64,000 bases of DNA from Candidatus Fermentibacterota bacterium (GTDB taxonomy: Bacteria > Fermentibacterota > Fermentibacteria > Fermentibacterales > JCC-6). A program made the position numbers and the translations under genes. Shown here in pieces: positions 1 to 64,000 of the stretch; position 1 is the stretch's first letter, and the number at the start of each line of letters is the position of its first letter. Below the pieces are notes generated by a model that saw nothing but the letters and a program-made list of their open reading frames with translations, was not told where the DNA came from and searched no databases. The stretch is from assembly GCA_963845085.1 (NCBI GenBank), contig CAWJQI010000004.1, positions 736,001 through 800,000 of the forward strand, in the 5' to 3' direction.

Positions 1-107
1 GAAATGTCCGATGGGGTGGGGTTCCCTGATTCTGATGGGTTGTCGCTGCACCCAACAAGCAGAAAGACCGCTGGAAATACCGGATACAGATACTGATGAA
101 TTCTCAT
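1..107 (-). CDS. 5' part of a lipoprotein gene (runs off window)
   Basis: Manual translation MRIHQYLYPVFPAVFLLVGCSDNPSESGNP; lipobox LVGC; purine-rich RBS upstream. Confidence 0.55.
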   Translation of the reverse strand, partial: MRIHQYLYPVFPAVFLLVGCSDNPSESGNPTPSDI

Positions 108-193
108 ATCCCCACCTTCCATGGCGCTTAAATCTGAGATAATAGATACATCGCTCAAGCGCTGTAGACAACTCCCGGCAATGGTCCGGCCGG

Positions 194-1018
194 TCAGCTG
201 AGGGAAGTCTTCAACCCCTGCCTGAACCCCCAGTAGTGAAAGACATCCATATCCGGAGGAATATCCTCTCCGTGGTCTCCGCGGCCGGTCGCCAAATCCG
301 TATGGGCTCCGTGGTCGGGGGCAAAGAGAATCGCGCGGTTGAAGCCTCCCCAGTACCGGTCAATCGCACCGGAAAGCTTCATGAAGCCTTCAGTGTGATT
401 CCCGGCCGCCCTGAGGGCTTCATTCGAGAAAGGCGTTGAGCGGTGCAATGCATCGTCGTACTCCTGGTGGTAGGCGAGCACGAAGTCATGCTTCCCGTCC
501 GCAATCAGCGAAATGGCGCGGTCTGTCACCTGCGGATCGTACTGCTCTGAAAAGAAGTCCACAGCCCTGTTCCTGAAAATGACATCAATGCTGCAGTTCC
601 GCACCGAGACTACTGCAGTGCGCTTCCCGTTCCGAGCCAGTGCATCGAACAATGTGTCGCAGGTCAGAACGGGTTTTTCATACTTCCGTATGCCGTGCTG
701 TTCAGGCGCCATCCCCGAGAACATTGAAGCGAAGCAGACCGGCGTTTTGGGAGGAACCACGGATCGCAGGGAAAGCCTGAGCGGAGCCACCGAGCCCACC
801 GTATTGAAGAGATCGGGGCGTACATCCGCCAGGTGACAACCCATGGCATCGGGCGCGAACACAAGGCACTTCTCGGCGCTCCCTCCCCCGAACACCCTTT
901 CCGCCTCAAGAACAACTTCGCGCTGAACTCCCGCGGTTGATCCGCGGGGGGCGGGTATTCCCATGAGGGCGCAGAGCGTGGGTGCAACGGAAGCAATGGT
1001 TTCCCGGGCGCTATTCAT
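194..1018 (-). CDS. Alkaline phosphatase superfamily / type I phosphodiesterase-like protein
   Basis: Motifs FAPDAMG, PPKTPVCFASMFSG.PE.HG, DDALH, PDHGAH. Confidence 0.75.
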   Translation of the reverse strand: MNSARETIASVAPTLCALMGIPAPRGSTAGVQREVVLEAERVFGGGSAEKCLVFAPDAMGCHLADVRPDLFNTVGSVAPLRLSLRSVVPPKTPVCFASMFSGMAPEQHGIRKYEKPVLTCDTLFDALARNGKRTAVVSVRNCSIDVIFRNRAVDFFSEQYDPQVTDRAISLIADGKHDFVLAYHQEYDDALHRSTPFSNEALRAAGNHTEGFMKLSGAIDRYWGGFNRAILFAPDHGAHTDLATGRGDHGEDIPPDMDVFHYWGFRQGLKTSLS

Positions 1019-1833
1019 GGGCAGTCTCCTTCTTTACAGCGATCACATGATTCATCAGGCTTTACAGCCACCAGTGCGAGCTGGTCTTTTCCCTTTTCGT
1101 ATGGTCTTCCGCTGAAACCGCCGAAGGTCTGGAAGCCGCCAAACCCCTTGGATCCAAGAAGGGCAAGATACTCTTCGAGGGAGTAGATCCGCATTCCGTA
1201 CCTGTACTCCCGGCGCGAAGCGCCGCACAGCACGATCCAGCGGGTCGTGTTCCAGGTCCAGTCCTCATTCGCCTCGGTTTCCTCAAGCCTGAACCTGCCT
1301 TCGCCCTCTTCATGCCAGTACCTGGAATACCTTTCAGGTCGCAGCGCCATCAGCGTTTCACGGGTAACACCCTGGAGAAGAAGCTTTCCGCCTGGTTTCA
1401 GGGAATGAAAGCAGTTCTCAATGACACTCTCATCATCCGCCGGATCCTGAAAATACCCGAAGGAATTGTACACCATCGTTATGCTGTCGAAACTCTCGCG
1501 CTCCCTGAACTCCCTCATGTCCGCGCACAGAAACCTGGCATCCAGGTTTTCATCCCGTGCCTTCTGCGACGCTTCGGCGATGAATGCGGGGTTGAGGTCG
1601 ACGCCCGTGACCCTGTAGCCAAGTGCGGACAATGCCAGGGCGTGCCTGCCGAACCCGCACGCCAGGTCAAGCACGGAAGCCCCGGGCTTCATCTCCAGCA
1701 GCCCTGCAATGCTTTCGGCCGCGACGGACGACATCTCAATGCGTTTCTCACTCCAGATGAACCCGCGATTGGCTTCCCAGTATTCCTGATCGGCAAACCA
1801 ATCACCAGAAGGTTGTTGCATCGCTTCCTCCAA
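1015..1833 (-). CDS. Class I SAM-dependent methyltransferase
   Basis: VLDLACGFGRH, GVDLN, ADMREF, LKPGGKLL. Confidence 0.9.
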   Translation of the reverse strand: MEEAMQQPSGDWFADQEYWEANRGFIWSEKRIEMSSVAAESIAGLLEMKPGASVLDLACGFGRHALALSALGYRVTGVDLNPAFIAEASQKARDENLDARFLCADMREFRERESFDSITMVYNSFGYFQDPADDESVIENCFHSLKPGGKLLLQGVTRETLMALRPERYSRYWHEEGEGRFRLEETEANEDWTWNTTRWIVLCGASRREYRYGMRIYSLEEYLALLGSKGFGGFQTFGGFSGRPYEKGKDQLALVAVKPDESCDRCKEGDCP

Positions 1834-2087
1834 AGCTCATGTATTCCGTCTTGTTGGAATATGTGTCATGTGGCCGAAAGCGTTTCATACGAGCACTGTG
1901 AGACGGGAGTTCTGTTCCCCGCCGCCGCTCTGCAGTCCTCCGGGCTTGGAATTGATGGAAGGATCACCGGGTGCATTGATGCGAACATCTGTCGGTGCTT
2001 GACGAAAGCCGACGTCGTAAATTCAATTATCTTATCCTTATCGATTTTGTACCATTTGTGCAATGTGTTGAAAGGAGGGAACCGCTC

Positions 2088-3933
2088 TTGAACCTGAAGA
2101 GAAAGATCCTTGCTGGATACGGCATTGCAGTGGTTTTGATGGGAATGGTCATCACATGGTCGGTTGTGAACCTGGTTGTACTGGGCAGTGCAACGCGATC
2201 AATTCTCGAGGAGAACTACAGGAGCATCCTGGCGGCGGAGAACATGGTCGATGCTCTGGAGAGACAGGACAGCGCCGTCCTGCTGCTGTTTCTCACGGAG
2301 AAGGAAGAAGGCCTGACCCTCTACAGAGAACACGAGGCAGCATTTCTTCAGTGGCTTGCCCGGGCAAAGGACAATGTAACCATCGATGGGGAAGCGGCTC
2401 TCGTCCAGAGCATTGAAAACGGTTACCTTGATTACCGCAATGTCTTCTTCAGCCTCACCGATGCCTCGGAGGATGGCACTGCAGCCGCACCTGCAGACAT
2501 CGAGGACTACTGGGAGTCGGTATACCCCGTATTCACTGCGGTAAGGGATTCGTGTATCCAGCTCAGAAACCTCAACGAAACTACAATGTACGATACCAGC
2601 CTGAGAGCCGGTCGGAGTGCAAACCGTGCCATCTGGTCAACGGTCGGGGTGTCCACGACCGCTCTGCTGCTTGCTTTGGCTTTCAGCCTGGTCCTTGCCG
2701 GCCGGATCACGAAACCCATCGAGGGCTTCATGAATGCCTCACGGAAGATATCTGCTGGTGACTATTCCGTATGCGTCCCTGTCGAAACCGATGATGAGCT
2801 GGGGAGTCTTGCAAAAGAGTTCAACAGCATGGCCTCCAAGCTGTCGGACTACAATGCCATAAACATTGAGCAACTCATTGCAGAGAAGCAAAAAGGGGAA
2901 GCGATACTTTCAAGCATTGAAGACGGCATGCTGGTGTTTGACCCCGGCATGAAAGTGGCCGCGATCAATCCCGCCGCTGCGGAGATCCTGGGGCTGGGCT
3001 ATCCCCGCTGTTCCGGGATGACATGCAGCGAGCTGTTTTCCAGCAGGAATCTGTGCGACCTGATCAGAACAACGGTTGATACCGGCCTTCATCAGGAGGT
3101 TCCCGATGAGAACCGGCTTGTTTCTTTCCCGGGCAGGAATGGAGAGCGGCACTACCTGTTCTCGGTAACCCCGATTCGTGGCCATGATTCGCATCTGACC
3201 GGGATTGTTCTGCTGCTGCGGGATGTGACCAGGCTCACGGAAGTCGAACGAACGAAAAGCGAATTCGTTTCCGCAGCTGCGCACGAGCTGCGAACCCCCC
3301 TGACGGGCATTGAGATGAGTATAGACCTGCTGATGGAGCAGGCCTCAAGGTTTGAAGACAGGGACGTTGAGCTTCTGAGAGTTGCCCAGGCCGAAACCCT
3401 GCGAATGAAGGCGCTTGTGAATGACCTGCTTGACCTGTCCAGGCTGGAGTCGGGTGTCATCGAGATGAATATTCGAGGAGGTGGGAGTTCCCTCACTCTT
3501 CCAGAAAACGGATGAGATCTTCTCGCTGCAGATGGAAAAGGCGGGAGTGAGCCTGGTCGTAGATCAGGTCGGACAGCTGCCGCCCGTCAGGGCGGATTCC
3601 AACAAGATCATGTGGGTGATATCCAATCTTGTGGCCAACGCCCTCCGCTTCGTTTCCAGGGGCGGGCGCATCACTCTTTCAGCAAAACAGGTCCGATCAC
3701 AGGTTCACATCTCCGTAACGGATGACGGTGCGGGGATCCCTTTGGAGTACCAATCGAGGATATTCCAGAGGTTCGTGCAGGTCAGGGGAAAAGACACGGG
3801 AGGCACAGGCCTTGGGCTCGCCATCTGCAGAGAGATGGTCAGGGCTCACGGCGGAACGATCTGGGTTGAATCGACTCCCGGACTCGGCAGCACGTTCACA
3901 TTTACACTGCCTGCTGTAGAAAAGGTGACATAA
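2088..3933 (+). CDS. Sensor histidine kinase (TM-sensor-HAMP-PAS-HisKA-HATPase), frameshifted near 3470
   Basis: TTG start after GGAGG; HAMP (DELGSLAKEFNSM), H-box AHELRTPL; N/G boxes (NLVANA, DDGAGI, GTGLGL) lie in ORF 3481-3933 in another frame. Confidence 0.85.
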
Positions 3934-4607
3934 TGCAGAAAAAACCCATTCTTGTCGTTGACGATGAAGCCAACATCCGGCTGACAATGAGCAGGGCGCT
4001 GGAGCAGCTGCATACCGAAATACACACCGCGGTGAACGGTGAGGAAGCGCTGGACAAAATCGAAAAGAACGACTACAGCCTTGTTTTTCTCGATCTGAAA
4101 CTGCCGGGCATGGACGGGCTTTCCGTTCTGAAGAGAATATCCGAATCAAAGCCTTCCACACGTGTCATCATGATCACCGCGCACGGATCCATCGACTCGG
4201 CGGTGGAAGCCATGAAGCTCGGATCGGTTGACTTCATTCAAAAACCGTTCAGCCCGTCGGAGATACGGGATGTTGCAAGGTCGGTGATTCAAAGGGACAT
4301 GGCTGGCGAAACGAATGCCGGAAGCTATCCCCAGCTTCTTGAACGCGCGAAAAAGAACATCACCGACAGGGACTTCGGTGCTGCAATGAATGTGCTGCTG
4401 AAAGCCATCGTTGCCAAACCCGGCCAGCCCGAAGCCTACAACCTTCTGGGAGCGGTGCACGAGATCAAGGGCGAGCTCGCTGAGGCTCAGAAGTACTACA
4501 GGGCATCTCTCGATTTCAACTCGGGGTTCAGGCCGGCCCAGGTGAATCTCATGAGGGTTACCTCATTCGACAAAGAAGGAACGATAGACATGGACACAAA
4601 GGTCTGA
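3933..4607 (+). CDS. Response regulator (REC + TPR-like output)
   Basis: ILVVDDE, LDLKLPGMDG, ITAHG, KPF; C-terminal PEAYNLLGAVHE...AQKYYRAS TPR-like. Confidence 0.85.
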   Translation: MQKKPILVVDDEANIRLTMSRALEQLHTEIHTAVNGEEALDKIEKNDYSLVFLDLKLPGMDGLSVLKRISESKPSTRVIMITAHGSIDSAVEAMKLGSVDFIQKPFSPSEIRDVARSVIQRDMAGETNAGSYPQLLERAKKNITDRDFGAAMNVLLKAIVAKPGQPEAYNLLGAVHEIKGELAEAQKYYRASLDFNSGFRPAQVNLMRVTSFDKEGTIDMDTKV

Positions 4608-4610
4608 TCA

Positions 4611-5048
4611 GTGAGCAAGTTCATCGTGATTGTCGGGTGCGGGCGACTCGGGGCTTCACTCGCAGGTGATCTCAGCCGGCAAGGCCATTCCGTGGTGGTA
4701 ATCGACAGGAAGGAAAACGCCTTCTCCGGACTGCCCACCGACTACAGCGGTTTCAAGGTTCAGGGTGACGCTTCTCAGCACCTTGTGATGAAGAGTGCGG
4801 GGGCTGACAAGGCGGATATTTTCATAGCTGCCACCAATGAAGACAACCTCAACCTGATGGCCGCTCAGGTCGCTTCCGAGGTCTTTGGTGTTTCCATCGT
4901 GATGGCTCGGGTATTCGACCCGGAGAAGCAGAAAGCGTACGAAGATCTCCGAATTCGCACGATCTGCCCTAATGCTGTTGCAGTGAATCTGTTCCTTGAA
5001 GCTCTTCAGTTCCTTGAAGCCCTTGAAGAAGCTGGAGCAAAACAATGA
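4611..5048 (+). CDS. trkA: TrkA-N (RCK) K+ uptake regulatory subunit
   Basis: IVIVGCGRLG, GDA, AATNEDNLN. Confidence 0.85.
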   Translation: MSKFIVIVGCGRLGASLAGDLSRQGHSVVVIDRKENAFSGLPTDYSGFKVQGDASQHLVMKSAGADKADIFIAATNEDNLNLMAAQVASEVFGVSIVMARVFDPEKQKAYEDLRIRTICPNAVAVNLFLEALQFLEALEEAGAKQ

Positions 5049-5719
5049 AGGTGATCCTCGCGGGAAGCGGCAAAACCCTCTTCTTCCTTTGCAGAAGCTT
5101 CGCGTCCAAGGGCTTCGATGTTGTGGTGATAAACAACGACAGGGAGGAGTGCGGCAGGCTTTCCAGGCAGCTCAGGGCAAGGATTGTGTACGGCGACTGC
5201 AGCGACCCGTGCATTCTGAAGGATGCCGGCGCGATGGAAGCCGATGCGGTGCTTGCAATAACCGAGAGCGATCAGGCAAACCTCGTCACCTGCCAGCTCG
5301 CCTCCAGGATGTTCGGTGTGAAAAGAATCGTCGCATTGGCGAACGACCCCGACAACGAGGCGGTCTTCGTCAGGCTGGGCGTACCCTCATTCTCTACAGC
5401 AAACATCATTGGAAGCCTGGTTGTCCAGATAGCATCCACCGAACTTGTCACCAACCTGTTGCCGGTGTGCAGCGGCAGGGTTTTGATGACTGAAGTCGTC
5501 CTCAGCGCAGGCTCGCCAATCCTCGGGAAAACCCTGAAGGACTTGTCCCTGCCCGATGATTCCCTTGTGGCGGTGATCATCAGGAACGGCGAACCAATAG
5601 TCCCGAGCGGCTTGAGCAGAATGCTCGAAGGGGATACCGTGGTTCTCATGACCCTTCCCGAAAACCATGGCCAGGTTTTGCGCACGTTCACCGGTGAAAA
5701 GGATTCATCACGCCGGTGA
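5045..5719 (+). CDS. trkA: TrkA family protein (TrkA-N + TrkA-C)
   Basis: Rossmann N-domain, D..N motif, TrkA-C GKTLKDLSLP...IIRNG. Confidence 0.85.
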   Translation: MKVILAGSGKTLFFLCRSFASKGFDVVVINNDREECGRLSRQLRARIVYGDCSDPCILKDAGAMEADAVLAITESDQANLVTCQLASRMFGVKRIVALANDPDNEAVFVRLGVPSFSTANIIGSLVVQIASTELVTNLLPVCSGRVLMTEVVLSAGSPILGKTLKDLSLPDDSLVAVIIRNGEPIVPSGLSRMLEGDTVVLMTLPENHGQVLRTFTGEKDSSRR

Positions 5720-7194
5720 GACACCGCGAATACCTCCGACAGCGGTACGCCGCCATGCTGACATCGGTTGGCAGCATACTCGCTCTGGCGGGATCGATCA
5801 TGCTCACCCCGCTTTTCATACTTCCGTTTTATCCCCGTGAATCAGGTCTTTCACTGGCTTTTCTCGCACCGGCGCTGTTCATGCTTCTTGTTGGCCTGAT
5901 TCTGAAAAAGGCGTTTGGCAAGTCATCCACATCCGACCTGACCATATCGGAGGGCGGTGTTATCGTTCTTCTCAGCTGGGTCTCGGTAACCGTCGTATCC
6001 GCGGTCCCGTTCCAGATCGTGTCAGGTTTGTCGTTCTCCCAGGCGGTTTTTGAATCGGTAAGCGGCTGGACCACCACCGGGCTCTCCCTTGTTGATGTAA
6101 ACTCGGCGGGGCCCATGATACTCCTCTGGCGAAGCATCATGCAGTTCTTCGGTGGTGCGGGGCTCGCCATTCTGATTCTCTCGTCCGTTGTCGGGAACAC
6201 GGGCATCGGGATAACGAGCGCCGAAGGCCGCGGGGACCAGCTTGAACCGAATGTGAGGCGGTCTGCAAGGCTTGTCATGATTATCTACTGCATCTATGCA
6301 GTTCTTGGGATCGTCGCATATGTGCTGGCCGGAATGTCGTTGTTTGATGCTGTGAACCACAGTTTCGCCGCCATATCAACCGGCGGGTTTTCCACAAGAC
6401 AGGCAAGCATCGGCTATTGGAATTCCCCGGTGATAGAGGGGATTACCATTGTCCTGATGCTGCTTGGAAACCTGAGCTTCGTGACGGCCTGGTTCCTGTG
6501 GCGGGGCAGCCTGAAAACAGCTCTGGGGAGCGGTGAGGTCCGCCTTCAGACCATTCTTCTGGTCTCCACCGTCACCGGATTGATTTTTCTTACCTGCGGA
6601 GGTTTCTTCGCATTGTCGGAACAGGGCGTCAGATCAGCGGTCTTCGAAGCGGTCAGTGCCTCAACAACAACCGGGTTCACGATATCGAACTATTCAACCT
6701 GGAATCCCTTCGGCATTTTTGTGCTCATCGTTCTCATGCTCATCGGAGGGGGGACATGCTCGACCGCAGGCGGCATAAAGCAGTTCAGGGTCTATCTTCT
6801 CCTCAAAACCCTTCTCTGGGAGATGAAGTGTTTCCTTCTGCCGAAGTCCGTGGTGCTTGACCTGTCCGTGAAGGAGGGAGGCGGACTTGTGTTCCCTGAC
6901 GCGGACAAGGTAAGGCAGGCTGGAACCTTTGCATTCATGTACATGGTGGTCTTTCTCTTGGGCTCCCTTGCGCTCATGGCCTTCGGGTATTCAACACAGG
7001 ATTCTCTGTTTGAATTCGGTTCCGCTCTTGGTACAACCGGGCTTTCCATAGGAGTAACCTCCCAAAGCATGCCGACACCTGTGGTATGGATACTGACGGT
7101 TGCAATGTTTCTCGGAAGGCTTGAGTTCCTTGTCGTTTTCGTCAGCATTGCCAAGATAGGCAGAGACCTCCGGGCAATGACAGGCAAACACTGA
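5716..7194 (+). CDS. trkH: TrkH/KtrB K+ uptake permease
   Basis: Pore loops FESVSGWTTTG, ISTGGFS, STTTGF, GSALGTTGLS; STAGGIK; GRLE. Confidence 0.92.
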   Translation: MRHREYLRQRYAAMLTSVGSILALAGSIMLTPLFILPFYPRESGLSLAFLAPALFMLLVGLILKKAFGKSSTSDLTISEGGVIVLLSWVSVTVVSAVPFQIVSGLSFSQAVFESVSGWTTTGLSLVDVNSAGPMILLWRSIMQFFGGAGLAILILSSVVGNTGIGITSAEGRGDQLEPNVRRSARLVMIIYCIYAVLGIVAYVLAGMSLFDAVNHSFAAISTGGFSTRQASIGYWNSPVIEGITIVLMLLGNLSFVTAWFLWRGSLKTALGSGEVRLQTILLVSTVTGLIFLTCGGFFALSEQGVRSAVFEAVSASTTTGFTISNYSTWNPFGIFVLIVLMLIGGGTCSTAGGIKQFRVYLLLKTLLWEMKCFLLPKSVVLDLSVKEGGGLVFPDADKVRQAGTFAFMYMVVFLLGSLALMAFGYSTQDSLFEFGSALGTTGLSIGVTSQSMPTPVVWILTVAMFLGRLEFLVVFVSIAKIGRDLRAMTGKH

Positions 7195-7494
7195 CCCTGC
7201 ACTCATTGCCGTGTGCAGACAGGGGAATAACCATGGGATGCTCGAGCAGCCACGGTTCCGGGATGTTGCCGGGAACGACACCCTTCACTTCCTTGTGCCG
7301 TATGAATCGAATTGCTGGTGGTTTACGACGAAACCCATGTCAGCGGAGACTTCCCCATGATACAGACAATGGGGGAACATTCTGAATACCGCAGGGCATC
7401 ATTCACGGAGTCGGCAGGATAGCTGGCTGCTCTTTGTCGAACGGGGGGATCAACGCGCCCTGTGCCAACTTCAGGGCACTTGAACGATCAGGCA

Positions 7495-7752
7495 CTATCG
7501 GTACGCATCCTTCCTGTGCCTGGCCCTCACAACAAAGACAACAAGCTCGAAGTCCCTGATCTCATACAGAACCCTGTATACACCACACCTCAATCTGTAC
7601 TTCTCTTCGCCGGACAGCTTCCGGGACTGCGGTGGACGGGGATCTTCGGCCAGACCCTCAATCGCCGAGACGATTCGTCTCATGTCACTCTTCGGGATTC
7701 CGTCGAGGTCTTTGTAAACCGACTGCGCTACAAGGATTCTATATCCTGCCAT
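7495..7752 (-). CDS. RelE/ParE family toxin
   Basis: LAEDPRP..SRKLSG, YRLRCGVYRVLYEI, HRKDAYR; start re-called at MAGYRI. Confidence 0.85.
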   Translation of the reverse strand: MAGYRILVAQSVYKDLDGIPKSDMRRIVSAIEGLAEDPRPPQSRKLSGEEKYRLRCGVYRVLYEIRDFELVVFVVRARHRKDAYR

Positions 7753-7972
7753 CACGCTTGAGCCTGTTGACGAATTCCTCAAAACCAACGACGGGTTCAG
7801 CTTGGCGATCGCGGAATGCTGCCAGATCATCGGCATCGGAGGCAAGCTCGTTGCGGATGGCATCGTTGACCATGTCGGATATGGAGTAGGAGGTTTCTGC
7901 CGATTTTATTCGCAATGCCTTGTGAAGTTCAGGCTCAAGGTAGACTGTGGCGCGTTTGGTCAGTTCAGTCAT
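7739..7972 (-). CDS. CopG/RHH antitoxin
   Basis: KRATVYLEPELHKALRIKSAET..SISDMVNDAIR; overlaps the toxin start. Confidence 0.8.
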   Translation of the reverse strand: MTELTKRATVYLEPELHKALRIKSAETSYSISDMVNDAIRNELASDADDLAAFRDRQAEPVVGFEEFVNRLKRDGRI

Positions 7973-8011
7973 GATTCGCCTCCTTTCCAGATCGTAAATA
8001 ACGCTGTAACG

Positions 8012-8404
8012 TCATAACGTCAAGATGACCGATGGACACAGGCGAGCATCGTGATTTGTTTCGTGATCGCAATGTGCGCAGAAGTAAGAAAGAACGGGCA
8101 AAGTCAAAATGGGACTGAAATCCATGGCACCGGCTTTCGCCCTCTCGATATCCCTCTGCTGCGTTCTTTTATCTCCACCGCACAGAAGCACCACCAGGAT
8201 CGAACCATGCAGGAAGTAGTAGACACGATACCCGGGGCCGCAGTCGATCCTCATCTCGAGAAGGCCTTCGCCGACCGGCTGAACATCACCGGGATTGCCG
8301 AGGCTCAATCTTCTGATCCTTATCAATATCCGAACTTTTGCCTCGGAGTCCCGCAACCTTTTCAACCAGCGGTCAAACGTCTCGCTCCTGATGATCTCGA
8401 CCAT
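8012..8404 (-). CDS. RelE/HigB-like addiction-module killer protein with aberrant C-terminus
   Basis: FDRWLKRLRD, GNPGDVQPVGEGL.EMRID.GPGYRVY, LLCGGDKRTQQRDIERAK. Confidence 0.8.
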   Translation of the reverse strand: MVEIIRSETFDRWLKRLRDSEAKVRILIRIRRLSLGNPGDVQPVGEGLLEMRIDCGPGYRVYYFLHGSILVVLLCGGDKRTQQRDIERAKAGAMDFSPILTLPVLSYFCAHCDHETNHDARLCPSVILTL

Positions 8405-8462
8405 GTGTCAACTCTAGTTTACATCATGCAATGTGTCAACTGGAGTATGCACTGCGGGAATC

Positions 8463-8515
8463 ATGAACAGAAGCCGCCGGGGAACTTCCCGGCGGCCTCT
8501 ATCCCATCTGGCGGT
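8463..8515. repeat. Direct repeat copy 1 (diverged): tRNA-Asp terminator + tRNA 3' end
   Basis: atgaacagaagccgccggggaacttcccggcggcctctatcccatctggcggt; a few differences from copy 4. Confidence 0.9.
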
Positions 8516-8695
8516 TTGTGTTGAATGCTTGTCGGCGGTACAACCTCCGATGCCTTCACCTCTGCCCGAATCAGAACCTGTGTTCCTGAACCTGAAGGGT
8601 GTGCAGGGGACATCAAGGTGACATATGCATATTGACTTCCTATAAAGCATCACAAATGCTTTGCATGATAGTTTTTCAACCACAGGGGATCTGAA

Positions 8696-11068
8696 TTGAG
8701 CAGACATTGTCGGGTTATCCTTTATGTAATTGCATCCCATTGTTTTGCCCTGGGCGTTGGGGATGAGGTAACGTTGCTTGTTCCGGACATTTCCTATTTC
8801 CCCAATGATCCACAAGCCAGGCAATTCACATGCAGACTTGTGTCCGAACACGCTTATTGGCTTGTTCAGGATACAACATGGTTTGATCTTCCATCCGCTG
8901 AAGACGAGTTTCAGCTGATCTGGGGAAACATCGTCACCCAGGAGAGCATCGACAGCATTTCTTCCCGGTTTGAAGGTGCCGGAGTCAGTGTGTATGACAC
9001 GGTGACGGATGAACTCGGAGAGATCCAGGAGACTGGCAATGGCGATGACAGGCTCTGGATGGTGTTTTCTGATATACCCGACTACTATTTTGTTCCGGGC
9101 ACAGGGTACATCAGGTTGAGGAACTGGGTTTACACCTGGCCGGATGACTTCGACGGGGATTCGCAGACGGGAAACAACCACGACATAGTGTATGTGAATC
9201 TCAGCCCATATAAGAACCAAACCGGCGGCCAATGGAGCGAGGTGCGAGAAGACATTCATTCGTGGTCAACGGCCTCCGGCCTGGGTCAACTGATCAGGAT
9301 GGCGGCGAATCCGAATGAAGAAAAGTGGGTGGTTCGCGGCCTGGGTGCATACGCACAATATCTGTGCTTCGGGCTTACCTCAGCCCTGAACGGAGCGATA
9401 GGAATTGAAGGATACCTTGAGGACTTCGCGATGGCGGGAGGCGTTGAACTCACCTCCTGGTGGTCAGGGAAACCCGCGAAGGATTTCTCGGCGAACCTCG
9501 GCGGGGAACTGCTCTGGTTCCAGTACGTTCGGCAGAGATCCGGTCCCGACGCGGTTCGATGCATAGCCCAGTCGGAGCTGACTGGAATGGAGGCGGTCGC
9601 ACACGCAGTGGATCCCACGGTTCCCCTTGATGAAGCTGTCGAGACGGTTGCCTACCCGCTCTATGAAGAGTGGATAATCACCAACCTGATCTCCCCCTTT
9701 GCAGAAGACTATGCCCAGGGCATCTATCATTACAGCTTTCTCGATGGGACAGGGTATGATTTTTCGATCATCGATCGTCCGGCGTCTTTCATCGGGGAGT
9801 TCGATGAGTACCCGATACCAACCTGGATAGCTCCCTGGAGCTACGGCATGAGCGCACAGGAATTTGCTTCACAGTACATTGATTTCAGCGGGAGTTTCTC
9901 GGAACACCCAACGGTCCATTTCAACGGGATGTACAACCAGAACAACGGATCGGGAAGCAACATCGACGGCGTATGGAGCGTTTGGAAAGTCGTACTTGCT
10001 TCGGATTCAACAGTTCTTTCCATCGACTCGCTGCAGTTCGATGAGCTTTACAACGGCACCTTCCAACTCGAAGGCGCACGCACATTCCTGACGCTCACAT
10101 GCAACAACCCGGGCGGCACAGCCAATATCCGCTACACTTTCAGCCAGGACACGGCCCAGAAGAGCGTTTGGACCTCGTTCCAGCAGAACCCCATGCACCC
10201 CCTCATGTTCAGTGTTTACACCTCCCTTCTCCGGGAAGAAACAGGCATGCCCTACGGCTATGACTGGGTTGGTCCCAGAGTTGAGCTTTCACTTGTCAAT
10301 CAGCAGGGCATTCCTGACAGCACTGCCACGGTTCAGATGGAGCCCCATGCGGGAACACTCTGGTTCGGCAGAACAGAAGCGTGGAGCGCAGGCGAATACA
10401 GTCTTGTTTCAAGCGGTTTCGACAGTCTTGGAAGATTTCTGAGCGATACGCTTGCTTGCGCTGTTGCCTATTCGGTAACCGGCAATACAGTTCTCGAAGC
10501 GGGTTCTGCAGATTTTACGATTGCCGACGGTTCACTGCCTCCGGGATCGGTCGTCTCCCTTGCAGAAACATCATACCCGGCTTTCAGCTGCGAGCTTGAC
10601 CTCCTCTGCAGGCCGGTTTCCGTGAGTGCGGGCGAGGGTCTGCTTTCCTTTGAATCCGGGCATGGATGTGGAACAGTTTACAGGTACAACGAAGGCACCA
10701 TTCTGGAAATGGCCTCCTTTCGTGTGTCAAACTCGATCAGGGCTTTCATTGAGGAACCGGGGGTTTACCTGCTTGCCGATGGAAGCACACCTTCGGTTCC
10801 GGAGGTTCCCCCGACCCCACGATTGAACGCACCCTTTCCAAACCCATCGGAATCATCATTCACCATAGGCTTTTCCACTCCCGGCACCGAAATCGTAACT
10901 GTTGCAGTCTTCGACCTGTGTGGCAGGAGAGTGGCAACTCCTTTTCACGGCCGGGTTCAGGGAGGGGCATACTCAGTGAACTGCGGTGATGAGTTCCCAT
11001 CGGGGATCTATTTTGCCGTGCTCTCCGCCGGAAAACATTCGGAAATTCAACGAATGGTGAAGCTGTGA
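8696..11068 (+). CDS. Secreted metallopeptidase-like protein with T9SS-type C-terminal domain
   Basis: N-terminal hydrophobic signal; M30-like segment lacking HExxH; CTD PFPNP...VFDLCGRRV...SGIYF. Confidence 0.7.
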   Translation: MSRHCRVILYVIASHCFALGVGDEVTLLVPDISYFPNDPQARQFTCRLVSEHAYWLVQDTTWFDLPSAEDEFQLIWGNIVTQESIDSISSRFEGAGVSVYDTVTDELGEIQETGNGDDRLWMVFSDIPDYYFVPGTGYIRLRNWVYTWPDDFDGDSQTGNNHDIVYVNLSPYKNQTGGQWSEVREDIHSWSTASGLGQLIRMAANPNEEKWVVRGLGAYAQYLCFGLTSALNGAIGIEGYLEDFAMAGGVELTSWWSGKPAKDFSANLGGELLWFQYVRQRSGPDAVRCIAQSELTGMEAVAHAVDPTVPLDEAVETVAYPLYEEWIITNLISPFAEDYAQGIYHYSFLDGTGYDFSIIDRPASFIGEFDEYPIPTWIAPWSYGMSAQEFASQYIDFSGSFSEHPTVHFNGMYNQNNGSGSNIDGVWSVWKVVLASDSTVLSIDSLQFDELYNGTFQLEGARTFLTLTCNNPGGTANIRYTFSQDTAQKSVWTSFQQNPMHPLMFSVYTSLLREETGMPYGYDWVGPRVELSLVNQQGIPDSTATVQMEPHAGTLWFGRTEAWSAGEYSLVSSGFDSLGRFLSDTLACAVAYSVTGNTVLEAGSADFTIADGSLPPGSVVSLAETSYPAFSCELDLLCRPVSVSAGEGLLSFESGHGCGTVYRYNEGTILEMASFRVSNSIRAFIEEPGVYLLADGSTPSVPEVPPTPRLNAPFPNPSESSFTIGFSTPGTEIVTVAVFDLCGRRVATPFHGRVQGGAYSVNCGDEFPSGIYFAVLSAGKHSEIQRMVKL

Positions 11069-12114
11069 GAACACGTTCTGCCATTCCTGTACTTCTCGTA
11101 TCCTTGATATCCTGTATGAAACATCCCGCAGGGCTGCCTGATCCTATCGGTTACGATGGACTCATCGAAGCGGGATGGATGTCGTTGAAAGCCGCGGAGC
11201 ATTCGAACGCCCTTGATTACTTCAGGCAGGCGATGGAAGTTGATATTTCCCGGGCAGAGGGTTTTTTGGGCGCCGGCATAAGCACCATTTACATCGGGAG
11301 CTGGAGGGAAACGGGCAGGGGTTTCCTGCAGCAGGCGATTCAGATCGATCATGGAAGCTCTGCGGTCAACATTCACACCGGCAATGTCCTTTACCAGGAC
11401 ACTCTCTGGACTGTGATAGAGTGTATAGATCCCGACCTGCCTCTGGATTCCCTCAACACATGGCTTGCTTTCACTGCTGATTCAGGGCTTGTGTGGGTTG
11501 GCCAAACAATCAGGAGCTATTTGTTGAACAATGGTTGTTCAACCGATATCAGTTACAGGCTTCTACCGAAGGCAAACGCCTTTACAGCCTGCCTTGATCT
11601 CTACAATATGCAGAGCGGTGATTTCTATGCCGCTGACAGCATACGGGATGGCTGGATTCACTTCACCGTGCCCATGCACTCCACTTCACAGGGTTCTCAA
11701 ACCACATACTACCAGTGGGTGATGGCTGACGATGGAGTTCTTTACGACTTCGCCGAGATCGATCTGGAAGGGAATTACGATCAGACCAGTCTGGATGCCC
11801 TTGCGGGGAGGGTATGTCTGGAAGACGCCTTTGGAGACGAGGGAAGCCTGCTTCAGGCAACTGCGTGCGCACAGTGCCTGATTGAAGAAGCCCCGGATTA
11901 CAGGTTCGGAAAGGGAGACGAGTTGCTGGAGTCCGTCTTCAACCTGCAGCTTAGGCACGTGGTGGGATGCGCCGCATCCTTCGCTTTCAGCAACGGGAAG
12001 TTCTCCTACTGCTGGTTTCTCTGCAGACAGGTCGGGTATGGGGAAAACCTGGACCCGGAGTCGGAAACCTTTCTGATGGATCTGCTTCTTGTCCTTGCCG
12101 AGATGGTGCAGTAA
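11065..12114 (+). CDS. Lipoprotein with TPR-like N-terminal region
   Basis: Lipobox LISC; AGWMSL...ALDYFRQA...AEGFLGAG. Confidence 0.6.
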   Translation: MRTRSAIPVLLVSLISCMKHPAGLPDPIGYDGLIEAGWMSLKAAEHSNALDYFRQAMEVDISRAEGFLGAGISTIYIGSWRETGRGFLQQAIQIDHGSSAVNIHTGNVLYQDTLWTVIECIDPDLPLDSLNTWLAFTADSGLVWVGQTIRSYLLNNGCSTDISYRLLPKANAFTACLDLYNMQSGDFYAADSIRDGWIHFTVPMHSTSQGSQTTYYQWVMADDGVLYDFAEIDLEGNYDQTSLDALAGRVCLEDAFGDEGSLLQATACAQCLIEEAPDYRFGKGDELLESVFNLQLRHVVGCAASFAFSNGKFSYCWFLCRQVGYGENLDPESETFLMDLLLVLAEMVQ

Positions 12115-14324
12115 TGACTTCGGGTGCAATCGCGCTGTCTGCCGTCGCCTTCCTTGGAACCTTTGAGCAAACATACAAGTACATGCCTGCCAATCTTTTC
12201 ATGGACTCCTTTGACGGAAGGCCGTTGATTACTTCTACCGTTCACAATTTGTCCAACCTCTGGGTACGCTTTTCAAACATAGGCCTTGTGGGAACGATGA
12301 CCTCAGACCTGACAATGGAATGGCCCGGAGGATCAGGATCCGATTACCTCTGGTACGGTGCACTCTGGGCAAGTGCCTTCGGAGAGATAACCCCTGCAAT
12401 GCTGCCCATGCCCTGCGTAAGCAGAGTCGATCTGGGAAGCTCGGAGGATGACCTTCGACCTTCCGAGAATCACCCCATGGTTAAAACGATCAATGGCGCT
12501 GTTGCCCACGAGCAGACGGCGTGGGCTCAGGATGACTGGGCTGCTGTCAATCCCAATCCCATGGGAGTTATGATTCTGGAGGAAGGCTACAGTTGGCGAA
12601 CACCGGGCTATAACAACTTCTACGCAAACCATATCAGAGTGGTTCACCAAAGCCAGTACGGCAACCCCGGAATACCACTGACCGGATTCTGCTTGTCGGT
12701 GCTGGCAGACTGCGACATCGCCACTGCTGATCCGTACGACCAGTTCTACAGCGACGACATGATCTTTTACGATGGTCACGCTATCTGGTGCAACGACCCT
12801 GATGCTTCCTTCGATTACATTTTTGACGACGGTGACAAGGCAAGTGAGTCCGACGAGTACATCTGGCAAAGAAACCCTGATGCATTCTGGGCTGACCCTG
12901 AAGACGACATCTACTACCATTACAATTACCCGGGAAGCGACGGCATCGTTGACGCCGATGTGAATTCCGACGGAGTATCGGATCACTTCACTGTTCTCTT
13001 CAAGGTATGCGGGGCCGATACCGTCTTCAGAACCGAACAGAACACCGGAATGGTTCTGTTCGCGAACGGCATGCCGGAGTTATTCTGGAAGCACACTGTA
13101 GGTGATACGGTTTACGCGGTTGTTCCAAGGAACATGAGCTACATGTGGGACGGTGACAGGCCACAATCCTACACCGACGACACGGGAGAACCAACCTGTC
13201 TGCCTCCCTGCAACGGTTTCATCGGATGGCGATTCATCGATCTGTGGGTGGTTAAGGCAGACGGAACCGTTGAGAGACCAGTTGACGTTATGGGATGCCC
13301 GGTCCCCCTTTCTCACAGCTGGTGGAACTTGATGAACGATGCCTGCTCAAGCGACACCCTGGGGTATGAAGTTGTCTGGGGGCTCAACATGGACTACAGC
13401 GGAAGAACAAGCGGCCCCGCATATCTGGCGGAATGGATCGGAGATCCCTGCACGCCGCAGGCATTTCAGCCTCAGAACCCGGGCCCTTTTCCTGTCGTGC
13501 ATGACAATCCTCTCGCTTTGGGCTACCTTCCATTTGATTACGGGTTTCTGATTTCAATGGGTCCGGTTGACCTTGCCGACGGCGACACACTGCATGTGGT
13601 GGGTGGCTGGGTGATGGGCAGGGGGCTGGATGAGTTGAGACTGAACGCCGACATCCTTCTGGATGCCTACTACAGGGATGGCGGCTGGGGAGTACCGGAT
13701 GTTCCGCCGGTGCCGTCGCTGTACTATGACGGGGCATCTGGCGTCGTGGAACTGCAGTGGAGTGACGAAACAGAGTGGTACGAACCCTTTGGAGGATACC
13801 GGCTTTATCGCTCTGTTTTCAACACCGGGGACTGGACCCTTCTCGAGGACTTTGAACGCGGGGAGTATTCGTATACAGACAGCACAGTAGTCAGAGGTTT
13901 TCCCTATTTCTACAGCCTCTGCGTTTACGATGAACTGACCGGGATAGAGAGCAGCAGAACCAACTTCAAGCAGGAACTCGATGGCACTCCCATCCCCGTG
14001 GTCCCCGGCTGGGCGGCGGACCCCCTGTGGAAGGAAAACACAAGGGTCGTTCCCAACCCCTATCAAATCAGCGCAGCATGGGAAGAGGAATACCAGAACA
14101 AGATCGCTTTCACCAACCTCCCGCCGATGTGCGACATTCGGATCTACACGCTGGCGGGAGCTCATGTGAGAACCCTTGAGCACAGGAGCTACGGAAGCGA
14201 GTGTGGGGTCGAGTACTGGGACCTTACGAATGACAGTGGGCGGTCGATCTCAACCGGGTTGTACGTATATGCCGTTCAGACGGAGAACGACCATTTCATC
14301 GGCAAGTTCGCGGTGGTGAGGTAA
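12114..14324 (+). CDS. Large secreted protein with FN3-like and FlgD/T9SS-like C-terminal domains
   Basis: EWPGGSG..YL; VELQWS...GYRLYRS...YTDSTV; VVPNPY...IRIYTLAG...WDL...GLYVY; ATG overlaps the upstream TAA. Confidence 0.7.
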   Translation: MTSGAIALSAVAFLGTFEQTYKYMPANLFMDSFDGRPLITSTVHNLSNLWVRFSNIGLVGTMTSDLTMEWPGGSGSDYLWYGALWASAFGEITPAMLPMPCVSRVDLGSSEDDLRPSENHPMVKTINGAVAHEQTAWAQDDWAAVNPNPMGVMILEEGYSWRTPGYNNFYANHIRVVHQSQYGNPGIPLTGFCLSVLADCDIATADPYDQFYSDDMIFYDGHAIWCNDPDASFDYIFDDGDKASESDEYIWQRNPDAFWADPEDDIYYHYNYPGSDGIVDADVNSDGVSDHFTVLFKVCGADTVFRTEQNTGMVLFANGMPELFWKHTVGDTVYAVVPRNMSYMWDGDRPQSYTDDTGEPTCLPPCNGFIGWRFIDLWVVKADGTVERPVDVMGCPVPLSHSWWNLMNDACSSDTLGYEVVWGLNMDYSGRTSGPAYLAEWIGDPCTPQAFQPQNPGPFPVVHDNPLALGYLPFDYGFLISMGPVDLADGDTLHVVGGWVMGRGLDELRLNADILLDAYYRDGGWGVPDVPPVPSLYYDGASGVVELQWSDETEWYEPFGGYRLYRSVFNTGDWTLLEDFERGEYSYTDSTVVRGFPYFYSLCVYDELTGIESSRTNFKQELDGTPIPVVPGWAADPLWKENTRVVPNPYQISAAWEEEYQNKIAFTNLPPMCDIRIYTLAGAHVRTLEHRSYGSECGVEYWDLTNDSGRSISTGLYVYAVQTENDHFIGKFAVVR

Positions 14325-15341
14325 ATGAAAAGGGTGTACCTCCTTGCCTTAATTGTCCAGGCAACCGGATGCATTGATGATCCCGTGACCAATACAATCC
14401 CTGGCGAATACGAGCAGGAGTACCAGTTGATCTGGAACCTCTTTGACGGTAACTATGTGGGATTCGCGGTCAGTGGGTTCAACTGGAACGCGGTGTACGA
14501 TACATACCTTCAGCAAAGCAGGCAGGTACAATCCAGGGAGGAGATGACGGAGCTTACCCTTTCGCTGCTCGCCGGCCTTCAGGACCGTCATGTCTGTCTT
14601 GTCGATCCGGGTGGAAACACAATGCCTTCCTGGCAACCCGATCTCTTCATCAACTGCAGTGAAGAGGTTCTGATGAACTACCTCGAACCCTGGGGATTTC
14701 AATGGACGCAGGAGGATGTGTGGGGATACTGCCAGGCGGGAACCGATTCAGTACCTTACTTCGTTCTGAAATCTCTGCATCCGGAATTGAATCTGAGCCT
14801 TTTTGACAACATTCTTCTTCCGCTGATCGATGAACCCGTTCTCATCTTTGATGCAAGGCTTTGCAGTGAAGGAGCTGACGGAACCGCCTCAAACCTTGTC
14901 AGAAGGTTTGCCGACATTGAAAGAACGGTACACATGACCAGGCACAGGGTCAGCGGGTCTTCCTGGGAACTCGCCGAGCCGCAGCCGGTCTATGTGATCC
15001 CCAGGGGATGGCATTACCAGGGGCAGGTGATTCTTCTCACCGGGGAAGGCAATACAGGCTCCTCTGAGGTCTTCATCTGCGACATGGCAGAGTTTCCACA
15101 TGTGACAACAGTTGGAGACACCACCGGAGGTTCCGGAAACTGGCAGACCGAAGCATGGCTGCTTCCCGACGGGTGGCATATCGTTTGTCCGGTCGTTACA
15201 CTCGCAAGAGCGGATTCATCTCTTGTCGAGGGAACCGGGGTGTTCCCGGATCACCTCGTTGAAGCAACTGAAGCCGATTTCCAGTCCGGATACGATCCGG
15301 TTCTGGAGTACGCTCTCGACATTGCTAAAGCTCCGAGGTGA
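14325..15341 (+). CDS. S41-family peptidase-like lipoprotein
   Basis: Lipobox ATGC; LQDRHV, VGDTTGG, LPDGW, EGTGVFPD, DPVLEYAL. Confidence 0.75.
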   Translation: MKRVYLLALIVQATGCIDDPVTNTIPGEYEQEYQLIWNLFDGNYVGFAVSGFNWNAVYDTYLQQSRQVQSREEMTELTLSLLAGLQDRHVCLVDPGGNTMPSWQPDLFINCSEEVLMNYLEPWGFQWTQEDVWGYCQAGTDSVPYFVLKSLHPELNLSLFDNILLPLIDEPVLIFDARLCSEGADGTASNLVRRFADIERTVHMTRHRVSGSSWELAEPQPVYVIPRGWHYQGQVILLTGEGNTGSSEVFICDMAEFPHVTTVGDTTGGSGNWQTEAWLLPDGWHIVCPVVTLARADSSLVEGTGVFPDHLVEATEADFQSGYDPVLEYALDIAKAPR

Positions 15342-16320
15342 GCGCCAGTAAAAACTCACCATTCGCATGGGTAGTGATGTCCCATGGAAAACCCTGAACA
15401 GTAACCAGATATTCTACATCTCCGGTCAGGTAATTCACGGAAACCAGCCTGCTCTCACCGCCGCCAAGGTAACTCAGTACATAGAACTTTGTTGTGCCGG
15501 GCACGCTGCAAATCTTCATGGGGTGCCCGTCCAGCTCGAAGCGATCGACCTCGGGAGGGATGAAATTCCTGCACACGGACACCAGACCGTTTTCAGCCTC
15601 CCACTCGGGATGGGTTACGGCCCATATGGATTCTGCAGGAAAGGCTGCAATGTCCATGCACGGATAACCCAGGCTGGTTGTGCTGAAATGAAAAGTAGCA
15701 AGCGAGATCATGGCAACCGATCCCGCTTCGTCCTGAAACGCAGCGAGCAGGTATTCATTCAGATACGTTTCAGCAGCAAGCGCCGAGGGACAGCCGCTCA
15801 TGGCCTGGGTAGTCCGAAGAACCGTGTTGGTGGCTGTGCTGATCTCCCTTACCCTGCAATCGCTTCCGTCGGCCAGGAAGAAGGTTTCCTGTGACGATGG
15901 ATTGGGGTAGAGAATTGAGGGCGCTGCTCCGGCTTCAAAGTCATCGGCAACCGTGTTCTCTTCAAGGTCTATTTCCAGCAGGTTGCCGGTTGCTCCGGTC
16001 AGGTAGATCGAACCGGCAACGGGATGTATCATGGAGCGGTAACCGGCACCACCGGCGAACCCCACGGTAAAGGAAGTATCCACGGTCATCTCCACTGAGT
16101 TTATTCTGAAAACATCGCCTGTGCCAGTGGATACAAGGAATTCAGTGCTTCCGATGGAACAGATGGCCCGTCCGTCGGGGATGCCTTCAAGAACTCCCAC
16201 CACGGAGTTGTCGGATACTCTCAACTTGATGACCCCAGAGTCCGTCATTGAAGAAAACTCTTCCGGATTGTAACACGAAAGGGCAAGCAGGCAGGCACAA
16301 TACAGCGGGTACTTCTTCAA
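15325..16320 (-). CDS. YncE-like beta-propeller lipoprotein
   Basis: TTG start 1 nt after the receptor stop; lipobox ALSC; repeated beta-blade patterns. Confidence 0.6.
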   Translation of the reverse strand: MKKYPLYCACLLALSCYNPEEFSSMTDSGVIKLRVSDNSVVGVLEGIPDGRAICSIGSTEFLVSTGTGDVFRINSVEMTVDTSFTVGFAGGAGYRSMIHPVAGSIYLTGATGNLLEIDLEENTVADDFEAGAAPSILYPNPSSQETFFLADGSDCRVREISTATNTVLRTTQAMSGCPSALAAETYLNEYLLAAFQDEAGSVAMISLATFHFSTTSLGYPCMDIAAFPAESIWAVTHPEWEAENGLVSVCRNFIPPEVDRFELDGHPMKICSVPGTTKFYVLSYLGGGESRLVSVNYLTGDVEYLVTVQGFPWDITTHANGEFLLALTSEL

Positions 16321-16321
16321 A

Positions 16322-18994
16322 CTACCACTCCACTCCAACACCAGCGTAGATGTGTCGGGCTGATGACCATGCCGCCGGATTCTGCGATAGCCCCCCGGGC
16401 TCCCCGGTGGTTTCATAGATGAACGGGTCATAAATGCGCTCGACATTCAATCTGTCGAACAGGTTGAACACGGTCATCCTGCACTCCAACATCACCTCAC
16501 CGAGGGGAATGCTTCGTGTCAGCATGAGGTCGGTCGACATGGTCCAGGGTTGCCGCGCTGTGTTTATTTCGGGGAAATCTCCCTCCGACGAGGGGCTGTA
16601 GGGATAACCGCTTCCGTACTGCCATCTCACGCCGATCCCGGCTCTCTCCAAAAAATGCCGGCCGGCAATCTCGGGGCCCTCGCCCTCCTCGAAGCTTGTG
16701 TTGGCCAGCGCGCTGATCAGATGCCTCTGATCCCAGTCGAGGTAGTTGTCATCTTCGGGTATCGTGGAGTAACCGGCCGAAGAGTATACGTACTGCTCAG
16801 TGGCCGAAGAGTACCGCCCCTCTGCAATCGAGTAGGTGTAGCTGATATTGCCGGACACGATTTCTCCCGGAAGCCTCATGAATGTAGCCTCGACTCCCTG
16901 CACGGTGGCATAACTGTCATCGTTTTCGTACATGAAGAAGGTTCCCTGCCCCTCTCCCGAAAGCGGGGACGACTGCACAAGTCCCGTGATCTCCTTGTAG
17001 AACGCCGAAAGTGAAAAGTTTGACAGCTCGCCTGTTCTGTGCCTTATGCCGGCCTCGTATGAAAGCGTTCTGACAGCGTCCAGATCCGGGTTACCCACAA
17101 TGGTGTAGTCTCCGCCCAGGTTGTAACTGGTTCCACTGAACAGCTTGTCCAGGGAAGGCATCTGGAAGTACCTGCCGTAAGTCACAAAAAACACATCCCT
17201 TTCCGATATGGGATGGTTCATCCCGAAACGCGGACTGATCTGAACCTTGACGGGCACTTCCTGCGCACCGGCCTCGCCTGGAATCGTCATCGTTGTGTTC
17301 GGGTCGAAGAGATCGGCACGAATTCCCGTTGTAAGGACCATTGCACCCGAGAAGTTTGCCGATGACTGCACGAAGGCGGAAGCCGCTCTTGGTTCGGCCT
17401 GCCAGATGTTCACCCAAATCTGAGAAGGCGAGTTAACCGCTACATTATAGTTGTAAATATCGTAGTACTTGCCCTCAACACCGGACACAAGTTTGAACAC
17501 ATCGTTCAACTGGTTGGTCATCTCCAGCCTGCCGGCAAAAACCGAGCTTCTGGAATCCATCCATACGGAGGAGTGGATCCCGTTGTGAAAAAAGCCCATC
17601 GAATCTGCTACCCTGTCCTCGAAGAACTCACCGTACCAGGCCGAAGGAGTCAGGTTCTCGCCCAGGTATCCGCCGCTCCCGTCCCTGATCCGGCTCCACG
17701 CGGAGAACTCGCTTCTCTCAAATGCCCCTTCAACAACTGTGTTCTGGCCAATCATCCTGTTCAGCCCAAGTGTTACACCCCAACTCTCGTCAAAACTCAC
17801 GGGAAGAACGTTGTCAGTGTTTCCACCCAGGTATGGAACACCCTCCACATACACGGGCTGATCGTACTTTGACCAGACCCACTCGTCCCATCCGCGCTGC
17901 CTGAAGGAGTACCTGCCAAGTATGCTGAAGCCCAGAAGGGGGTTGGGTCTGCCCGTGATGTTCAACACACCGGACAGGTTGTTCTGCCAGTTGTTGTCCC
18001 AGTTGCCCCTGCTGTCCTTCAGGTCGTATCCGCTTCTGGAATACTCCGCTGCCCCGAAGAAGAAAACTTCACCGGGGATCCGAATTCCGAAAGAGGGAAG
18101 AAGCAGCGAAGTGACCGGCTCAGGCCCGCCAAAAGAAGCGGCCCCCTGAATACCGTTACTCAGAAAACTGCCGTTTTCTGCACCGGAGGATAAACCGTCT
18201 TCGGAGGATTCGGTACCAAATGCAGTAACATCACCGCCATTTATGGCAAGATCCCCCGAATACTCGTCCCCTCCCTCCCGGGTAACCATTTTGACAACAC
18301 CGGACAGGGCATTGCCATATTCGGCTCCGAATCCTCCCGTAATGGTCGATGCCTCGGCTACAGCCGACAGAGGGATTGTAGCGGAGTATCTGCCCGTAAC
18401 AGGAGATCGCATGGAGGAACCGTCCAGAAGGAATTCCACCTCTCCGGACCTTCCTCCCCTGACATGAATTTCTCCATTTTGCGTACTGACCCCCGCCTGC
18501 CCCTGGATTACATCGATCATTCCGGTGACGGGCATGGTTTCAATCTGGTGCCTGTCGACCACGTAAATTGTTGAGGGAACAGTCTCAAGAATGTCACTTC
18601 TTTGTCCGGTAACAGTGATCACGGTGTTTCCTGCGGCTTCCGCCCCCAGTGTGATGTCGAGCACCGTATTCTGATCCGAAACAACAACGACGCCTTCAAC
18701 TGTAACGGAGGCCATCCCGACCATTCTGGCAACAACGGAGTATTGCCCGGGAGACAGCCTGGGTATGTAGTAGTAACCATCCGCATCGGACATTGAGCCT
18801 GATTGTGTCCCGACGATCAGGACAGACGCTCCAACGACCGGAGCACCCGATGAATCAGTGATTTCCCCGGTAAGCGCACCTGTTCCAAAACCGAATGCAA
18901 CGAATGGAAACGCGAGCAGAACTGCAATGCAAAGCAGACTGCATCTGCAGGAAGCAATTCCTTTCATCCGAACAGTCCCGGCATGTTTTTCCAC
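16322..18994 (-). CDS. TonB-dependent receptor with carboxypeptidase-regulatory-like N-domain
   Basis: G.ITDSSG.P..GASV, plug HVRGGRSGEV..LLDG, SPRFG, GNPDL, terminal W. Confidence 0.9.
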   Translation of the reverse strand: MEKHAGTVRMKGIASCRCSLLCIAVLLAFPFVAFGFGTGALTGEITDSSGAPVVGASVLIVGTQSGSMSDADGYYYIPRLSPGQYSVVARMVGMASVTVEGVVVVSDQNTVLDITLGAEAAGNTVITVTGQRSDILETVPSTIYVVDRHQIETMPVTGMIDVIQGQAGVSTQNGEIHVRGGRSGEVEFLLDGSSMRSPVTGRYSATIPLSAVAEASTITGGFGAEYGNALSGVVKMVTREGGDEYSGDLAINGGDVTAFGTESSEDGLSSGAENGSFLSNGIQGAASFGGPEPVTSLLLPSFGIRIPGEVFFFGAAEYSRSGYDLKDSRGNWDNNWQNNLSGVLNITGRPNPLLGFSILGRYSFRQRGWDEWVWSKYDQPVYVEGVPYLGGNTDNVLPVSFDESWGVTLGLNRMIGQNTVVEGAFERSEFSAWSRIRDGSGGYLGENLTPSAWYGEFFEDRVADSMGFFHNGIHSSVWMDSRSSVFAGRLEMTNQLNDVFKLVSGVEGKYYDIYNYNVAVNSPSQIWVNIWQAEPRAASAFVQSSANFSGAMVLTTGIRADLFDPNTTMTIPGEAGAQEVPVKVQISPRFGMNHPISERDVFFVTYGRYFQMPSLDKLFSGTSYNLGGDYTIVGNPDLDAVRTLSYEAGIRHRTGELSNFSLSAFYKEITGLVQSSPLSGEGQGTFFMYENDDSYATVQGVEATFMRLPGEIVSGNISYTYSIAEGRYSSATEQYVYSSAGYSTIPEDDNYLDWDQRHLISALANTSFEEGEGPEIAGRHFLERAGIGVRWQYGSGYPYSPSSEGDFPEINTARQPWTMSTDLMLTRSIPLGEVMLECRMTVFNLFDRLNVERIYDPFIYETTGEPGGLSQNPAAWSSARHIYAGVGVEW

Positions 18995-19172
18995 CTGCCT
19001 GAAAGCTACGAATGGATTTCGATCATGCGTAATTTACTCTTACAATCATCCACCGCAATACCTGCGAATTCCCGCTTTCGACGCGATTAAACCAGCAACC
19101 CGGGCACGCATCGATCGTGTCTTCTTGCTGCTGATCACTCTTCATAGCAGAATGAGTTTTGCTCAAGCAGGA

Positions 19173-19226
19173 ATGAAAAAGCCGCCGGGGACTCTCCCGG
19201 CGGCCTCTATCCCATCTGGCGGTCCG
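19173..19226. repeat. Direct repeat copy 2
   Basis: 54/54 identical to 26212-26265. Confidence 0.95.
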
Positions 19227-19401
19227 CAGTGGACACGTTTCGAACTCAAGCTTACTGAGATGTTTCCGACATCACAATTCGTAAAGTGTGTTCATGGTAT
19301 GGCGCCGAAGTATACTCTAAATGCAGAAACAACCAGGAAGTCAGATGTCAATCTGTCAGATGACATCCTGTTTTGCCCCTGGTCCGCTAATCCAGATCCG
19401 A

Positions 19402-20961
19402 CTACCTTACCAGAACCACCCTTGCTGATGCATCAATTCCATCACAGCAGAACCGAAAGAAGTAGACTCCCGAAGCAAGCTGCGAGCCCTGGGAATTGCA
19501 GCCATCCCAAAGCCAGGTAAACTGGCCTGCGGGATTGGATCCAAGTTCCTGTGATCTTACAAGGTGGCCGAAGATATCGTAAACCTCAAGAGTCACCTGT
19601 GACAGACCGGGGGATTGAAAGGAAATGGTTGCGCTGGATGTCATGGGATTAGGCAGAATGCTGAGTTCTTGGAAACCGTTCGGCAGTGGCGCCTCGTCAG
19701 GTGCGTCGACCTCCAGCTCATCGACCCACTTGGCGAAGTAAAGCGACACAATCCCATCTGCCAGAAAGAAGTGGTTTCCAACAGTGGTGAATACACCGCC
19801 CACATAGACATCTGGACCATCTGCCACAATTGCCCGTACAAACTGGCTCACGCCGCAGTCAAGATCCGACCAGGAGTCGCCATCCCAACGGGCGATGCGG
19901 TATGCTGGAACTCCCCCTGCAGTGGTGAAGAAGCCCCCCGCATACACATCGGTGCCGCTCACTTCAATGGAAAAGACTTTGTTGTTCACGCCATCTCCCA
20001 GTGCCGACCAGGAGTTGCCATCCCACCTGGCGATGTGGTTTGCGGAAACTCCGCCAGCTTGATGAAATTCCCCACCGGCGTAAATGTCCGATCCGTTCAC
20101 CGCGATGGCAAGGACCCTCATGTCTACACCACTTCCCAGTGCTGACCAGGAGCTGCCATCCCACCTGGCGATGTGGTTTGCGGAAACTCCGCCAGCTTGA
20201 TGAAATTCCCCACCGGCGTAAATGTCCGATCCGTTCACCGCGATGGCATGGACCCAATCGTCTACACCACTGCCCAAGGCCGACCAGGAAGTACCGTCCC
20301 AAAGGGCAATACAGTGCACAACAACGCCGCCCGCTTGCTCGAAGGATCCTCCCGCATACACATCCGAACCATTCACTGCAATGGTGGTCACAACGTAGCT
20401 GGTGCCACCACCAACACTCGACCAGGAGCTGCCATCCCACCTGGCGATGTGGTTCGCGCTAACCCCACCAGCTTGGTGGAACCAGCCTCCCGCATATACA
20501 TTCGAACCGCACACCGCGATGGCTGTGACATAATTGTCAATGCCACTTCCCAGTGCCGACCAGGAGATGCCATCCCACTTGGCGATGTTGCTTGCAGGCA
20601 TTCCACCCGCTTGTGTGAAGTATCCTCCCACAAACACATCCGAACCACTCACAGCTATCGCAAACAATTCGCCGTTCATACCCTGCCCCCCCGGAGGGTA
20701 ACCAAACCCGTCATACCAGTAACCCGTCGCGCTCTCTTGAAGTAATGGAATAGCATCAATTGTTTCTGATTCATCACCCACGAATACGGGTTCCCCTTCG
20801 GGTCCATAAGTCATGCGAAAACCAAAAGGACTGACACTGCCCGACAAACCGTCAATGAGAGTACCGTCAGGGGCAAGTACAGCAGCAAGTGAAGGATTCG
20901 AGTCGGCCGACGCCAAGGAAACAAGTATCAGAAGCGCGATCCAGAAAAAGAATGCCTTCAT
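19402..20961 (-). CDS. Secreted beta-propeller protein (46-aa repeats) with T9SS/FlgD-like CTD
   Basis: Signal peptide; ~7 repeats VYAGG.F..AGG..A..IA.WDG..WS.LG.G; CTD ILPNP...WDG...ASGVYF. Confidence 0.85.
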   Translation of the reverse strand: MKAFFFWIALLILVSLASADSNPSLAAVLAPDGTLIDGLSGSVSPFGFRMTYGPEGEPVFVGDESETIDAIPLLQESATGYWYDGFGYPPGGQGMNGELFAIAVSGSDVFVGGYFTQAGGMPASNIAKWDGISWSALGSGIDNYVTAIAVCGSNVYAGGWFHQAGGVSANHIARWDGSSWSSVGGGTSYVVTTIAVNGSDVYAGGSFEQAGGVVVHCIALWDGTSWSALGSGVDDWVHAIAVNGSDIYAGGEFHQAGGVSANHIARWDGSSWSALGSGVDMRVLAIAVNGSDIYAGGEFHQAGGVSANHIARWDGNSWSALGDGVNNKVFSIEVSGTDVYAGGFFTTAGGVPAYRIARWDGDSWSDLDCGVSQFVRAIVADGPDVYVGGVFTTVGNHFFLADGIVSLYFAKWVDELEVDAPDEAPLPNGFQELSILPNPMTSSATISFQSPGLSQVTLEVYDIFGHLVRSQELGSNPAGQFTWLWDGCNSQGSQLASGVYFFRFCCDGIDASARVVLVR

Positions 20962-21160
20962 GATCCCTCCTGATCCGACTAAAACGATTCAGATACCAGT
21001 ACCTGCTACTGCCAGAGACTAATCATCACAATAGCAAATCTAAACGGATAGTCAAGGAACGTCGTGGTTCTGACAGAATCACTACTAGCATTGGCAGATA
21101 GCAGTTAATTGCCTATGAGTACCTTTGAGTGGGTCTTGCCATATTTCTTGCATCGAATAC

Positions 21161-21212
21161 AAAAAAGCCGCCGGGGACTCTCCCGGCGGCCTCTATCCCA
21201 TCTGGCGGTCCG
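21161..21212. repeat. Direct repeat copy 3
   Basis: aaaaaagccgccggggactctcccggcggcctctatcccatctggcggtccg. Confidence 0.95.
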
Positions 21213-21415
21213 TGTTGGACGCTTTTCGAACGTATTCACAGCAACCATGTGACTTAGACGGCTTCATCGACGTACAGGTTTGTGTCACAGAGAACGAGCA
21301 TGACTCATCAGCACCCGTTTGTGTCATGCCATCTCTTGACAACTGAATCGCAAAGTATGTAACTTTACTTAGCAGGTTTATTCTCTCAAAGCATTGCCCT
21401 GAAGGGAGTGTTGTC

Positions 21416-24330
21416 GTGTCGAATCCTTCCCCTCACAGACTTGGTATTATCATCCTTAACGTGCTGATCCTGCTCACTCAGTCCCTTTTTGCAGCGGAAC
21501 CAGGGGAGAACACAATTCCCATCATCGGCATGCGGACATCCAACAACGAGTTCTTTTCGGGAATTGGGCTTCGCCTTCTCTGCGAGCTATCCTGGAAGCA
21601 CTTCGACGGCGTTGAGGTGGAGGGGCCGGTGGTTCCTTGGCCTATTGGTGAAAACTGGCAGATGAACCGCGATTTCATAGATCTCTGCGGTGACGCAGGC
21701 ATGCTTCTTGTTCTGGCCCCCTGGGAGGTTTGCCAGTTCTACAACTCTTGGAGCGACAGCACTGCTTACTGGTGCAGGTGGACCGAGGGTTCCACCCCAA
21801 TAACATCAGACAGTTGCTTCGTCAGAATTGCACCGAGATTTTAATTCAATGAACGGGATCAGGTCTGCAATGGTCATGGCAGATACCAGCGAAGTTTATT
21901 CCATTGCCGGTGTGAACAACCAGTTGGCGAGCACTGTGGATACTCTGTCCGCCCTGTGGTGCTACAACGTATACGACGAGGCTCCAGCGCGGCAGCGTAC
22001 CAGAATGATAGAAGGTTCCACGACGTGGGACGATTGGATCCCGAACCTCTTCACACAGGACACACTGAGCAACGGTGATCCTACCCTGACCGAGATAGAA
22101 CCCGCGGGCATCTACTCATGGCAGAAGCATCTTGCCGAGAACAACACCTACCGGGATGTTCCACTCACCATCAACTTCTCACTGCTGCACACCATCAATC
22201 CAGGCGAGTACACAGGCTTCAGCGGCATCAGCGGCGGCACCATGCACCAACAGGCCAATTCGGTCAGAGCGTTGTGCGGAGCATTGTTTCAGGGGCCTCC
22301 GTCCGGCGGAATTACACCGGCCCCTGTCGACAACTCCCCCGGGTTCATCTGCTTCGACTACTACCCGTTCCGTTACGTGGACATGGATTCCGTTGGAACA
22401 ACCCTCTGCGACGACGGCTGGCTCTTCCTTGTTGACCACTGCGAGGAGGGGATGGACTCAACGGTGTTCGCTGCGAGGGAGAGCGGGACCCCTGTGTTCT
22501 TCTACCCCCAGGCCTTCGGAGCTTCCGGAGGACCGCAGCTCCTGGACAGTCAGGGCAATCTGGACTACCATTCCTACAACTACCGCACTCCCGCTCCGCA
22601 GGAGTTCAGGATGCTGTGTCACCTGGCACTGCTACACCAGGCCAAAGGGCTGTTCCCGTACTCGCTGGCAAGCTACATATCGGACCCCGGTGATCCAGCC
22701 GATTCGGACAACTTCATCTGCAACTCGCTTCTCGATCTTCACGGCATACCCTTCGATGCCCCCTACGAGGAGTGGGTGTACACCGGAAGATGGCCGGATA
22801 CGGGTGGCTGGGAAGACGGGTACGAGTACGCCGACCCCGGGGAGCTTCCCCCTTCAGCGCGGGATTCGACCCTCTCTACGAGGTATCGGCAGCACCGGTT
22901 CCAGTGCAGGATGACCCGAAGAACACCGAGAGGTTTCTGACATGGTTCTTCGAGCCCTACTCGAGGCTTTACGACGGCGTTGAGGTTCCCCTTGCAGAAG
23001 CTGCCGTGATTGCACCCGAGATGTCGAACCTCTGGTGGTGGGACGGTTCCCAGGACGTTGCAGTGATGGTCCCCGTACATGACCCCGCGATTTACGACAA
23101 CTACGTTCCCCCCGTGATAAAGGTGTTCCTGGGGCCTGACAGCAGCCACGTCTACATCTACTGCGTGAACCGTTACCTCCGGGATGCCGAGACGGATTAC
23201 ACCGTCTCGATCGTTAAATCCCTGAGTCCCGGCTTTGTATCCGCGACGGTTCTTGACCACAGCAGGCGTTTTCTGATACCGGCTCCGCCGGGGGGCGGGG
23301 CCAACAATGTGTTCTATGCATTCACCGACACTCTGGAAGCCGGTGAGGGCAGGCTGCTGGAGTTTGTCGACTCAAGCATTCCGGCAGACCTCCGGGTGAC
23401 ATCACCGGACGTGTACGCAATCAGGGAAGGCTCTCTGGAGAGGACGAACCGGCTGGTCTGCACAGCGGGTGAAACACTGACCCTCGGAGCCGTGTACTAC
23501 AACATGGGTACTGCAGCCACCGGTAACATCGCAGTTGATCTTCTAAAAGGAGGGTACGCCGTTATATACTGGGCACCGACACAATACGTCTTGGCGGGCT
23601 GTCGGGGTGCTACAGCCCCGACAGCGTGTCTGCGGAGATAGATTGGGAGACCGACATAGACGATGTGGGCGTTCACAGGATAGAGATAAGCGCTGGAAGC
23701 GTGTCAGGTGAGAACACTTCCGACAACTCCGTCACCGTAGCCGTTCTGGTGGAGCCTGCGGACTACTCGTCAGAGGTTCTCGGGAACGCCTGGGACATGA
23801 CGGAGGCGTTGAGCAGCCCGCCGGTCTGGTACACGTCGGACATCGAATCGGTCTCTTCGGGCTGGGACTCCACGGCCTGGACCGATTCCATCAGCGGCAT
23901 GTTCGAGGGGGAACTGAGTGTTCCCGCCCCCGGGCAGCTCTTTGCGGGCGACATCCTTCTCAGTGAAGACAGCGATGAGCCCTTAGACGCGGACGAGTAC
24001 ACGATGCTGAGCCTTGCCGGGGTGTGCATGAATCCCAACATGACTGGCAGCAGTTTCGGTTGCGGCATGTTCCTGTTCTGGAGGGATTCCACGGAAACGG
24101 GGCACATACTTGAGCTTCACGGGAGCAACGGCTTCGGTCGTGGGCTTGGCAACGGCCGTGAGATGTGGAGAGAGTTCGGACCTTTGGACCTGAGCGGAGT
24201 CTCCGGCTGGAACGGCGAGGTTCACGATGTGGGGATAAGGTTCCAGATGGATCCGCCGGGCCAGGGCGTCGTACCCGCTCCCCTGTCCATACGGCTGGGC
24301 TGGATACAGCTGGAGAGGGGGGCGTTGTGA
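21416..24330 (+). CDS. Large secreted protein with CARDB-like domain, split by about three frameshifts
   Basis: Signal peptide in 21416 ORF; overlapping protein-like ORFs 21828, 22772, 23626; YYNMGT...WET...G.H.IEI..DNS. Confidence 0.55.
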
Positions 24331-26186
24331 AGGCTCTTGTTCTGCTGCCCTGCTTTCTGTTGCCGGCGTTTCTCTACTCGGGTGAGTCCATTCAGACCAA
24401 CTGGTCTTCAGGTCCTGGAGTAACCGGTCCCGTCACCGATTGGAGCGACTCCTTCGACCTCCACCAGTACATGGACTACGAGGGCACGACGGGAGAGCTG
24501 TACCTGAATCTGAGGGGCGATAAGTATCAGGTTGCCGACCTGGGGGGATATATATGTCCGGGAGTGGTGGCTGACATCAACGGTGATGGTCATCTGGACA
24601 TAGTCTGTGGAACCCAGGGGCTCGGTTACAATTTCAACAAGGCCTACTGGTTCGAGAACGATGGTGCAGGCGGAGGCTGGGAAAGGCATGCGATAAGCAA
24701 TTCAGGGGAGACTTTTATACTTCGATCCGTCTGCGCCGTGGATGTTGACAATGATGGTGACCTGGACGTGGTCGGAGGCGAGGGATCCACTAACTACGAC
24801 AGAAAAATCTATCTCTGGACCAATACCGACGGAACGGGGTTGAACTGGGAGACGAGCATCATCGATGACAATCTTCTCACGGCTCCGATTCGAGTCATAC
24901 CCACGGACATTGATGGAGACGGGAACCAGGACATTCTTGTTCAGAGAGCTGGACCGGATGGGCATCTCGTATGGTATGAGAATCCTGAATCTGTCAGGTT
25001 GGAACCCTTTGATGGATGGACAGAGCACTTCATCGGCTACAAGAGCCCTCAGGACCTTTGTGCCGCAGACATCAACGGCGATGGTTGGATGGATGTGGTC
25101 AGTGCAGCGAACAACAGTCAACCCGGGTACAAGAAGATTTCTTTCTGGGAGAACTTGGACGGAACCGGAGACAATTGGGTGGAGAACTCCATATGCAGCA
25201 GCACTCTTTGGGAGCCATACGCAGTCTGCGCGGCCGATGTCGACAATGATGGAGATCTGGATGTAACTGCCGCTGATTGGACCGAGTGGGTTTCTTGGTT
25301 CGAAAACACTGACGGAACCGGTCACTCATGGGTTGAGAGGCAGGTTGACAATCCTGTTGTATCCGGAACTTCGATAGTGGTGTTCGATGTGGACCTTGAT
25401 GGAGATGCCGACATAGTCGGGGCCTTTCCAACCCAATGTATGGCAGTATGGGAAAACATTGATGGCGCAGGCGGCAACTGGAGAAGGCATTTCGTTGAGT
25501 ATGGTCCCAATTACGTCGGGCTTTCAGTCGGGGACATTGATGGAGACGATACGCTGGATGTGGTGGGGTACGTTGATTCGGGAAGCAACATATCCTGGTA
25601 TCGTCTTGGCTACCCCTCCACTGGAACACTGACCTCCTCGATACTGGACGTGAACAATTACCCCCACTGGCAGGAAGTTCAGTGGCAGGACAGCGTTCCT
25701 GCCGGTTCTTCCCTGAGGTTCCGCGTTCGGAGTTCCAACGATCCCGAAGACATGGGGAGCTGGTCGGGTTACATTGAGGAGCCAGGGAGCCTGTCGGGGT
25801 ATGTTGACAGCACCCACCGTTACCTCCAGTACCGGGTTCACATGGAACCGGCCGGCCGGTTCGTTACCCCCACTCTCTATCAGGTGCTGTTCTACTGGGA
25901 GTGGCTTGGAGTGGAGGGGGCTGAAGGAGTGACACGTCTTCACCCCGTCACCCCCAATCCAAGTTCAGGTCCTGTGGAGATACGGTTCAATCTTGCGGAG
26001 CCGGGTCCCGTTGCGCTTCAGGTGTTCGACCTATGCGGCCGTTTGGTCGCCTTGCCGGTGGACGGCGAGGTGTCGGGCGGTGAACACTCGGTTCAGCTTG
26101 CTTCCATTCCTCCGGGAGCATACTTCGTCAGGATGACGACGGGAGAAGAAGTACTAAGGGAGCGCTTTGTTCTGGTGAGTAACTGA
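24327..26186 (+). CDS. FG-GAP/VCBS-repeat protein with T9SS CTD
   Basis: GTG start overlapping the upstream TGA; repeated D.D.DGD.D and W.EN.DG.G..W; CTD TPNP...VFDLCGR...GAYF. Confidence 0.88.
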   Translation: MKALVLLPCFLLPAFLYSGESIQTNWSSGPGVTGPVTDWSDSFDLHQYMDYEGTTGELYLNLRGDKYQVADLGGYICPGVVADINGDGHLDIVCGTQGLGYNFNKAYWFENDGAGGGWERHAISNSGETFILRSVCAVDVDNDGDLDVVGGEGSTNYDRKIYLWTNTDGTGLNWETSIIDDNLLTAPIRVIPTDIDGDGNQDILVQRAGPDGHLVWYENPESVRLEPFDGWTEHFIGYKSPQDLCAADINGDGWMDVVSAANNSQPGYKKISFWENLDGTGDNWVENSICSSTLWEPYAVCAADVDNDGDLDVTAADWTEWVSWFENTDGTGHSWVERQVDNPVVSGTSIVVFDVDLDGDADIVGAFPTQCMAVWENIDGAGGNWRRHFVEYGPNYVGLSVGDIDGDDTLDVVGYVDSGSNISWYRLGYPSTGTLTSSILDVNNYPHWQEVQWQDSVPAGSSLRFRVRSSNDPEDMGSWSGYIEEPGSLSGYVDSTHRYLQYRVHMEPAGRFVTPTLYQVLFYWEWLGVEGAEGVTRLHPVTPNPSSGPVEIRFNLAEPGPVALQVFDLCGRLVALPVDGEVSGGEHSVQLASIPPGAYFVRMTTGEEVLRERFVLVSN

Positions 26187-26211
26187 TCCTGTTTGTCCGC
26201 TGTCGAACCGC

Positions 26212-26265
26212 ATGAAAAAGCCGCCGGGGACTCTCCCGGCGGCCTCTATCCCATCTGGCGGTCCG
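26212..26265. repeat. Direct repeat copy 4 (native tRNA-Asp 3' end + terminator)
   Basis: Includes the last 10 nt of tRNA-Asp (CGGACCGCCA on minus). Confidence 0.95.
26215..26243 (-). terminator. Rho-independent terminator of tRNA-Asp
   Basis: GCCGCCGGG-AGAGTC-CCCGGCGGC stem followed by TTTTT on minus. Confidence 0.8.
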
Positions 26266-26332
26266 GACGAGACTCGAACTCGCAACTTCCGGCGTGACAG
26301 GCCGGTGCTCTAACCGATTGAACTACCGGACC
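26256..26332 (-). tRNA. tRNA-Asp(GTC)
   Basis: Cloverleaf: acceptor GGTCCGG/CCGGACC, anticodon arm CCGGC-CTGTCAC-GCCGG, GTTCGAG, encoded CCA. Confidence 0.97.
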
Positions 26333-26349
26333 GCGCAAATGGGAGTGGG

Positions 26350-26377
26350 AATATCTTCAAAAACCAGCTTCTGTCAA
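26350..26377 (-). promoter_or_regulatory. Putative sigma70 promoter of tRNA-Asp
   Basis: TTGACA-16 nt-GATATT on minus. Confidence 0.4.
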
Positions 26378-26478
26378 GTGCTAAGGCCCCCTGCGGGGTA
26401 TTGCCTTGGAACATGCTGTCGAATAGAATACTATTGGTTTCAGGAAAAGAAATTCTCTGTTTACTGACGGGAGTTAAA

Positions 26479-27078
26479 ATGAGAACATCGCTTATACTGC
26501 TCGCAATGCTTGGTCTTTCAGCCTTTGGTGCCGATGTGGAGATAGGATCGAGCCAGTTTCAGTACAACGCACCACTCTGCGCGAATTGAACTGAATCCTT
26601 GCGCTACCAGGTGGTAGTGCTGGGCAGCGAGATCGGTGATGCCATGACCATCAACTCCATTGCTTTCTACTGCATGTCAGGCGAAACCGTGACATTCAAC
26701 CAGTTCATCGTATACATGGGCGAGGCCTCGGGCAGCGTTCTTGGAAACAACTTCGAAGACAACTACTCCGGCAACAAGGTGACAGTTTACAACCACAACA
26801 ACGTCACCTTTACCCCGAGCGGCGAATGGGTCAACATCCCCCTCGACACTCCGTATTTTTACGACGGAACGGGCAACCTCATCATCGAGATCGGCTGGCC
26901 GGACGGGGTTGATGAGATTTACGCCGGCTGCTGGAGCACATCGGGCAACAGGATGTTGACCTCGTTTTTCGGAAGCCCCACGGGCGACCTTTTCGAGTTC
27001 TGCCCGAACCTTCTTTTTTCGGGAAGCATGAGCCTTGCACCCATGACCTTCGGCTCAATCAAGGCGAGTTTCCAGTAA
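26479..27078 (+). CDS. Putative secreted selenoprotein A (CxxU, Sec37), 199 aa
   Basis: Signal MRTSLILLAMLGLSAFG then PLCAN-UGA(26587-89)-TESLRYQ in frame with ORF 26599-27078; SECIS-like hairpin. Confidence 0.85.
26601..26620 (+). promoter_or_regulatory. SECIS-like hairpin A
   Basis: GCGCUACC-AGGU-GGUAGUGC, starting 11 nt after UGA. Confidence 0.8.
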
Positions 27079-27115
27079 GGGTTTTGTTCCGTTCGTTCTG
27101 ACGATGGGAGGGGCA

Positions 27116-27736
27116 TTGGGCAAATGGACTCTGGCGGTAATGGCTGTTGGTTTTTCAGCCATGGCTGCGGACATCGTCATAGGTTCAAGTGTTTATCCCA
27201 TGGACATTCCACTGTGCGGGCCTTGAAGACCCGCATTGCGCTACCAGGTGGTAGTGCTTGGAAGCGAAATCGCTGACGCAATGACGATAGAATCACTGAC
27301 ATTCAACGCTTCGGAGAGCACGGGAGATTACTCGAGTTTCCAGCAGTACTACGTTTACATGGGCCCCACTACCCTCAGCAGCCTGGGAACAGATTTCGAT
27401 GACAACTATTCCGGGCCGAGGATCAAGGTATTCGACCACTCCAACGTTACCCACTACAACATAGGCGGAGTTGTCACCATACCCCTCGATACACCGTACT
27501 TCTACAATGGCCAGGATAACTTCATCATCGAGATCAACTACTTCGGCGGCGACATCGAACCAAACTCAAGCGTGTACTCAATGTACTGCTCCGTGGATAC
27601 TGACCGGATGCTTCATGCCTACTCCTTCGATGCGACAACGGGAACGACCGAGCGAGCACTTCCACATCTGATGATGACCGGCACCATGGATCTTGATGCC
27701 TGCACATTTGGTGGAATCAAGGCAAGCTTTCAGTAG
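27116..27736 (+). CDS. Putative secreted selenoprotein B (CxxU, Sec37), 206 aa
   Basis: TTG after GGGAGGGG; MGKWTLAVMAVGFSAMAADIVIGSSVYPMDIPLCGP-UGA(27224-26)-RPALRYQ in frame with ORF 27236-27736. Confidence 0.85.
27238..27257 (+). promoter_or_regulatory. SECIS-like hairpin B
   Basis: Identical to hairpin A, also 11 nt after UGA. Confidence 0.8.
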
Positions 27737-27927
27737 CTCTGTGTAACCGGTGCGGGCAGCGTTCCTCTGATTCTCAGTGAGACCCAAAGGAATGCTGCCC
27801 TTTCTGTTTCTGTTTGGAGGAGACGCGGAATGGAATAGCTCTTCCTCGGATATGATAGTATCGTTGCACAGATGTTCGAAAACCTGACAGGCGATGTTTT
27901 GCATCACATCAAGGGGGTCGAGGCCTG

Positions 27928-29301
27928 ATGAGGGCAATTCTTGCAGTACTTGTCATAGCGGCGGCGGCGGTCGCTCAGTGTCCCTTGCGGTTAACCCCTG
28001 CCGAAGCCTGTCATGAAGGCGCCGCAAGGTGCGCACTCTACGTCGACGCCAACGGAGACCAGCGCTGCGACAACCCGGGTCCCCAGCCAGTGATCGACCC
28101 CGAGCCGGAGCCTGAGCCTGAGCCGGAAACTGAACCCGAGAACCCTGTTGTCGAGGAGGGTCCAGATGACCCCGAGCCCGAGCCGGAGCCCGTTCAGCAA
28201 ACTGTAACAGAAACCACCGAACCACGCCCCGAGGATGTTGAAGAAAGCGCGCCGGCCGACTCTGTCAGGGTTGAACCTGAAGATATCGAGGTTACTGACA
28301 GTCTGGCCGTAGCTCCCGAGACGTCCGGCTTTACAGGATGCCCTCTTGGCTACATTCCGGAAGAGGCTTGCACCATTACGGCGCCGGGGTGCGCGTTGTT
28401 CACCGATACAGATGGTGACGGCAGGTGCGACAACCCCGCAGCGCCTGCGGAAACGCTTCCGGACAGCACCGAGGCTGTAACGGTGATCGGTTGCCCCCTG
28501 GGTCTTCCCCCCGAGGCTGCATGCCCGGGCGAACTTGCGTTATGCCCCCACTGGCTGGGGCAATCCACTGCAGTTCAATGCTCAAACCCTTCGGCCGGGA
28601 GCAGGCGGGTCTACATCGCCTTGATCGCCCTGGCAGTCTTGATGAGCCTTTCCACAGTTCTCAGCAGGCGTCTGAGAGGGAGAAAACTTGCAGAGCGGCT
28701 TCGTCGCAGCATAGCCCACAAGACCGTGCACGGGCTGAGCCTGATCGTTCTGGGTTTCGGCATTCAGGGCTGCTTCTGCCCGCTCGGAACATTCCAGTAT
28801 GCTTTCATGAAGGATGGGCTGGTGTTTCTGGGATGGGCAGGGGTCGCGCTCCTCGCAATTCCCTTCCTGTTTGCGGCATTCTTCGGCAGGATCTTCTGCT
28901 GCTGGGTCTGCCCCATGGGCGCAATGCAGGAGCTCGCATATCACATTCCATCCCCCGGAAAGCTCAACCCCAGGGGAAGGGTGAGCAGGGCTTTCGGCCG
29001 TTTCAGGTTCGTTGTTCTGGGCGCACTTCTAACGGTGCTCCTGCTCAACCGGTTTGAAATGATGCACTCCCAGTGGCCGGCGGTTTTCTGCAGGATCGAT
29101 CCCTTCCACACCATTTTCACGCTCTTTCTCACGGGGAGCATGATGGCTGCGGGTGTTACCCTGCTTCTGTCCGTGTTCGTGAGAAGGTTCTTCTGCAGGT
29201 ACCTGTGCTTCCTCGGCGCCGCGCTCAGTTTGTTGACCCCGCTGAGGCTCTACAGCCGCATCACCGGGAAGAAACCCCTCAAGACCAACTGCGAGATCTG
29301 A
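27928..29301 (+). CDS. NapH/MauN-like 4Fe-4S-binding membrane protein with exported Cys-rich repeats
   Basis: CFCPLG, GRIFCCWVCPMG, FCRIDPF, RFFCRYLC; signal peptide; three CPL...C...C...C.NP repeats. Confidence 0.8.
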   Translation: MRAILAVLVIAAAAVAQCPLRLTPAEACHEGAARCALYVDANGDQRCDNPGPQPVIDPEPEPEPEPETEPENPVVEEGPDDPEPEPEPVQQTVTETTEPRPEDVEESAPADSVRVEPEDIEVTDSLAVAPETSGFTGCPLGYIPEEACTITAPGCALFTDTDGDGRCDNPAAPAETLPDSTEAVTVIGCPLGLPPEAACPGELALCPHWLGQSTAVQCSNPSAGSRRVYIALIALAVLMSLSTVLSRRLRGRKLAERLRRSIAHKTVHGLSLIVLGFGIQGCFCPLGTFQYAFMKDGLVFLGWAGVALLAIPFLFAAFFGRIFCCWVCPMGAMQELAYHIPSPGKLNPRGRVSRAFGRFRFVVLGALLTVLLLNRFEMMHSQWPAVFCRIDPFHTIFTLFLTGSMMAAGVTLLLSVFVRRFFCRYLCFLGAALSLLTPLRLYSRITGKKPLKTNCEI

Positions 29302-30135
29302 TCAGGGAACGCAGACAAGTCTGACCGGGGTGATGTTCTCGTCTCCGACGAAACGCGCCAGGTAGACACTGGGAGTATCCGCCGTGAATACGGCAAACCC
29401 TGGGGAAAGGTCAAGGCGTTCTACAAGCCTGCCGGAGATATCGAAGACCTCAATGCCTGACCCCGGCCCCGCTCCTTCAACTGAAAGTACTACGCTTCCC
29501 GAGAACGGGTTGCGATCTGTCAGGATGGCAGGCGGACCCGGAATCCCCCGGGTTTCCTCTTCAATGCCGGTCTCTTCATACTGAAGCTCGACCCAGTCCC
29601 AATGGGCATTGGTTTCTCCTGCAGCGATGCCCCACTCCCCGGTCTGCACCGCCGCTTCGCTGGATGCGTACAGAAGCCATGTCTGGGATGACTGAACGTG
29701 TTCAATGCTCAGTGACATTTCCGGACCAATGCATGTGAAGGTCAGAAGGTAGTCTCCCTCGGGAAAATCAACGTTCAGTGAGTTGTAGATGGTTGAGATT
29801 GAGCCGTTGCTCACCTGTCTGATCCGAGCCACGTTGTAATCGACTGAAACGTACGCGTACACGCCGGTGTTGAGATTGTCGAGACGGGCGATAACGCCAA
29901 AGGTGTGATCGCCTGATCCGAAAACACTGATGGAACCATCCTGTGTCTGGATCTGACCGGGAAATACCATTGCGCTGCAGGTGTTGTACGTCTGGCAGTT
30001 GACCATGCCGCCGGATAAATACCAGTAAGCCGTTCCGCAACGGGCTGTCCAGCCGGAAATGTCGCTGAAATCTTCATACACCGTCACTGCGTATGAAAGC
30101 GAGATGCAAAGGATGGCAACCATCAAATACTTCAT
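29302..30135 (-). CDS. Secreted protein with T9SS-like CTD
   Basis: Signal MKYLMVAILCISLSYA; RNPF...VFDISGRLV...VYLAR. Confidence 0.7.
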   Translation of the reverse strand: MKYLMVAILCISLSYAVTVYEDFSDISGWTARCGTAYWYLSGGMVNCQTYNTCSAMVFPGQIQTQDGSISVFGSGDHTFGVIARLDNLNTGVYAYVSVDYNVARIRQVSNGSISTIYNSLNVDFPEGDYLLTFTCIGPEMSLSIEHVQSSQTWLLYASSEAAVQTGEWGIAAGETNAHWDWVELQYEETGIEEETRGIPGPPAILTDRNPFSGSVVLSVEGAGPGSGIEVFDISGRLVERLDLSPGFAVFTADTPSVYLARFVGDENITPVRLVCVP

Positions 30136-30301
30136 GACCGAACTCCCTTCGGTTATCTTTATATGCATATGTATAAATCATTTCATCACTCTTCTGTATT
30201 GAATAGCATTTGGTAACACGCCGGTCAAGTGCATTTCCAGCACTGCTTTTCCTTGCTTTACCTTTGAACCGTATATTCCATGGAACAGCTTAGGAGGAAT
30301 C

Positions 30302-31030
30302 TTGTCCGACCCAAGAATCAAGGGAGAGAAGGGACGAAGCCCTTTTCAGGAAGTATTCGGAAATATGCCTTTGGTGACCGATTCTGCAGCTGCAAACATC
30401 GACTATGACAGCTACTGGCAGAACCGGATCAGGGAAGGTGTTGTTACCGAGCCCTCAATACGGCGCGCCAGCGGAATCCTCGATCTGATTTCACAGGGAG
30501 ATTCGGTGCTGGATGTAGGCTGTGGAACCGGCGAGACCCTTGAATACCTTCGAGCTGAAAGGTTGATCCATGGAACCGGTGTTGACATCTCCGAAGTGGC
30601 ACTCGATTCAGTCAAACGGAAAGGGTTCGATACCCTCTGTTCCGATTTTACACAGAGTGACACGATCATCGAAGGCGAGTGGGATCACATAATCCTGTTC
30701 GAACTTGTCGAACATGTACAGGATGCCGAAATCCTGATCTCAAAACTGAAGGGTCATTACCGAAAAGGTCTTTATGTAACAACACCGAACCTTGGTTACA
30801 TGGCTCACAGGCTCAGGCTGTTGTTCGGACGCTTTCCCGTCACTTACATTCGCGACCCGAGAGAGCATGTACGATTCTGGAGTGTTAAGGACTTCATCTG
30901 GTGGTCCGGTGCTTTGGGTTTTCCCGCCCCTGTGGTGAGGGGATTGAGAGGCAGACCGAACGTGTTTGCCCTTCCCCGGAGATGGCCCTCAATGTGGGCC
31001 AGCGAAGTGGTTTACTGCTTCGGAAAATAG
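30302..31030 (+). CDS. SAM-dependent methyltransferase (MetW-like)
   Basis: VLDVGCGTG, ELVEHV, TTPN...RLRLLFGRFP. Confidence 0.85.
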   Translation: MSDPRIKGEKGRSPFQEVFGNMPLVTDSAAANIDYDSYWQNRIREGVVTEPSIRRASGILDLISQGDSVLDVGCGTGETLEYLRAERLIHGTGVDISEVALDSVKRKGFDTLCSDFTQSDTIIEGEWDHIILFELVEHVQDAEILISKLKGHYRKGLYVTTPNLGYMAHRLRLLFGRFPVTYIRDPREHVRFWSVKDFIWWSGALGFPAPVVRGLRGRPNVFALPRRWPSMWASEVVYCFGK

Positions 31031-31112
31031 TGCTTTCCTGCCCCCTCTTGACCCCCGACCGGGGATTCGCTAATTCATGGGCCTGATAATGCCTTTCAAA
31101 GGGGGGGAAGAT

Positions 31113-33017
31113 ATGAGGGAGACCTGGGGAAGCAAACGGGCCTTCATTCTGGCGGCGATCGGAAGCGCCATCGGGCTCGGAAACATCTGGAGATTTCCAT
31201 ACATCGCCTACGCCAACGGTGGCGGCGCCTTTCTTGTGGCCTACTTCGCATGCCTGTTCGTGGCGGGAATTCCTGTGCTGATGCTTGAGTTCGGCCTGGG
31301 TCACAGGTACAGGCAGGCTGCTCCCGGTGCCTTTCGTAGCATCAAACCTTCGCTTGAGTGGTTCGGCTGGATGGCGGCACTGTTGTCCTTCGCAATAGTT
31401 GTTTACTACGCCATCATCATGGCCTGGTGTGTGAACTACACTTACGAGGCCGCCACACTCGGCTGGAAGCAGGAACCCGGGCTTTATGCCGATCCGGCTG
31501 CAGCCGTCTCAACCACTGATCTTGCTGATATGCAGGTTCTCACCCCAGTTCCTCCCGAGATGGGTGGTACGCCATTTGTTTCTTCAGTAAGCGGGGCAAC
31601 TGGGGTGGTTGTACCGGAACCCACAACTCTTGTTTCCAGCGACGGGGCCATCTACGGGTTCGCAAACCGGTCGCAGGCGGAGGCATTCGCGGCGGATCCC
31701 TTCCGGAATGAGCTGTGCGCGCTGGCGTCAGCGGAAGGCGCCGGAACGCGCATCCTCACGGATATCCCTGCGGAACTCCTCGGCAGACCCTATGTGTCGC
31801 CTGTTGACGGATCGGCAGGCGTGGTCAGGAACATCTCCACGATTCTTGTTGCCTTCGACGGCAAGCTCTATGCTTTTGACAGCGTTGATGAGGCCAGCAC
31901 CTTCATGGGCTCGCCCGGAGATTTCTTCTACAACAGGTTCCTCGGGCTCACCTCGAAGCCGTGGGATTTCGGAACATTCCGCTGGCCGCTTCTCGTTGGT
32001 TTCATCGTGTCATGGGTATGGATAATCGCAAGCATATGGAAAGGAACCAAGACGGTGGGGCGTGTTGTCTACTACACCGTCATCATCCCGTGGGTGCTGC
32101 TGCTGGTGTTCATAATAAGGGGCGTTACACTGCCGGGGGCGGGTGTCGGGCTTGCCTATTACCTCACACCCGATTGGGCGCGGCTTCTCAGCGGTGATAT
32201 CTGGCTTGCGGCGCTGACCCAGGTTTTCTTCAGCCTGAGCGTCGGGTTCGGTGTGATGATAGCCTACGGCAGCTTCCTTCCGAAGAAGACAGACATAGCG
32301 GGGAGCGCGTTCATAATCGGAATTGCCGACTCGCTCACCGCCTTCTGCTGCGGAATAGCGGTGTTCAGCGCTCTCGGATTCCAGGCGGCACGGCTCGGTG
32401 TTCCTGTAAGCGAGGTTGTCAAATCCGGTCCGGGGCTTGCTTTCGTGGCCTATCCGCACATCATCACAAGCCTGCCCGCTGCTCCCGTATTCGGGGTGCT
32501 GTTTTTCCTCATGCTCCTCACCCTGGCAATTGATTCTGCATTCAGCCTTGTCGAGGGGGTGACATCATCCCTGAAGGACAAGTGGGGGCTGTCGCACAGG
32601 AAGGTCAACCTCATGGTGGGAACGGCGGCGTTCATCTTCGGGTTGCCGATGCTCTCAGGTGCGGGGTTGTACATCCTGGACATAGTTGACCACTTCATGA
32701 ACAGCGTTGCGCTGGTTCTTGTTGTTCTGGGGCAGCTCATAATCGTCGGCTGGGCCCTGTCCGCCGAGAAGATGCGCACCTACATCAACGCAAACTCGTC
32801 GATAAGGACAGGCTGGTGGTGGAACACAAGCATCAGGTGGATCATCCCGATGGGAATGATCTGGATGCTTGCAAGCGAGCTTCAGGCCAGGGGGGCATCC
32901 GCATACGGGAATTTCGGCCTTCGTAGCCAGGAATTCATCCTGGGGTGGCTTGTGGTGATGCTGCTTCCCGTGCTGGGCGACGTTTTTGCGTCACGAAAGG
33001 GAACCTGGAAGGACTAG
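31113..33017 (+). CDS. Na+-dependent transporter, NSS/SNF family
   Basis: GSAIGLGNIWRFPY, NGGGAF, QVFFSLS.GFG, GPGLAFVAYP. Confidence 0.92.
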   Translation: MRETWGSKRAFILAAIGSAIGLGNIWRFPYIAYANGGGAFLVAYFACLFVAGIPVLMLEFGLGHRYRQAAPGAFRSIKPSLEWFGWMAALLSFAIVVYYAIIMAWCVNYTYEAATLGWKQEPGLYADPAAAVSTTDLADMQVLTPVPPEMGGTPFVSSVSGATGVVVPEPTTLVSSDGAIYGFANRSQAEAFAADPFRNELCALASAEGAGTRILTDIPAELLGRPYVSPVDGSAGVVRNISTILVAFDGKLYAFDSVDEASTFMGSPGDFFYNRFLGLTSKPWDFGTFRWPLLVGFIVSWVWIIASIWKGTKTVGRVVYYTVIIPWVLLLVFIIRGVTLPGAGVGLAYYLTPDWARLLSGDIWLAALTQVFFSLSVGFGVMIAYGSFLPKKTDIAGSAFIIGIADSLTAFCCGIAVFSALGFQAARLGVPVSEVVKSGPGLAFVAYPHIITSLPAAPVFGVLFFLMLLTLAIDSAFSLVEGVTSSLKDKWGLSHRKVNLMVGTAAFIFGLPMLSGAGLYILDIVDHFMNSVALVLVVLGQLIIVGWALSAEKMRTYINANSSIRTGWWWNTSIRWIIPMGMIWMLASELQARGASAYGNFGLRSQEFILGWLVVMLLPVLGDVFASRKGTWKD

Positions 33018-34123
33018 TACCCCCCCAGCGCAGGACAGGTCGAGCAGTCCGACGAGACGCATTCGAGATCGGCCCGGATGAGATAGCTGAAACCGGAATC
33101 GGGTTCGCACCGGTATCCGAAACCGGTCACGTACTGGAAAACGATGCCTGACCTTTCGGTATCGTACGGTTCGTACTCCACCGCGAACAATCGGAATCTG
33201 CGCGCCTCGGCCTCCAGCACCGCCTGCTGCTGCCAGTCTGAAAGAACAGCTTCCGACCTGTGATCGAACCACCAGGGGCCGATGACACCGGACAGCTCCG
33301 GGATCCTGCCGAGCGCTTCCAGCCAATCCGTGGTGTCGGCTGAAACCACGACCATCGGGGGCATTTCAGCTCCGGAAAGGTCTTCCGCGAGTTCGAGCCC
33401 CCTGTCGCCCGCCATGCCGGTGAAGGTCAGAAGGTAAAGGGTATCCTGGTCCGTGGCGCTCCAGACGCCGGACCGGTCGTTCTGCGGTTCGACAAGCAGG
33501 GGGTCGGCAGGCTGCGAATAGTACGCCGCAAGCCCCCTGATGCCGATGACCATGAAGTACACGGCCACGAATACGGCGAGTACCCTGGCGGCCGCCGTGA
33601 ACCATTTTCTGGCCGTGAAAAGACCGGCGATGGAAAGCGGCAGCATGTAGACCGTTGTTCCAAAGAAGAATCCCGCAAACAGAAGCGCGCCGCTCAGCGC
33701 GCCTCCCGCATCGAACGCGCTTGTGAGGGCAATAAGGAATGCCGGGCATAACGAGAAGCCTGTGAGAATGCCAAGAAGGAAGGGGCTGCCCGTAAACTTC
33801 GTCCAGCGGGATACACCGCAGCCCCCGCACTTTTTATTAACCCTCAGGGTGCTGATCAGAAGAAAGATGCTGAACAGGATGTAGCCCGCGAAGGAGAGGG
33901 GTATCCTGATACCGGATGGGATGCTCCCCCCGAGCATGCCGATGACTGCTCCGAAACAGACGTAGGCTGCGAACCTTCCCAGGTTCAGGGTGAGCAGGAC
34001 CAAGAGCGATTGTCTGCCGCTCCTCTTCTCGCTGAAGAGGTAAGCCGCGTAGACCGGACCGCACGAGGCCAGACAGGACACTCCCGTTGCGAGTCCGAGG
34101 CTCAGCCCCTCAGCAAGCGCCAC
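33014..34123 (-). CDS. DsbD_2 / TauE-SafE-like membrane protein with soluble Cys-containing C-domain
   Basis: CLASCGP, NLGRF..Y, G.LTGFSLCP, FFFGT; C-terminal C..SDCSTCP. Confidence 0.7.
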   Translation of the reverse strand: MALAEGLSLGLATGVSCLASCGPVYAAYLFSEKRSGRQSLLVLLTLNLGRFAAYVCFGAVIGMLGGSIPSGIRIPLSFAGYILFSIFLLISTLRVNKKCGGCGVSRWTKFTGSPFLLGILTGFSLCPAFLIALTSAFDAGGALSGALLFAGFFFGTTVYMLPLSIAGLFTARKWFTAAARVLAVFVAVYFMVIGIRGLAAYYSQPADPLLVEPQNDRSGVWSATDQDTLYLLTFTGMAGDRGLELAEDLSGAEMPPMVVVSADTTDWLEALGRIPELSGVIGPWWFDHRSEAVLSDWQQQAVLEAEARRFRLFAVEYEPYDTERSGIVFQYVTGFGYRCEPDSGFSYLIRADLECVSSDCSTCPALGGY

Positions 34124-34147
34124 CGACTCCCCTTTCCGGGTTGAGGC

Positions 34148-35353
34148 CTAAATGTGCGCCGCAGGGTAGAAGGCCAACCCGCCCTGAAAGGAGTTCCAGA
34201 CTTCAGTGTACTCCAGTTCGGAGGCCTGGCGGCGAAGAAGGAACCATGCGGACAGACCGTTCTTCATCCTGTATTCCAGCCCCCCGCCGAAGGTTTCACG
34301 CCTGCGGGTGCCGCCTGTGCCGGGAATGCTGCTGGGACCCTCCCAAATTCTTCCGTTCACGAGAACCGAAAGACCCCTGTAGACACCAACCCTGGCTTCC
34401 ATCTCCCCGAAGCGGGTGCGGATGAAGCTGTCGGTGTTCTGGCCGTAAAAACTGATGCTGGAAGGTTGTTCTCCCCATCCGGCGAATGCGTACCTGAGCC
34501 TCGCGCCAACCTGGTAAGCCGCGAGCCTTGTAACATCGTCATCGAAATCGATGGTCTGGCACACCGTGAAGTTGAAGGTGAGGTTCCTGGCAAGCGTTTG
34601 AACCGCCCGCATCCTTGCGGTAGCCCTGTCGGGGAGCGGGGTTCCGTTGTGGTCGTCGCCGCTCTGAACCGACCATGCCAGGTCGGCCATGACCTGGGTC
34701 TGTGTGGGAAGGGTGCGGGGAGCGAGTGATGCGGCGAAGTTCAGCCTGCCGTAGGACTCGTCAAAGGCAGTTTCATCGATTACAGTGCTGTGCGACAAAC
34801 CGCTCACGCCCAGATCGACGCCCAGCGGAGTGAACCAGGTGACCCCGCCACCAGCCCTTGTTTCGGCCCAGGAAAGGTCCTGCCCGTCCTGGTCCAACAC
34901 GCTTCTGTCCCAGTAGCGTCCGAAGGCATTGAGCTTCACAGTTCCAGGAATCTCCCAGCCCAGGTTCAGTCCGGGCCTTACAGAGCTCGAACGCTCCCCG
35001 ATCCCCTCGGAGCGGGGAAGGACGACACCGGAACTGTCGAAATCGGTTGTGAAACGGAAATCCGGCCGAACCGTGAAACCACCTGCACTGTAACGTACCG
35101 AAAGTGTTGTCTCGGAGCGGTTCCGGGAAAAGCGGGGAAGCGCCGCATTGTCTTCGGATGCTTTCCGGTATGTCTGGTCAAGCTGGAAATGCCACGGCCC
35201 CTGGAACACCCGGACACCGGCGGAAGCGTCAAGGTAGGATCCGCCCCCGTAATTCACGCTGTCGCCCGCAACGGCAATGCGGGCGTACTCTTCCACACCG
35301 AGAGCCATGCAGCTCGCGAGGAATCCCGACAGGAGTATGATGAGGGTTTTCAT
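34148..35353 (-). CDS. Putative outer-membrane beta-barrel protein
   Basis: Signal peptide; alternating amphipathic strands; aromatic-rich end GGLAFY. Confidence 0.6.
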   Translation of the reverse strand: MKTLIILLSGFLASCMALGVEEYARIAVAGDSVNYGGGSYLDASAGVRVFQGPWHFQLDQTYRKASEDNAALPRFSRNRSETTLSVRYSAGGFTVRPDFRFTTDFDSSGVVLPRSEGIGERSSSVRPGLNLGWEIPGTVKLNAFGRYWDRSVLDQDGQDLSWAETRAGGGVTWFTPLGVDLGVSGLSHSTVIDETAFDESYGRLNFAASLAPRTLPTQTQVMADLAWSVQSGDDHNGTPLPDRATARMRAVQTLARNLTFNFTVCQTIDFDDDVTRLAAYQVGARLRYAFAGWGEQPSSISFYGQNTDSFIRTRFGEMEARVGVYRGLSVLVNGRIWEGPSSIPGTGGTRRRETFGGGLEYRMKNGLSAWFLLRRQASELEYTEVWNSFQGGLAFYPAAHI

Positions 35354-35595
35354 CAGTACACCGCTCCCTTCGGGCATATCTCAACGCAACGGTAGCAGAG
35401 ACGGCAGAGGTTGGGATTGATCACGGCATCGCCATCCACAACCTCGATGGCGTTGTAGGGGCATACCTTTTCGCACTCGCCGCAACCTATGCAGAGATCG
35501 TTGTCCACCACCAGACCGGTGTTTTCCGTTGGAGGTCTGCAGGCGGCCATGACGAGCAGGACACCGATGATGAGCAGCTCAGTGAATCGCATCAT
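35353..35595 (-). CDS. 2[4Fe-4S] ferredoxin-like lipoprotein
   Basis: Lipobox MAAC; CIGCGECEKVCP, CRLCYRCVEICP. Confidence 0.8.
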   Translation of the reverse strand: MMRFTELLIIGVLLVMAACRPPTENTGLVVDNDLCIGCGECEKVCPYNAIEVVDGDAVINPNLCRLCYRCVEICPKGAVY

Positions 35596-35809
35596 ATGTG
35601 CACACCCCCTGACACAGCCCGCAGCCGATGCATGTTTCGGGATCAATGCTGGACTTGCCGCCTTCAACCTCTATGGCGTTCACGGGACAGACCCGCGAGC
35701 AATCCCCACAGCCCGAGCAGTTGTCGGGCTCGACCCAGTACCGAACCGCTCCCACGGCGATTGCAGCCGTGAGGCAGAGAACAAGAAGCATCCCCCCCCG
35801 AAAACGCAT
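35579..35809 (-). CDS. 2[4Fe-4S] ferredoxin-like protein with signal peptide
   Basis: Hydrophobic N-terminus; CSGCGDCSRVCP, CIGCGLCQGVCT. Confidence 0.8.
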   Translation of the reverse strand: MRFRGGMLLVLCLTAAIAVGAVRYWVEPDNCSGCGDCSRVCPVNAIEVEGGKSSIDPETCIGCGLCQGVCTYDAIH

Positions 35810-36225
35810 CAGTTCACCTCGAATTCGACATCTATCGGGGTTTCCTCTTCGTTCACCCCGTAAAGCTCAAGGTTTTCCTCACCAACGGTCACAATGGCGC
35901 CCACCGGGCACGATGCAACACAGGCGCCACAAAGAATGCACTTCTCGGGATCGATCCAGGCCTTGTTGTCTTCGGTTATGCTGATGGCGCCGACGGGGCA
36001 GGTGTTCACGCAGATTCGGCAGCCAATGCAGGTGTCGGGGTTGATTATGTAATCCTCGTTGAGCTCGACCGAGCTAACCCCGGGGGCAACCTCGGCCATG
36101 ACGCGGCCGAATGACTTGACCCGGATTGTATCGAATTCGCCCTCAACCGGTCCCCAGCTCAGGGTGAAAAGCCCGGCAGCCGCCACAGCCGCCACGACAG
36201 GAATGATCATAAGGTGTTTTTTCAT
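35809..36225 (-). CDS. Exported 2[4Fe-4S] ferredoxin-domain protein
   Basis: Signal MKKHLMIIPVVAAVAAA; CIGCRICVNTCP, CILCGACVASCP. Confidence 0.8.
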   Translation of the reverse strand: MKKHLMIIPVVAAVAAAGLFTLSWGPVEGEFDTIRVKSFGRVMAEVAPGVSSVELNEDYIINPDTCIGCRICVNTCPVGAISITEDNKAWIDPEKCILCGACVASCPVGAIVTVGEENLELYGVNEEETPIDVEFEVN

Positions 36226-36249
36226 TGTAAATCCTTTCGCTACGAAGGG

Positions 36250-37221
36250 TTACCTGTCGGGAGGGGGCGGAGGAACATCGGGCAGGGTTCCGGCAGGTAT
36301 CGCAAGCCTTCTCACGGCCTGATTGTGGGGATAACTCTCGTCGGGATTAATGACTTCATTGTAGTTCCAGCACTCAAGGAAGCACTGACCGCAGTTCACG
36401 CAGAGGTCGTAGTTGATATAGACCATGTACTTGTCGCCGTAGACGCCTTCAAGATCCTGCCAGATCGCGTCGTACGGGCAGGAGGGACCGGTGTAGACCC
36501 CGCTCTTGGTGTATTCATTCAGAAGGGAGCAACCGGATACACAGGTGCCGGTCGAGTCCGGGGCTGAAGGCGAACAGTGGAGACAGCCACCGGTGGGAAT
36601 ATGGTCGTAAATGTAGGTTACGATCTGCATGGGGACTGAGGAAACCTGCAGGTCTTCGGAGGCCTCGGCCTCGCCGAAGTAAGCCCTGATGCCCACATAA
36701 TAACCCTCTCCAAGGCGGCCGTCGGTTATGGCATCGACCGGGCAGGCATCGACACACAGCCCGCAGCTTCCGCAGAGCGCTTCGTCGATCACGGCAACAC
36801 CGTTCTGAATGGTGATGGCTCCGACTGGGCAGGCTGCCTCACAAAGCCCGCAGCCTATGCAGGTCTCGGGTATCACCTTGGGTTGCAGAAACACGAGAGC
36901 CGAGTCGGCAGGTGCGGATATCTCTGCGGCGATGATGGCGCTTTCCCAGTTGTCGAGCGTGATGGGTGCGGTGGAAATGCGCGCCTGATACCAGGAGGCT
37001 CCCTCGACAGGGGTGAAGTGGACAGTGAAGGCCCTGTACTCCCCCCCGCTGATCCATGTGTAGAACGAGCCGAGTTCCGGTGACATGGCGGTGAAGCCCG
37101 AATCCACCAGGACCGCTCCAGACTGGAGCACGGTGGGCGCCATGGGCCGGGGCGTCTCGGTGAGACAGGCCACCATCACGGCAAGAACCACGGCAAGGGC
37201 AACGAAAGATCCCTTGAGCAT
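36250..37221 (-). CDS. Multi-[4Fe-4S] lipoprotein
   Basis: Lipobox [39 protein letters not shown] plus an extra Cys cluster. Confidence 0.8.
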
Positions 37222-37381
37222 TGCAGGCCCTCCATTTCAAAAACATGTTCCATCACATGTCGTAGTGTTCATCTACAGGTTCCGGTTCCCGGAGGGGACC
37301 TCGGAACCGCTATACTATCTTCACTGATTCGAACGGACGCAATGTTTCTGGAAACAATACGGATCAGCGCAAGGGAGCCGC

Positions 37382-37729
37382 ATGATGAGAATTGCTCTGG
37401 AACCGGAGTTGTCCCGCAAGAAGCTTTTCAACGGCGAGGGTGAGGCGCTGATCGAGAGCCTTTTTGCACCGGCCGACTTCAGCACGAAGGTCAGGCTGTG
37501 CGCACGCATAACCCTGCCCGCCGGTGCCTCGATCGGCCATCACGTTCACCAGGGGGAGGATGAGGTTTACTACATCCTTTCCGGAAAAGGTCGCGTGTTC
37601 GACGGGCAGGAAAGTTATGACGTCGAGCCCGGGTCGGCTGTTCTAACCCGCAGCGGCGAGGGACACGGGCTTTCGAACACCGGGCGCGACGACCTGGTGC
37701 TGCTGGCTGTGATCCCCTTGCAGCAGTAG
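37382..37729 (+). CDS. Cupin domain protein
   Basis: G.SIGHHVH..EDEVYYILSGKG; GEGHGL.N. Confidence 0.88.
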   Translation: MMRIALEPELSRKKLFNGEGEALIESLFAPADFSTKVRLCARITLPAGASIGHHVHQGEDEVYYILSGKGRVFDGQESYDVEPGSAVLTRSGEGHGLSNTGRDDLVLLAVIPLQQ

Positions 37730-37748
37730 TTATAGTACCCATCCCGGC

Positions 37749-37839
37749 GGAGGGGTGCCAGAGTGGTTGAACGGGACGGTCTCGAAAACCGTTGACTCCC
37801 TTTGGGGGTCCGTGGGTTCGAATCCCACCCCCTCCGCCA
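37749..37839 (+). tRNA. tRNA-Ser(CGA)
   Basis: Acceptor GGAGGGG/CCCCTCC, anticodon loop CTCGAAA, long variable arm, GGTTCGAATCC, CCA. Confidence 0.95.
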
Positions 37840-37894
37840 GGACACGAAAGCGGGGAGCTTCCGCCCCCCGCTTCATGCATTCAATCCCCTGAGT

Positions 37895-39647
37895 TTACCT
37901 CAGCAGACACACTGTTTCTGTAACGTCTCCAAGGGGGGACGACAGTACCAGCGTGTAGATGCCGGAAGGCAGCCTGCCGCCGGAATCGTCTGTTCCTCCC
38001 CAACTGAGACTATGGATCCTGCCTGGTACTCGCCGCTGTGGATAGTTCCCACAAGCCTGCCGGAGATGTCGAAGACCCGGAGTGACGACCAGCAGGGCGA
38101 ATCCAGTTCGAAGGAAACCATTGTGTTCGAGGCGAACGGATTGGGACGGACCGACAGCACCGGACGGTAAGAGCTTCCGGGATCGGTGACTATACCTGTC
38201 TGGGTCACCGTGAACTGGATGGTATCGCTCGCGGCAACGACACCTCCGGACCAGGAGTCGATGATCAGCTCGTTGGATCCCACCTGGGCGTAGAGGTCGT
38301 CACGATAGGTCCACTTCAGGCCCGTGCCGAAGGCGTAGAGATTGTAGTCCGTGGAGCGGCGAAGTACATCACACCGTCGGTGATGGCAGGGCTGCCTGCA
38401 AGACCCATCTGACTGGTTCCGTTTCGTAGCTCCAGATCATCCCGCCCGTTCGGCGTCGGCGGCGTTGATCAGGCCGTCGAATCAGCGCAGAAGCCTCCCC
38501 AGAAGACAAGCCCGTCCGCGACACCGGCAGACCGTGGAGCCGCTTCTGCGATGGAGGTTCGGGTTAAGGAACCAGACTCAATGGATCCGTCGGATGAATC
38601 GAGAGCGGCCAAACACCGGATTGGATGGTGGAAGTACTTCTGAGCCGCAAAAACACGGTGCCGTCATGAATACGGCGGGGTCGGCTCGACTGGGTATATC
38701 CCCCACGTTGAGACGGTGTCTCCCAGACCAGCGCATCCGTAAAGGGCGTCGAACCTGTGGATACAGGCGCTTTTCGGAAATGCTGCCGATGTAAATGATA
38801 CCGTCCACGAGGCATGGAGAAGAGTCCCAGAAGCCATCCTCGCACTCGAAGTTCAACCAGAGCATGTCTACCGGTTTCGGCATGAAGGGCGGTGAGACCG
38901 TACTGCCCGCGGTCCGAAAAGAACGGTCGTTCCATGCTGTCAGGGTGCAGACGCTGACCGAGGGGTTCCTGCGTCCTCCAGATCTCCTGGCCGGTAAGAA
39001 TGTCGAGTGCGTATACATAAGCGCATGATGCGAAGACGCGATGTCATCGTAGACAGCATGGAGGCCCGGCAAAGAATATATCAGGCCCGGAACCCCACCC
39101 GAAATCCCAGACTCTTTCGACCCGTCTGATGGCATCGAGACAGTAGAGCTGAATCAGATGCGAGGTAAATGCGTACCCGTTCTGGACATGCAGTCCCGAT
39201 CGTCAGAATCCAGGGTCTGATAGGCCCTCAAAATGCCAGATCTCTTCTCCTGTCGCGGCATCGAGGGCATGTAGATCCTATCCCTATATTCCGACGAATA
39301 GAAGTACCACGCCGTCGACTACGATACGGATGTGGCAAATTCGTGATGCGCTCCGGTGACGGGCGCTGTCCAGAGCATCACCGTTTGTCAGTGCGGCGCG
39401 GAGATTCGGAGAACCCGGTACGAGCATTGTTCTGCCATGTAGGTGTGACCAGTCGGTGACGAGCCGTGGAACCGGCAGCGAACGGTTCTCCGTTCAGGGA
39501 GAAGACCACCGAATCCGGCAGAGCATTCTCGTTCTCGACGATTGCCCTGAGGGTCAGCCAGTCGCCGTCGTAAACGCCTCCGTCGGCCGGCTCGATGATG
39601 GAAACGCTTACCGCCGATAGAATGCCGAGCAGAAGACAAACCGCCAT
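37895..39647 (-). pseudogene. PQQ-like beta-propeller/T9SS-CTD gene copy 1, many frameshifts (pseudogene or consensus error)
   Basis: N- and C-terminal fragments match copy 2; WDSSP..VDG.IYIGS fragment in the middle. Confidence 0.75.
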
Positions 39648-39775
39648 GAATGCCTCCTTAGTGCTACAATGTGTCCGTGAGAATAAAGTGGAGGCAGCCG
39701 CGAGTCAACGCCTCGGAAAACTCAATGAAAGCGGGAGGCTTCCGCCCCCCGCTTCATGCATTCAATCCCCTGCGT

Positions 39776-41462
39776 TTACCTCAGCAGACACACTGTTTCT
39801 GTAACGTCTCCCAGGGGGGACGACAGTACCAGCGTGTAGATGCCGGAAGGCAGCCTGCCGCCGGAATCGTCTGTTCCTCCCCAACTGAGACTATGGGATC
39901 CCGCCTGGTACTCGCCGCTTTGGATAGTTCCCACAAGCCTGCCGGAGATGTCGAAGACCCGGAGTGACGACCAGCAGGGCGAATCCAGTTCGAAGGAAAC
40001 CATTGTGTTCGAGGCGAACGGATTGGGACGGACCGACAGCACCGGACGGTAAGAGCTTCCGGGATCGGTGACTATTCCGGTCTGGGTCACCGTGAACTGG
40101 ATGGTGTCGCTTGCGGCCACGACACCGCCGGACCAGGAGTCGATGATCAGCTCGTTGCTCGCCGACCTGGGCATAGAGATCGTCACGATAGGTCCACTTC
40201 AGGCCCGTGCCGAAGGCGTAGAGGTTGCCGTCGGTGGAGCCGAAGTACATGACGCCGTCGGTGACAGAAGGTGTGCCCTGAAGACCCCACTCTCCAGGAT
40301 TCGGGTGATACTCCCAGATTATGTTGCCTGTTGCTGCATCCGCTGCGCAGATGTTGTCGTAGGGAGCGTGGCACCCTCCCCAGAATGCCACACCGTCGGC
40401 TATCGCCACCGAACCATGAAGACTGCCGGGAATGGACCATTGGATCGACCCGTCCGAGCAGGCAAGCGCAGCGACACAGCCGTCCGACGATCCGAAGCCG
40501 ATGTTCCCGCACAGCACCATATCACCAAAGACGGCGGGGGTGGGTTCAGTGGAAACGGTACCCAGCTGGGTCTCCCACTCCAGATCTCCCGTCAGTGCAT
40601 CGAACCTGTGAACCGCGCCGTCATACCCTCCGATGTAGATCTTCCCGTCAAGCAGCGTTGGAGAGGTGTCCCAGTAGCCACCCTCGGTTGCGGAGTTTGC
40701 CCAGAGGACCTCACCGGTGAGTGCGTCAAGAGCGCACAGGGGACCCATGTATGTTCCGACGAAGAACATCCCGTTCCAGCCCGCAATGCAGTTCCCGATG
40801 GCACCCTCGATCTCGCTGCTCCATGCAACAGCGCCGCTTTCCCTTATCAGGCCGAACACAGTCGTCTTGTTGGTCTGGTAGCTTCCGGTGGCGCAGGCCA
40901 CGATCCCATTCATGACACATGGTGTTCCACCTTCAAGGTCAGCGCCGTAAAAAGCCCACTGCCTCTCTCCGGTCAGCGCATCGATGCAGTAGATGGAGTC
41001 AGACGCAACGTACAGCATGCCTTCATGGCAGGCGGGAGCATCATCATGCTCTCCAATTTCGAAGCTCCAGTTCTCGGCGCCGGTCGCCGCATCGAGTGAG
41101 AAGACCTTTTCGATGCCCACGTGGTAAACGTTGCCGTCAACCACGACCGGGTTCTCGAACACATGAAGACTGTCGCATACGGGGGCGGTCCAGAGTATCT
41201 CACTGGTCATCGGGGCGGGAGATAGTGAGAAGCCCTGATGCAGATTGTTCTGCATGTAGGTTGGCCAGTCCGTACTGAGCCTTGGCACCGGCAGGAACGG
41301 TTCTCCGTTCAGGGAGAAGACCACTGAATCCGGCAGAGAGTTCTCGTTCTCGACAATTGTTTTCAACGTGAGCCAGTCGCCGTCGTAAACGCCTCCGTCG
41401 GCGGGCTCGACGATGGAAACGCTTACCGCCGATAGTATGCCGAGCAGAAGACAAACCTCCAT
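39776..41462 (-). CDS. PQQ-binding-like beta-propeller protein with T9SS/FlgD CTD, one frameshift near 40161
   Basis: DWPTY..N, repeated LDA.TG...W, YFGSTDGNLYAF; CTD RPNPF...VFDISGRLV...SGIY in the shifted frame. Confidence 0.8.
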
Positions 41463-41748
41463 GAATGCCTCCATAGCGCTACAATGTGTCCGTGAGAATA
41501 AAGTGGAGGCAGCCGCGAGTCAACGCCTCGGAAAACTCAGTGAAAGCGGGGGGCTTCAGCAGGCCTGCCGGCCTCCACTCCGGTGGTCAGGCTTTAACCG
41601 AATGGCTTTTGCCTCCGGAACCTGCCGTACGAGACGGACATCTTCCTCCCGAAATCCGGAGTAGTTAGATTCAAATGCAGGTTATCACGCACGGCCATCA
41701 TCATTCGCCTGCCCGTGTCTCGCTGCAGGATTCGGGGGTTTCGACGTT

Positions 41749-43329
41749 TTGAAGGAAACCGGCTCCGCAACATTTCGGGCTGACCACCGGCTTTCCGGCG
41801 CTTCCTGGTTCGCGCTGTTTGCCTGCGCTGTTCTTCTTGTAACGGCCGTTCTATTCTCCGGCATCAAGTTGAACAACGACGCAGCCCTGCTCCTTCAGTG
41901 CGGAAGGCTCATTGTCGGGGGAAGCGTTCCATACATCGACCATGTTGAAACGAACCTTCACATGGCCCAGTACATCCATGTTCCTCCGGTGGTTCTCGCG
42001 AACCTCCTGGGAGTGAACGCATACTGGACATTCATCCCCGGCGTTCTTGCGATCGTTCTTGCTGTCACCTGGATGGCAGCCCTCCTGCTGCGCGGCTGGA
42101 GCCGGCATTTCGATCCTCCGGGAGCTGTTTTCGTGGCAACCGCGGTCCTTCTGATATCGCTCAAGACCTTCATGAACGGTGACTTTGGCCAGCGGGAGCA
42201 CCTTTTCCTTCTTGCGCTCACGCCCTACCTGCTTGTACGTCTCGGAAGGCTTCAGGGTGTGCGGATCCGTCTCTTTTCCGCCCTCGCGGCCGGTGTGTTC
42301 ATGGGTGTGCTTTCGATGTGCAAACCTGTTTTTCTATACCAGGCAGCCCTGATCGAGGGCTGGCTCTGGCTCCGGTTCAGAAGGGCCGGGTATGGGAAGG
42401 CCCCCGAACTGCTTGCGCTCGTTTTGGTCGTGTTTCTCTCTGCAGCCCACCTTCTGCTGCTTCCCGGATCCCTTGGTTCGCCTTTCTTCACGCGCTGGAT
42501 ACCCTTTATCACCGGGGGTTACAGCGCATACAATGCCCCCCTCCCCGCCATGATCCGGGGAAACCTGCGGCAATGGCCGTTCATTCTTGGCGGGCTGGGC
42601 CTTGGAGTGCTGGCTGTACGCCGGGCTGACGGCACCTTCCGCAAAGTCATTGAAACGATGATCTTCGGGGTTCTTTCCGCGCTCGCACTGTTCTTCCTGC
42701 AGCACAAGGGATGGCTGTACCAGCTGCTGCCCGCTTACGGGCTTTCCATCCTTCTCGGGTGCATGTCGCTTTCGCACCTTCAGAGAATCAGGGGCAATCG
42801 GTTTACGGCCTGGGCCTTGCCGGCATCATGCGTTCTTGTTTCTGTTGTTTTTGCAGTCAATTCCTTTTTGCGCGCTCCGGAACGCTACGGAAGCATGGAT
42901 GGTTTTCTTTCGATAATTGAAAACCGGTCGCAACCGGGCGACCGGATAGCCTTCATTTCCACCTGCGTTTACCCCGCGTATCCCACCCTCGTCTATGCGG
43001 ACAGGCTGCCCGGCACGCGCTATCTGTCAGCCTTTCCCGTGGCTCTTCTTTACGGGCGCGCCGTTCCCGATGATTTGTCACCGTATCATTACAGCCTGCC
43101 TGAGGCGCTGAAACCCCTGGACACGCTCTTCCTCAGCGAGATAGGCCACGACATAAGGCTGTACAGGCCGGCTCTTGTATTCATCGAGGCATCGGACAGC
43201 TGCCAGGGGTGTCCCCCGGGGTTCAGGATGGATGAATACCTTGACGGGTCGGGTTGGACTCGGGAGTACCTGGCGGATTACCGCTTTCTCCGCATCACAC
43301 ACGATTTCAGGGTGTATCAGCTGGATTGA
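41749..43329 (+). CDS. Multi-pass membrane protein, GT-C glycosyltransferase-like
   Basis: N.D...L...G..PY.D..E.N; FGQREH; Q.KGW.Y; ~10 TM segments. Confidence 0.55.
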   Translation: MKETGSATFRADHRLSGASWFALFACAVLLVTAVLFSGIKLNNDAALLLQCGRLIVGGSVPYIDHVETNLHMAQYIHVPPVVLANLLGVNAYWTFIPGVLAIVLAVTWMAALLLRGWSRHFDPPGAVFVATAVLLISLKTFMNGDFGQREHLFLLALTPYLLVRLGRLQGVRIRLFSALAAGVFMGVLSMCKPVFLYQAALIEGWLWLRFRRAGYGKAPELLALVLVVFLSAAHLLLLPGSLGSPFFTRWIPFITGGYSAYNAPLPAMIRGNLRQWPFILGGLGLGVLAVRRADGTFRKVIETMIFGVLSALALFFLQHKGWLYQLLPAYGLSILLGCMSLSHLQRIRGNRFTAWALPASCVLVSVVFAVNSFLRAPERYGSMDGFLSIIENRSQPGDRIAFISTCVYPAYPTLVYADRLPGTRYLSAFPVALLYGRAVPDDLSPYHYSLPEALKPLDTLFLSEIGHDIRLYRPALVFIEASDSCQGCPPGFRMDEYLDGSGWTREYLADYRFLRITHDFRVYQLD

Positions 43330-43354
43330 TCCGCTGAAAGCGTTGGAAGGGTTT

Positions 43355-43376
43355 CGGGGGGACTTTCATCCCCCCG
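43355..43376. terminator. Hairpin between convergent genes
   Basis: CGGGGGG-ACTTTCAT-CCCCCCG. Confidence 0.5.
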
Positions 43377-43385
43377 ATCATGAAG

Positions 43386-44921
43386 CTACCGGGCTACCAC
43401 CATCCGTGTGCTGCGGGATGCTCCGCCTGAAGCCACCCTGACGGTATAGAGACCTGATGGAAGGGTGGAAACATCCACCACAGCGGTATTCTCACCGGAT
43501 GCAAGCTCAATCGTCTCACTGCGCACTGTTCTTCCCGAGATGTCGAACACCTGGAGTCGCGCCTGCGCAGGCGACTGGGTTTGAATCCTGACGGAGGCGG
43601 CAGTTGACACTGGGTTGGGGAAGACGAGGAGCCCGGTCTGCGAGAACACGGGAGAGCTTTCATCCCCGTTGATGCCGGTTTCAATCGGGCCGGCAAGGTA
43701 GGCCACTGCAGCTATGCATGCCTGGGCCATCCGGGTTCCGAAGGGGAAGTACTGCATGTAGTTGGCCATCAGGTCAGTTGTCTGGTGGTAGTAGGGGTTC
43801 TCGTAGACGCCCCGTTCGATGTTCAACATGGCGGCATAACCGTTGTACCAGAAACTGGCGTGATCACTGGCGCTGACCGGGGTTGGATCAACCTCGAGTA
43901 CCAGTGCCGGCACGTAGGTGTCGCTTATGGCCTGGAAGGCAACACCAAGAGCGGTTGATGCCGTGTTGTAGTGAAGCCATCCGATGTCGTTCCCCACGGG
44001 GCCGTAGAAGATCATGTCCATGTTGACAACACCGACGATGTCGTCGCCGGCTGCGGCCGCATTGGAAGCGTAGTACTCGCTTCCGTAGAGCCCCTGCTCC
44101 TCGCCGCCGAACAGGATGTACTTGACCGTGTACTCGAACTGGTACTGGCTCATGAGCCTTGCGGCCTCGATCACTGCTGCTGAACCGCTTGCGTTGTCGT
44201 CAGCCCCGGGAGCGTTGTAGGAGGGGTTGGGAGACGTGCTGTCGAGATGGCCGCAGATCACCCAGTAGCTTTCGGGGTAGAGCGTGCCGGTCTGGGTGGC
44301 AACGACGTTCTGGCAGTTGTAGCCGCTCATGGGGAAGGACTGGATCTCGACATCGAGCCCCATGCCCTCGAACCTGTCCTGGCTCCAGGAGCAGGCCGTG
44401 TCGAAGCCGTCGGAGTTCGAATGTCTGGTGAGGTAGTTCTGGTAATTCGTTGTGTAGGAAATGAGAGAATCCTGGTTGACCGCGGCGACGATGTCTGCCA
44501 CGATGGCGTCATATCCTTCCCTCATCGGGATGGGGATCGGGTGGGCGGGAGACCTGTTCTCCCGGAGGGGCTGGACATGATGGATTCCGGGGCGGACGAA
44601 CGGATCGGGCACAGGCCTGCCAAGGCGCACGATCAGGCTCCGGCCGTCGCGGTACACCGTCTCGCCGATTTCGGCGACATCTTCAAGGCCGCCATCGTTC
44701 CGTATCGTTACAAGTGCGTAGTCATCAAGACCCGGTGCGCCGGTATCGAGCATTCTTGCGTTCGATGTAGCTGAACCGAAAGCCACAACGTGGTCTGAGG
44801 CCCGGTAGACGATCATGAACCCGTCGGCGGCTTCCGCCTCAGGGTCGGGAATGATGAAGAGCCCTGCGCCGGCCGCCTGGGCAGCGAACAGGAGAACTGT
44901 GAGAACCGCAATCTTTTTCAT
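43386..44921 (-). CDS. M28 aminopeptidase with T9SS CTD
   Basis: GHLDS, GADDNASG, GEEQGL.GS, NMDMI, SDHASF, YH...D. Confidence 0.9.
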   Translation of the reverse strand: MKKIAVLTVLLFAAQAAGAGLFIIPDPEAEAADGFMIVYRASDHVVAFGSATSNARMLDTGAPGLDDYALVTIRNDGGLEDVAEIGETVYRDGRSLIVRLGRPVPDPFVRPGIHHVQPLRENRSPAHPIPIPMREGYDAIVADIVAAVNQDSLISYTTNYQNYLTRHSNSDGFDTACSWSQDRFEGMGLDVEIQSFPMSGYNCQNVVATQTGTLYPESYWVICGHLDSTSPNPSYNAPGADDNASGSAAVIEAARLMSQYQFEYTVKYILFGGEEQGLYGSEYYASNAAAAGDDIVGVVNMDMIFYGPVGNDIGWLHYNTASTALGVAFQAISDTYVPALVLEVDPTPVSASDHASFWYNGYAAMLNIERGVYENPYYHQTTDLMANYMQYFPFGTRMAQACIAAVAYLAGPIETGINGDESSPVFSQTGLLVFPNPVSTAASVRIQTQSPAQARLQVFDISGRTVRSETIELASGENTAVVDVSTLPSGLYTVRVASGGASRSTRMVVAR

Positions 44922-44967
44922 GGATCACCTTTCGGAAGTGCTCAAAAAATCTCTGACTGAATATGCT

Positions 44968-45753
44968 CTACTCCACCGCGGGGATACAGTTCCCCGAGAG
45001 GTGATGAAGGATGATCGATGCACAGACGCCGGCGTTGAGGGAATCAACCCCGCCGGCCATTGGTATCGCCACGAGCCCGGAAAGGCAGGACCGCACACGG
45101 GGTGACAGGCCGTGGGCTTCAGATCCCACAACCATGCATACAGGCCTCCCGGGTGCGAAGCGCTCAAGCGGTGTACCGCCGGAATCGGCTCCCGCGAACA
45201 GGTAGCCGGGGAACCTCTGCACCAGATCCTCAAGTGAGTCTTCGGTTATCACGGGCAGAGTCATGTTGGTTCCGGCTGCGGCCCTCGTGGTCTTGGGGCT
45301 GTAGGGAAAGGCGCTGCCCGGAAGGAAGACCGCTCCGGAGCAGCCAAAAGCCAGAGCGGAGCGGATGATCGTGCCCGCGTTGCCGGGATCGGAAACTCCG
45401 TCCAGGGCGACCACCGTGCTTCCCTTGAAAACATCGTCCCCACTCCAGGAGGGCAGGGGAAAAACGGCCGCGATACCCTGGGGCGTACTTGTGGATGATA
45501 CCCGCGCGAAGACACGGGGCGCGAGCTCGATCACCTCAAAACCGGCAGCGCGGGCCTTTCCGGCTGCTGAAACGGCTTCATCGGTCGCATCCGTGCTGAT
45601 CAGCACGAACATGGGTCTAATCCTGCCGGCGCAGTCCAGAAAACGGGGTCCTTCGACAAGAAAGGCCCCGTGTTCAAGACAACCGGACGGTCGGTGAAGG
45701 GAGGCCGCCAGTTTGACTCTTCTGTTGGCGGTGCTTGTCACTGCAGGGGTCAA
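44968..45753 (-). CDS. TrmH/SpoU RNA methyltransferase
   Basis: DPGNAGTIIRS, GSEAHGL, IPM.GGVDSLNA. Confidence 0.9.
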   Translation of the reverse strand: MTPAVTSTANRRVKLAASLHRPSGCLEHGAFLVEGPRFLDCAGRIRPMFVLISTDATDEAVSAAGKARAAGFEVIELAPRVFARVSSTSTPQGIAAVFPLPSWSGDDVFKGSTVVALDGVSDPGNAGTIIRSALAFGCSGAVFLPGSAFPYSPKTTRAAAGTNMTLPVITEDSLEDLVQRFPGYLFAGADSGGTPLERFAPGRPVCMVVGSEAHGLSPRVRSCLSGLVAIPMAGGVDSLNAGVCASIILHHLSGNCIPAVE

Positions 45754-46733
45754 TCGGCCCCTTCCGGTACCCCGTGCTCGAGAATCGAACGGATGATGTC
45801 CTCGATCGAGGCACAGGGAGAGAAACCCACAAGGCTTTGAAGAAGTGTCACGTCGGGAACACGGCGCTGCATGTCCTCGAAATCGCCGGGGTATGCCTCG
45901 TCGTAGGGGGTCAGTTCGATCGGGGAATCGGATCCCGTGATCTCGAGCACCCTTCGTGCGAGTTCAAGGATGGTGATCTCCTGCACCGAGCCGATGTTGA
46001 TCACCCTTCCCACGGCTTCGGGCTTGTCCATGAGGGCAAGAATGCAGTTGATGACCTCCTGGACCGAGCTGAAACACCGTGTCTGCGTGCCGTTGCCGAA
46101 TACGGTCAGGGGTCTGCCCGTGAGGGCCTGGTTGATGAAGCGCGGAAGAACCATGCCGTACCTGCCGGACTGTCTTGGGCCCACGGTGTTGAACAGCCTT
46201 CCGACAACCACCGGCAACCCCCTTGCCTTGTGGTGCGCCAGTGCGAGGAACTCGTCGAGAGCCTTGCTGCATGCGTAGCTCCAGCGGCTGCGGCTTGTGG
46301 CTCCGAGCACTATGTCGCCGTCCTCCTTGAAGGGGGTCTCCCAGCTCTTGCCGTAGACTTCGCTGGTCGAGGCAACGAAGACCTTGAGCCCGTGCAGGGC
46401 GGATGCCGTGAGCACGTTCTCGGTTCCTCCGATGTTGATCTCTATGGTTTCAACCGGGCGGCGGATGATGTTCTCAACCCCCACGGCGGCAGCGAGATGG
46501 ATTACGGCGTTGCAGCAGCCGGCAAGCCTTCTGACCGCTTCGATGTCGAGCACTGAACCGCGCTCGAAGCCGAAGAGCCCGCTGCCGTCGAACTGGGCGA
46601 TGTTCGACATCCGACCCGTTGAAAGGTCGTCGAGGACCATGACGCTCTGTCCACGGGAGATCAGCGCGGAGCACATGTGCGATCCGATGAAGCCTGCGCC
46701 CCCGGTCACCAGGAAGTCGTAATGCGGCGGCAC
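45750..46733 (-). CDS. NAD-dependent nucleotide-sugar epimerase/dehydratase
   Basis: TGGAGFIGS, STSEVYG, YACSK, RLFNTVGPRQ. Confidence 0.9.
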   Translation of the reverse strand: MPPHYDFLVTGGAGFIGSHMCSALISRGQSVMVLDDLSTGRMSNIAQFDGSGLFGFERGSVLDIEAVRRLAGCCNAVIHLAAAVGVENIIRRPVETIEINIGGTENVLTASALHGLKVFVASTSEVYGKSWETPFKEDGDIVLGATSRSRWSYACSKALDEFLALAHHKARGLPVVVGRLFNTVGPRQSGRYGMVLPRFINQALTGRPLTVFGNGTQTRCFSSVQEVINCILALMDKPEAVGRVINIGSVQEITILELARRVLEITGSDSPIELTPYDEAYPGDFEDMQRRVPDVTLLQSLVGFSPCASIEDIIRSILEHGVPEGAD

Positions 46734-47938
46734 TACTTGGCCACCACGCTGAGAAGAACACCCGCTGCAATGGCGCTTCCGATAACTCCGGCAACGTTTG
46801 GCGCCATCGCATGCATGAGAAGATGGTTCTTGGGATCGCTCTTCCTGCCCTCAATCTCCGCAACCCTCGCGGAGTCGGGCACGGCTGAAACGCCCGCAGC
46901 GCCGATGAGCGGGTTGATCTTGTTGTCGCCCTTAAGAAAGAGGTTCATGAACTTCGCAAAGAGCACGCCCCCGGCTGTGGCAATGGCAAAACTGAAAGCT
47001 CCAAGAGCAAATATCTTGATGCTGTCGAACGTGAGGAAATACCGTGCCTGCGTGCTCGTGCCCACGCTGAAGCCGAGGATGATCACCACGATGTTGTTGA
47101 GGGCGCCCTGCGCGCTGTCGGCGAGGCGTCTTGTGACCCCGCTCTCCTTGAGAAGGTTGCCGAAGAACAGCATGCCCAGGAGGGTGATGGCGCCCGGCGC
47201 GATGAACGCAGTGACGATGAAGGCAACTATGGGGAAGAGGATCTTCTCGGTCTGGCTGACCACCCTGGCGGGCTTCATCCTGATAAGGCGCTCTTCGCGA
47301 GTCGTAAGGAGGCGCATGATGGGCGGCTGGATTACCGGAACAAGGCCCATGTACGAGTAGGCAGCGATGGCAATCGCCCCGAGAAGGCCCGGTGCAAGCT
47401 GGCTGGCCAGGAAGATCGCCGTCGGGCCGTCGGCTCCGCCGATGATGCCTATCGAGGCGGCCTGCCGGAGGTCGAATCCCAGGAACAACGATCCGATGAG
47501 CGTGACAAAAATTCCGAGCTGGGCGGCTGCGCCGAGAAGGAGCAGCTTCGGGTTTGACAAAAGGGCGCTGAAATCGGTCATGGCGCCTATGCCGAGAAAG
47601 ATCAGAGGGGGGAAGAGACCGCTGCTCACGCCGAAGTAGAACATCCTGAAAACGGACTGCTGACTGCCGAGAACATCGAGGTAGCCGATGGGCATGAGGT
47701 CGGGATTGTAGGGCATGTTCCCCGCCAGTATCCCGAAGCCGATCGGGACGAGAAGAAGGGGTTCATAATCCTTTTTTATGGCAACGTAGATCATTGCAAG
47801 CCCGATGATGATCATTACGATGTTTCCCGGCTCAAGGAGAAGAAAGCCCGTATTCTCGAGGTAACTGAGCAGATCGAGGTCGCCGACGCCAGCCTGCGCA
47901 CCCGTCAGATAAAGGAGCAGCCTGGAGAGAGAGGACAT
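46733..47938 (-). CDS. mmdB: Na+-translocating decarboxylase beta subunit
   Basis: EPLLLVPIGFG, IGIIGGADGPT, HAMAPNVAGVIGS. Confidence 0.92.
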   Translation of the reverse strand: MSSLSRLLLYLTGAQAGVGDLDLLSYLENTGFLLLEPGNIVMIIIGLAMIYVAIKKDYEPLLLVPIGFGILAGNMPYNPDLMPIGYLDVLGSQQSVFRMFYFGVSSGLFPPLIFLGIGAMTDFSALLSNPKLLLLGAAAQLGIFVTLIGSLFLGFDLRQAASIGIIGGADGPTAIFLASQLAPGLLGAIAIAAYSYMGLVPVIQPPIMRLLTTREERLIRMKPARVVSQTEKILFPIVAFIVTAFIAPGAITLLGMLFFGNLLKESGVTRRLADSAQGALNNIVVIILGFSVGTSTQARYFLTFDSIKIFALGAFSFAIATAGGVLFAKFMNLFLKGDNKINPLIGAAGVSAVPDSARVAEIEGRKSDPKNHLLMHAMAPNVAGVIGSAIAAGVLLSVVAK

Positions 47939-47941
47939 TGC

Positions 47942-48385
47942 TCAGCCCCCAATGCTCATGATGATGGCGTTCTCAAGAACCGTGTCACCCTCGTGAACCG
48001 TGATCCTTGTTACCACGCCCGCATGAGGTGATTCGATCTCGTTCTCCATCTTCATGGCTTCCATGATGGCCACGATCTGGCCTTTTTCAACCTTGTCCCC
48101 CTGTTTGACCATTATCTTGAGCATGTTGCCCGGCAGCGGGGAGAGGATGTCACCCTTGCTCTGGTGTTCACCCGGAGCAAAGGTTCTGTCGGGTGAGGCG
48201 GAAGCGTCGTGAACCCTCTTCTCCCTGACGATGGTGGGGGTTTTGGCGGGTTTTCTGGCGGACGATTCGACTGTGGCGGTGAACGTTCTGTCCCCGAGCC
48301 TGACCTCGATCTGGTCGTCCTCAAGCCGCCCGATACCCACGGTATAGGTATTCCCTCCAATGGTAACGGTGTATTCTGGCATCAC
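47942..48385 (-). CDS. mmdC: Biotin carboxyl carrier subunit
   Basis: EAMKMENEI. Confidence 0.9.
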   Translation of the reverse strand: MMPEYTVTIGGNTYTVGIGRLEDDQIEVRLGDRTFTATVESSARKPAKTPTIVREKRVHDASASPDRTFAPGEHQSKGDILSPLPGNMLKIMVKQGDKVEKGQIVAIMEAMKMENEIESPHAGVVTRITVHEGDTVLENAIIMSIGG

Positions 48386-48783
48386 GATCTCCTGTCCCTG
48401 AGCCTGATGCCGGTTCTGGCGAGCAACATCTTCGCCCTACCGGCAAGCCTCCAGGGTGAGTAAGGTTTTTCATGGTCCTGCCACGTCATCTTTCTTTCAT
48501 GCTCCCTGTCCAGGTGCACGAAATGGGCATGAACGGCGGAAGTGATCGCCGCGACCTCTTCAGGGGTAAGGCAGGAAGCGGCGGGGGCCTCACCCTTCCT
48601 GACAACGGGCGCCGTTTTCTTTGGCTCCACAAGGCGTCGAAGCACGGGGAGCAGGAGGGCCAGAACCAGCAGCCCCGCGAAAACCGCTGCGAGCCCGAGC
48701 CAGGTGATCTGCACTCCGATGCTGATCAGGTTTGAATCCACCGGTGCGGAAACCAGGGTGTCTGCCATCGTCGAAGAGATCAT
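48382..48783 (-). CDS. mmdD: OadG/MmdD-like decarboxylase subunit
   Basis: Single [21 protein letters not shown]. Confidence 0.75.
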
Positions 48784-50330
48784 AACGGGATGTTCCCATG
48801 CTTCTTGGCGGGAATCTCCTGCCTCTTGCCCTGAAGCATCTCAAGGCTCTTGATGACCCGGAAGCGGGTTTCCCCAGGCATGATCACGGCATCGATATAG
48901 CCACGGGAGGCGGCATCGTACGGGTTTGCGAACTTGTCGCGGTACTCCTTGACCAGTTCGGCCCTCCGGGCCTCGACGTCAGTGGATGAGGCAAGCTCGT
49001 TGCGGAAGATGATGTTGACTGCGCCTTCGGGACCCATCACGGCGATCTCCGCGGAAGGCCAGGCGAAGTTGACATCGCTTCTCAGGTGCTTGGAACTCAT
49101 GACGTCGTATGCGCCGCCGTAAGCCTTTCTCGTGATCACGGTGATCTTCGGTACAGTGGCTTCGGCATATGCGTAAAGAAGCTTTGCGCCGTTGCGGATT
49201 ATGCCGCCGTACTCCTGCTTCGTCCCGGGCATGAACCCCGGAACATCCACGAAGGTGAGAAGCGGCACGTTGAATGCATCACAAAACCTCACAAAGCGGG
49301 CTGCCTTTACGCTGGCATCGATGTCAAGCACACCGGCAAGGAAGCTGGGCTGGTTGGCAACGATCCCGACCGGCTTTCCGTTCATCCTGCCGAACCCGAT
49401 TATGATGTTCTGAGCGTACGCCCTTTGTATCTCGAGGAATTCGCCGTGGTCGATCACTGCGGAGATGACCTTCCGCATGTCGTAGGGTTTGTTCGGGTTC
49501 TCCGGAACGAAATCGTCCAGCCATTCCTCGGATCTGTCCGGGGAGTCGCTGCATGGAATCGTCACGGGATCCTCCATGTTGTTCTGCGGTATGTAGCTGA
49601 AAAGCTTTCTGACAAGGAGCAGGGCTTCCCTTTCATCCTTGCAGACGATGTGGGAGACGCCGCTTCTCTGGCTGTGGACGAACGGGCCGCCCAGTTCGTC
49701 CTTCGTTACATCCTCGCCCGTAACGGCCCGAACCACGTCGGGTCCGGTGACGAACATGTAGCTGGTGTTCTCGACCATTATGGTGAAGTCGGTTATGGCC
49801 GGGCTGTAGACCGCCCCGCCGGCACAGGGGCCGAGGATGACACTGATCTGGGGCACGACGCCGGAGTACAAAACGTTCTTCAGGAAGATGTCACCGTAAC
49901 CTGCAAGGCTCTCTATCCCTTCCTGGATGCGGGCGCCGCCGGAGTCGTTGAGGCCTATCAGAGGAGCGCCGTTCTGGGCCGCCATGTCCATGACCTTCTT
50001 GATCTTTTCCGCGAAGGTCTCGGAAAGCGACCCGCCGAAAACGGTAAAATCCTGGCTGAACACGTAGACAAGCCTGCCGTCTATCGTTCCGTAGCCGGTG
50101 ACCACTCCGTCGCCCAGGTACTTCTGTTTGTCCAGCCCGAAATTGGTTGAACGATGGGTCTTGAGCATGTCGAATTCTTCAAAGCTGCCGTCATCCAGGA
50201 GGATTTCAAGCCTTTCCCGGGCGGTAAGGCTTCCCTGAGAGTGCTGCTTCTCGATCCGCTTCTCCCCGCCGCCCTGCAGGGCCAGTTCCCTGAGCTGCTG
50301 CAGTTTTACATTCCTGTCAATTGAGTCCAT
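48780..50330 (-). CDS. mmdA: Methylmalonyl-CoA decarboxylase alpha (carboxyltransferase)
   Basis: [38 protein letters not shown]. Confidence 0.92.
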
Positions 50331-50348
50331 CTATGAAGAACCCTTCCT

Positions 50349-50750
50349 TCAGTGCTGGCAGAGTTCAGTGAGAACCTTGCCGCTGGCCCTGGGGTGAATG
50401 AATGCAATTCTGGTACCGCCGGCTCCCGGTCTCGGTGTGGTGTCAATCATATTCACACCGGCTTCAACAAGCTCGTTTACCGAACCTGCGGCATCGGATA
50501 CCGAGTAGGCGATATGATGCACGCCCTGCCCTTTTGCCTCAAGGAATGCCGCTATCGGGCTGTCAGGCGCGGTCGGCTCGAGCAGCTCGATCCGGGATCC
50601 GCCCACGGCGAACATGGCGACCTTCACTTTCTGGGAAGGCACCTCCTCGATGCCAAGGAACTCGAGCCCCAGCACGTCACGGTAGAAGACGGCCGCCTCC
50701 TCGAGGTTCGGAACGGCTATGCCGATGTGGTCAATTCTGTTGATCTTCAT
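50349..50750 (-). CDS. mce: Methylmalonyl-CoA epimerase
   Basis: IDHIGIAV, IELLEP, GVHHIAY, FIHP...LTEL. Confidence 0.92.
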   Translation of the reverse strand: MKINRIDHIGIAVPNLEEAAVFYRDVLGLEFLGIEEVPSQKVKVAMFAVGGSRIELLEPTAPDSPIAAFLEAKGQGVHHIAYSVSDAAGSVNELVEAGVNMIDTTPRPGAGGTRIAFIHPRASGKVLTELCQH

Positions 50751-51699
50751 TGCAGCCAATCATCCTTTCAGCGATGAGGGCAAGCTTTCGACCGATCTCG
50801 TACGGAGTGGCCGCCCCGCCGGATATTTCGTCGAGAATGCTCTCCACCGGGCCAAACTCTTTTTCAAGCAGCATCTCCGCAAATCGGGCGCCGTTCTCCG
50901 CAACCACCCCGTGAAGTATCCTTCTTGTGTTCTCAAGCCGCCGCGTACCCGGGTCGATCGCGGAGAGAAGGCTGTCCATGATTTCCCACAGCCCTTCCAG
51001 CCCCTCTCCTGAAACCGAGGATACCCTCACCACCTTCGGGCGGGGTCTGCCCCGTGGCACAAGCTCAAGAGAAGCGGAAACAGCGCTTTCAAGCTGATCC
51101 ATCCCAGGCCGGTCCGCCTTGTTGAGAACAATGAGGTCGCCAATCTCCATGATGCCCGCCTTCATGGCCTGAACCTCGTCACCGGCCCCCGGTACCAGAA
51201 CAAGAACGGTAAGGTCGGCAACTTCGGCGATCTCGACCTCGGCCTGACCGACCCCGACAGTCTCAATAAAAACGGGGTCGAAACCCGCCGCCGCCATTAC
51301 AAGCGCAGCATCGCGTGTGGCACCGGAAAGCCCGCCGAGGTGCCCCCTGCTGCCCATGCTTCTGATGAATACGCCAGGGTCGGTGGCATGGGACTGCATC
51401 CGCAGCCTGTCACCAAGGAGCGCCCCCCCTGTGAAGGGGGAGGAAGGGTCAACAGCGATCACACCAACCCTTGCGCCCCCGGCGCGAAAACGGGTGATCA
51501 TCCTGTCGAGAAGCGTGCTCTTGCCGGCACCGGGAGGGCCTGTCACTCCTATCACGCGATGGAAGGGAACGCGCTGAAAGAGGGAATGAAGGAGTTCGAC
51601 AGCCTGGGGCAAGCCGTTCTCGACCATGCTGAGCCCCCGCGCAACCGCACGCACCTCACACCTGATGATTGCCTCTGCAAGGGCGTAAACGGAAGGCAT
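50731..51699 (-). CDS. meaB: Methylmalonyl-CoA mutase-associated GTPase
   Basis: GPPGAGKST, DPSSPFTGGALLGDR, ETVGVGQ.E, NKAD. Confidence 0.92.
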   Translation of the reverse strand: MPSVYALAEAIIRCEVRAVARGLSMVENGLPQAVELLHSLFQRVPFHRVIGVTGPPGAGKSTLLDRMITRFRAGGARVGVIAVDPSSPFTGGALLGDRLRMQSHATDPGVFIRSMGSRGHLGGLSGATRDAALVMAAAGFDPVFIETVGVGQAEVEIAEVADLTVLVLVPGAGDEVQAMKAGIMEIGDLIVLNKADRPGMDQLESAVSASLELVPRGRPRPKVVRVSSVSGEGLEGLWEIMDSLLSAIDPGTRRLENTRRILHGVVAENGARFAEMLLEKEFGPVESILDEISGGAATPYEIGRKLALIAERMIGCNEDQQN

Positions 51700-51703
51700 C
51701 GAA

Positions 51704-52105
51704 TCAGCTTCTGTTCTTCTGTTCGGCCTCGATGAAGGAAACGACGTCGGATGCGGGAGTGCCGGGCGTGAAAATGGCCTTGAAGCCTGCTTCTTTAAGA
51801 CCGGGAATGTCCTCTTCCGGGATAACGCCGCCACCGAACAGAACGATGTCGCCCGCACCCTTTTCCTTCAGAATGCGCGCAACCTCGGGGAACAGGTGAT
51901 TGTGGGCCCCCGAGAGAAGGGAAAGCCCAACGAAATCAACATCCTCCTGAACGGCCGCATCCGCAATAGCTTCCGGCGTCTGGCGGATGCCAGTGTAAAT
52001 CACTTCCATGCCGGCATCCCGAAGCGCCCGCGCGATGTACTTGGCTCCCCTGTCATGCCCGTCAAGGCCGGGTTTGCCGATAAGAACCCTTATCCTGCGA
52101 TCCAT
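51704..52105 (-). CDS. Cobalamin-binding subunit of acyl-CoA mutase
   Basis: [18 protein letters not shown]. Confidence 0.92.
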
Positions 52106-52285
52106 GGATGCCTCTTTTCGATTGTGGGGAGTTTCCGCTCCGGAAGGTTTCCGTATAATGCATAATATCTTCAAAGCCGGCTTTTCTGTAAAGTTGCCGC
52201 CCTTTTTCAAAACTGGCCGGGGAACAATATTACCGGCGTATCGGTACTCTCTGATCGTGCCACAAATGAAAAGGATTGGTTTAGA

Positions 52286-52750
52286 ATGAAGTATGCAGCG
52301 ATGCTTGCAGTGTTTGCCTCGTCCATGGCTTTTGCGGTTGTCGCGCCGGAATCGGTCGCAGGCTATCTCGACCAGATCAACGCCACTTACGAGCAGGAGG
52401 GTGATGTATTCTTCATCACTCAGACCGATGAGACGACAGGCGATGCATATGCCATTTTCTACATCGAGGTGAATGCGGAGATGGAAGCCTGCTTCATGGC
52501 CGGCCCAACCCCGGGAGTCGTGCCGTCAGAGGGAGCGGGAAGGCTTGCCGCCCTTGAGCTCATGAGCGACCTGAACAGCTCGTATCCCTTTGTGAAGTTC
52601 GAAGCCGATCCCTCGACGGGCGAGATCATGTGCACCTACACCTTCAGCACCGAGAACGGCATGGGTTTTGAAGCTTTCGCAGCGATGGTGAGCGTTATTT
52701 TCAGCACGATCGAGGAAACGGCAGACCAGTTCATTGCCCTGAGGCAGTAG
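52286..52750 (+). CDS. YbjN-like protein with signal peptide
   Basis: Signal [29 protein letters not shown]. Confidence 0.5.
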
Positions 52751-52775
52751 GGCCCGGGGGGGCACAGGGGGGAAA

Positions 52776-53810
52776 ATGTACGGCAGTATAGCGATATGCT
52801 CCGGCAGGGCCAGCACCGGGTTGTGCCGAAGTGTCTGCAGGATTCTTGGCATCGAACCTGAACCCGTCGAGTTTCACCAGTTCTCCAACGGCAACATGAT
52901 GGTGAACTTTCCGGGCGGCACGGTGAGGGAAAAGGATGTTTTCATAATCCAGTCCGGAGAGCGCTCGATCCTGCAGGACAAGACGGATTCCTACAGGACC
53001 GTGTCGGGTGACATCCTCGAGATGCTTCAGATGATCAGTGCCCTGAAGGACAGCGCAGGAAGGCTCACGGCGGTGACCCCGTACTTCCCGTACGCCCGAA
53101 GCGACAAGAAGGACAAACCCCGCATCGCGATCACCTCGAAGATGATGTTCGACCTCATCGCTGCGGTTGGCGCCCACCGTGTGCTCGCCATGACCCTTCA
53201 CTGCCCCCAGAGCCAGGGTTTCAGCAATATCCCCGTCGACCAGCTGCATGCCTACACGGTTTTCATCAATCGGATACTCGGCATGGGAAATGAAAAGCTC
53301 GCTTTCATTGCGCCCGACTCGGGCAGCATTCTCGACAACGATTTTCTCGCCCTGCACGCCGCCAAGGGCATAAGGGATGCGGGAGGATCCCCCGACATCA
53401 CCACCGGTTACGTAAAAAAGGTGAGGGTCGACGACAGCGAGAAGCCCCTTGTCAGAACGGTCGAGGGTGTTGACGATCTGAGTGACAGAACGGTGATCAT
53501 GAGCGATGACGAGATCCTCAGCGGTCGAAGCCTCATCCTCTGCGCCGAGACGGCCAAGTCAAAAGGCGCCCGTGAGATATATGCGTTCAGCACACATGCC
53601 ATCCTGAGCGGGGATGCAGTGAAGAGCATCGAGGCAAGCCCGATCACAAGGCTTTACATCACCGACACAGTCGAGTTCAACAAGGAGGAGGCCGAGAAGG
53701 TCAACGGAGGCCCTCTCTCCAAGATTGAAACCCTCTCGGTGGCACACATTTTTGCCGAGGCCATCAAAAGGATCCACCAGGGCAGAAGCCTCAGCTCGCT
53801 TTACCTCTGA
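52776..53810 (+). CDS. prs: Ribose-phosphate pyrophosphokinase (divergent)
   Basis: PYFPYARSDKK..PR, LH.PQ.QGF, THAI.SG, EAIKRIH.G.SLS.LY. Confidence 0.85.
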   Translation: MYGSIAICSGRASTGLCRSVCRILGIEPEPVEFHQFSNGNMMVNFPGGTVREKDVFIIQSGERSILQDKTDSYRTVSGDILEMLQMISALKDSAGRLTAVTPYFPYARSDKKDKPRIAITSKMMFDLIAAVGAHRVLAMTLHCPQSQGFSNIPVDQLHAYTVFINRILGMGNEKLAFIAPDSGSILDNDFLALHAAKGIRDAGGSPDITTGYVKKVRVDDSEKPLVRTVEGVDDLSDRTVIMSDDEILSGRSLILCAETAKSKGAREIYAFSTHAILSGDAVKSIEASPITRLYITDTVEFNKEEAEKVNGGPLSKIETLSVAHIFAEAIKRIHQGRSLSSLYL

Positions 53811-54157
53811 TGAAAAGGCTCGACTTCGATGATCACAGCGATCAAAGGGGCTTTGTTGTAAACCCTTTCGAAGGGTTGTGCGACACGGGGTGTGTGACGA
53901 ACTGCCACGCCTTTTCAATCCACCCCGGCTGCCTTCGCGGAGGACACGCCCACGGTGACAGGAACGAGAAGGTCCTTGTCCTCTCGGGGGGTATTGCAGT
54001 CGTCACGGAAGGGCTCGAGGAGTGTTTCCATGCGCCGGCGTTCTTCGAGATCGGCCCGGGTGAACACCACAGCTTCCGGTGCCTCGGCGACCTGCCGGCA
54101 GCGGTTCTCTGCTGGAGCGACAGCTTCCCTGATCTGCCGGATCAGCTCTCGGGATAA
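53810..54157 (+). CDS. Cupin, FdtA/WxcM-like
   Basis: HSDQRG, PG..RGGH.H, E...V..G, H.F. Confidence 0.6.
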   Translation: MKRLDFDDHSDQRGFVVNPFEGLCDTGCVTNCHAFSIHPGCLRGGHAHGDRNEKVLVLSGGIAVVTEGLEECFHAPAFFEIGPGEHHSFRCLGDLPAAVLCWSDSFPDLPDQLSG

Positions 54158-55311
54158 GCGTTCCTGATGTCCCACAGCTCCTGAACCATCGACAGGAACG
54201 GCTCCTTCAACCCCGGGTCGAACTTCCTTCCGAACAGGGGTCTCATCGTTTCGACGGTTCTGTACAGGTCCCAGGGATCCTTGTAGCACCGCCGGCTTCC
54301 CAGGGCATCGAAAACGTCGGCCACGGCAGTTATTCGTGCCCAGAAGGAGATGCCCTCCTTCGAGTCACCCCCCGGGTAACCCGTGCCGTCCCAGTTCTCG
54401 TGGTGTCCGATGGCAATATCCCTTGCCATCTCGTCAAAGGATGTTTCGCACTTGTCCAGTATGCCCGCACCTATCGTACAATGACTCTCCATTATCAGGC
54501 GTTCGTCCCTGGTGAGCGGCCCCGGTTTCTTGAGAATGCTGTCGGCTATGCCCACTTTTCCCACGTCATGAAGCATGGCGGCCATCCGTAGAACATCCCT
54601 GTTTTCCGCCCTTTCCGCTTCGGGAACCGCATTTCGAGAAGCCCATGAGTCGTAGAGTGAGAGGGCGTACGCCCCCACCCTGTTGACATGGGGGCCGGTT
54701 TCCCTTGGATCCCGCAGCTCGGCCATGTTTATCATCCTCAGCAGAAGCGTCCGTGTCATCATAGCTCGCTCGAGGGCAATCGCGGCCATGGTGGCGAAGT
54801 GACGGGCGAACAGGATCACATCCCCTTCGAATGTCACGGGGTTGCCGCCGCCGTCCAGTGAATTGATCAGCTGAAGAACCCCCACTATTTTGTGCCTGGT
54901 GTTGCACAGCGGAAGGGTGAGGCTGGAAACGGTACGGTAGCCCGCGGCTTTGTCGTACTGGTTGTCAAATTGGTACGGGGAATCTACGGGTATTCTGCCC
55001 ACGTCAGGGATGGACAGCATTTCGCCGGTTGCCGCCACAAAGCCCGCCATGCTGCGGGTGTTTATCGGAACCGTGAAGCGCGTGTAGGGGATTCTTTCGC
55101 CCCTGGCGACAAGGGTGTCGTTCTGGGCGTGCCTGAAGTACAGCGTGTTCCCCTCGCGGGTGTAAACCGAACCGGCGTCGGCCCTCGTGGCCAGCCTGGC
55201 CTCGAGGAGGACCTTCTCAAGCAGCACGTCTATGTCCCCGATGTCGTTCAGAACGCTGTCAACCTGAAGAACGCCGTGCAGCCTGTCCTGCCCCTCCCCG
55301 GGTTCCATCAT
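54142..55311 (-). CDS. GAF + HD-GYP c-di-GMP phosphodiesterase
   Basis: ETGPHV.RV, LHDVGK, HHENWDGTGYP, ADVFDAL. Confidence 0.9.
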   Translation of the reverse strand: MMEPGEGQDRLHGVLQVDSVLNDIGDIDVLLEKVLLEARLATRADAGSVYTREGNTLYFRHAQNDTLVARGERIPYTRFTVPINTRSMAGFVAATGEMLSIPDVGRIPVDSPYQFDNQYDKAAGYRTVSSLTLPLCNTRHKIVGVLQLINSLDGGGNPVTFEGDVILFARHFATMAAIALERAMMTRTLLLRMINMAELRDPRETGPHVNRVGAYALSLYDSWASRNAVPEAERAENRDVLRMAAMLHDVGKVGIADSILKKPGPLTRDERLIMESHCTIGAGILDKCETSFDEMARDIAIGHHENWDGTGYPGGDSKEGISFWARITAVADVFDALGSRRCYKDPWDLYRTVETMRPLFGRKFDPGLKEPFLSMVQELWDIRNAYPES

Positions 55312-57224
55312 CCCTCCTCCAGCACTTCCCTGATCCGCGCCGCAAGCTCCGATGTGCTGTACGGTTTCGGGATGAAATTGATGCCCTTCTCCAGCACTCC
55401 CTGCCTCGCGATAATGTCTTCGGAATAGCCGGAGGTGAAAAGAACCTTCATCGCCGGCCTCTCCTTCTTCAGGTTCCCGGCAAGAGCCCTTCCGCCGAGA
55501 ACGGGCATCACCACATCAACGAGAAGAAGCTGAATGTCACCGTGGAACTCCCTTGAGAGCTCCTGCGCCTGCAAACCTCCCGCAGCGGACAACACCTTGT
55601 AGCCAAGGCTTGCCAGAGCCTTCTCAGCGATGGATCTGACCATGTCGTCATCCTCGACGAGCAGCACTGTCTCGCTGCCGCCCCTGTTGACAGGAAGAGC
55701 GAAGGCGGAGTCGCCCTCGTCCAACCCCCGGGGCACCCTGGGAAGAAGTACCCTGAAGATGGAGCCCTCGCCGGGAGCACTGCTCACCATCACGTGTCCG
55801 TGATGCTGGCGGACGATTCCGAAAACCGTCGACAGCCCCAATCCGGTTCCCTCACCGGTTTTTTTCGTCGTGAAAAATGGTTCGAAGATCCTGTCCCGTG
55901 TGGCTTCGTCCATTCCGCAGCCGTCGTCCCGTACGAAAAGCTCGTAGAACCCGTCCCTGGATAGCTCTTCCATTTCCTCACCGGTCTGATCCGGAAGCGT
56001 CTCGGGAACACCCGTGCCGATGGTGATGCATCCCCCCGGCGACACGGCGTCCCTGGCATTCACAACGAGGTTGATGACCACCTGTTCAAGTTGACCGGGG
56101 TCGACCAGCACGAATCCCGCGTTCTCATCGAGCTTCCAGATCAGGTTGACATCGTCTCCGAGAATACGGCCTATCATCCGGTCCAACTCGCCCAGGGCCC
56201 TGTTCAGGTCGACCGGTTTCGGCTCGATGATCTGCTTTCTGCTGAAGGCGAGAAGCTGCCTTGTGAGCCTTGCCGCCTTTTCCCCCGCCTTGACTATGTC
56301 TTCAAGTGCATGGTTTATCTCGGGTGAGCCGGGCGGTTCGCCGGCCGCCATCGATGCATTGCCGATGATTGCCGTGAGCAGGTTGTTGAAATCGTGGGCA
56401 ATACCGCCTGCAAGCCTCCCCACGGTTTCCATCCTCTCGGCATGCCTCAGCCTGGCTTCAAGCGCGTCCTTCTCCCTGCTCAGGTTCTCGATCCGCTGCA
56501 TTTCGTCCCTGAGAACCTGGTTGGCGTGAAGAAGCTCCCGGGTCCTCTCCCCGATGCGCGTTTCAAGGTTCCTGTTCGAGGCTGCCACCATTGCCTTCTC
56601 AAGGGAAAGGCTCCACTGGAGGGCAAAGTTCTGCCTTTTGACCGACTCGAGCCTGCGGCAGGCAACCATTCCGATGATGCTCATGCTTGTGAAGAAGAAA
56701 CTGTTCAGAACCGATATCTCCGCGGGCGACGGTACCAGCACATGGTTGATGGCTATGAAGCCTGCGAATATCAGCACCCATCCCAGAAATGCCCAGAACA
56801 GCCGCAACCCGGGAAAGATGAAAAGGCTTATCACGACAAGCAGAAGCCCGGAATGGTACGAGGTGCGGATGACGCTGTTTCCGGAGACGATCATGGCCAT
56901 GATGCCGGAGGCACCCAGAACCATCATGAACGCGATGACAGGCTGGTGCACCCTCTCGAACCAGCGCGCAGGGCTGATCAGGAAGAACAGAAGAACGAAC
57001 GGCATTACGATTGCGAACCTGATCAACAGAAATTCGCCTGCGCTTCCCGGGTCGACATGTTGGTCGAGAAACGCGAACATGCCGTACAACCCGGCAAGAA
57101 CAGCCATGAAGGCCCTGATTCTGGGAAGCGACCTTCGGAAGTCATCCGCCCGGAACTGCTTCTCCACCGGCCTCCACTCCCCGGTGAAGTCCAGTGTGAG
57201 GGGATGTAACCGAAGCGGCTGCAT
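55308..57224 (-). CDS. Membrane hybrid histidine kinase (HisKA-HATPase-REC)
   Basis: AHDFNNLL, NLVVNARDA, FEPFFTTK, GTGLGL, LLVEDD. Confidence 0.92.
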   Translation of the reverse strand: MQPLRLHPLTLDFTGEWRPVEKQFRADDFRRSLPRIRAFMAVLAGLYGMFAFLDQHVDPGSAGEFLLIRFAIVMPFVLLFFLISPARWFERVHQPVIAFMMVLGASGIMAMIVSGNSVIRTSYHSGLLLVVISLFIFPGLRLFWAFLGWVLIFAGFIAINHVLVPSPAEISVLNSFFFTSMSIIGMVACRRLESVKRQNFALQWSLSLEKAMVAASNRNLETRIGERTRELLHANQVLRDEMQRIENLSREKDALEARLRHAERMETVGRLAGGIAHDFNNLLTAIIGNASMAAGEPPGSPEINHALEDIVKAGEKAARLTRQLLAFSRKQIIEPKPVDLNRALGELDRMIGRILGDDVNLIWKLDENAGFVLVDPGQLEQVVINLVVNARDAVSPGGCITIGTGVPETLPDQTGEEMEELSRDGFYELFVRDDGCGMDEATRDRIFEPFFTTKKTGEGTGLGLSTVFGIVRQHHGHVMVSSAPGEGSIFRVLLPRVPRGLDEGDSAFALPVNRGGSETVLLVEDDDMVRSIAEKALASLGYKVLSAAGGLQAQELSREFHGDIQLLLVDVVMPVLGGRALAGNLKKERPAMKVLFTSGYSEDIIARQGVLEKGINFIPKPYSTSELAARIREVLEEG

Positions 57225-57237
57225 CAGCCTGTCGCTC

Positions 57238-57561
57238 TCACCCTTCCATCTCCCTGGGGTGAGGGGTCTTCACGACAAGGAACGTTGCACCGGACCCCGA
57301 GTCGTTGACAATCCGCATCGCCGTTCTGAAGGCAACCGGCAGCAGATCGCCCGCCGACATCTCCGTCTTGACCCCGTCAAGCTCCACCTGCACGGTTCCC
57401 GCGAGCACAAGCAGGTGAACGTTGGAGTTCGCCTTGTGAAGGGGAACCTCCTGCCCCGGAAGCAGCGCGATCTGCATCAGAAGCAGATGACTCTGGTCGA
57501 CCAGCGCGCTTCTGCCGAAGCCTTCGCTTTCGTACGGGGCTTCGGAAACAAGGTTCTTCAC
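57238..57561 (-). CDS. Cupin domain protein
   Basis: PGQEVPLH, VLAG.V. Confidence 0.7.
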   Translation of the reverse strand: MKNLVSEAPYESEGFGRSALVDQSHLLLMQIALLPGQEVPLHKANSNVHLLVLAGTVQVELDGVKTEMSAGDLLPVAFRTAMRIVNDSGSGATFLVVKTPHPREMEG

Positions 57562-58157
57562 TTTTCCTCCTTCGACAGGTGGGGGACCGCCCTGCCCCGG
57601 CGAAACGCCTCGATGTTGACGGCAAGGGCCTTCTGAGGAACGCGCTCTTCGATCGCCCGTTCCCAGTCCGGCACGGCAATGCTCGCGATGAGAGCCGATG
57701 CGGCGCCAAGCAGGGCCACGTTGACCACCTTGAAGTTGTCGAGCTCCCTTGCTATTGAAAGCACGGGGACTTCAGTGCAGGGAATGCCGCGATCGTGAAT
57801 GATCGCGTCCACATCGGGGTACTCCGCGGATCCGGTGTTGACAGTCATCGGGTTGATCCGGATGTCGGCCGATACAAGCCTTCCCGTCGGGGAAAGAAAG
57901 TGCGCCCAGCGAAGCCCCTCCATTTTTTCGAGAGCGATCACCATGTCGGCGGTTCCCTGTTCCACGAGAACGCTGTAAACCTTCCGGCCGAAGCGGACAT
58001 GGCTGGACACGCTTCCGCCGCGCTGCGCCATACCGTGAACTTCGCTCTTCTTCACATCGAAACCGCTGTAGCAGGCGGCTGCGCAAATGACCTCGCTGGC
58101 GAGCAGTATCCCCTGACCACCGGTTCCGCAAAGGATGATGTTCGTAGTTCCATCCAT
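57558..58157 (-). CDS. iorB: Indolepyruvate:ferredoxin oxidoreductase beta
   Basis: GTGGQG, SEVHGMAQRGGSV. Confidence 0.92.
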   Translation of the reverse strand: MDGTTNIILCGTGGQGILLASEVICAAACYSGFDVKKSEVHGMAQRGGSVSSHVRFGRKVYSVLVEQGTADMVIALEKMEGLRWAHFLSPTGRLVSADIRINPMTVNTGSAEYPDVDAIIHDRGIPCTEVPVLSIARELDNFKVVNVALLGAASALIASIAVPDWERAIEERVPQKALAVNIEAFRRGRAVPHLSKEEK

Positions 58158-59947
58158 CAGACAACCCCCTCGAGATCCTTGCTCAGGGCGCCTACGGGGC
58201 AGACCTGAACGCACAGGTTGCAGTTGGGCCAGCAGTGCATCTCGCTTACCACCGGAACTTTTTCATCCGCATTCCAGCTTATGGCGGGACATCCCAGCCG
58301 GATGCACGCCCTGCAGTGCACGCACTTCGCGGGATCGTGGACAGCCACCGTCTTGCGCAGGGGTTTGTAGGCCATGATGCATGGCCGCCTGGTTATGATG
58401 ACGCTGAGTTCCTTCGCCGCCGTTTCCTCAACGAGGGCCTTCTTCATCTCTTTAAGGTCATGGGGGTCAACAACTCTCACCCTCCTGACCCCGCACGCCC
58501 TCACCATCTCCACAAGGTCCAGCGCGGGTGCAGGCTCACCCCGAAGGTTCCGGCCTGTAGCAGGGTTCTGCTGCCCGCCGGTCATTGCCGTGAGGCTGTT
58601 GTCCATGATCATCACGGTGCCGGTGTTGCCGTTGTACACCATGTCGATGAGACCAGTGATACCGGAATGGATGAAGGTGGACTCACCGATCGCGGCGACA
58701 AGCCTGGGCATGCCTCCCTCGTCGAGCACTTTCTCGATCCCGGCCAGCACTCCGATGGCCGCGCCCATGCAGACAGTAGTCTCAAGGGCATTGTAGGGAG
58801 GCATGAGACCGAGTGTGTAACAACCAATGTCACCCGTTGAGCTGAATTTCATGCCGGCAAGGGTGTGGAAGGCGCCCCTGTGCGGACAGCCGGGGCAGAG
58901 CGACGGGGGTCTGCCCGGAAGCTCCTCGGGCTTGAAGGGAGGCTTTACGCTGCTTTCGGGCTTCAAAGCCTGCCTGACTATCTCCGGGCTGAACTCGCCC
59001 TCGATTGGCACGAGGTCCTTTCCCCGGGCGTCGACAAGGAATCGGCTTCGTATGCTTTCCTCGAGGAAGGGCTCACCCTCCTCGATCACGATCACACGTG
59101 AAACGGTCTTTATGAACCGGTCTATCAGTTTCCAGGGCAGCGGGTTCGTCATCCCGATCTTCAGAACGCTGGCCTCGGGAAAAACCTCGCGAACGTACTG
59201 GTACGAGATCCCGCTCGTGATGATGCCGACGGAGGGATCACCCGGCTCGATCCGGTTCAGGCTGCTTTCGGCCCCCCACTCCGAGAGTTTTGCAAGCCTT
59301 GCCTCGACCCGGCTGTGCATCTTCTTCGCATGGGCCGGTATGGGCACGCGCTTGGCAATGTCCTTGACATAGCCTTTGACGGGAACCTCCTGCCGACCGG
59401 AAATGCGCACCATGCTTTTCGAATGGCACACCCTCGTTGTCACACGAAGGAGGACCGGAGTGTCGAACTCCTCGCTGATGCGAAAGGCCTCGCGGGTGAA
59501 GTCAAGAGCCTCCTGGCTGTCGGAGGGTTCCAGGATGACGATCTTTGCCGCCCTGCCGATAAGCCTGTTGTCCTGCTCGTTCTGAGAGGAATGCATGCCG
59601 GGGTCGTCGGCGCTGACCACCACGATCCCGCCCGTGGCGCCGATGTAGCTGAGGGTGAAGAGAGGATCGGCGGCAACGTTAAGCCCGACATGCTTCATTG
59701 CGGAAAGCACCCTTGCGCCGGCGAAGCTCGCCCCGGCGACCACCTCGAGCGAAACCTTCTCGTTTGGCGCCCACTGCGCCCTTATTTCCGGGTAATGCTC
59801 GGCGATGGTCTCAAGTATCTCTGTGGACGGAGTTCCGGGGTATGCCGCAGCGAAGTGCACCCCGCATTCCCAGGCGCCCCTCGCGATCGCCTCGTTTCCG
59901 GAGAGGAAAAGGGTTCCCGATCCCTCCTGGTTCAGTTTCTTCCCCAT
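58157..59947 (-). CDS. iorA: Indolepyruvate:ferredoxin oxidoreductase alpha
   Basis: GNEAIARG, YPGTPSTE, KHVGLNVAAD, CPGCPH, GDIGCY, C-terminal ferredoxin. Confidence 0.93.
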   Translation of the reverse strand: MGKKLNQEGSGTLFLSGNEAIARGAWECGVHFAAAYPGTPSTEILETIAEHYPEIRAQWAPNEKVSLEVVAGASFAGARVLSAMKHVGLNVAADPLFTLSYIGATGGIVVVSADDPGMHSSQNEQDNRLIGRAAKIVILEPSDSQEALDFTREAFRISEEFDTPVLLRVTTRVCHSKSMVRISGRQEVPVKGYVKDIAKRVPIPAHAKKMHSRVEARLAKLSEWGAESSLNRIEPGDPSVGIITSGISYQYVREVFPEASVLKIGMTNPLPWKLIDRFIKTVSRVIVIEEGEPFLEESIRSRFLVDARGKDLVPIEGEFSPEIVRQALKPESSVKPPFKPEELPGRPPSLCPGCPHRGAFHTLAGMKFSSTGDIGCYTLGLMPPYNALETTVCMGAAIGVLAGIEKVLDEGGMPRLVAAIGESTFIHSGITGLIDMVYNGNTGTVMIMDNSLTAMTGGQQNPATGRNLRGEPAPALDLVEMVRACGVRRVRVVDPHDLKEMKKALVEETAAKELSVIITRRPCIMAYKPLRKTVAVHDPAKCVHCRACIRLGCPAISWNADEKVPVVSEMHCWPNCNLCVQVCPVGALSKDLEGVV

Positions 59948-59962
59948 TGTCTGCCCTTCCAG

Positions 59963-61039
59963 TCAGAGGTATTCCCTTTCGCTCTCCACGCCGTCAAGCA
60001 CACGGAGAACGCCGCGCACAAGGGCTTCAAGTTCCGCCTCCCCGGGAAAGACCATCACCGGGGCGATGAAGGAAAGGTAGCCCTTGAGCGTTCCGCAAAG
60101 CCACTCGTTGTTGGCCATGCCGCCCGTGACAACCACTGCATCGACCTGACCAGACAGGGCGGCGGCCATCGAGCCGGCCTCCTTCGCCATCTGGTACGCC
60201 ATGGCCTTCAGGGTGGAGTCGGCCGCTTCATCGCCGGCAAGAACCCTTTCCCTGATGTTGGGAAGATGCTCCTCACCGAGGTAGGCGTACAGCCCTCCCT
60301 GCTTGAGGAACATGGTCTTCAGCTCCGATGCAGTGTATTTGCCGCTGTAGCAAAGCTTCAGGAGCCCGGTAAGGGGAAGGCCCCCTGTCCGGGTGCTGCT
60401 GAAGGGTCCGCCGTCGTTTGCGTTGTTCGTGTCGATCATGCGCCCCTTTTTCAAAGCGTTGACGCTCACGCCGCTTCCCAGGTGCATGACAACGAGGTTC
60501 AGTTCGGCAAGCGGCCTTTTCATCGCCTCGGCGGCCTTGTAGGCGACCATGCGGATGTTGAGGGCATGGCTGAGGCTTGCCCTTGGAAGCAGGGGATGCC
60601 CGCTTGGCCTTGCCTCGTCGATCATCTCGTCCACGCACACGGGGTCAACAAAGTAGGCGGGAATCCCGGCGGGATGGGCAAGCGCCCATGCTATCGGGGC
60701 GCCGAGGTTGGAGGGGTGGTCGGCCTGGAGGGTGGCTCCGTCACGGATGTCGGATAGAAGCTTGTCGGTGACGCGGTAGGTACCGCTGGAGAGCGGTTTG
60801 AACGCTCCGCCCCGACCGACGACAGCTGTCAGCCCTGAGACGGTGTATCCCTTGTTCTCCAGGGCGATCCTGACAAGTCCCTGTCTGTGTTCAAGTTGCC
60901 CGAAGGTCGACCCCATTGAGGAAAGCTCTTCCGGGTCGTGGTGGATGTTCTCCTCGAAGACGGGATCAGCCTCGCGGAACAGCCCCATTTTCGTTGAGGT
61001 CCCGCCGGGATTCACCGCAAGGATCAGCCTCTCACCCAC
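59963..61039 (-). CDS. buk: Butyrate kinase
   Basis: NPGGTSTK, GRGG, H.SNLG, SHALN, HLGSG, TGGMA. Confidence 0.92.
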   Translation of the reverse strand: MGERLILAVNPGGTSTKMGLFREADPVFEENIHHDPEELSSMGSTFGQLEHRQGLVRIALENKGYTVSGLTAVVGRGGAFKPLSSGTYRVTDKLLSDIRDGATLQADHPSNLGAPIAWALAHPAGIPAYFVDPVCVDEMIDEARPSGHPLLPRASLSHALNIRMVAYKAAEAMKRPLAELNLVVMHLGSGVSVNALKKGRMIDTNNANDGGPFSSTRTGGLPLTGLLKLCYSGKYTASELKTMFLKQGGLYAYLGEEHLPNIRERVLAGDEAADSTLKAMAYQMAKEAGSMAAALSGQVDAVVVTGGMANNEWLCGTLKGYLSFIAPVMVFPGEAELEALVRGVLRVLDGVESEREYL

Positions 61040-61961
61040 GATTTCCTCCCGAAACAACCACGCCGAGTGCAAGCGAGTTGAGTTTGGTCGAAGCTGAATC
61101 GGAACGGCTCAGCATGACAACCGGAGCGGCGGCCCCTGCGATCAGCCCGCCGACCTGTGCGTCAGTCATGTACATGAAGGCCTTCGCGAAAATGTTGCCG
61201 CTGGCGATGTCAGGCGTGACGAGGACGTTTGCCCTTCCCGCCACCTCGCCCTTCATCCCCTTTATGGCGGCCGCCTCCGGGTCCATCGCGCCGTCGACTG
61301 CCATGGGGCCGTCGACGAAAATTCCCGGAATGCCCTTCTCCGATATCTCCTTCCAAAGAATGGTCTCAGGCATCTTGTCGTTGGGGGCCTCGATTGCAGC
61401 CAGCAGGGCCGCCCTGGTCACGCCTGCCCCCAGCCTTCCCATGACGAATGCGGCGTTGCGGATTATCTCAACGGTCTGCCCGGCATCGGGACGGATGTTC
61501 ATCCCGCCGTCCGTGATCGCGACAAGCCTGTCCTGCCTTGGAACATGCACAACGGCAATATGGCTGAGGATGCCTCCGGTTCGCAGGCCGACACTGTCAT
61601 CCAGAACCGCCTTCAGAAAAAGGGACGTTTTCAGCATGCCCTTCATCAGAATGGTCGCGCTGCCTTCACTCACGAGCTGAACGGCCCTGAGTGCCGCAGC
61701 CCCTTCGTCCGCCTGGTCTTCCACCACGATACCGGGAGGAAGCGTCTGTCCTAGTTCCGCAAGGGTTCTGTCGACCTCCCTGGCGGGGGCAATGACTACC
61801 GCTTCGGCAAGACCCTCCTGTGCGGCTGTGATAAGCGCCTCCAGGGATGCCTGGTCGTATCCCATCGGCACCGCGACCCTTGCGCCGCTTTTTTCTCTGG
61901 CGGCCCTGCGGATTTCCTCAAAACTCCTGAACAAGAAACACCTCCCGGCGATGAAGTTCAC
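61032..61961 (-). CDS. ptb: Phosphate butyryltransferase
   Basis: LMKG...T, LSH, TDGGMN..P, DGP.A.D.A, P..MLSRSDS. Confidence 0.88.
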   Translation of the reverse strand: MNFIAGRCFLFRSFEEIRRAAREKSGARVAVPMGYDQASLEALITAAQEGLAEAVVIAPAREVDRTLAELGQTLPPGIVVEDQADEGAAALRAVQLVSEGSATILMKGMLKTSLFLKAVLDDSVGLRTGGILSHIAVVHVPRQDRLVAITDGGMNIRPDAGQTVEIIRNAAFVMGRLGAGVTRAALLAAIEAPNDKMPETILWKEISEKGIPGIFVDGPMAVDGAMDPEAAAIKGMKGEVAGRANVLVTPDIASGNIFAKAFMYMTDAQVGGLIAGAAAPVVMLSRSDSASTKLNSLALGVVVSGGNRG

Positions 61962-62030
61962 AGGGACAACGGATGTGGAAAGCTATTATGATTCCCGTCT
62001 TCAGTTTGTGCAAAGCCGAAGGGGGTTGTT

Positions 62031-62690
62031 TTGTCGCTTCTCCGCCTGTGGGAGGATTCGGACGCCGTGCTGTTTGACTTCGACGGCGTGCTGGCCGACA
62101 GTGAGCCTTTCTACAGGATGACATGGAACAGTGCGATCTTCCCGGCCGGACCCATTTCGGAACGGGAATACTTTTTTCGCTGGTCGTTCATGGGAGAAGG
62201 AGATGAACACCTTGCCGAGATGGGATTCGACCCCGGCGCCCGGCAGGTTTTACGGGAGCGCCAGAGGGGGCTTTACTCCGCGCTGTGCCACAGCGGCGCC
62301 ATACCCCTTTGTCAGGATGCACCGGCACTTCTGGAATGGGTCTCGGTCAGAAAGCCCTGCATCATAGCATCGAACACCGACTCGGACCTTGTATCGACGG
62401 TGCTGCGAACGGGAGGCAGCCTGGTGCCGAAGGTGGTGGGAGGCGAGGGGCTGAAACACAAGCCGCATCCCGATATATTCCAGAGGGCTGCCTCTGTTCT
62501 CGGTTTCAAACCCGAGCGGTGCCTCGTGGTCGAGGATGCATGGAAAGGGATCGAGGCTGCCCGGCGGGGCGGGTTCCCCGCAGTGCTGATCAGAACGCCC
62601 CGCAATATGGGTTTCCCGTCAGGCCCGGTTCCCGAATCGCAGGGCCTTGAGCATCTTTTCAAGAGCTGGAGGGGGGAGGAGGAGAGTTGA
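62031..62690 (+). CDS. HAD-superfamily phosphatase
   Basis: FDFDGVLADSE, KPHPDIF, VEDA..G. Confidence 0.88.
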   Translation: MSLLRLWEDSDAVLFDFDGVLADSEPFYRMTWNSAIFPAGPISEREYFFRWSFMGEGDEHLAEMGFDPGARQVLRERQRGLYSALCHSGAIPLCQDAPALLEWVSVRKPCIIASNTDSDLVSTVLRTGGSLVPKVVGGEGLKHKPHPDIFQRAASVLGFKPERCLVVEDAWKGIEAARRGGFPAVLIRTPRNMGFPSGPVPESQGLEHLFKSWRGEEES

Positions 62691-63262
62691 CCGGAGAACT
62701 TGTGATGATCGACCCCTTCTGGGTTCCGCTTGCAATGCTCCTGCTCGGTCTCGCGGCGGCTTTCTTCGGGCGCAGGCTCATCGGTCCGGTCCTGTCCATC
62801 GCAGGCCTCGCACTCGGCCTTCTCTACGGCGCCGGGATAGCAGGTGCCATTTCGGACAATCCGGGTTTCATCCGGCTGGGTCCCTGGCTCTTCGGCGTGC
62901 TGTTCGCAGTGCTGTCCGGGCTTTTTCTTCGACTCGCGGTCTTTCTGGCGGGAGCCCTTCTTGCCCTTTCAGCCGCATTCTGTTTCATCTCGCCACCCTC
63001 GCTCACTATCGCTCTTGTGGCAATGGTGCTGGGCGGTGGTCTTGCCTGTGCGTACAGGACCTTTGTGTTTGCTCTCTTCACCGCCGCCTTCGGTGCTCTC
63101 TGCGCTTCCGCCGGAGCGGTGAACCTCGCTGCCAACTTCTCCATCCCCATTGGCATAGCCGGCTACTACCTGATCCTCGCCGTTGTGTTCGCAGCAGGGC
63201 TTCTTGTCCAGTTGAGAACTGGCCGACGGGACAAGGCCGGGCCGAAACGTAAACGGAGGTAG
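62687..63262 (+). CDS. Membrane protein (DUF4203-like)
   Basis: ~6-7 Gly/Ala-rich TMs; FFGRRL; G...Q. Confidence 0.55.
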   Translation: MTGELVMIDPFWVPLAMLLLGLAAAFFGRRLIGPVLSIAGLALGLLYGAGIAGAISDNPGFIRLGPWLFGVLFAVLSGLFLRLAVFLAGALLALSAAFCFISPPSLTIALVAMVLGGGLACAYRTFVFALFTAAFGALCASAGAVNLAANFSIPIGIAGYYLILAVVFAAGLLVQLRTGRRDKAGPKRKRR

Positions 63263-63268
63263 CCTTAA

Positions 63269-63772
63269 ATGAATCAGCGGCTTCAGGATGCCCTGCTTGT
63301 GGCCTTGGTGCTTGTAGTTCTGAAAGGACTGTTCGAATTCACCCGTTTTCTCATGAAGCGCTTCACAGCGATGCTCGCTGCCAGGGGACACCCGCTGAAC
63401 CGTGATTCCGCCATACAGTGGGGGATCGGTGCACTTCTCTCGGGCCTCCTTCTGCTGCCCTTTTTCACTTCGATCCTGACCCTTTTCAACAACAGAATAC
63501 TCGTTGGCGGCATCGTCCTTCATCTGGTGCTCGTGGCCTTCTCCATCATTCTTTTCAGCTTTGCCGAAGACCTCATACGCCTTTACAATTCCTTCCCGCC
63601 CGGCGCATCGGGTCTGCAGAGCGTAGGAAGCCACATCAAACGAATGCTGCCCTTGATTGCAGCTTTCTGGGCTGTGGGATTCATCTGCCTGAGCCCCATT
63701 TTCTACACGGCGCTGACAGTGCTGATCTGCATCTTCTACATGGCGGTTCTGCACGGTCGCCAAAAGCCCTGA
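63269..63772 (+). CDS. Hypothetical membrane protein
   Basis: 4-5 hydrophobic segments; operon position. Confidence 0.55.
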   Translation: MNQRLQDALLVALVLVVLKGLFEFTRFLMKRFTAMLAARGHPLNRDSAIQWGIGALLSGLLLLPFFTSILTLFNNRILVGGIVLHLVLVAFSIILFSFAEDLIRLYNSFPPGASGLQSVGSHIKRMLPLIAAFWAVGFICLSPIFYTALTVLICIFYMAVLHGRQKP

Positions 63773-63776
63773 CAAC

Positions 63777-64000
63777 ATGAGTGACTGCGTATCCATACTT
63801 CATGTGATAACCAAGCTTGCCGTCGGCGGCGCCGGAATGAACACGCTCATCAGCAGCCGCGACATCAATGGGGATGGGTTCCTTTCAGAGATCGCCACAG
63901 GCCCTGAAAAGGCAAGGGAGGGCGATTACTTCGACCTCGCCGCGCGGTCTGGCATAAGGGTGACAATCGTCCCCCATCTTGTGAGACGGATCTCTCCCGT
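63777..64000 (+). CDS. Glycosyltransferase family 4, N-terminal part (runs off window)
   Basis: Manual translation MSDCVSILHVITKLAVGGAGMNTL; HVIT.L..GGA motif. Confidence 0.75.
   Translation, partial: MSDCVSILHVITKLAVGGAGMNTLISSRDINGDGFLSEIATGPEKAREGDYFDLAARSGIRVTIVPHLVRRISP

Follow-up and report, generated by a model that had tools for sequence, protein, structure and literature searches.

A tandem gene array behind tRNA-Asp in Fermentibacterota whose repeats carry the end of a serine-integrase gene

A window of 64 kb from a Candidatus Fermentibacterota genome (G000) contains four direct repeats, which delimit three gene blocks behind a tRNA-Asp gene. Very probably, these repeats are junctions between the tip of the tRNA and the ends of integrated islands. 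The blocks are likely serine-integrase islands that have kept only the last 14 codons of their integrase gene, and were likely stacked by the integrase of an intact element, either visiting or since lost. Islands of this type are known already; what sets this one apart is that the integrase gene end likely doubles as the stop signal of the tRNA.

Anatomy of the repeats

The repeats (Table 1) are spaced by 10708, 1986 and 5053 nt, in agreement with the blocks of ~10.7, 1.9 and 5.0 kb described in a first-pass annotation of the window. Comparison of the copies also bore out its account of four direct repeats, of which copies 2 and 4 are identical over 54 nt (from 19173 and 26212) and the most distal one is the most decayed: copies 3 and 4 share 51 identical nt, and copy 1 keeps only 29. 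The unit of ~54 bp proposed there is real, but it is longer in the copies outside the tRNA, where a conserved arm of about 20-29 nt (the P arm) extends beyond the 10-nt tRNA tip. The invariant core corresponds to the last 6 nt of tRNA-Asp(GTC), the only tRNA-Asp called in the genome. A second cluster, with no tRNA called near it, was found at G000:C1:1-8520, with another three full copies and a fourth truncated where the contig ends. The 2.45 Mb thus hold 7 full copies in two clusters, each fused to a tRNA tip, and not the genome-wide, REP-like dispersal that the first-pass annotation had regarded as fatal to its reading.

Table 1 Features of the array and of the region distal to it (positions in the window)
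Feature	Position	Strand	Description
tRNA-Asp(GTC)	26256..26332	minus	last 10 nt form the shared core; T-loop side is the host (B) half-site
Copy 4, P' arm	26215..26255	+	last 14 codons of the serine-integrase gene, reading toward the tRNA; copy 4 spans 26215-26284
Copy 3	21162..21231	+	P' arm 21162-21202, core 21203-21212, P arm 21213-21231
Copy 2	19173..19245	+	P' arm, core 19217-19226, P arm of second variant; attP-like junction; also delimited as 19176-19245
Copy 1	8468..8537	+	decayed junction; T-loop-like motif gone from P arm
Cassette A	21213..26255		~5.0 kb; frameshifted ~975-aa exported protein gene and FG-GAP/T9SS-tail gene
~975-aa gene, no known family	21368..24330 (start approximate; ORFs from 21416)	+	four pieces
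FG-GAP repeat protein, T9SS-type C-terminal domain	24327..26186	+	in cassette A
Cassette B	19227..21202		~2.0 kb; one gene; absent in one run X5 contig
DUF5122-type beta-propeller repeat protein, FlgD/T9SS-type tail	19402..20961	minus	the gene of cassette B
Cassette C	8516..19216		~10.7 kb; six genes, two convergent groups
Toxin-antitoxin genes, RelE/ParE-type	7495..8404	minus	distal to copy 1
Two-component pair and TrkA/TrkA/TrkH block	1995..7194	+	repeat-less ends here

The P' arm, on the other side of the core, had been taken for a duplicate of the tRNA's own terminator. Instead, it is the end of an integrase gene. In the same-genus contigs L021/L023/L024, the 3' half of a large serine recombinase (LSR) gene lies antisense to tRNA-Asp and reads into it. 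Cassettes A, B and C are identical to this gene end over the 41 nt that follow the core, and all three diverge from it directly after the T-run; integrase sequence is kept exactly to the end of that run. The product of the gene, P0123, shares its final 27 residues with copy 4 read antisense, and its 90% cluster includes a full-length protein of 523 aa with Resolvase, Recombinase and Zn-ribbon domains (P0272). Further LSRs reading into tRNA-Asp are P0126, P0130 and one in G030. A cognate LSR whose gene covers the att site with its 3' end was thus found (P0123/P0272/P0126, G030), of which the window keeps the last codons only. P0125, a C-terminal LSR piece, continues across this P' arm and on into the tail of the P arm, which corresponds to the attP form.

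Using a profile of 12 intact LSRs of other tRNAs, with no repeat included, copies 2, 3 and 4 ranked first to third among the 76,310 Trp positions in the genome, copy 4 being third. Another search profile contained the repeats' own tails, and favours the retrieval of such tails. Sequence comparison places the integrase gene antisense to the tRNA, running through its own attachment site. The interpretation of the hairpin as the native terminator of tRNA-Asp was dropped, the hairpin being serine-integrase coding sequence.

The distance from the T-loop motif to CCA is 24 nt in tRNA-Asp versus 29 nt in all five intact non-tRNA copies; the latter spacing also occurs in both the Arg(CCT) and Arg(ACG) repeats. 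A 5-bp shift of the ZD motif between attB and attP is a signature of serine integrases, according to the available text of PMC3783163. The non-tRNA copies match it, with a shift measured on the left half only and no symmetric shifted motif identified on the P' side. tRNA-Asp and the P' arm of copy 4 form a host-element hybrid junction, while copy 3 is attP-like and reads as the attP-form tail of the integrase. The P arms show the pattern W-R-x-x-x-D-x-F-R-T, retained with the 5-bp spacing in 15 distinct variants from two families. Of 70 genomes searched in the order, 8 contain a P arm, as against 0 with the reversed control; a remnant of the HTH tail behind it was seen in one of 19 Asp arms. 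Together, the LSR gene end at the repeats, the 5-bp shift and the attP-form tail suggest that each block is an island that has lost its integrase and been cut back to its att arms.

In copy 4, the P' arm comprises a hairpin plus T-run on the tRNA strand, a feature also present within intact integrase genes. Over 12 sequences, the hairpin has changes on both sides in 6 of 12 pairs, above all slid controls. A K-A-A-G motif, conserved in 50 of the 94 relatives with a readable junction, corresponds to its 3' arm and T-run. A simple terminator scan picked only copy 3 among the repeats, with total counts at chance level. The gene end likely serves as the stop signal of tRNA-Asp. The tRNA-Asp integrase of G030 has no hairpin, so such terminator coding is not universal.

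Cassettes, cargo and relatives

None of the 30 ORFs scanned in the first 35 kb of the window belongs to an integrase or transposase family, in line with the first-pass annotation. No integration or transfer genes were seen in cassettes A and B, which keep both att ends, the combination that defines CIMEs, and the far end of C is decayed. This supports the earlier description of non-autonomous cassettes bounded by att-type duplications. The first gene group of cassette C encodes a T9SS-tail protein, a lipoprotein, a large exported protein and an S41 peptidase, and the second a TonB-dependent receptor and a lipoprotein. The claim that the blocks hold whole genes only did not survive, since the ORFs between 21416 and 24330 are a single ~975-aa gene with three frameshifts, across whose four pieces the relative P0277 aligns with changing frames. 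These frameshifts may represent either assembly errors or a pseudogene; indels in other strains lie near two of the three frame switches.

A hydrophobic N-terminal stretch, on a crude scale, is present in all nine cargo genes (the split gene counted once); three have a T9SS-type C-terminal domain above the cut-off, and one is the TonB-dependent receptor. The proposed specialization in surface proteins does not extend to relatives, whose cassettes include a Trk block, toxin-antitoxin pairs and an AAA ATPase. The variable region extends past copy 1 to ~4.6 kb left of the window, with toxin-antitoxin genes and a Trk potassium-uptake block. The toxin-antitoxin block distal to copy 1 was found after a repeat in G002 and G007, and the two-component/Trk block has repeats on both sides in G007.

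Cassette content varies among related genomes, as anticipated: it differs in G005, G007 and G002, and G003 has none. The start of cassette A also follows tRNA-Asp in G004. A BrnT/BrnA block that begins at a junction shows 96-97% identity among G000, G005 and G003, whose flanks are 70-75% identical. P' arms from one genome resemble each other more closely than those from different genomes (mean of 4.7 differences over 42 pairs versus 7.4 over 189), suggesting that local duplication or conversion also played a part; whole blocks are tandem-duplicated in G005 (84%) and G000:C1 (97%). The placement of the newest block beside the tRNA fits both the decay of copy 1 and the remains of an integrase gene on a relative's tRNA-proximal element.

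The first-pass annotation had suggested looking for circular or empty-site junctions. No circular or go-back junction was found in the sequencing runs compared, four of the ten that contain part of the stretch, none of which spans it whole, but one run X5 contig (depth 3.6) skips cassette B exactly at the repeat. This single joint fits a RecA-type deletion equally well.

Growth of the stack and alternative explanations

Since the integrase gene runs through its att site, each inserted element sets the 3' end of that gene (P') against the CCA of the tRNA and carries P at its opposite end. When another element inserts at the tRNA, P-core-P' is left between the two neighbours, the structure of copies 1-3, while copy 4 is B-core-P'. 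The P' arm would be kept as both a recombination half-site and the tRNA terminator. Either the integrase would be able to target a tRNA site that is already occupied (B-P'), or growth would occur by accretion with co-excised neighbours. The trimmed cassettes may thereafter travel along with a helper or be moved by one, and blocks would also be deleted or duplicated through homologous recombination between the repeats of 51-54 nt. According to PMC3783163, attP and attL are not recombined by canonical serine integrases; using the tRNA site repeatedly would therefore require an RDF or a relaxation of directionality.

No full-length LSR was found in G000 (88% complete), which implies that there is no resident enzyme; the recombinase search proposed earlier thus yielded no intact gene, but the last 14 codons of one at the repeat. 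Among the 59 loci examined in a PF07508 search of 70 genomes, no match adjoined tRNA-Asp; the copy in G030 surfaced only in a protein search. The best 120 LSR homologues included no tRNA-Asp tail and one attP-form tail. In viral contigs, two patterns had no match and six LSR relatives were present, with the tRNA-Asp end in none of the three C-termini read. Further points against the stacking of serine-integrase islands are that IS elements have removed the 5' half of the only tRNA-Asp LSR observed in the genus, and that the tRNA-proximal element of G007 also bears a 324-aa tyrosine recombinase. As candidate enzymes in G000, we rejected two short resolvase-type serine recombinases (225 and 231 aa) without a Zn-ribbon domain, and three tyrosine recombinases, one XerD-like, one of 278 aa below every cut-off and one a tmRNA-bound integrase.

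Alternatively, the array could be a fossil stack, whose islands were inserted while each had its own integrase and whose trimmed blocks no longer move site-specifically, later change being due to homologous recombination and ordinary gene transfer. This shares the origin proposed above, minus any mobilization of trimmed cassettes in trans or in cis, and we consider it possible rather than probable. The lack of a resident integrase, the decay of copy 1, the likeness of repeats within a genome and the tandem block duplicates all speak for it, and integrase-less islands are described as possibly now fixed in the available text of McMurdie et al. (PMC3146451). The P-arm pattern and spacing, however, are retained across the 15 variants, and the trimmed toxin-antitoxin cassette is 96-97% identical across species from the junction on.

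The first-pass annotation had favoured an integron-like system. Integrons operate with IntI, attI and attC. A tyrosine recombinase acting in trans, on a hairpin that would be an attC-like single-strand site or the native tRNA terminator, might account for hairpin repeats that enclose small gene blocks and toxin-antitoxin pairs, and the genome does encode three tyrosine recombinases. None of these three, in a genome that is 88% complete, reaches the TIGR02249 integron-integrase cut-off (best, 115.6 of 265 bits), and the only clear tyrosine integrase among them comes with a separate attL/attR pair at tmRNA. No RYYYAAC/GTTRRRY attC core pair occurs at any of the four junctions, and cassette genes lie in both orientations. 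The identity of the hairpin as serine-integrase coding sequence largely refutes this mechanism, which we regard as very improbable; a tandem stack of serine-integrase islands takes its place. Least credible of all is a REP-like or common terminator recurring by chance: even though similar hairpins follow tRNA-Ser(CGA) and tRNA-Arg(CCT) in G001 and G002, these are explained by sister integrases that target other tRNAs and carry the same hairpin, the hairpin pattern is limited to genus g1 (6 of 60 genomes of the family), and the full copies are few, clustered and fused to tRNA tips, a distribution that refutes this reading.

Relation to known systems and significance

The closest counterparts are the Dehalococcoides ssrA islands, which, in the available text of PMC3146451, lie in tandem behind a single-copy RNA gene, split by short direct repeats of its 3' end. 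There, the gene of the ~540-aa serine integrase DsiB invariably extends over the att site with its 3' end, and 15 of 31 islands have no integration module. Here too, direct repeats of the target RNA 3' end bound strain-variable blocks. In contrast to Dehalococcoides, the target is tRNA-Asp, the cassettes keep only ~41 and ~29 nt of the element ends, what is left of the integrase gene folds into a terminator-like hairpin, and the cargo comprises exported proteins, transport and toxin-antitoxin genes. No families of the six-gene module (dsiB, dsiA, recF-like, parB, mom and an RNAP-domain gene) were found in the array.

The tested examples of CIMEs and site-specific accretion quoted from PMC5704250 use tyrosine integrases and conjugative helpers, whereas the chimeric site here is also a rejoined integrase gene end. 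The 5-bp motif shift and the Resolvase, Recombinase and Zn-ribbon domains of the cognate enzyme are shared with LI/A118, Bxb1 and phiC31, for which attL is not an integration target without RDF (PMC3783163, available text). Additive flexible genomic islands (PMC5217437, PMC7771536) likewise have cassettes at tRNA 3' ends with partial tRNA repeats, varying among close relatives; the available parts of those papers name no recombinase, whereas here the enzyme family and both half-sites were identified.

In outcome, the array resembles integrons, with stacked small non-autonomous gene packets, toxin-antitoxin pairs and the newest probably at one end. It differs in having no attC, no IntI, presumably double-stranded serine chemistry, and multi-gene cassettes in both orientations.

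An anonymous repeat array thereby becomes a defined recombination system, with the enzyme (P0272) and the host, element and hybrid sites in hand. Specialists may be interested in integrase codons doubling as a tRNA terminator and in tandem serine-integrase stacks formed once the target is no longer attB; neither was found stated in the literature searched, most subscription journals being outside its coverage. More speculatively, and in our view rather unlikely, tRNA-targeting serine integrases may widely encode the tRNA terminator in their C-terminal codons and re-use the occupied site, elements reduced at their ends to a terminator arm of 41 nt and a far arm of 29 nt staying live as enzyme-free cassettes that visiting integrases load, excise and reorder at several tRNAs. 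If true, this would be a serine-integrase counterpart of the integron, shuffling exported proteins in Fermentibacterota and breaking the attP x attB rule.

Repeat array and cassettes behind tRNA-Asp

Four direct copies of a repeat, each carrying the last 10 nt of tRNA-Asp, were recovered at spacings of 10708, 1986 and 5053 nt, in line with the first-pass annotation. Its account of their decay also held, with 54 nt identical between copies 2 and 4 and merely 29 for copy 1, as did the lack of an integrase or transposase (0 among 30 ORFs taken from the window's first 35 kb). Elsewhere in the genome under study (G000), the only further copies, three full and one truncated, lie where contig C1 begins, so the repeat is not dispersed genome-wide in the manner of a REP element. 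The C1 cluster shows the same junctions at the contig end, beside an IS3 and a ~50-kb defence-rich island; it carries a C25 peptidase-family gene and two copies, 97% identical, of a block made up of BrnT/BrnA and an addiction module. Since no tRNA was called near it, it represents a displaced array or a misjoin.

The copies delimit cassettes A, B and C, counted from the tRNA. Their cargo has an exported look (family assignment, tail domains, hydrophobic starts), as proposed for secreted or outer-membrane proteins, but it does not consist of whole genes only: four ORFs of cassette A are fragments of a single ~975-aa gene. The histidine kinase, split here and intact in the relative G007, likewise points to indel errors in the G000 assembly or to decay.

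Features of the window (G000, contig C4:736001-800000) and of other parts of G000
Feature	Position	Strand	Remark
Copy 1	8468-8537
Copy 2	19176-19245
Copy 3	21162-21231
Copy 4	26215-26284
tRNA-Asp	26256-26332	minus	tRNA call
Trk block	1995..7194		two-component pair, TrkA/TrkA/TrkH
Histidine kinase	1995-3933		two ORFs; one 614-aa gene in G007
S41 peptidase, lipoprotein, TonB-receptor trio	14325-18967		also 6-30 kb downstream of tRNA-Asp in another genus and family (L033, L105)
Trio paralogues	C1:71571-78486
Partial copies of cassette A right half	C5:842251-844455; C4:427543-429716		79-94%; both begin at window position 24005; fragmented, not beside a tRNA
Pair of similar short genes	26572-27535		upstream of tRNA-Asp
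Tandem duplication, ~1.9 kb	37749-41560		after tRNA-Ser(CGA); PQQ-type beta-propeller gene region; 94% over 563 nt
C1 cluster (L004)	C1:1-8700
Repeats behind tRNA-Arg(CCT) and tRNA-Arg(ACG)	C4:112043; C4:110647; C4:881920		5-bp shift in the two measured
Remnants matching the end of a tRNA-Asn-targeting recombinase (L101)	C5:720; C5:2874; C1:45948		no tRNA-Asn called in the G000 assembly
tmRNA element, 23 kb (L016 in part)	C5:310466-333785		500-aa tyrosine integrase

The cognate integrase and its half-sites

Numerous large serine recombinase (LSR) genes of the order run antisense into tRNA 3' ends. A profile was built from the 15 residues preceding the junction Trp in 12 tRNA-abutting integrases and scored on all 76,310 Trp positions of G000. 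Copies 2, 3 and 4 ranked first to third and two C1 copies 5 and 6, while decayed copy 1 ranked 115 and the C1 copy that has lost one base 613. Searching 1.84 billion proteins with a query profile that contained the repeats' own tails, we retrieved P0123, whose final 27 residues are the antisense reading of copy 4. Also retrieved were P0126 and P0130, whose C-termini likewise lie in tRNA-Asp, and P0125, which passes through the integrase-end arm (P') into the far-arm tail. A full-length member of the P0123 cluster, P0272 (523 aa), has Resolvase, Recombinase and Zn ribbon domains.

All three cassettes begin with 41 nt that are the end of the P0123 gene and diverge after the T-run; the terminator half of the repeat, previously taken for that of tRNA-Asp itself, is thus an LSR gene end. 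As for a recombinase beside the repeat, no full-length LSR was found in G000 (88% complete), but the P0123 gene lies directly behind tRNA-Asp at three loci (L021, L023, L024), where IS elements have taken the place of its 5' half. The relative G030 has a further LSR running into tRNA-Asp.

The copies distant from the tRNA carry ~20 extra conserved nt. On the opposite strand, this far arm (P) plus core reads W-R-x-x-x-D-x-F-R-T. Its 15 distinct variants come from two families and differ much at third positions. Of 70 genomes of the order, 8 contain the pattern and none the reversed control. The T-loop motif recurs in the far arm at 29 nt from the CCA end, versus 24 in the tRNA, in all five intact copies measured; in serine integrases the zinc-ribbon motif has been shown to be displaced outward by 5 bp in attP relative to attB (Rutherford et al., PMC3783163). 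The 29-nt spacing is also present in G000 repeats behind tRNA-Arg(CCT) and tRNA-Arg(ACG), and the system operates at several tRNAs of this genome.

At the sequence level, copy 4 resolves into host arm, core and integrase end (B-core-P'). Copies 1-3 have the far arm in place of the host arm (P-core-P'); each of the three is a rejoined attP and reads as the tail of the integrase in its free form. Repeated insertion at one site would leave such a layout. The cassettes would be islands trimmed to their att arms, with P' retained as half-site and terminator; the enzyme may be supplied by a helper, as no full-length LSR was seen in G000.

The locus in relatives and at other tRNAs

Cassette content varies across relatives, as the first-pass annotation anticipated. 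In G003 a backbone gene directly follows tRNA-Asp; the same gene is ~31 kb off in G000 and 21 kb off in G005, whose two repeats lie behind other genes than those of G000. In G007 and near-identical metagenome contigs, four repeats bound an 11-kb block, the Trk block, a DUF5122 gene and an RCC1 gene, followed by toxin-antitoxin genes; the Trk block is thus a cassette there, but unbounded in the window. A BrnT/BrnA block beginning at a junction is 96-97% identical among G000, G005 and G003, with 70-75% in the flank. One contig of run X5 (depth 3.6) joins 19191 to 21182, skipping cassette B exactly, and no circular forms were seen in four sequencing runs.

Junction structure by itself gives no insertion order. 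The earlier proposal of the newest cassette next to the tRNA is favoured, because copy 1 is decayed and an integrase remnant sits on the tRNA-proximal element of G007. P' arms resemble each other more within genomes than between, and G005 and C1 contain duplicates of entire blocks; homologous recombination therefore acted too, and the history is not purely enzymatic.

Several related arrangements were observed. The complete genome G027 (L046) has a denser stack behind tRNA-Asp, with several tRNA-tip repeats, long structured spacers, two P arms and other P' ends. Many cassettes at different tRNAs begin with a shared ~28-nt motif that contains a G-run/C-run palindrome; it lies behind tRNA-Glu(CTC), tRNA-Glu(TTC) and tRNA-Arg(ACG) of G000 as well as behind Asp junctions of G005 and G007. 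In the tRNA-Ser(CGA) duplication, the first copy is apparently broken and the second lacks the tRNA tip. The integrase of the tmRNA element likewise extends with its C-terminus into the RNA gene, and the element holds pieces resembling tRNA-Asp cassettes of G005.

Terminator-like hairpin and relation to known islands

The P' arm folds with z of -4.6 to -6.6 in five intact genes of this integrase clade, and comparably strongly in just 2 of 15 other LSR loci folded; the hairpin is absent from the G030 gene. Across 12 sequences, 6 of 12 stem pairs are changed on both sides, exceeding all slid controls, with kinship uncorrected. Integrase codons likely double as the tRNA terminator. An integrase-type hairpin is also kept at tRNA-Asp, tRNA-Ser(CGA) and tRNA-Arg(CCT) where no repeat-bounded cassette was seen, in G003 (L008), G006 (L014), G001 (L109) and G002 (L012, L106), and is possibly a domesticated terminator there.

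The integron features tested in the array and genome were absent, and the integron-like reading is largely refuted. A close precedent is found in the tandem ssrA islands of Dehalococcoides, where the integrase DsiB is described as always overlapping the att site and 15 of 31 islands as lacking an integration module and interpreted as possibly mobilisable in cis (PMC3146451). CIME accretion (review, PMC5704250) and additive islands (PMC5217437, PMC7771536) have also been described. The array is a variant of this known kind of island; the present analysis adds its cognate integrase and both half-sites, together with integrase codons that likely serve also as a tRNA terminator, a dual role that we did not find in the literature searched.

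Follow-up and report, generated by a model that had tools for sequence, protein, structure and literature searches.

A hairpin of bacterial SECIS type downstream of in-frame UGA codons in a family of predicted exported CxxU proteins of Fermentibacterota

Two adjacent genes of a Candidatus Fermentibacterota bacterium carry the same short hairpin at the same distance from an in-frame UGA codon. The best explanation of this arrangement is a bacterial SECIS element that recodes the UGA as selenocysteine (Sec) in a family of CxxU proteins, a reading to which we assign a probability of about 0.93 (0.93-0.95 for the hairpin being a SECIS of ordinary type that directs Sec insertion at the UGA). The genes lie in a 64-kb stretch of DNA, hereafter the window, from a 2.45-Mb genome that is 88% complete. 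The element is of a known kind; the selenoprotein family that hosts it was not found in the catalogues checked, and newer ones could include it. The family is multi-copy, apparently extracellular and of non-thioredoxin fold, and it is cut short by gene callers and invisible to catalogue-based searches. In addition, more than one hundred copies of the hairpin, together with compensatory changes and Cys controls, provide an unusually clean natural experiment on the needs of SelB in one phylum.

Two copies of the hairpin in the window

When TGA is read as Sec, both genes yield proteins of ~200 residues with a signal-peptide-like start, a C-x-x-U motif and a TFGxIKAxF end. Gene 1 (26479-27078, forward strand, as are all features of the window unless otherwise stated) would encode a 199-aa exported selenoprotein comprising a signal peptide, the CxxU motif (Cys34 and Sec37), a modelled beta-sandwich and the C-terminal tail, here TFGSIKASFQ (27046-27075). 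Its motif, C-A-N-U, spans 26578-26589, with the TGA at 26587-26589 preceded by T at 26586; databases hold an entry only for a 159-aa frame of this gene, beginning at TTG 26599. Gene 2 (27104-27736), a tandem paralogue 49% identical to gene 1, starts at ATG 27104 or, likelier, at TTG 27116 behind a GGAGG, and its C-G-P-U motif occupies 27215-27226, the TGA at 27224-27226 again being preceded by T (27223). A sigma-70-like promoter match (9/12) lies 5' of gene 1 at 26401-26429, at chance level for such matches (2 found, 1.3 expected), and a tRNA-Asp gene is found at 26256-26332 on the reverse strand.

The 23-nt sequence TTGCGCTACCAGGTGGTAGTGCT occurs at both 26599-26621 and 27236-27258. The identity ends exactly at both edges (run of 23, with 0 extra matching bases on the left). 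As the preliminary description of this DNA had claimed, the codons that follow the hairpin differ at silent positions and the spacers are largely dissimilar, agreeing at 4 of 11 positions. The 23-mer starts 9 nt after the TGA and its first two bases are the last two of the spacer, which measures 11 nt from TGA to stem in both copies. The predicted fold is likewise the one described earlier, an 8-bp stem including one G-U pair and carrying an AGGU loop; its energy is -13.3 kcal/mol (z = -4.45), and none of 200 shuffled sequences was equally stable. In copy 1 the hairpin covers 26601-26620, with the loop at 26609-26612, 19 nt after UGA; copy 2, of the same sequence, covers 27238-27257. Outside the hairpin the two paralogues agree in codon at 40 of the 84 amino acids they share, and the chance of a run of seven identical codons is p ~0.006 for a stretch picked post hoc. 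The family-wide codon data presented below are much stronger evidence than this two-copy test.

According to the consensus given in the SECIS section of PMC13188914, a bacterial SECIS has an apical loop of 3-9 nt with a G in its first two positions, an upper stem of 4-16 bp, an energy of -7.5 kcal/mol or lower and a distance of 16-37 nt from UGA to loop. The window hairpin agrees with that consensus in all four criteria, with its loop of 4 nt, stem of 8 bp, G at position 2 followed by another G, and spacing of 19 nt at the energy given above; relative to it, the hairpins of the family are more tightly placed (+19 or +22 only). Like the E. coli fdhF SECIS (NC_000913), the window hairpin resides in the coding sequence, begins 11 nt after the UGA and has a short upper stem, a CAGGT apex and a loop G. 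However, RNAfold gives the fdhF stem a bulged base, whereas the stems of the family consist of 6-8 uninterrupted pairs; AGGT stands 19 nt after the UGA in the window hairpin and 17 nt in fdhF, the loop being displaced outward by 1-2 nt; and the family is without a visible conserved lower stem. The hairpin is most likely a bacterial SECIS, not of fdhF type in detail. The SECIS families of Rfam gave no match to it at the gathering score, nor at E values up to 10.

Conservation of the hairpin across the phylum

The family is represented by 321 matches in 68 of the 70 genomes of the phylum, the two genomes without a match being 73% and 79% complete, and it reaches up to 10 copies per genome; the genome of the window contains 8 paralogues, 7 of them with TGA. 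Among the 150 matches listed, only TGA or no stop was seen, with exactly one TGA in 130 and no stop in 20. The analysis was conducted on 135 distinct genes, 116 UGA forms and 19 Cys forms, from which one off-frame match had been left out beforehand and in which nearly all of the listed matches without a stop are included, so that Cys forms are over-represented. The TGA aligns with Cys: CxxU is found in 111 of the 116 UGA forms and CxxC in 18 of the 19 Cys forms, the first Cys being absent from 5 of the former. The recoded codon was TGA in all 116 genes and never TAA or TAG, in frames that the script had split at TAA and TAG. A search of genome contigs for related loci returned one MAG only, and in the Atlas a Cys homologue falls with clusters of hypothetical proteins, the commonest phylum being Ca. 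Fermentibacterota.

Of the 116 UGA forms, 113 have a stem of at least 5 bp that closes a 4-nt loop. None of the 19 Cys forms has one, and these are the homologues in which a retained hairpin had been named at the outset as evidence against a SECIS. The mean hairpin energies are -10.2 kcal/mol in UGA forms and -2.9 kcal/mol in Cys forms. Each of the six inner stem pairs is formed in 114-115 of 115 UGA genes, one shifted gene having been left out. The loop starts at +19 after the UGA in 107 of 116 genes and at +22 in the other 9, and it reads AGGT in 96, AGTT in 13, AGGC in 5 and AGGG in 2. Within the stem, the silent third base of a Tyr codon covaries with its pairing partner (C-G in 67 genes, T-A in 48 and a C-C mismatch in 1), at which a swap turns Val into Ile or Met; both sites have undergone 8 changes on the tree.

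These data bear on a simpler account of the two identical window copies, in which the identity would stem from constraint on the encoded peptide RYQVVV, from codon bias or from a recent gene-conversion event, the hairpin being incidental. The copies do belong to adjacent paralogues, and Gln is encoded by CAG in 90% of cases in these genes anyway. However, a silent site that switches together with an amino-acid-changing partner is the opposite of protein constraint, and the Cys forms retain R-Y-Q with scrambled codons. Codon bias fares no better: among the 107 UGA genes of the same register, Arg is encoded by CGC in 96 of 96 cases, against a background of 12%, Gln is CAG in 107 of 107 and Val is GTG in 88 of 88, whereas Pro at -5 is spread over its four codons (36/35/22/14). 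The hairpin has a 16-nt core that recurs unchanged in 37 UGA genes, drawn from 10 genera and three families, but in none of the 19 Cys genes, and its identity across 10 genera rules out local gene conversion. Covariation and the Cys controls have already largely refuted this account, to which we give almost no chance.

The counts above come from related genomes and, because the genomes are kin, are not independent of each other. On a tree computed with a quick method from which the hairpin codons were excluded, the Cys forms require 5 changes, and every Cys form is without the stem. Independent events amount to 1 Sec/Cys pair and 3 covariation pairs on well-supported branches, and to 5 and 8, respectively, on all branches; sign tests on the two kinds of pairs with this quick tree were not significant, the events being too few.

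That the UGA is a real stop, with a leader peptide or pseudogene remnant upstream and a hairpin regulating an annotated start at TTG 26599 or at a later ATG, is just as remote. In its favour, databases contain many 140-170-aa downstream pieces, and both hairpins of the window have a TTG at their base. Of the 59 Leu codons found at this place, however, just 5 are TTG, and the internal codon is TGA without exception. The signal-peptide-like start and the conserved G, P and Cys residues, all on the 5' side of the UGA, can moreover be aligned with Cys homologues of full length.

Selenocysteine machinery, other Sec genes and the base before the UGA

SelA, SelB and SelD are encoded in the genome with scores above curated cut-offs, both winged-helix domains being found in SelB, and the sole tRNA with a UCA anticodon is a tRNA-Sec (Rfam RF01852, 71.4 bits). 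Alongside the covariation and the difference between UGA and Cys forms, this machinery upholds the earlier claim that the hairpin is a SECIS. TGA terminates 668 of the 1018 long ORFs and is the main stop of the genome, which therefore points to site-specific recoding and not to a changed code. Some bacteria possess tRNA(Sec)-like systems that insert Cys. A reassigned code or a variant tRNA could in principle lead to read-through of the UGA with Cys, Trp or Gly, the hairpin serving that process. The prevalence of TGA as a terminator argues against such a scheme, as do a tRNA set in which the one UCA tRNA scores as tRNA-Sec and tRNA-Trp has the anticodon CCA, and the presence of SelA and a Sec-type SelD; we consider it highly improbable. 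ARAGORN also called a 90-nt tRNA-Gly with the anticodon ACC (G000:C5:968841-968930), which is unusual in bacteria and may be a false call.

A comparison with known selenoprotein genes had been proposed, and in the SelD gene of the genome the single in-frame TGA precedes a hairpin of related form whose loop is AGGUU. Of 28 SelD genes from across the phylum, 23 have AGGY starting at +21 above a stem of 7-10 bp, and the 2 Cys SelDs lack such a stem; three spurious pattern matches and the two Cys rows were removed from this count, to which locus L222 contributes no row. A second SelD subtype (L214, L216, L232 and L233) also has a UGA, but its hairpin is weaker, of another form and closer to the codon. 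Two selD genes are found in many of the genomes, and the SelD at L226 has two TGAs (UAGU). The genes suggested for the comparison turned out mostly not to be selenoproteins here: no internal stop was found in the matches to molybdopterin oxidoreductases (2), Pyr_redox_2 proteins (17, a class that includes HdrA-like proteins), peroxiredoxins (3) or MvhD (1). The search of the genome for GrdB gave no match, nor did it in the controls, and is uninformative.

A coding-potential scan of all TGAs of the genome revealed a second Sec family, consisting of four Omp28-like UxxC proteins with T9SS-like tails. The loop is GGUC at +19 in 3 of these 4 genes, and among the Omp28-like genes a stem of at least 6 at +19 is found in 33 of 35 UGA forms versus 0 of 6 Cys forms. 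The four proteins, which bear the thioredoxin motif, are encoded at G000:C4:51844(+), C5:786648(+), C5:499622(-) and C4:684398(-) (L129-L132), in a family that is phylum-wide and multi-copy. They are distantly related to the Omp28-related UxxC selenoprotein GOS_C (NCBIfam NF045500; best E 5.5e-10), three scoring 18-39 bits against a cut-off of 200 bits and the fourth giving no match; the CxxU all-beta proteins of the window are unrelated to that model and do not match it. The selenoproteome found in this incomplete genome thus comprises SelD and 11 exported-looking proteins (12 homology-backed sites), from a scan that required 15 codons after the TGA and would consequently miss C-terminal Sec. 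From inspection of their N-termini, 11 of the 12 Sec proteins look exported, with a clear hydrophobic peak in gene 1 only.

These additional genes set limits to the idea that the 23-mer is the organism's SECIS. It most likely forms a SECIS; as a sequence it is only this family's version, constrained to encode RYQVVV, the Omp28-like genes having mostly GGUC and the SelD genes AGG at +21. The probe derived from it in the preliminary description, TGA-N11-stem-AGGT, was specific: its 5 matches among 82,009 TGA triplets were without exception real, and the pattern did not occur after TAA (15,043) or TAG (16,761). It captured only 5 of the 12 homology-backed Sec sites. A relaxed probe, written after the sites were known and hence not blind, captured 11 of the 12 in 31 matches. 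A looser scan, which allowed any offset and asked only for an AGG loop and a stem of at least 6, gave 14 hits at +19 compared with 2-10 for other codons; as this is barely above the other codons, a stricter loop and stem or a tie to coding potential is needed. The working element is a geometry, namely a stem of 6-8 bp and a loop of 4-5 nt with G at position 2 that starts 19-22 nt after the UGA, in nearly all cases with a U directly before that codon, and the 23-mer is one family's spelling of it.

The base directly before the Sec UGA is T in 113 of 116 genes of the CxxU family, 37 of 38 Omp28-like genes and 28 of 28 SelD genes (the last by hand count), or 178 of 182, as compared with 8 of 19 and 0 of 6 at the same place in the Cys forms of the CxxU and Omp28-like families. 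The background is 24% (1869/7850) at like codons of the same genes and 17% (108/646) before TGAs that end long frames. The sites are synonymous positions in three unrelated families, the rows inside each family being kin. E. coli fdhF has C before its UGA, so the rule is not universal, and it was not found in the SECIS section of PMC13188914, whose printed model has no U 5' of the UGA, or in the parts of PMC7026636 consulted. The U perhaps weakens termination; it is a possible 5' context rule for the SelB of this phylum and one that is easily tested in a reporter.

Fold, neighbourhood and possible role of the CxxU proteins

No match to the family was found in Pfam or NCBIfam (E up to 1, with both window proteins and two Cys homologues as queries) or among PDB sequences. 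Nor is the family recognisable among the 119 families of Table 1 of PMC13188914, whose Pfam-, TIGRFAM- and NCBIfam-defined entries gave 0 matches when scanned. With the CxxU selenoproteins of that table (SelW-like, AhpD-like, GrdA and the FCYXU TonB receptor) it has in common the CxxU motif, Cys homologues and an intragenic SECIS; unlike them, it is predicted to be a jelly-roll beta-sandwich instead of a thioredoxin or helical protein, and has a signal-peptide-like start and a C-terminal tail. The consulted parts of the BSepDB description (PMC13326102) list Fermentibacterota genomes and a screen with previously reported families, and the phylum is not mentioned in those of the deep-Sep report (PMC12013277). 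Our literature search found nothing on selenoproteins in Fermentibacter/Hyd24-12 or with Omp28, and returned little on secreted CxxU proteins.

AlphaFold2, supplied with a 98-row alignment, modelled the protein (pLDDT 95.5) as an almost all-beta sandwich with a short C-terminal helix and with CxxU in a loop; a thioredoxin fold, with the motif at the start of a helix, was looked for and is not what the model shows. Structure comparison retrieved jelly-roll modules (Z 8.9-10.9, rmsd 3.3-5.8 A, 139-160 residues aligned, identity 6-11%; best Foldseek E 7e-4), among them the PbeAcXE CBM-like domain (7tog), the Cwp84 lectin-like domain (4ci7), PHR domains (3gbw and 3no8) and phage tail-tip domains (9d93). 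The top matches are tied and functionally unrelated, and the fold does not give the function; the likeness to carbohydrate-binding modules, with Z values of up to 10.9, is one of fold only and is shared by non-lectins. The domain is also repeated in large surface proteins of other bacteria (1016 matches), in which a CxxC at the matching place occurs in 2 of 381 domain copies from 113 long proteins. One of the 2 is in P0116, a long repeat protein of 3118 aa that has P-x-C-x-x-C there. Distant three-repeat proteins of 560-590 aa were also found, and those read look like lipoproteins. Given how rarely CxxC is seen in the domain copies elsewhere, the redox motif appears to have been added to a widespread surface module: a beta-sandwich domain that is common without cysteines in other bacteria may have gained CxxU on an N-terminal loop.

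Downstream of gene 2 lies a gene for a NosR/NapH-like membrane polyferredoxin (27928-29301; Fer4_5 E 2e-13, NosR E 1e-15, NapH E 4e-10, far below the equivalog cut-offs) with a predicted signal peptide. It has the Fer4_5 membrane part of the NosR/NirI and NapH/MauN polyferredoxins, but the gene adjacent to it encodes a predicted selenoprotein, not a reductase. Its N-terminal part (27928-28600) contains three Cys-rich repeats of the form CP[LF]x5-9ACx4-8C with Pro/Glu-rich linkers; the repeats matched no recognised family and gave no usable match in the Atlas, and their single-sequence fold was unusable (pLDDT 47). The polyferredoxin gene is present as a single copy in 61 of 70 genomes, and a gene of the CxxU family stands directly upstream of it in 54 of the 56 in which this could be tested: by the listed coordinates 52 are on the same strand (52/52 with TGA) and 2 are contig-cut pieces, in 5 further genomes the gene lies at a contig end, and in the remaining 2 (G018 and G049, the latter covering only ~1.5 kb upstream) no adjacent family gene was seen. 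A second conserved neighbour, a DsbD_2-family (CcdA-like) membrane protein with Cys motifs, is encoded in the window at 33014-34123 on the reverse strand; in 43 of the 57 genomes that have both, a DsbD_2-like gene is found no more than 10 kb from the polyferredoxin gene, and in the other 14 the two are on different contigs. Genes for a transporter and a methyltransferase accompany this block as well.

From this organization, the following route can be proposed. As established for bacterial Sec decoding, the SECIS 11 bases after the in-frame UGA would recruit SelB-GTP-Sec-tRNA(Sec), and reading of the UGA as Sec would yield full-length, probably exported CxxU proteins of ~200 residues. The Cys/Sec pair could then form a redox-active selenenyl-sulfide outside the inner membrane, to be re-reduced via the neighbouring polyferredoxin and its Cys-rich, presumably periplasmic repeats, perhaps with a share taken by the DsbD-like protein and Omp28-like thioredoxins; the Cys versions would act as selenium-independent back-ups. 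The conserved neighbours and the Cys pairs suggest such an envelope redox line with selenium-free back-ups. We offer as tentative the notion that a membrane electron line fed by the polyferredoxin ends, on its outer side, in the CxxU proteins, and put its odds somewhat below even. A strong terminator-like 13-bp hairpin with a U-rich tail (27754-27809; -30.6 kcal/mol, z -5.7) separates gene 2 from the polyferredoxin gene here and counts against the partnership, as do the transporter and methyltransferase genes that share the block and the two genomes that showed no adjacent family gene. Were the polyferredoxin the electron source, there would be a testable route to explain the use of selenium outside the cell by anaerobic fermenters. 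The terminator-like hairpin had escaped a consensus scan on account of its long loop.

If the SECIS is real, CxxU may equally have no part in an electron relay and serve in soft-metal binding, in the capture and handing-on of selenium at the surface, or as a Se-S bond with a structural part in a module that binds glycans. The likeness to carbohydrate-binding jelly-roll modules (Z 9.5-10.9, rmsd 3.4-5.8 A, 142-160 residues aligned) would suit these roles, as would the 5 UGA forms of 116 that lack the first Cys and the position of family genes within ~3 kb of selD in at least 8 genomes, in one of them beside a gene that we take to be TusA/YedF-like (G051). On the other side, the conserved neighbours are membrane electron-transfer proteins, and 15 of the 19 Cys forms, mostly from one clade, have a Cys gene of thioredoxin fold next to them. 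A metal-, selenium- or glycan-binding role appears to us about as likely as one in an electron line.

The 15 Cys family genes beside Omp28-like genes without a stop derive from 17 that were looked at (12 on the same strand, 3 divergent and 2 without such a neighbour). All-Cys pairs of an Omp28-like CxxC and a family CxxC protein were seen at L028, L030, L032, L034, L036-L038 and L040-L043, and contig G004:C20 also has a Cys SelD. The family genes near selD include L202 (G061:C59), L203 (G051:C99) and those on G033:C32, G045:C85, G013:C74, G026:C70 and G018:C44; in G061 and G051 a Sec Omp28-like gene lies between the family gene and selD. The predicted complex of an Omp28-like and a family protein, a natural Cys pair from one operon of G019, had a score of 0.07 against a mark of 0.32 and carries no weight either way. 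A still broader picture, in which Fermentibacterota employ Sec almost only for the cell exterior, the CxxU jelly-roll family ends a trans-membrane electron line made up of the polyferredoxin, the DsbD-like protein and Omp28-like UxxC thioredoxins and backed up by all-Cys operons, and U-UGA is a second recoding part selected independently in three families, is speculative and, taken as a whole, less likely than not.

A tail like TFGSIKASFQ ends 29 of the 10,056 open frames of at least 100 codons in the genome. The TFGxIKAxF-type tail therefore probably has a general role in sorting or anchoring that is not peculiar to the family, and it is a candidate second sorting signal. Tails of the form [TS][FW][GA]x[IVL]K occur on unrelated frames of 160-280 aa and differ from the T9SS-like tails that other exported proteins bear. 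In the window, an FG-GAP-repeat protein (24165-26186) and a DUF5122 beta-propeller protein (19402-20961) have T9SS/FlgD-like C-terminal domains and appear to be ordinary surface proteins.

Follow-up and report, generated by a model that had tools for sequence, protein, structure and literature searches.

The window, the whole 64,000-nucleotide stretch analysed here, belongs to a member of the Fermentibacteria and carries six tightly packed genes (A–F), all on the minus strand at 33014..37221, which were located as the sequence-only reading had claimed. The successive gaps from A-B to E-F are 24, -1, -17, -1 and 24 nt. The genes, together with a seventh, N, are as follows:

A, 36250..37221, minus strand, 323 aa: lipoprotein combining an Fn3-like beta domain with two ferredoxin domains
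B, 35809..36225, minus strand, 138 aa: Sec/SPI-type signal, small beta domain and a ferredoxin domain with two CxxCxxCxxxCP motifs
C, 35579..35809, minus strand, 76 aa: minimal 55-residue ferredoxin after a signal peptide
D, 35353..35595, minus strand, 80 aa: minimal acidic ferredoxin lipoprotein
E, 34148..35353, minus strand, 401 aa: predicted plug-less 20-stranded outer-membrane beta-barrel
F, 33014..34123, minus strand, 369 aa: DsbD_2 (PF13386) membrane protein of six helices, its C-terminal domain predicted to be periplasmic
N, 27928..29301, plus strand: NapH/NosR-like membrane protein (Fer4_5); signal peptide, and three four-Cys repeats on the periplasmic side

The six-gene unit originally proposed is real but too narrow, since the linked gene N lies beyond its span. 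Genome-wide, 36 ORFs contain a CxxCxxCxxxC motif, and a strongly hydrophobic stretch precedes the motif in seven; four of these seven are the neighbours A–D, so that their clustering is not due to chance. Promoter and terminator scans remained at chance level (1 versus 1.6 expected; 4 versus 4.0), and a comparison of three RNA runs with the DNA returned only two fragments of 36–38 nt, both from unrelated contigs.

Proteins A–D score 58–68 bits against Pfam Fer4 (cut-off 21), while B and C, with 63.3 and 64.3 bits, come up to the cut-off of 65 of the NCBIfam family FdxA_fam. They have the two CxxCxxCxxxC motifs in a beta-alpha-beta fold that define 2[4Fe-4S] bacterial ferredoxins. The paired Cys motifs noticed earlier in four proteins are thus ferredoxin motifs, although one pair per protein is an undercount for A, which has two ferredoxin domains and 16 invariant Cys residues, with room for four putative clusters; the model of A superposes on 2[4Fe-4S] ferredoxins at about 1–1.5 Å over 52–73 columns. 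The full family of A comprises 88 homologues ahead of a sharp score drop. In C and D the eight ligand Cys, their spacing and the flanking ferredoxin residues are all invariant among orthologues. Both lipoboxes expected from the sequence were recovered, with the pattern found in 35 of 36 A orthologues and the lipobox Cys invariant in A (32/32 aligned rows) and D (33/33). Across phyla, C-type proteins are marked by Thr/Ser, not Pro, after the last Cys, and 28 of 29 C-type proteins of four lineages fall within one branch (support 95/76); D-type proteins form no single branch in the tree (53 columns). The D gene always immediately precedes the barrel gene, and its positional equivalents in Fibrobacterota carry a signal-region Cys in 25 of 25 cases.

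One could suppose that outside the cell these Cys motifs have taken on a new use in Zn, Cu or Ni binding or in disulfides, with F and N forming a metal-delivery pair; the association of DsbD_2 and CcoG proteins in cbb3 assembly clusters provides a model for such delivery. We know of no machinery that builds Fe-S clusters in the periplasm, and our finding none in the literature speaks for this explanation, as does the naming of F after a transporter-like fold family (TauE/SafE). Nevertheless, the invariance of the eight ligands, spacing and flanking ferredoxin residues, the scores at the FdxA_fam cut-off and the close fit of the A model to 2[4Fe-4S] ferredoxins make it improbable.

According to the textbook rule, Fe-S proteins receive their clusters in the cytoplasm and then leave it folded, via Tat. 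The earlier observation that the set lacks twin-arginine motifs is true of all proteins of the window but not of all their relatives: at 36 loci the Tat motif was detected in one C orthologue and in none of A, B and D, while a bare RR occurs in 11 of the 36 C orthologues and in 6 of 25 Fibrobacterota C-types, some of them Tat-like in form. The signals, called from patterns, hydropathy and charge, are short, with n-regions of 3–4.5 residues. The n-side is more positive than the c-side in all 36 A and all 36 D orthologues, in 34 of 36 for B and in 36 of 36 signals of the barrel E, opposite to the RnfB control. The possibility, raised at the outset, that the N-termini are inward-facing, uncleaved anchors leaving the ferredoxin domains cytoplasmic as in RnfB therefore fares poorly for A, B and D, whose charge bias resembles that of signal peptides. 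C-types are less clear-cut, since basic residues often directly follow the hydrophobic stretch, the n-side being more positive in only 29/36 C orthologues and in 11/22 proteins of a Tat-less phylum (one of the 22 starts being mis-set). Given also the invariant lipobox Cys and the Fn3 repeats of the large member, we consider cytoplasmic anchoring highly improbable.

Another route would be cytoplasmic cluster loading and folded export by Tat, with a degenerate twin-arginine signal on C and the other proteins carried along. The pathway is available, as TatC is present in 39/39 genomes of the host order and in 16 of 18 Fibrobacterota genomes, and only one clear canonical Tat substrate was found in the host genome, which leaves the pathway a spare purpose; the RR pairs of C-types would fit as well. 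However, the signals are short, and A, B and D have RR-free signals of their own (Tat motif 0/36 each). Moreover, a fourth diderm phylum carries the set, and there tatC was not found in any of 26 genomes, TatA in any of five or TIGR00945 in any of four, while BamA and Lgt are both present and 17 genomes encode signal-peptide ferredoxins. The absence of tatC from a phylum with the same kind of proteins gives Tat-independent export a direct comparative argument, and Tat export appears quite unlikely. The accessible text of a review of the phylum Cloacimonadota does not mention Tat (PMC12590816).

The prediction of an outer-membrane barrel is supported by an AlphaFold model of E (pLDDT 89.9, pTM 0.77) with 20 predicted strands and no plug, in which strand 1 begins at residue 2 of the mature chain. 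E lies within the 18–28 strands of porin-cytochrome complexes and does not conform to TonB-dependent receptors, which have 22 strands and an N-terminal plug. No family match was obtained in Pfam or NCBIfam. Structural comparison places E nearest to TonB-dependent and porin barrels (Z reaching 16.6, rmsd over 4 Å), and MtrB (Z 13.2, rmsd 8.1) ranks below unrelated barrels; no PDB barrel stands out, which does not in itself imply a new fold. The polar face has a conserved Arg and a mean net charge of only +2.1 (range -7 to +12), so that charge complementarity between the lumen and the ferredoxins is weak. A sequence search for relatives outside the order gave 23 matches among 1.84 billion representatives, one of which was discarded as a repeat protein; 14 non-order genomes gave none. 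A metagenome scan with a single protein also came back empty. Profile comparison revealed no similarity among the barrels of the different phyla (HHalign probability 0.5 and 0.6%); homology of the host barrel with that of Fibrobacterota was not detected. The proteins in the other phyla resemble barrels in size, C-terminus and alternation (z of 0.8–4.1 versus -1.0–0.8 for four controls), E being the only one folded. E and the Fibrobacterota barrel share their first ESM Atlas cluster (0.96), which is a lead only, given the low recognition value of E (1817). A ferredoxin entering an outer-membrane barrel is likewise described, in the accessible accounts, for FusA/FusC of Pectobacterium; FusA, however, takes up ferredoxin of the host and is a TonB-dependent receptor with a plug, whereas the ferredoxins of the present set are made by the cell itself and E has no plug.

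The gene cluster, whose conservation was in question, is well preserved: barrel E is present in 44 of 46 genomes of the host order and gene order is kept at 34 of 36 loci, counts that include kin genomes and hence are not independent. The same layout extends to further phyla of uncultured anaerobes: it was found in 18 of 296 Fibrobacterota genomes, in Cloacimonadota contigs and in the fourth diderm phylum. C, D and the barrel form the core kept in all four lineages, D adjoining the barrel gene even where the barrel sequence is unrecognisable. The proposed haem-free make-up also held, as neither haem motifs nor a cytochrome c assembly gene was found: the cytochrome c assembly protein PF01578 was detected in 0/39 genomes of the order (control 9/14) and in none of four fourth-phylum genomes, and the host genome has no multi-haem protein. 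Likewise, Pfam revealed no FMN-binding domain in A–F or N, and ApbE had no match in the host genome, whose completeness of 88% sets the scope of such gene absences.

F matches DsbD_2 (PF13386) with 79.5 bits (cut-off 24.9, residues 7–191), in agreement with its initial assignment; apart from a weak DUF match this is its only family, with no match to PF02683 and no solved structure or PDB relative found. Its database name is 'sulfite exporter TauE/SafE family'. Invariant C17, C21 and C126 lie in the membrane and C99 and C102 in an inner loop, and the predicted periplasmic C-terminal domain ends in CxxC. F thus has the six helices and membrane-embedded Cys of CcdA/DsbD and DsbD_2 proteins, but differs by additional CxxC pairs on either side of the membrane, and no thioredoxin-like gene was found among the conserved locus members. 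It is single-copy in the genome. Among Fibrobacterota, 17 of the 18 genomes with a barrel encode the long form of F, against none of the remaining 278; short-form homologues (about 205 aa), found in other contexts without exported ferredoxins, were excluded from the system. In several genomes C-D-barrel sets outnumber F genes, and in four a signal-peptide ferredoxin directly precedes F with no barrel. Of the 17 fourth-phylum genomes with signal-peptide ferredoxins, four yielded no F match, and of the 20 with F, seven showed no such ferredoxin among the 30 loci examined. Supplying reductant, the role first suggested for F, is one of two options; the distribution of F agrees no less well with a shared maturation factor. 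A precedent for cluster building away from the cytosol is the membrane Fe-S maturation factor NqrM (PMC12174285), which, in the accessible text, is small, unrelated to F and serves an intramembrane 2Fe-2S site.

N matches PF12801 in two stretches (50.4 bits), has CxxxCP motifs in its polytopic domain and scores under the NapH and NosR equivalog cut-offs; it lacks both a NapG domain and a cytoplasmic Fer4 motif. Present at 29 of 36 loci, its gene is convergent to the set in the host and co-oriented with it in other phyla, and its homologues adjoin F in Fibrobacterota and Cloacimonadota. In Fibrobacterota the partner gene fuses NapH to NapG and encodes an internal RR at 12 of 13 distinct loci, a type matching the dual Sec-Tat polyferredoxin PFD (PMC5449189). 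The NapH-type membrane domain is thus common to NapGH/PFD and N, whereas N of the window lacks NapG and has periplasmic four-Cys repeats, A–D lack Tat signals, and neither barrels nor ferredoxin lipoproteins are among the partners of PFD described in the accessible text of that source. In two genomes the set comes after rnfD instead of occurring with a NapH-like gene. The NapH-like or Rnf neighbours are better candidates than F for the electron source. Secreted CxxU-type proteins adjoin N.

By the textbook rule, wires across the cell envelope use haem or flavin. Genes and predicted products at this locus point instead to a haem-free envelope electron path and Fe-S clusters built outside the cytoplasm. 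We would put at about even the chances of a haem-free 'porin-ferredoxin' conduit in which the proteins are exported by Sec, acquire their clusters outside and depend on F as an assembly or reductant factor. This reading builds on the genes, their signals, the barrel fold and conservation; the further steps could be as follows. A–D would leave the cytoplasm unfolded through Sec, Lgt would lipidate A and D, and all four would acquire 4Fe-4S clusters outside the cytoplasm, while F, dedicated to this task, would carry sulfur, iron or thiol reductant through the inner membrane. Electrons would enter from an inner-membrane module (N here, the NapH-NapG fusion in Fibrobacterota, possibly Rnf in the fourth phylum) and move through periplasmic B and C and barrel E to the Fn3 lipoprotein A at the outer membrane, with C and lipoprotein D sitting in or at the lumen of E. 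In this way low-potential electrons might pass between the fermenter and something outside it, be it sulfur species, minerals, partner cells or surface enzymes.

The conduit is favoured because the layout matches that of porin-cytochrome clusters, namely a barrel, a periplasmic carrier and a lipoprotein carrier; because the C-D-barrel core is kept in four lineages, with C-types in one branch; because no cytochrome c assembly protein or ApbE was found; because long-form F tracks the barrel-bearing Fibrobacterota genomes; and because the fourth phylum combines signal-peptide ferredoxins, BamA and Lgt with no detected tatC. Against it count the lack of profile similarity between the phyla's barrels, the weak charge complementarity, TatC in the host, the mismatch of F and ferredoxins in the Tat-less phylum and the scatter of D-types over the tree. 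Two small ferredoxins would supply about four clusters, which would make a short wire across a membrane.

The nearest parallels are Geobacter Pcc (OmbB-OmaB-OmcB) and Shewanella MtrCAB, likewise operons for a plug-less barrel with periplasmic and outer-membrane redox proteins; according to the accessible text of PMC4282303, OmbB has 20 predicted strands and runs at 45 kDa, and Pcc barrels have 18–22. The set described here differs in its ferredoxin-type carriers, without haem motifs or a cytochrome c assembly gene, in E, which has no MtrB family match and only a generic structural likeness to MtrB, and in the additional inner-membrane DsbD_2 protein. In ApbE-flavinylated systems, as far as the accessible text of PMC8238504 describes them, NapH-like or DsbD-like membrane proteins likewise feed secreted, lipidated redox proteins, and the cofactor is attached outside the cytoplasm, parallel to what we propose; our set, however, has no FMN-binding domain or ApbE match, and F belongs to PF13386, not PF02683. 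The same text presents NapH-like modules as modular feeders of many extracytosolic enzymes. No description of the present gene system was found in the literature searched.

That modularity also suits another explanation, in which the exported, cluster-bearing ferredoxins act only in redox reactions of the periplasm or cell surface, such as reducing iron or another metal that enters via E so as to release it, or keeping secreted Cys/Sec proteins reduced, and E is a solute or protein channel rather than the sheath of a wire. It is consistent with the TonB-dependent and porin barrels as best neighbours of E, with the signal-peptide ferredoxins and F found without an adjacent barrel in most fourth-phylum genomes, and with the CxxU-type proteins beside N. 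Yet E is plug-less, the loci contain no TonB receptor or conserved reductase, and D stays beside the barrel in four lineages despite unrecognisable barrel sequence; we regard this explanation as rather unlikely. A broader generalisation of the conduit is offered tentatively, at less than even chances: at least four anaerobic phyla may export apo-ferredoxins through Sec, rely on a DsbD_2-type membrane factor for assembling the 4Fe-4S clusters in the periplasm, as an Fe-S counterpart of cytochrome c maturation, and run a haem-free low-potential wire through a barrel.

The set departs from expectation twice, in the export of Fe-S proteins and in the use of haem or flavin for wires, and the Tat-less phylum leaves little room for dismissing the first departure. 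Should the proteins indeed hold clusters, bacteria would have a route of extracytoplasmic Fe-S assembly not yet described, with F as a named candidate. If the barrel carries ferredoxins, digester and sediment fermenters may exchange low-potential electrons with sulfur, minerals or partners; such fermenters are scored as being without extracellular electron transfer because screens seek multi-haem cytochromes. For this lineage, the accessible text of its genome paper describes an absence of respiration genes and goes no further than suggesting reduction of sulfur (PMC5030696). What is new here is that the layout recurs in Fibrobacterota, in Cloacimonadota contigs and in a Tat-less fourth phylum, and that a NapH-like gene travels with the set.

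Six minus-strand ORFs are present at 33014..37221, with gaps of 24, -1, -17, -1 and 24 nt between them, so that the co-oriented, tightly packed genes claimed in the sequence-only reading are confirmed, as is its DsbD_2-like membrane protein.

Genes of the operon (33014..37221)
A, minus strand, 323 aa, ferredoxin-motif lipoprotein; Pfam Fer4 match far over the cut-off
B, minus strand, 138 aa, ferredoxin-motif protein with signal; Pfam Fer4 match far over the cut-off
C, minus strand, 76 aa, ferredoxin-motif protein with signal; Pfam Fer4 match far over the cut-off
D, minus strand, 80 aa, ferredoxin-motif lipoprotein; Pfam Fer4 match far over the cut-off
E, minus strand, 401 aa, predicted outer-membrane barrel; no family match
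F, minus strand, 369 aa, membrane protein; DsbD_2 (PF13386) match at residues 7-191

Across all contigs of the source genome, the CxxCxxCxxxC motif occurs in 36 ORFs, and only seven of them, including A-D, have a strongly hydrophobic stretch ahead of it. The remaining three are a signal-peptide ferredoxin on another contig and two ORFs that we take, from sequence features, to be an RnfB anchor and an RnfC-like protein, the latter likely with an over-long start. The former, a fifth signal-peptide ferredoxin (G000:C5:368757-369230), is separated by ~1 kb from the rnf genes and carries a C-terminal beta domain similar to secreted-protein tails. BamA and Lgt are encoded in the same genome.

Pfam and NCBIfam profile searches returned no match for E; as had been supposed, its predicted fold is a barrel, and this has 20 strands and no plug (pLDDT 89.9, pTM 0.77). 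Comparison with solved barrels gave a best Z of 16.6 at rmsd >4 A (TonB-dependent barrels) and a Z of 13.2 for MtrB, with no solved barrel prominent as a relative; the polar face bears several near-invariant Arg, but its net charge is modest. According to alignment and model, A contains two ferredoxin domains with 16 invariant Cys embedded in a beta-sandwich, and the first domain of the model superposes on known 2[4Fe-4S] ferredoxins. That the Cys motifs of these proteins hold other metals or form disulfides is rather improbable. F has six helices by hydropathy, and the placement of basic loops suggests that both its ends are outside; this topology would turn C99/C102 inward, put C17/C21/C126 in the membrane and make the C-terminal CxxC domain periplasmic.

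Within the host order Fermentibacterales, the barrel E was found in 44/46 genomes, and in 0/14 genomes from outside the order. The cluster proved to be conserved in 36 fetched loci of barrel-bearing genomes, with the order A-B-C-D-E-F in 34 and B-F in all of them. N (27928-29301), which encodes a NapH-like protein, points towards the operon in 29/36 loci despite variable genes in between; its product has a signal peptide and then three four-Cys repeats ahead of the membrane domain. Gene A is tandemly duplicated in loci L038 and L046, and in L042 F lies inside a 785-aa ORF, possibly a fusion or a read-through.

Export signals were assigned by pattern and compared across the 36 orthologous loci. 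The two lipobox-bearing proteins noted previously hold up, since the lipobox Cys of A and D is invariant in the alignments, and the lipobox pattern is present in 35/36 and 33/36 orthologues, respectively. If the N-termini were inward anchors, the domains would stay in the cytoplasm, and the charge of the n-side of the hydrophobic stretch versus the next 15 residues bears on this: the n-side is more positive in 36/36 (A), 34/36 (B), 29/36 (C) and 36/36 (D) orthologues, as it is for E's own signal (36/36), and the RnfB control displays the reverse pattern. We regard inward anchoring as very unlikely. The reported lack of a twin-arginine motif stands for all four proteins of the window; across the 36 loci, A, B and D have no Tat motif (0/36 each), and C has one in a single locus and a bare RR in 11/36 orthologues; judged on these patterns, C is the weakest of the four export-signal cases. 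TatC is present in 39/39 genomes of the order, and the source genome has one clear canonical Tat substrate.

Export of A-D by Tat or as hitchhikers is improbable, and the most telling new finding is that proteins of this type are kept in a lineage where Tat was not found. This is a fourth, diderm phylum, in which tatC had no match in 26 related draft genomes (18 at least 90% complete; control positive in 11/14), TatA none in five and a second tatC model none in four. Drafts of this kind do not prove a gene absent, and related genomes do not count as independent cases. One of its genomes, G057 (98% complete), has no tatC match and encodes a signal-peptide polyferredoxin directly ahead of F. Seventeen of the genomes encode signal-peptide ferredoxins; a real RR occurs in 1/22 such proteins and an export-type charge bias in only 11/22 (one start mis-set). 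G361 and G366 carry A-like, C, D and barrel-like genes, and G368 the same set without C. In L338 (G366:C96) and L339 (G368:C382), the set directly follows, on the same strand, a gene that we presume from motifs to be rnfD-like, and there are hints that Rnf is the electron source for the set. F occurs in 20/26 genomes, mostly elsewhere on the chromosome, apart from the signal-peptide ferredoxins; in seven genomes with F, the 30 loci fetched held none of these ferredoxins, and F was not matched in 4/17 signal-peptide-ferredoxin genomes, which counts against F-ferredoxin pairing.

Scanning with F yielded 67 loci, of which 12 belong to records of Fibrobacterota or Coatesbacteria. Six Fibrobacterota loci combine several signal-peptide ferredoxins, a ~414-aa protein and F, and five of these also encode, in the same orientation, a NapH-NapG fusion, as well as a large lipoprotein that ends in a ferredoxin domain; the one such lipoprotein scanned has Fn3 repeats. 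The ~414-aa barrel-like family is present in 18/296 Fibrobacterota genomes, all 18 with F (17 in the long form, which has a predicted periplasmic tail); long-form F was absent from the other 278, five of which gave membrane-only matches. The gene directly before the barrel has a signal-region Cys in 25/25 loci, and RR occurs in 6/25 C-type proteins. The fusion contains an internal RR in 12/13 distinct loci, which likens it to the dual Sec-Tat polyferredoxin whose hallmark this is (PMC5449189). Of 80 metagenome loci retained from 338, 18 are low in GC and share a pair of small signal-peptide ferredoxins, F and a protein of 370-480 aa; a NapH-like gene runs in the same direction in five of them, and three carry Cloacimonadota names in their clusters. 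A short, membrane-only F (~205 aa) without exported ferredoxins was seen in L129, L130 and L191-L200 (F at ~8000 or 7000), several such loci being near Fe-S oxidoreductase genes.

Profile comparison detected no homology between barrels of different phyla. The other-phylum barrel-like proteins (E alone was folded) have an aromatic or hydrophobic residue at the C-terminus, and strand-like alternation is seen in most. C-type cores of four lineages fall into one branch in 28/29 cases (support 95/76, few columns), together with one cytoplasmic row, and 28/29 have no Pro in its usual place behind the last Cys; no single branch was recovered for D-types.

For this real and deeply conserved set we infer a function to which we give even chances: A-D chains would leave unfolded through Sec, F would be the factor for building clusters on the extracytoplasmic side, electrons would come from a NapH-type or Rnf module, and C/D would form a wire at the barrel. 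The role of F is suggested because its long form goes with the set, several C-D-barrel copies can share one or two F genes, and F is still next to exported ferredoxins where barrel and NapH are missing. A membrane factor for Fe-S maturation has a precedent in NqrM (PMC12174285). A less probable but serious alternative is redox chemistry in the periplasm or at the surface, with no wire across the membrane. The wire at the barrel would resemble a porin-cytochrome complex in working principle, and the 20 strands of E match those predicted for OmbB (18-22 for Pcc barrels; PMC4282303). The set is not a member of that class, since it lacks the haem features; cytochrome c assembly was found in 0/39 genomes of the order. 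Nor is it of the ApbE-flavinylated kind (PMC8238504): ApbE has no match in the source genome (88% complete), which has Rnf-like genes at G000:C5, ~362300-367800. Outer membrane and electron transfer are absent from the main text of the lineage's genome paper (PMC5030696). A full-text literature search, covering few subscription journals, revealed no paper on such a system, and no described counterpart was found.

Upstream of N are two genes for secreted proteins, 26479-27078 (+) and ~27104-27736 (+), each with an in-frame TGA three codons past a Cys (at 26587 and 27224), at an identical site in 25/25 homologues checked. The genome encodes SelA, and contig C5 has two further paralogues of the secreted proteins; the two upstream of N are likely CxxU selenoproteins and possibly clients of N. 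Convergent with F, and linked in many loci, is an SNF-family transporter gene (31077-33017, +) with a ~130-residue insertion in its first half. Beyond the operon, adjoining tRNA-Ser (37749-37839), near-duplicate pieces of a PQQ-repeat-like secreted gene with frameshift-like breaks (~37850-38480 and 39560-41500) may represent a duplication or an assembly artefact.
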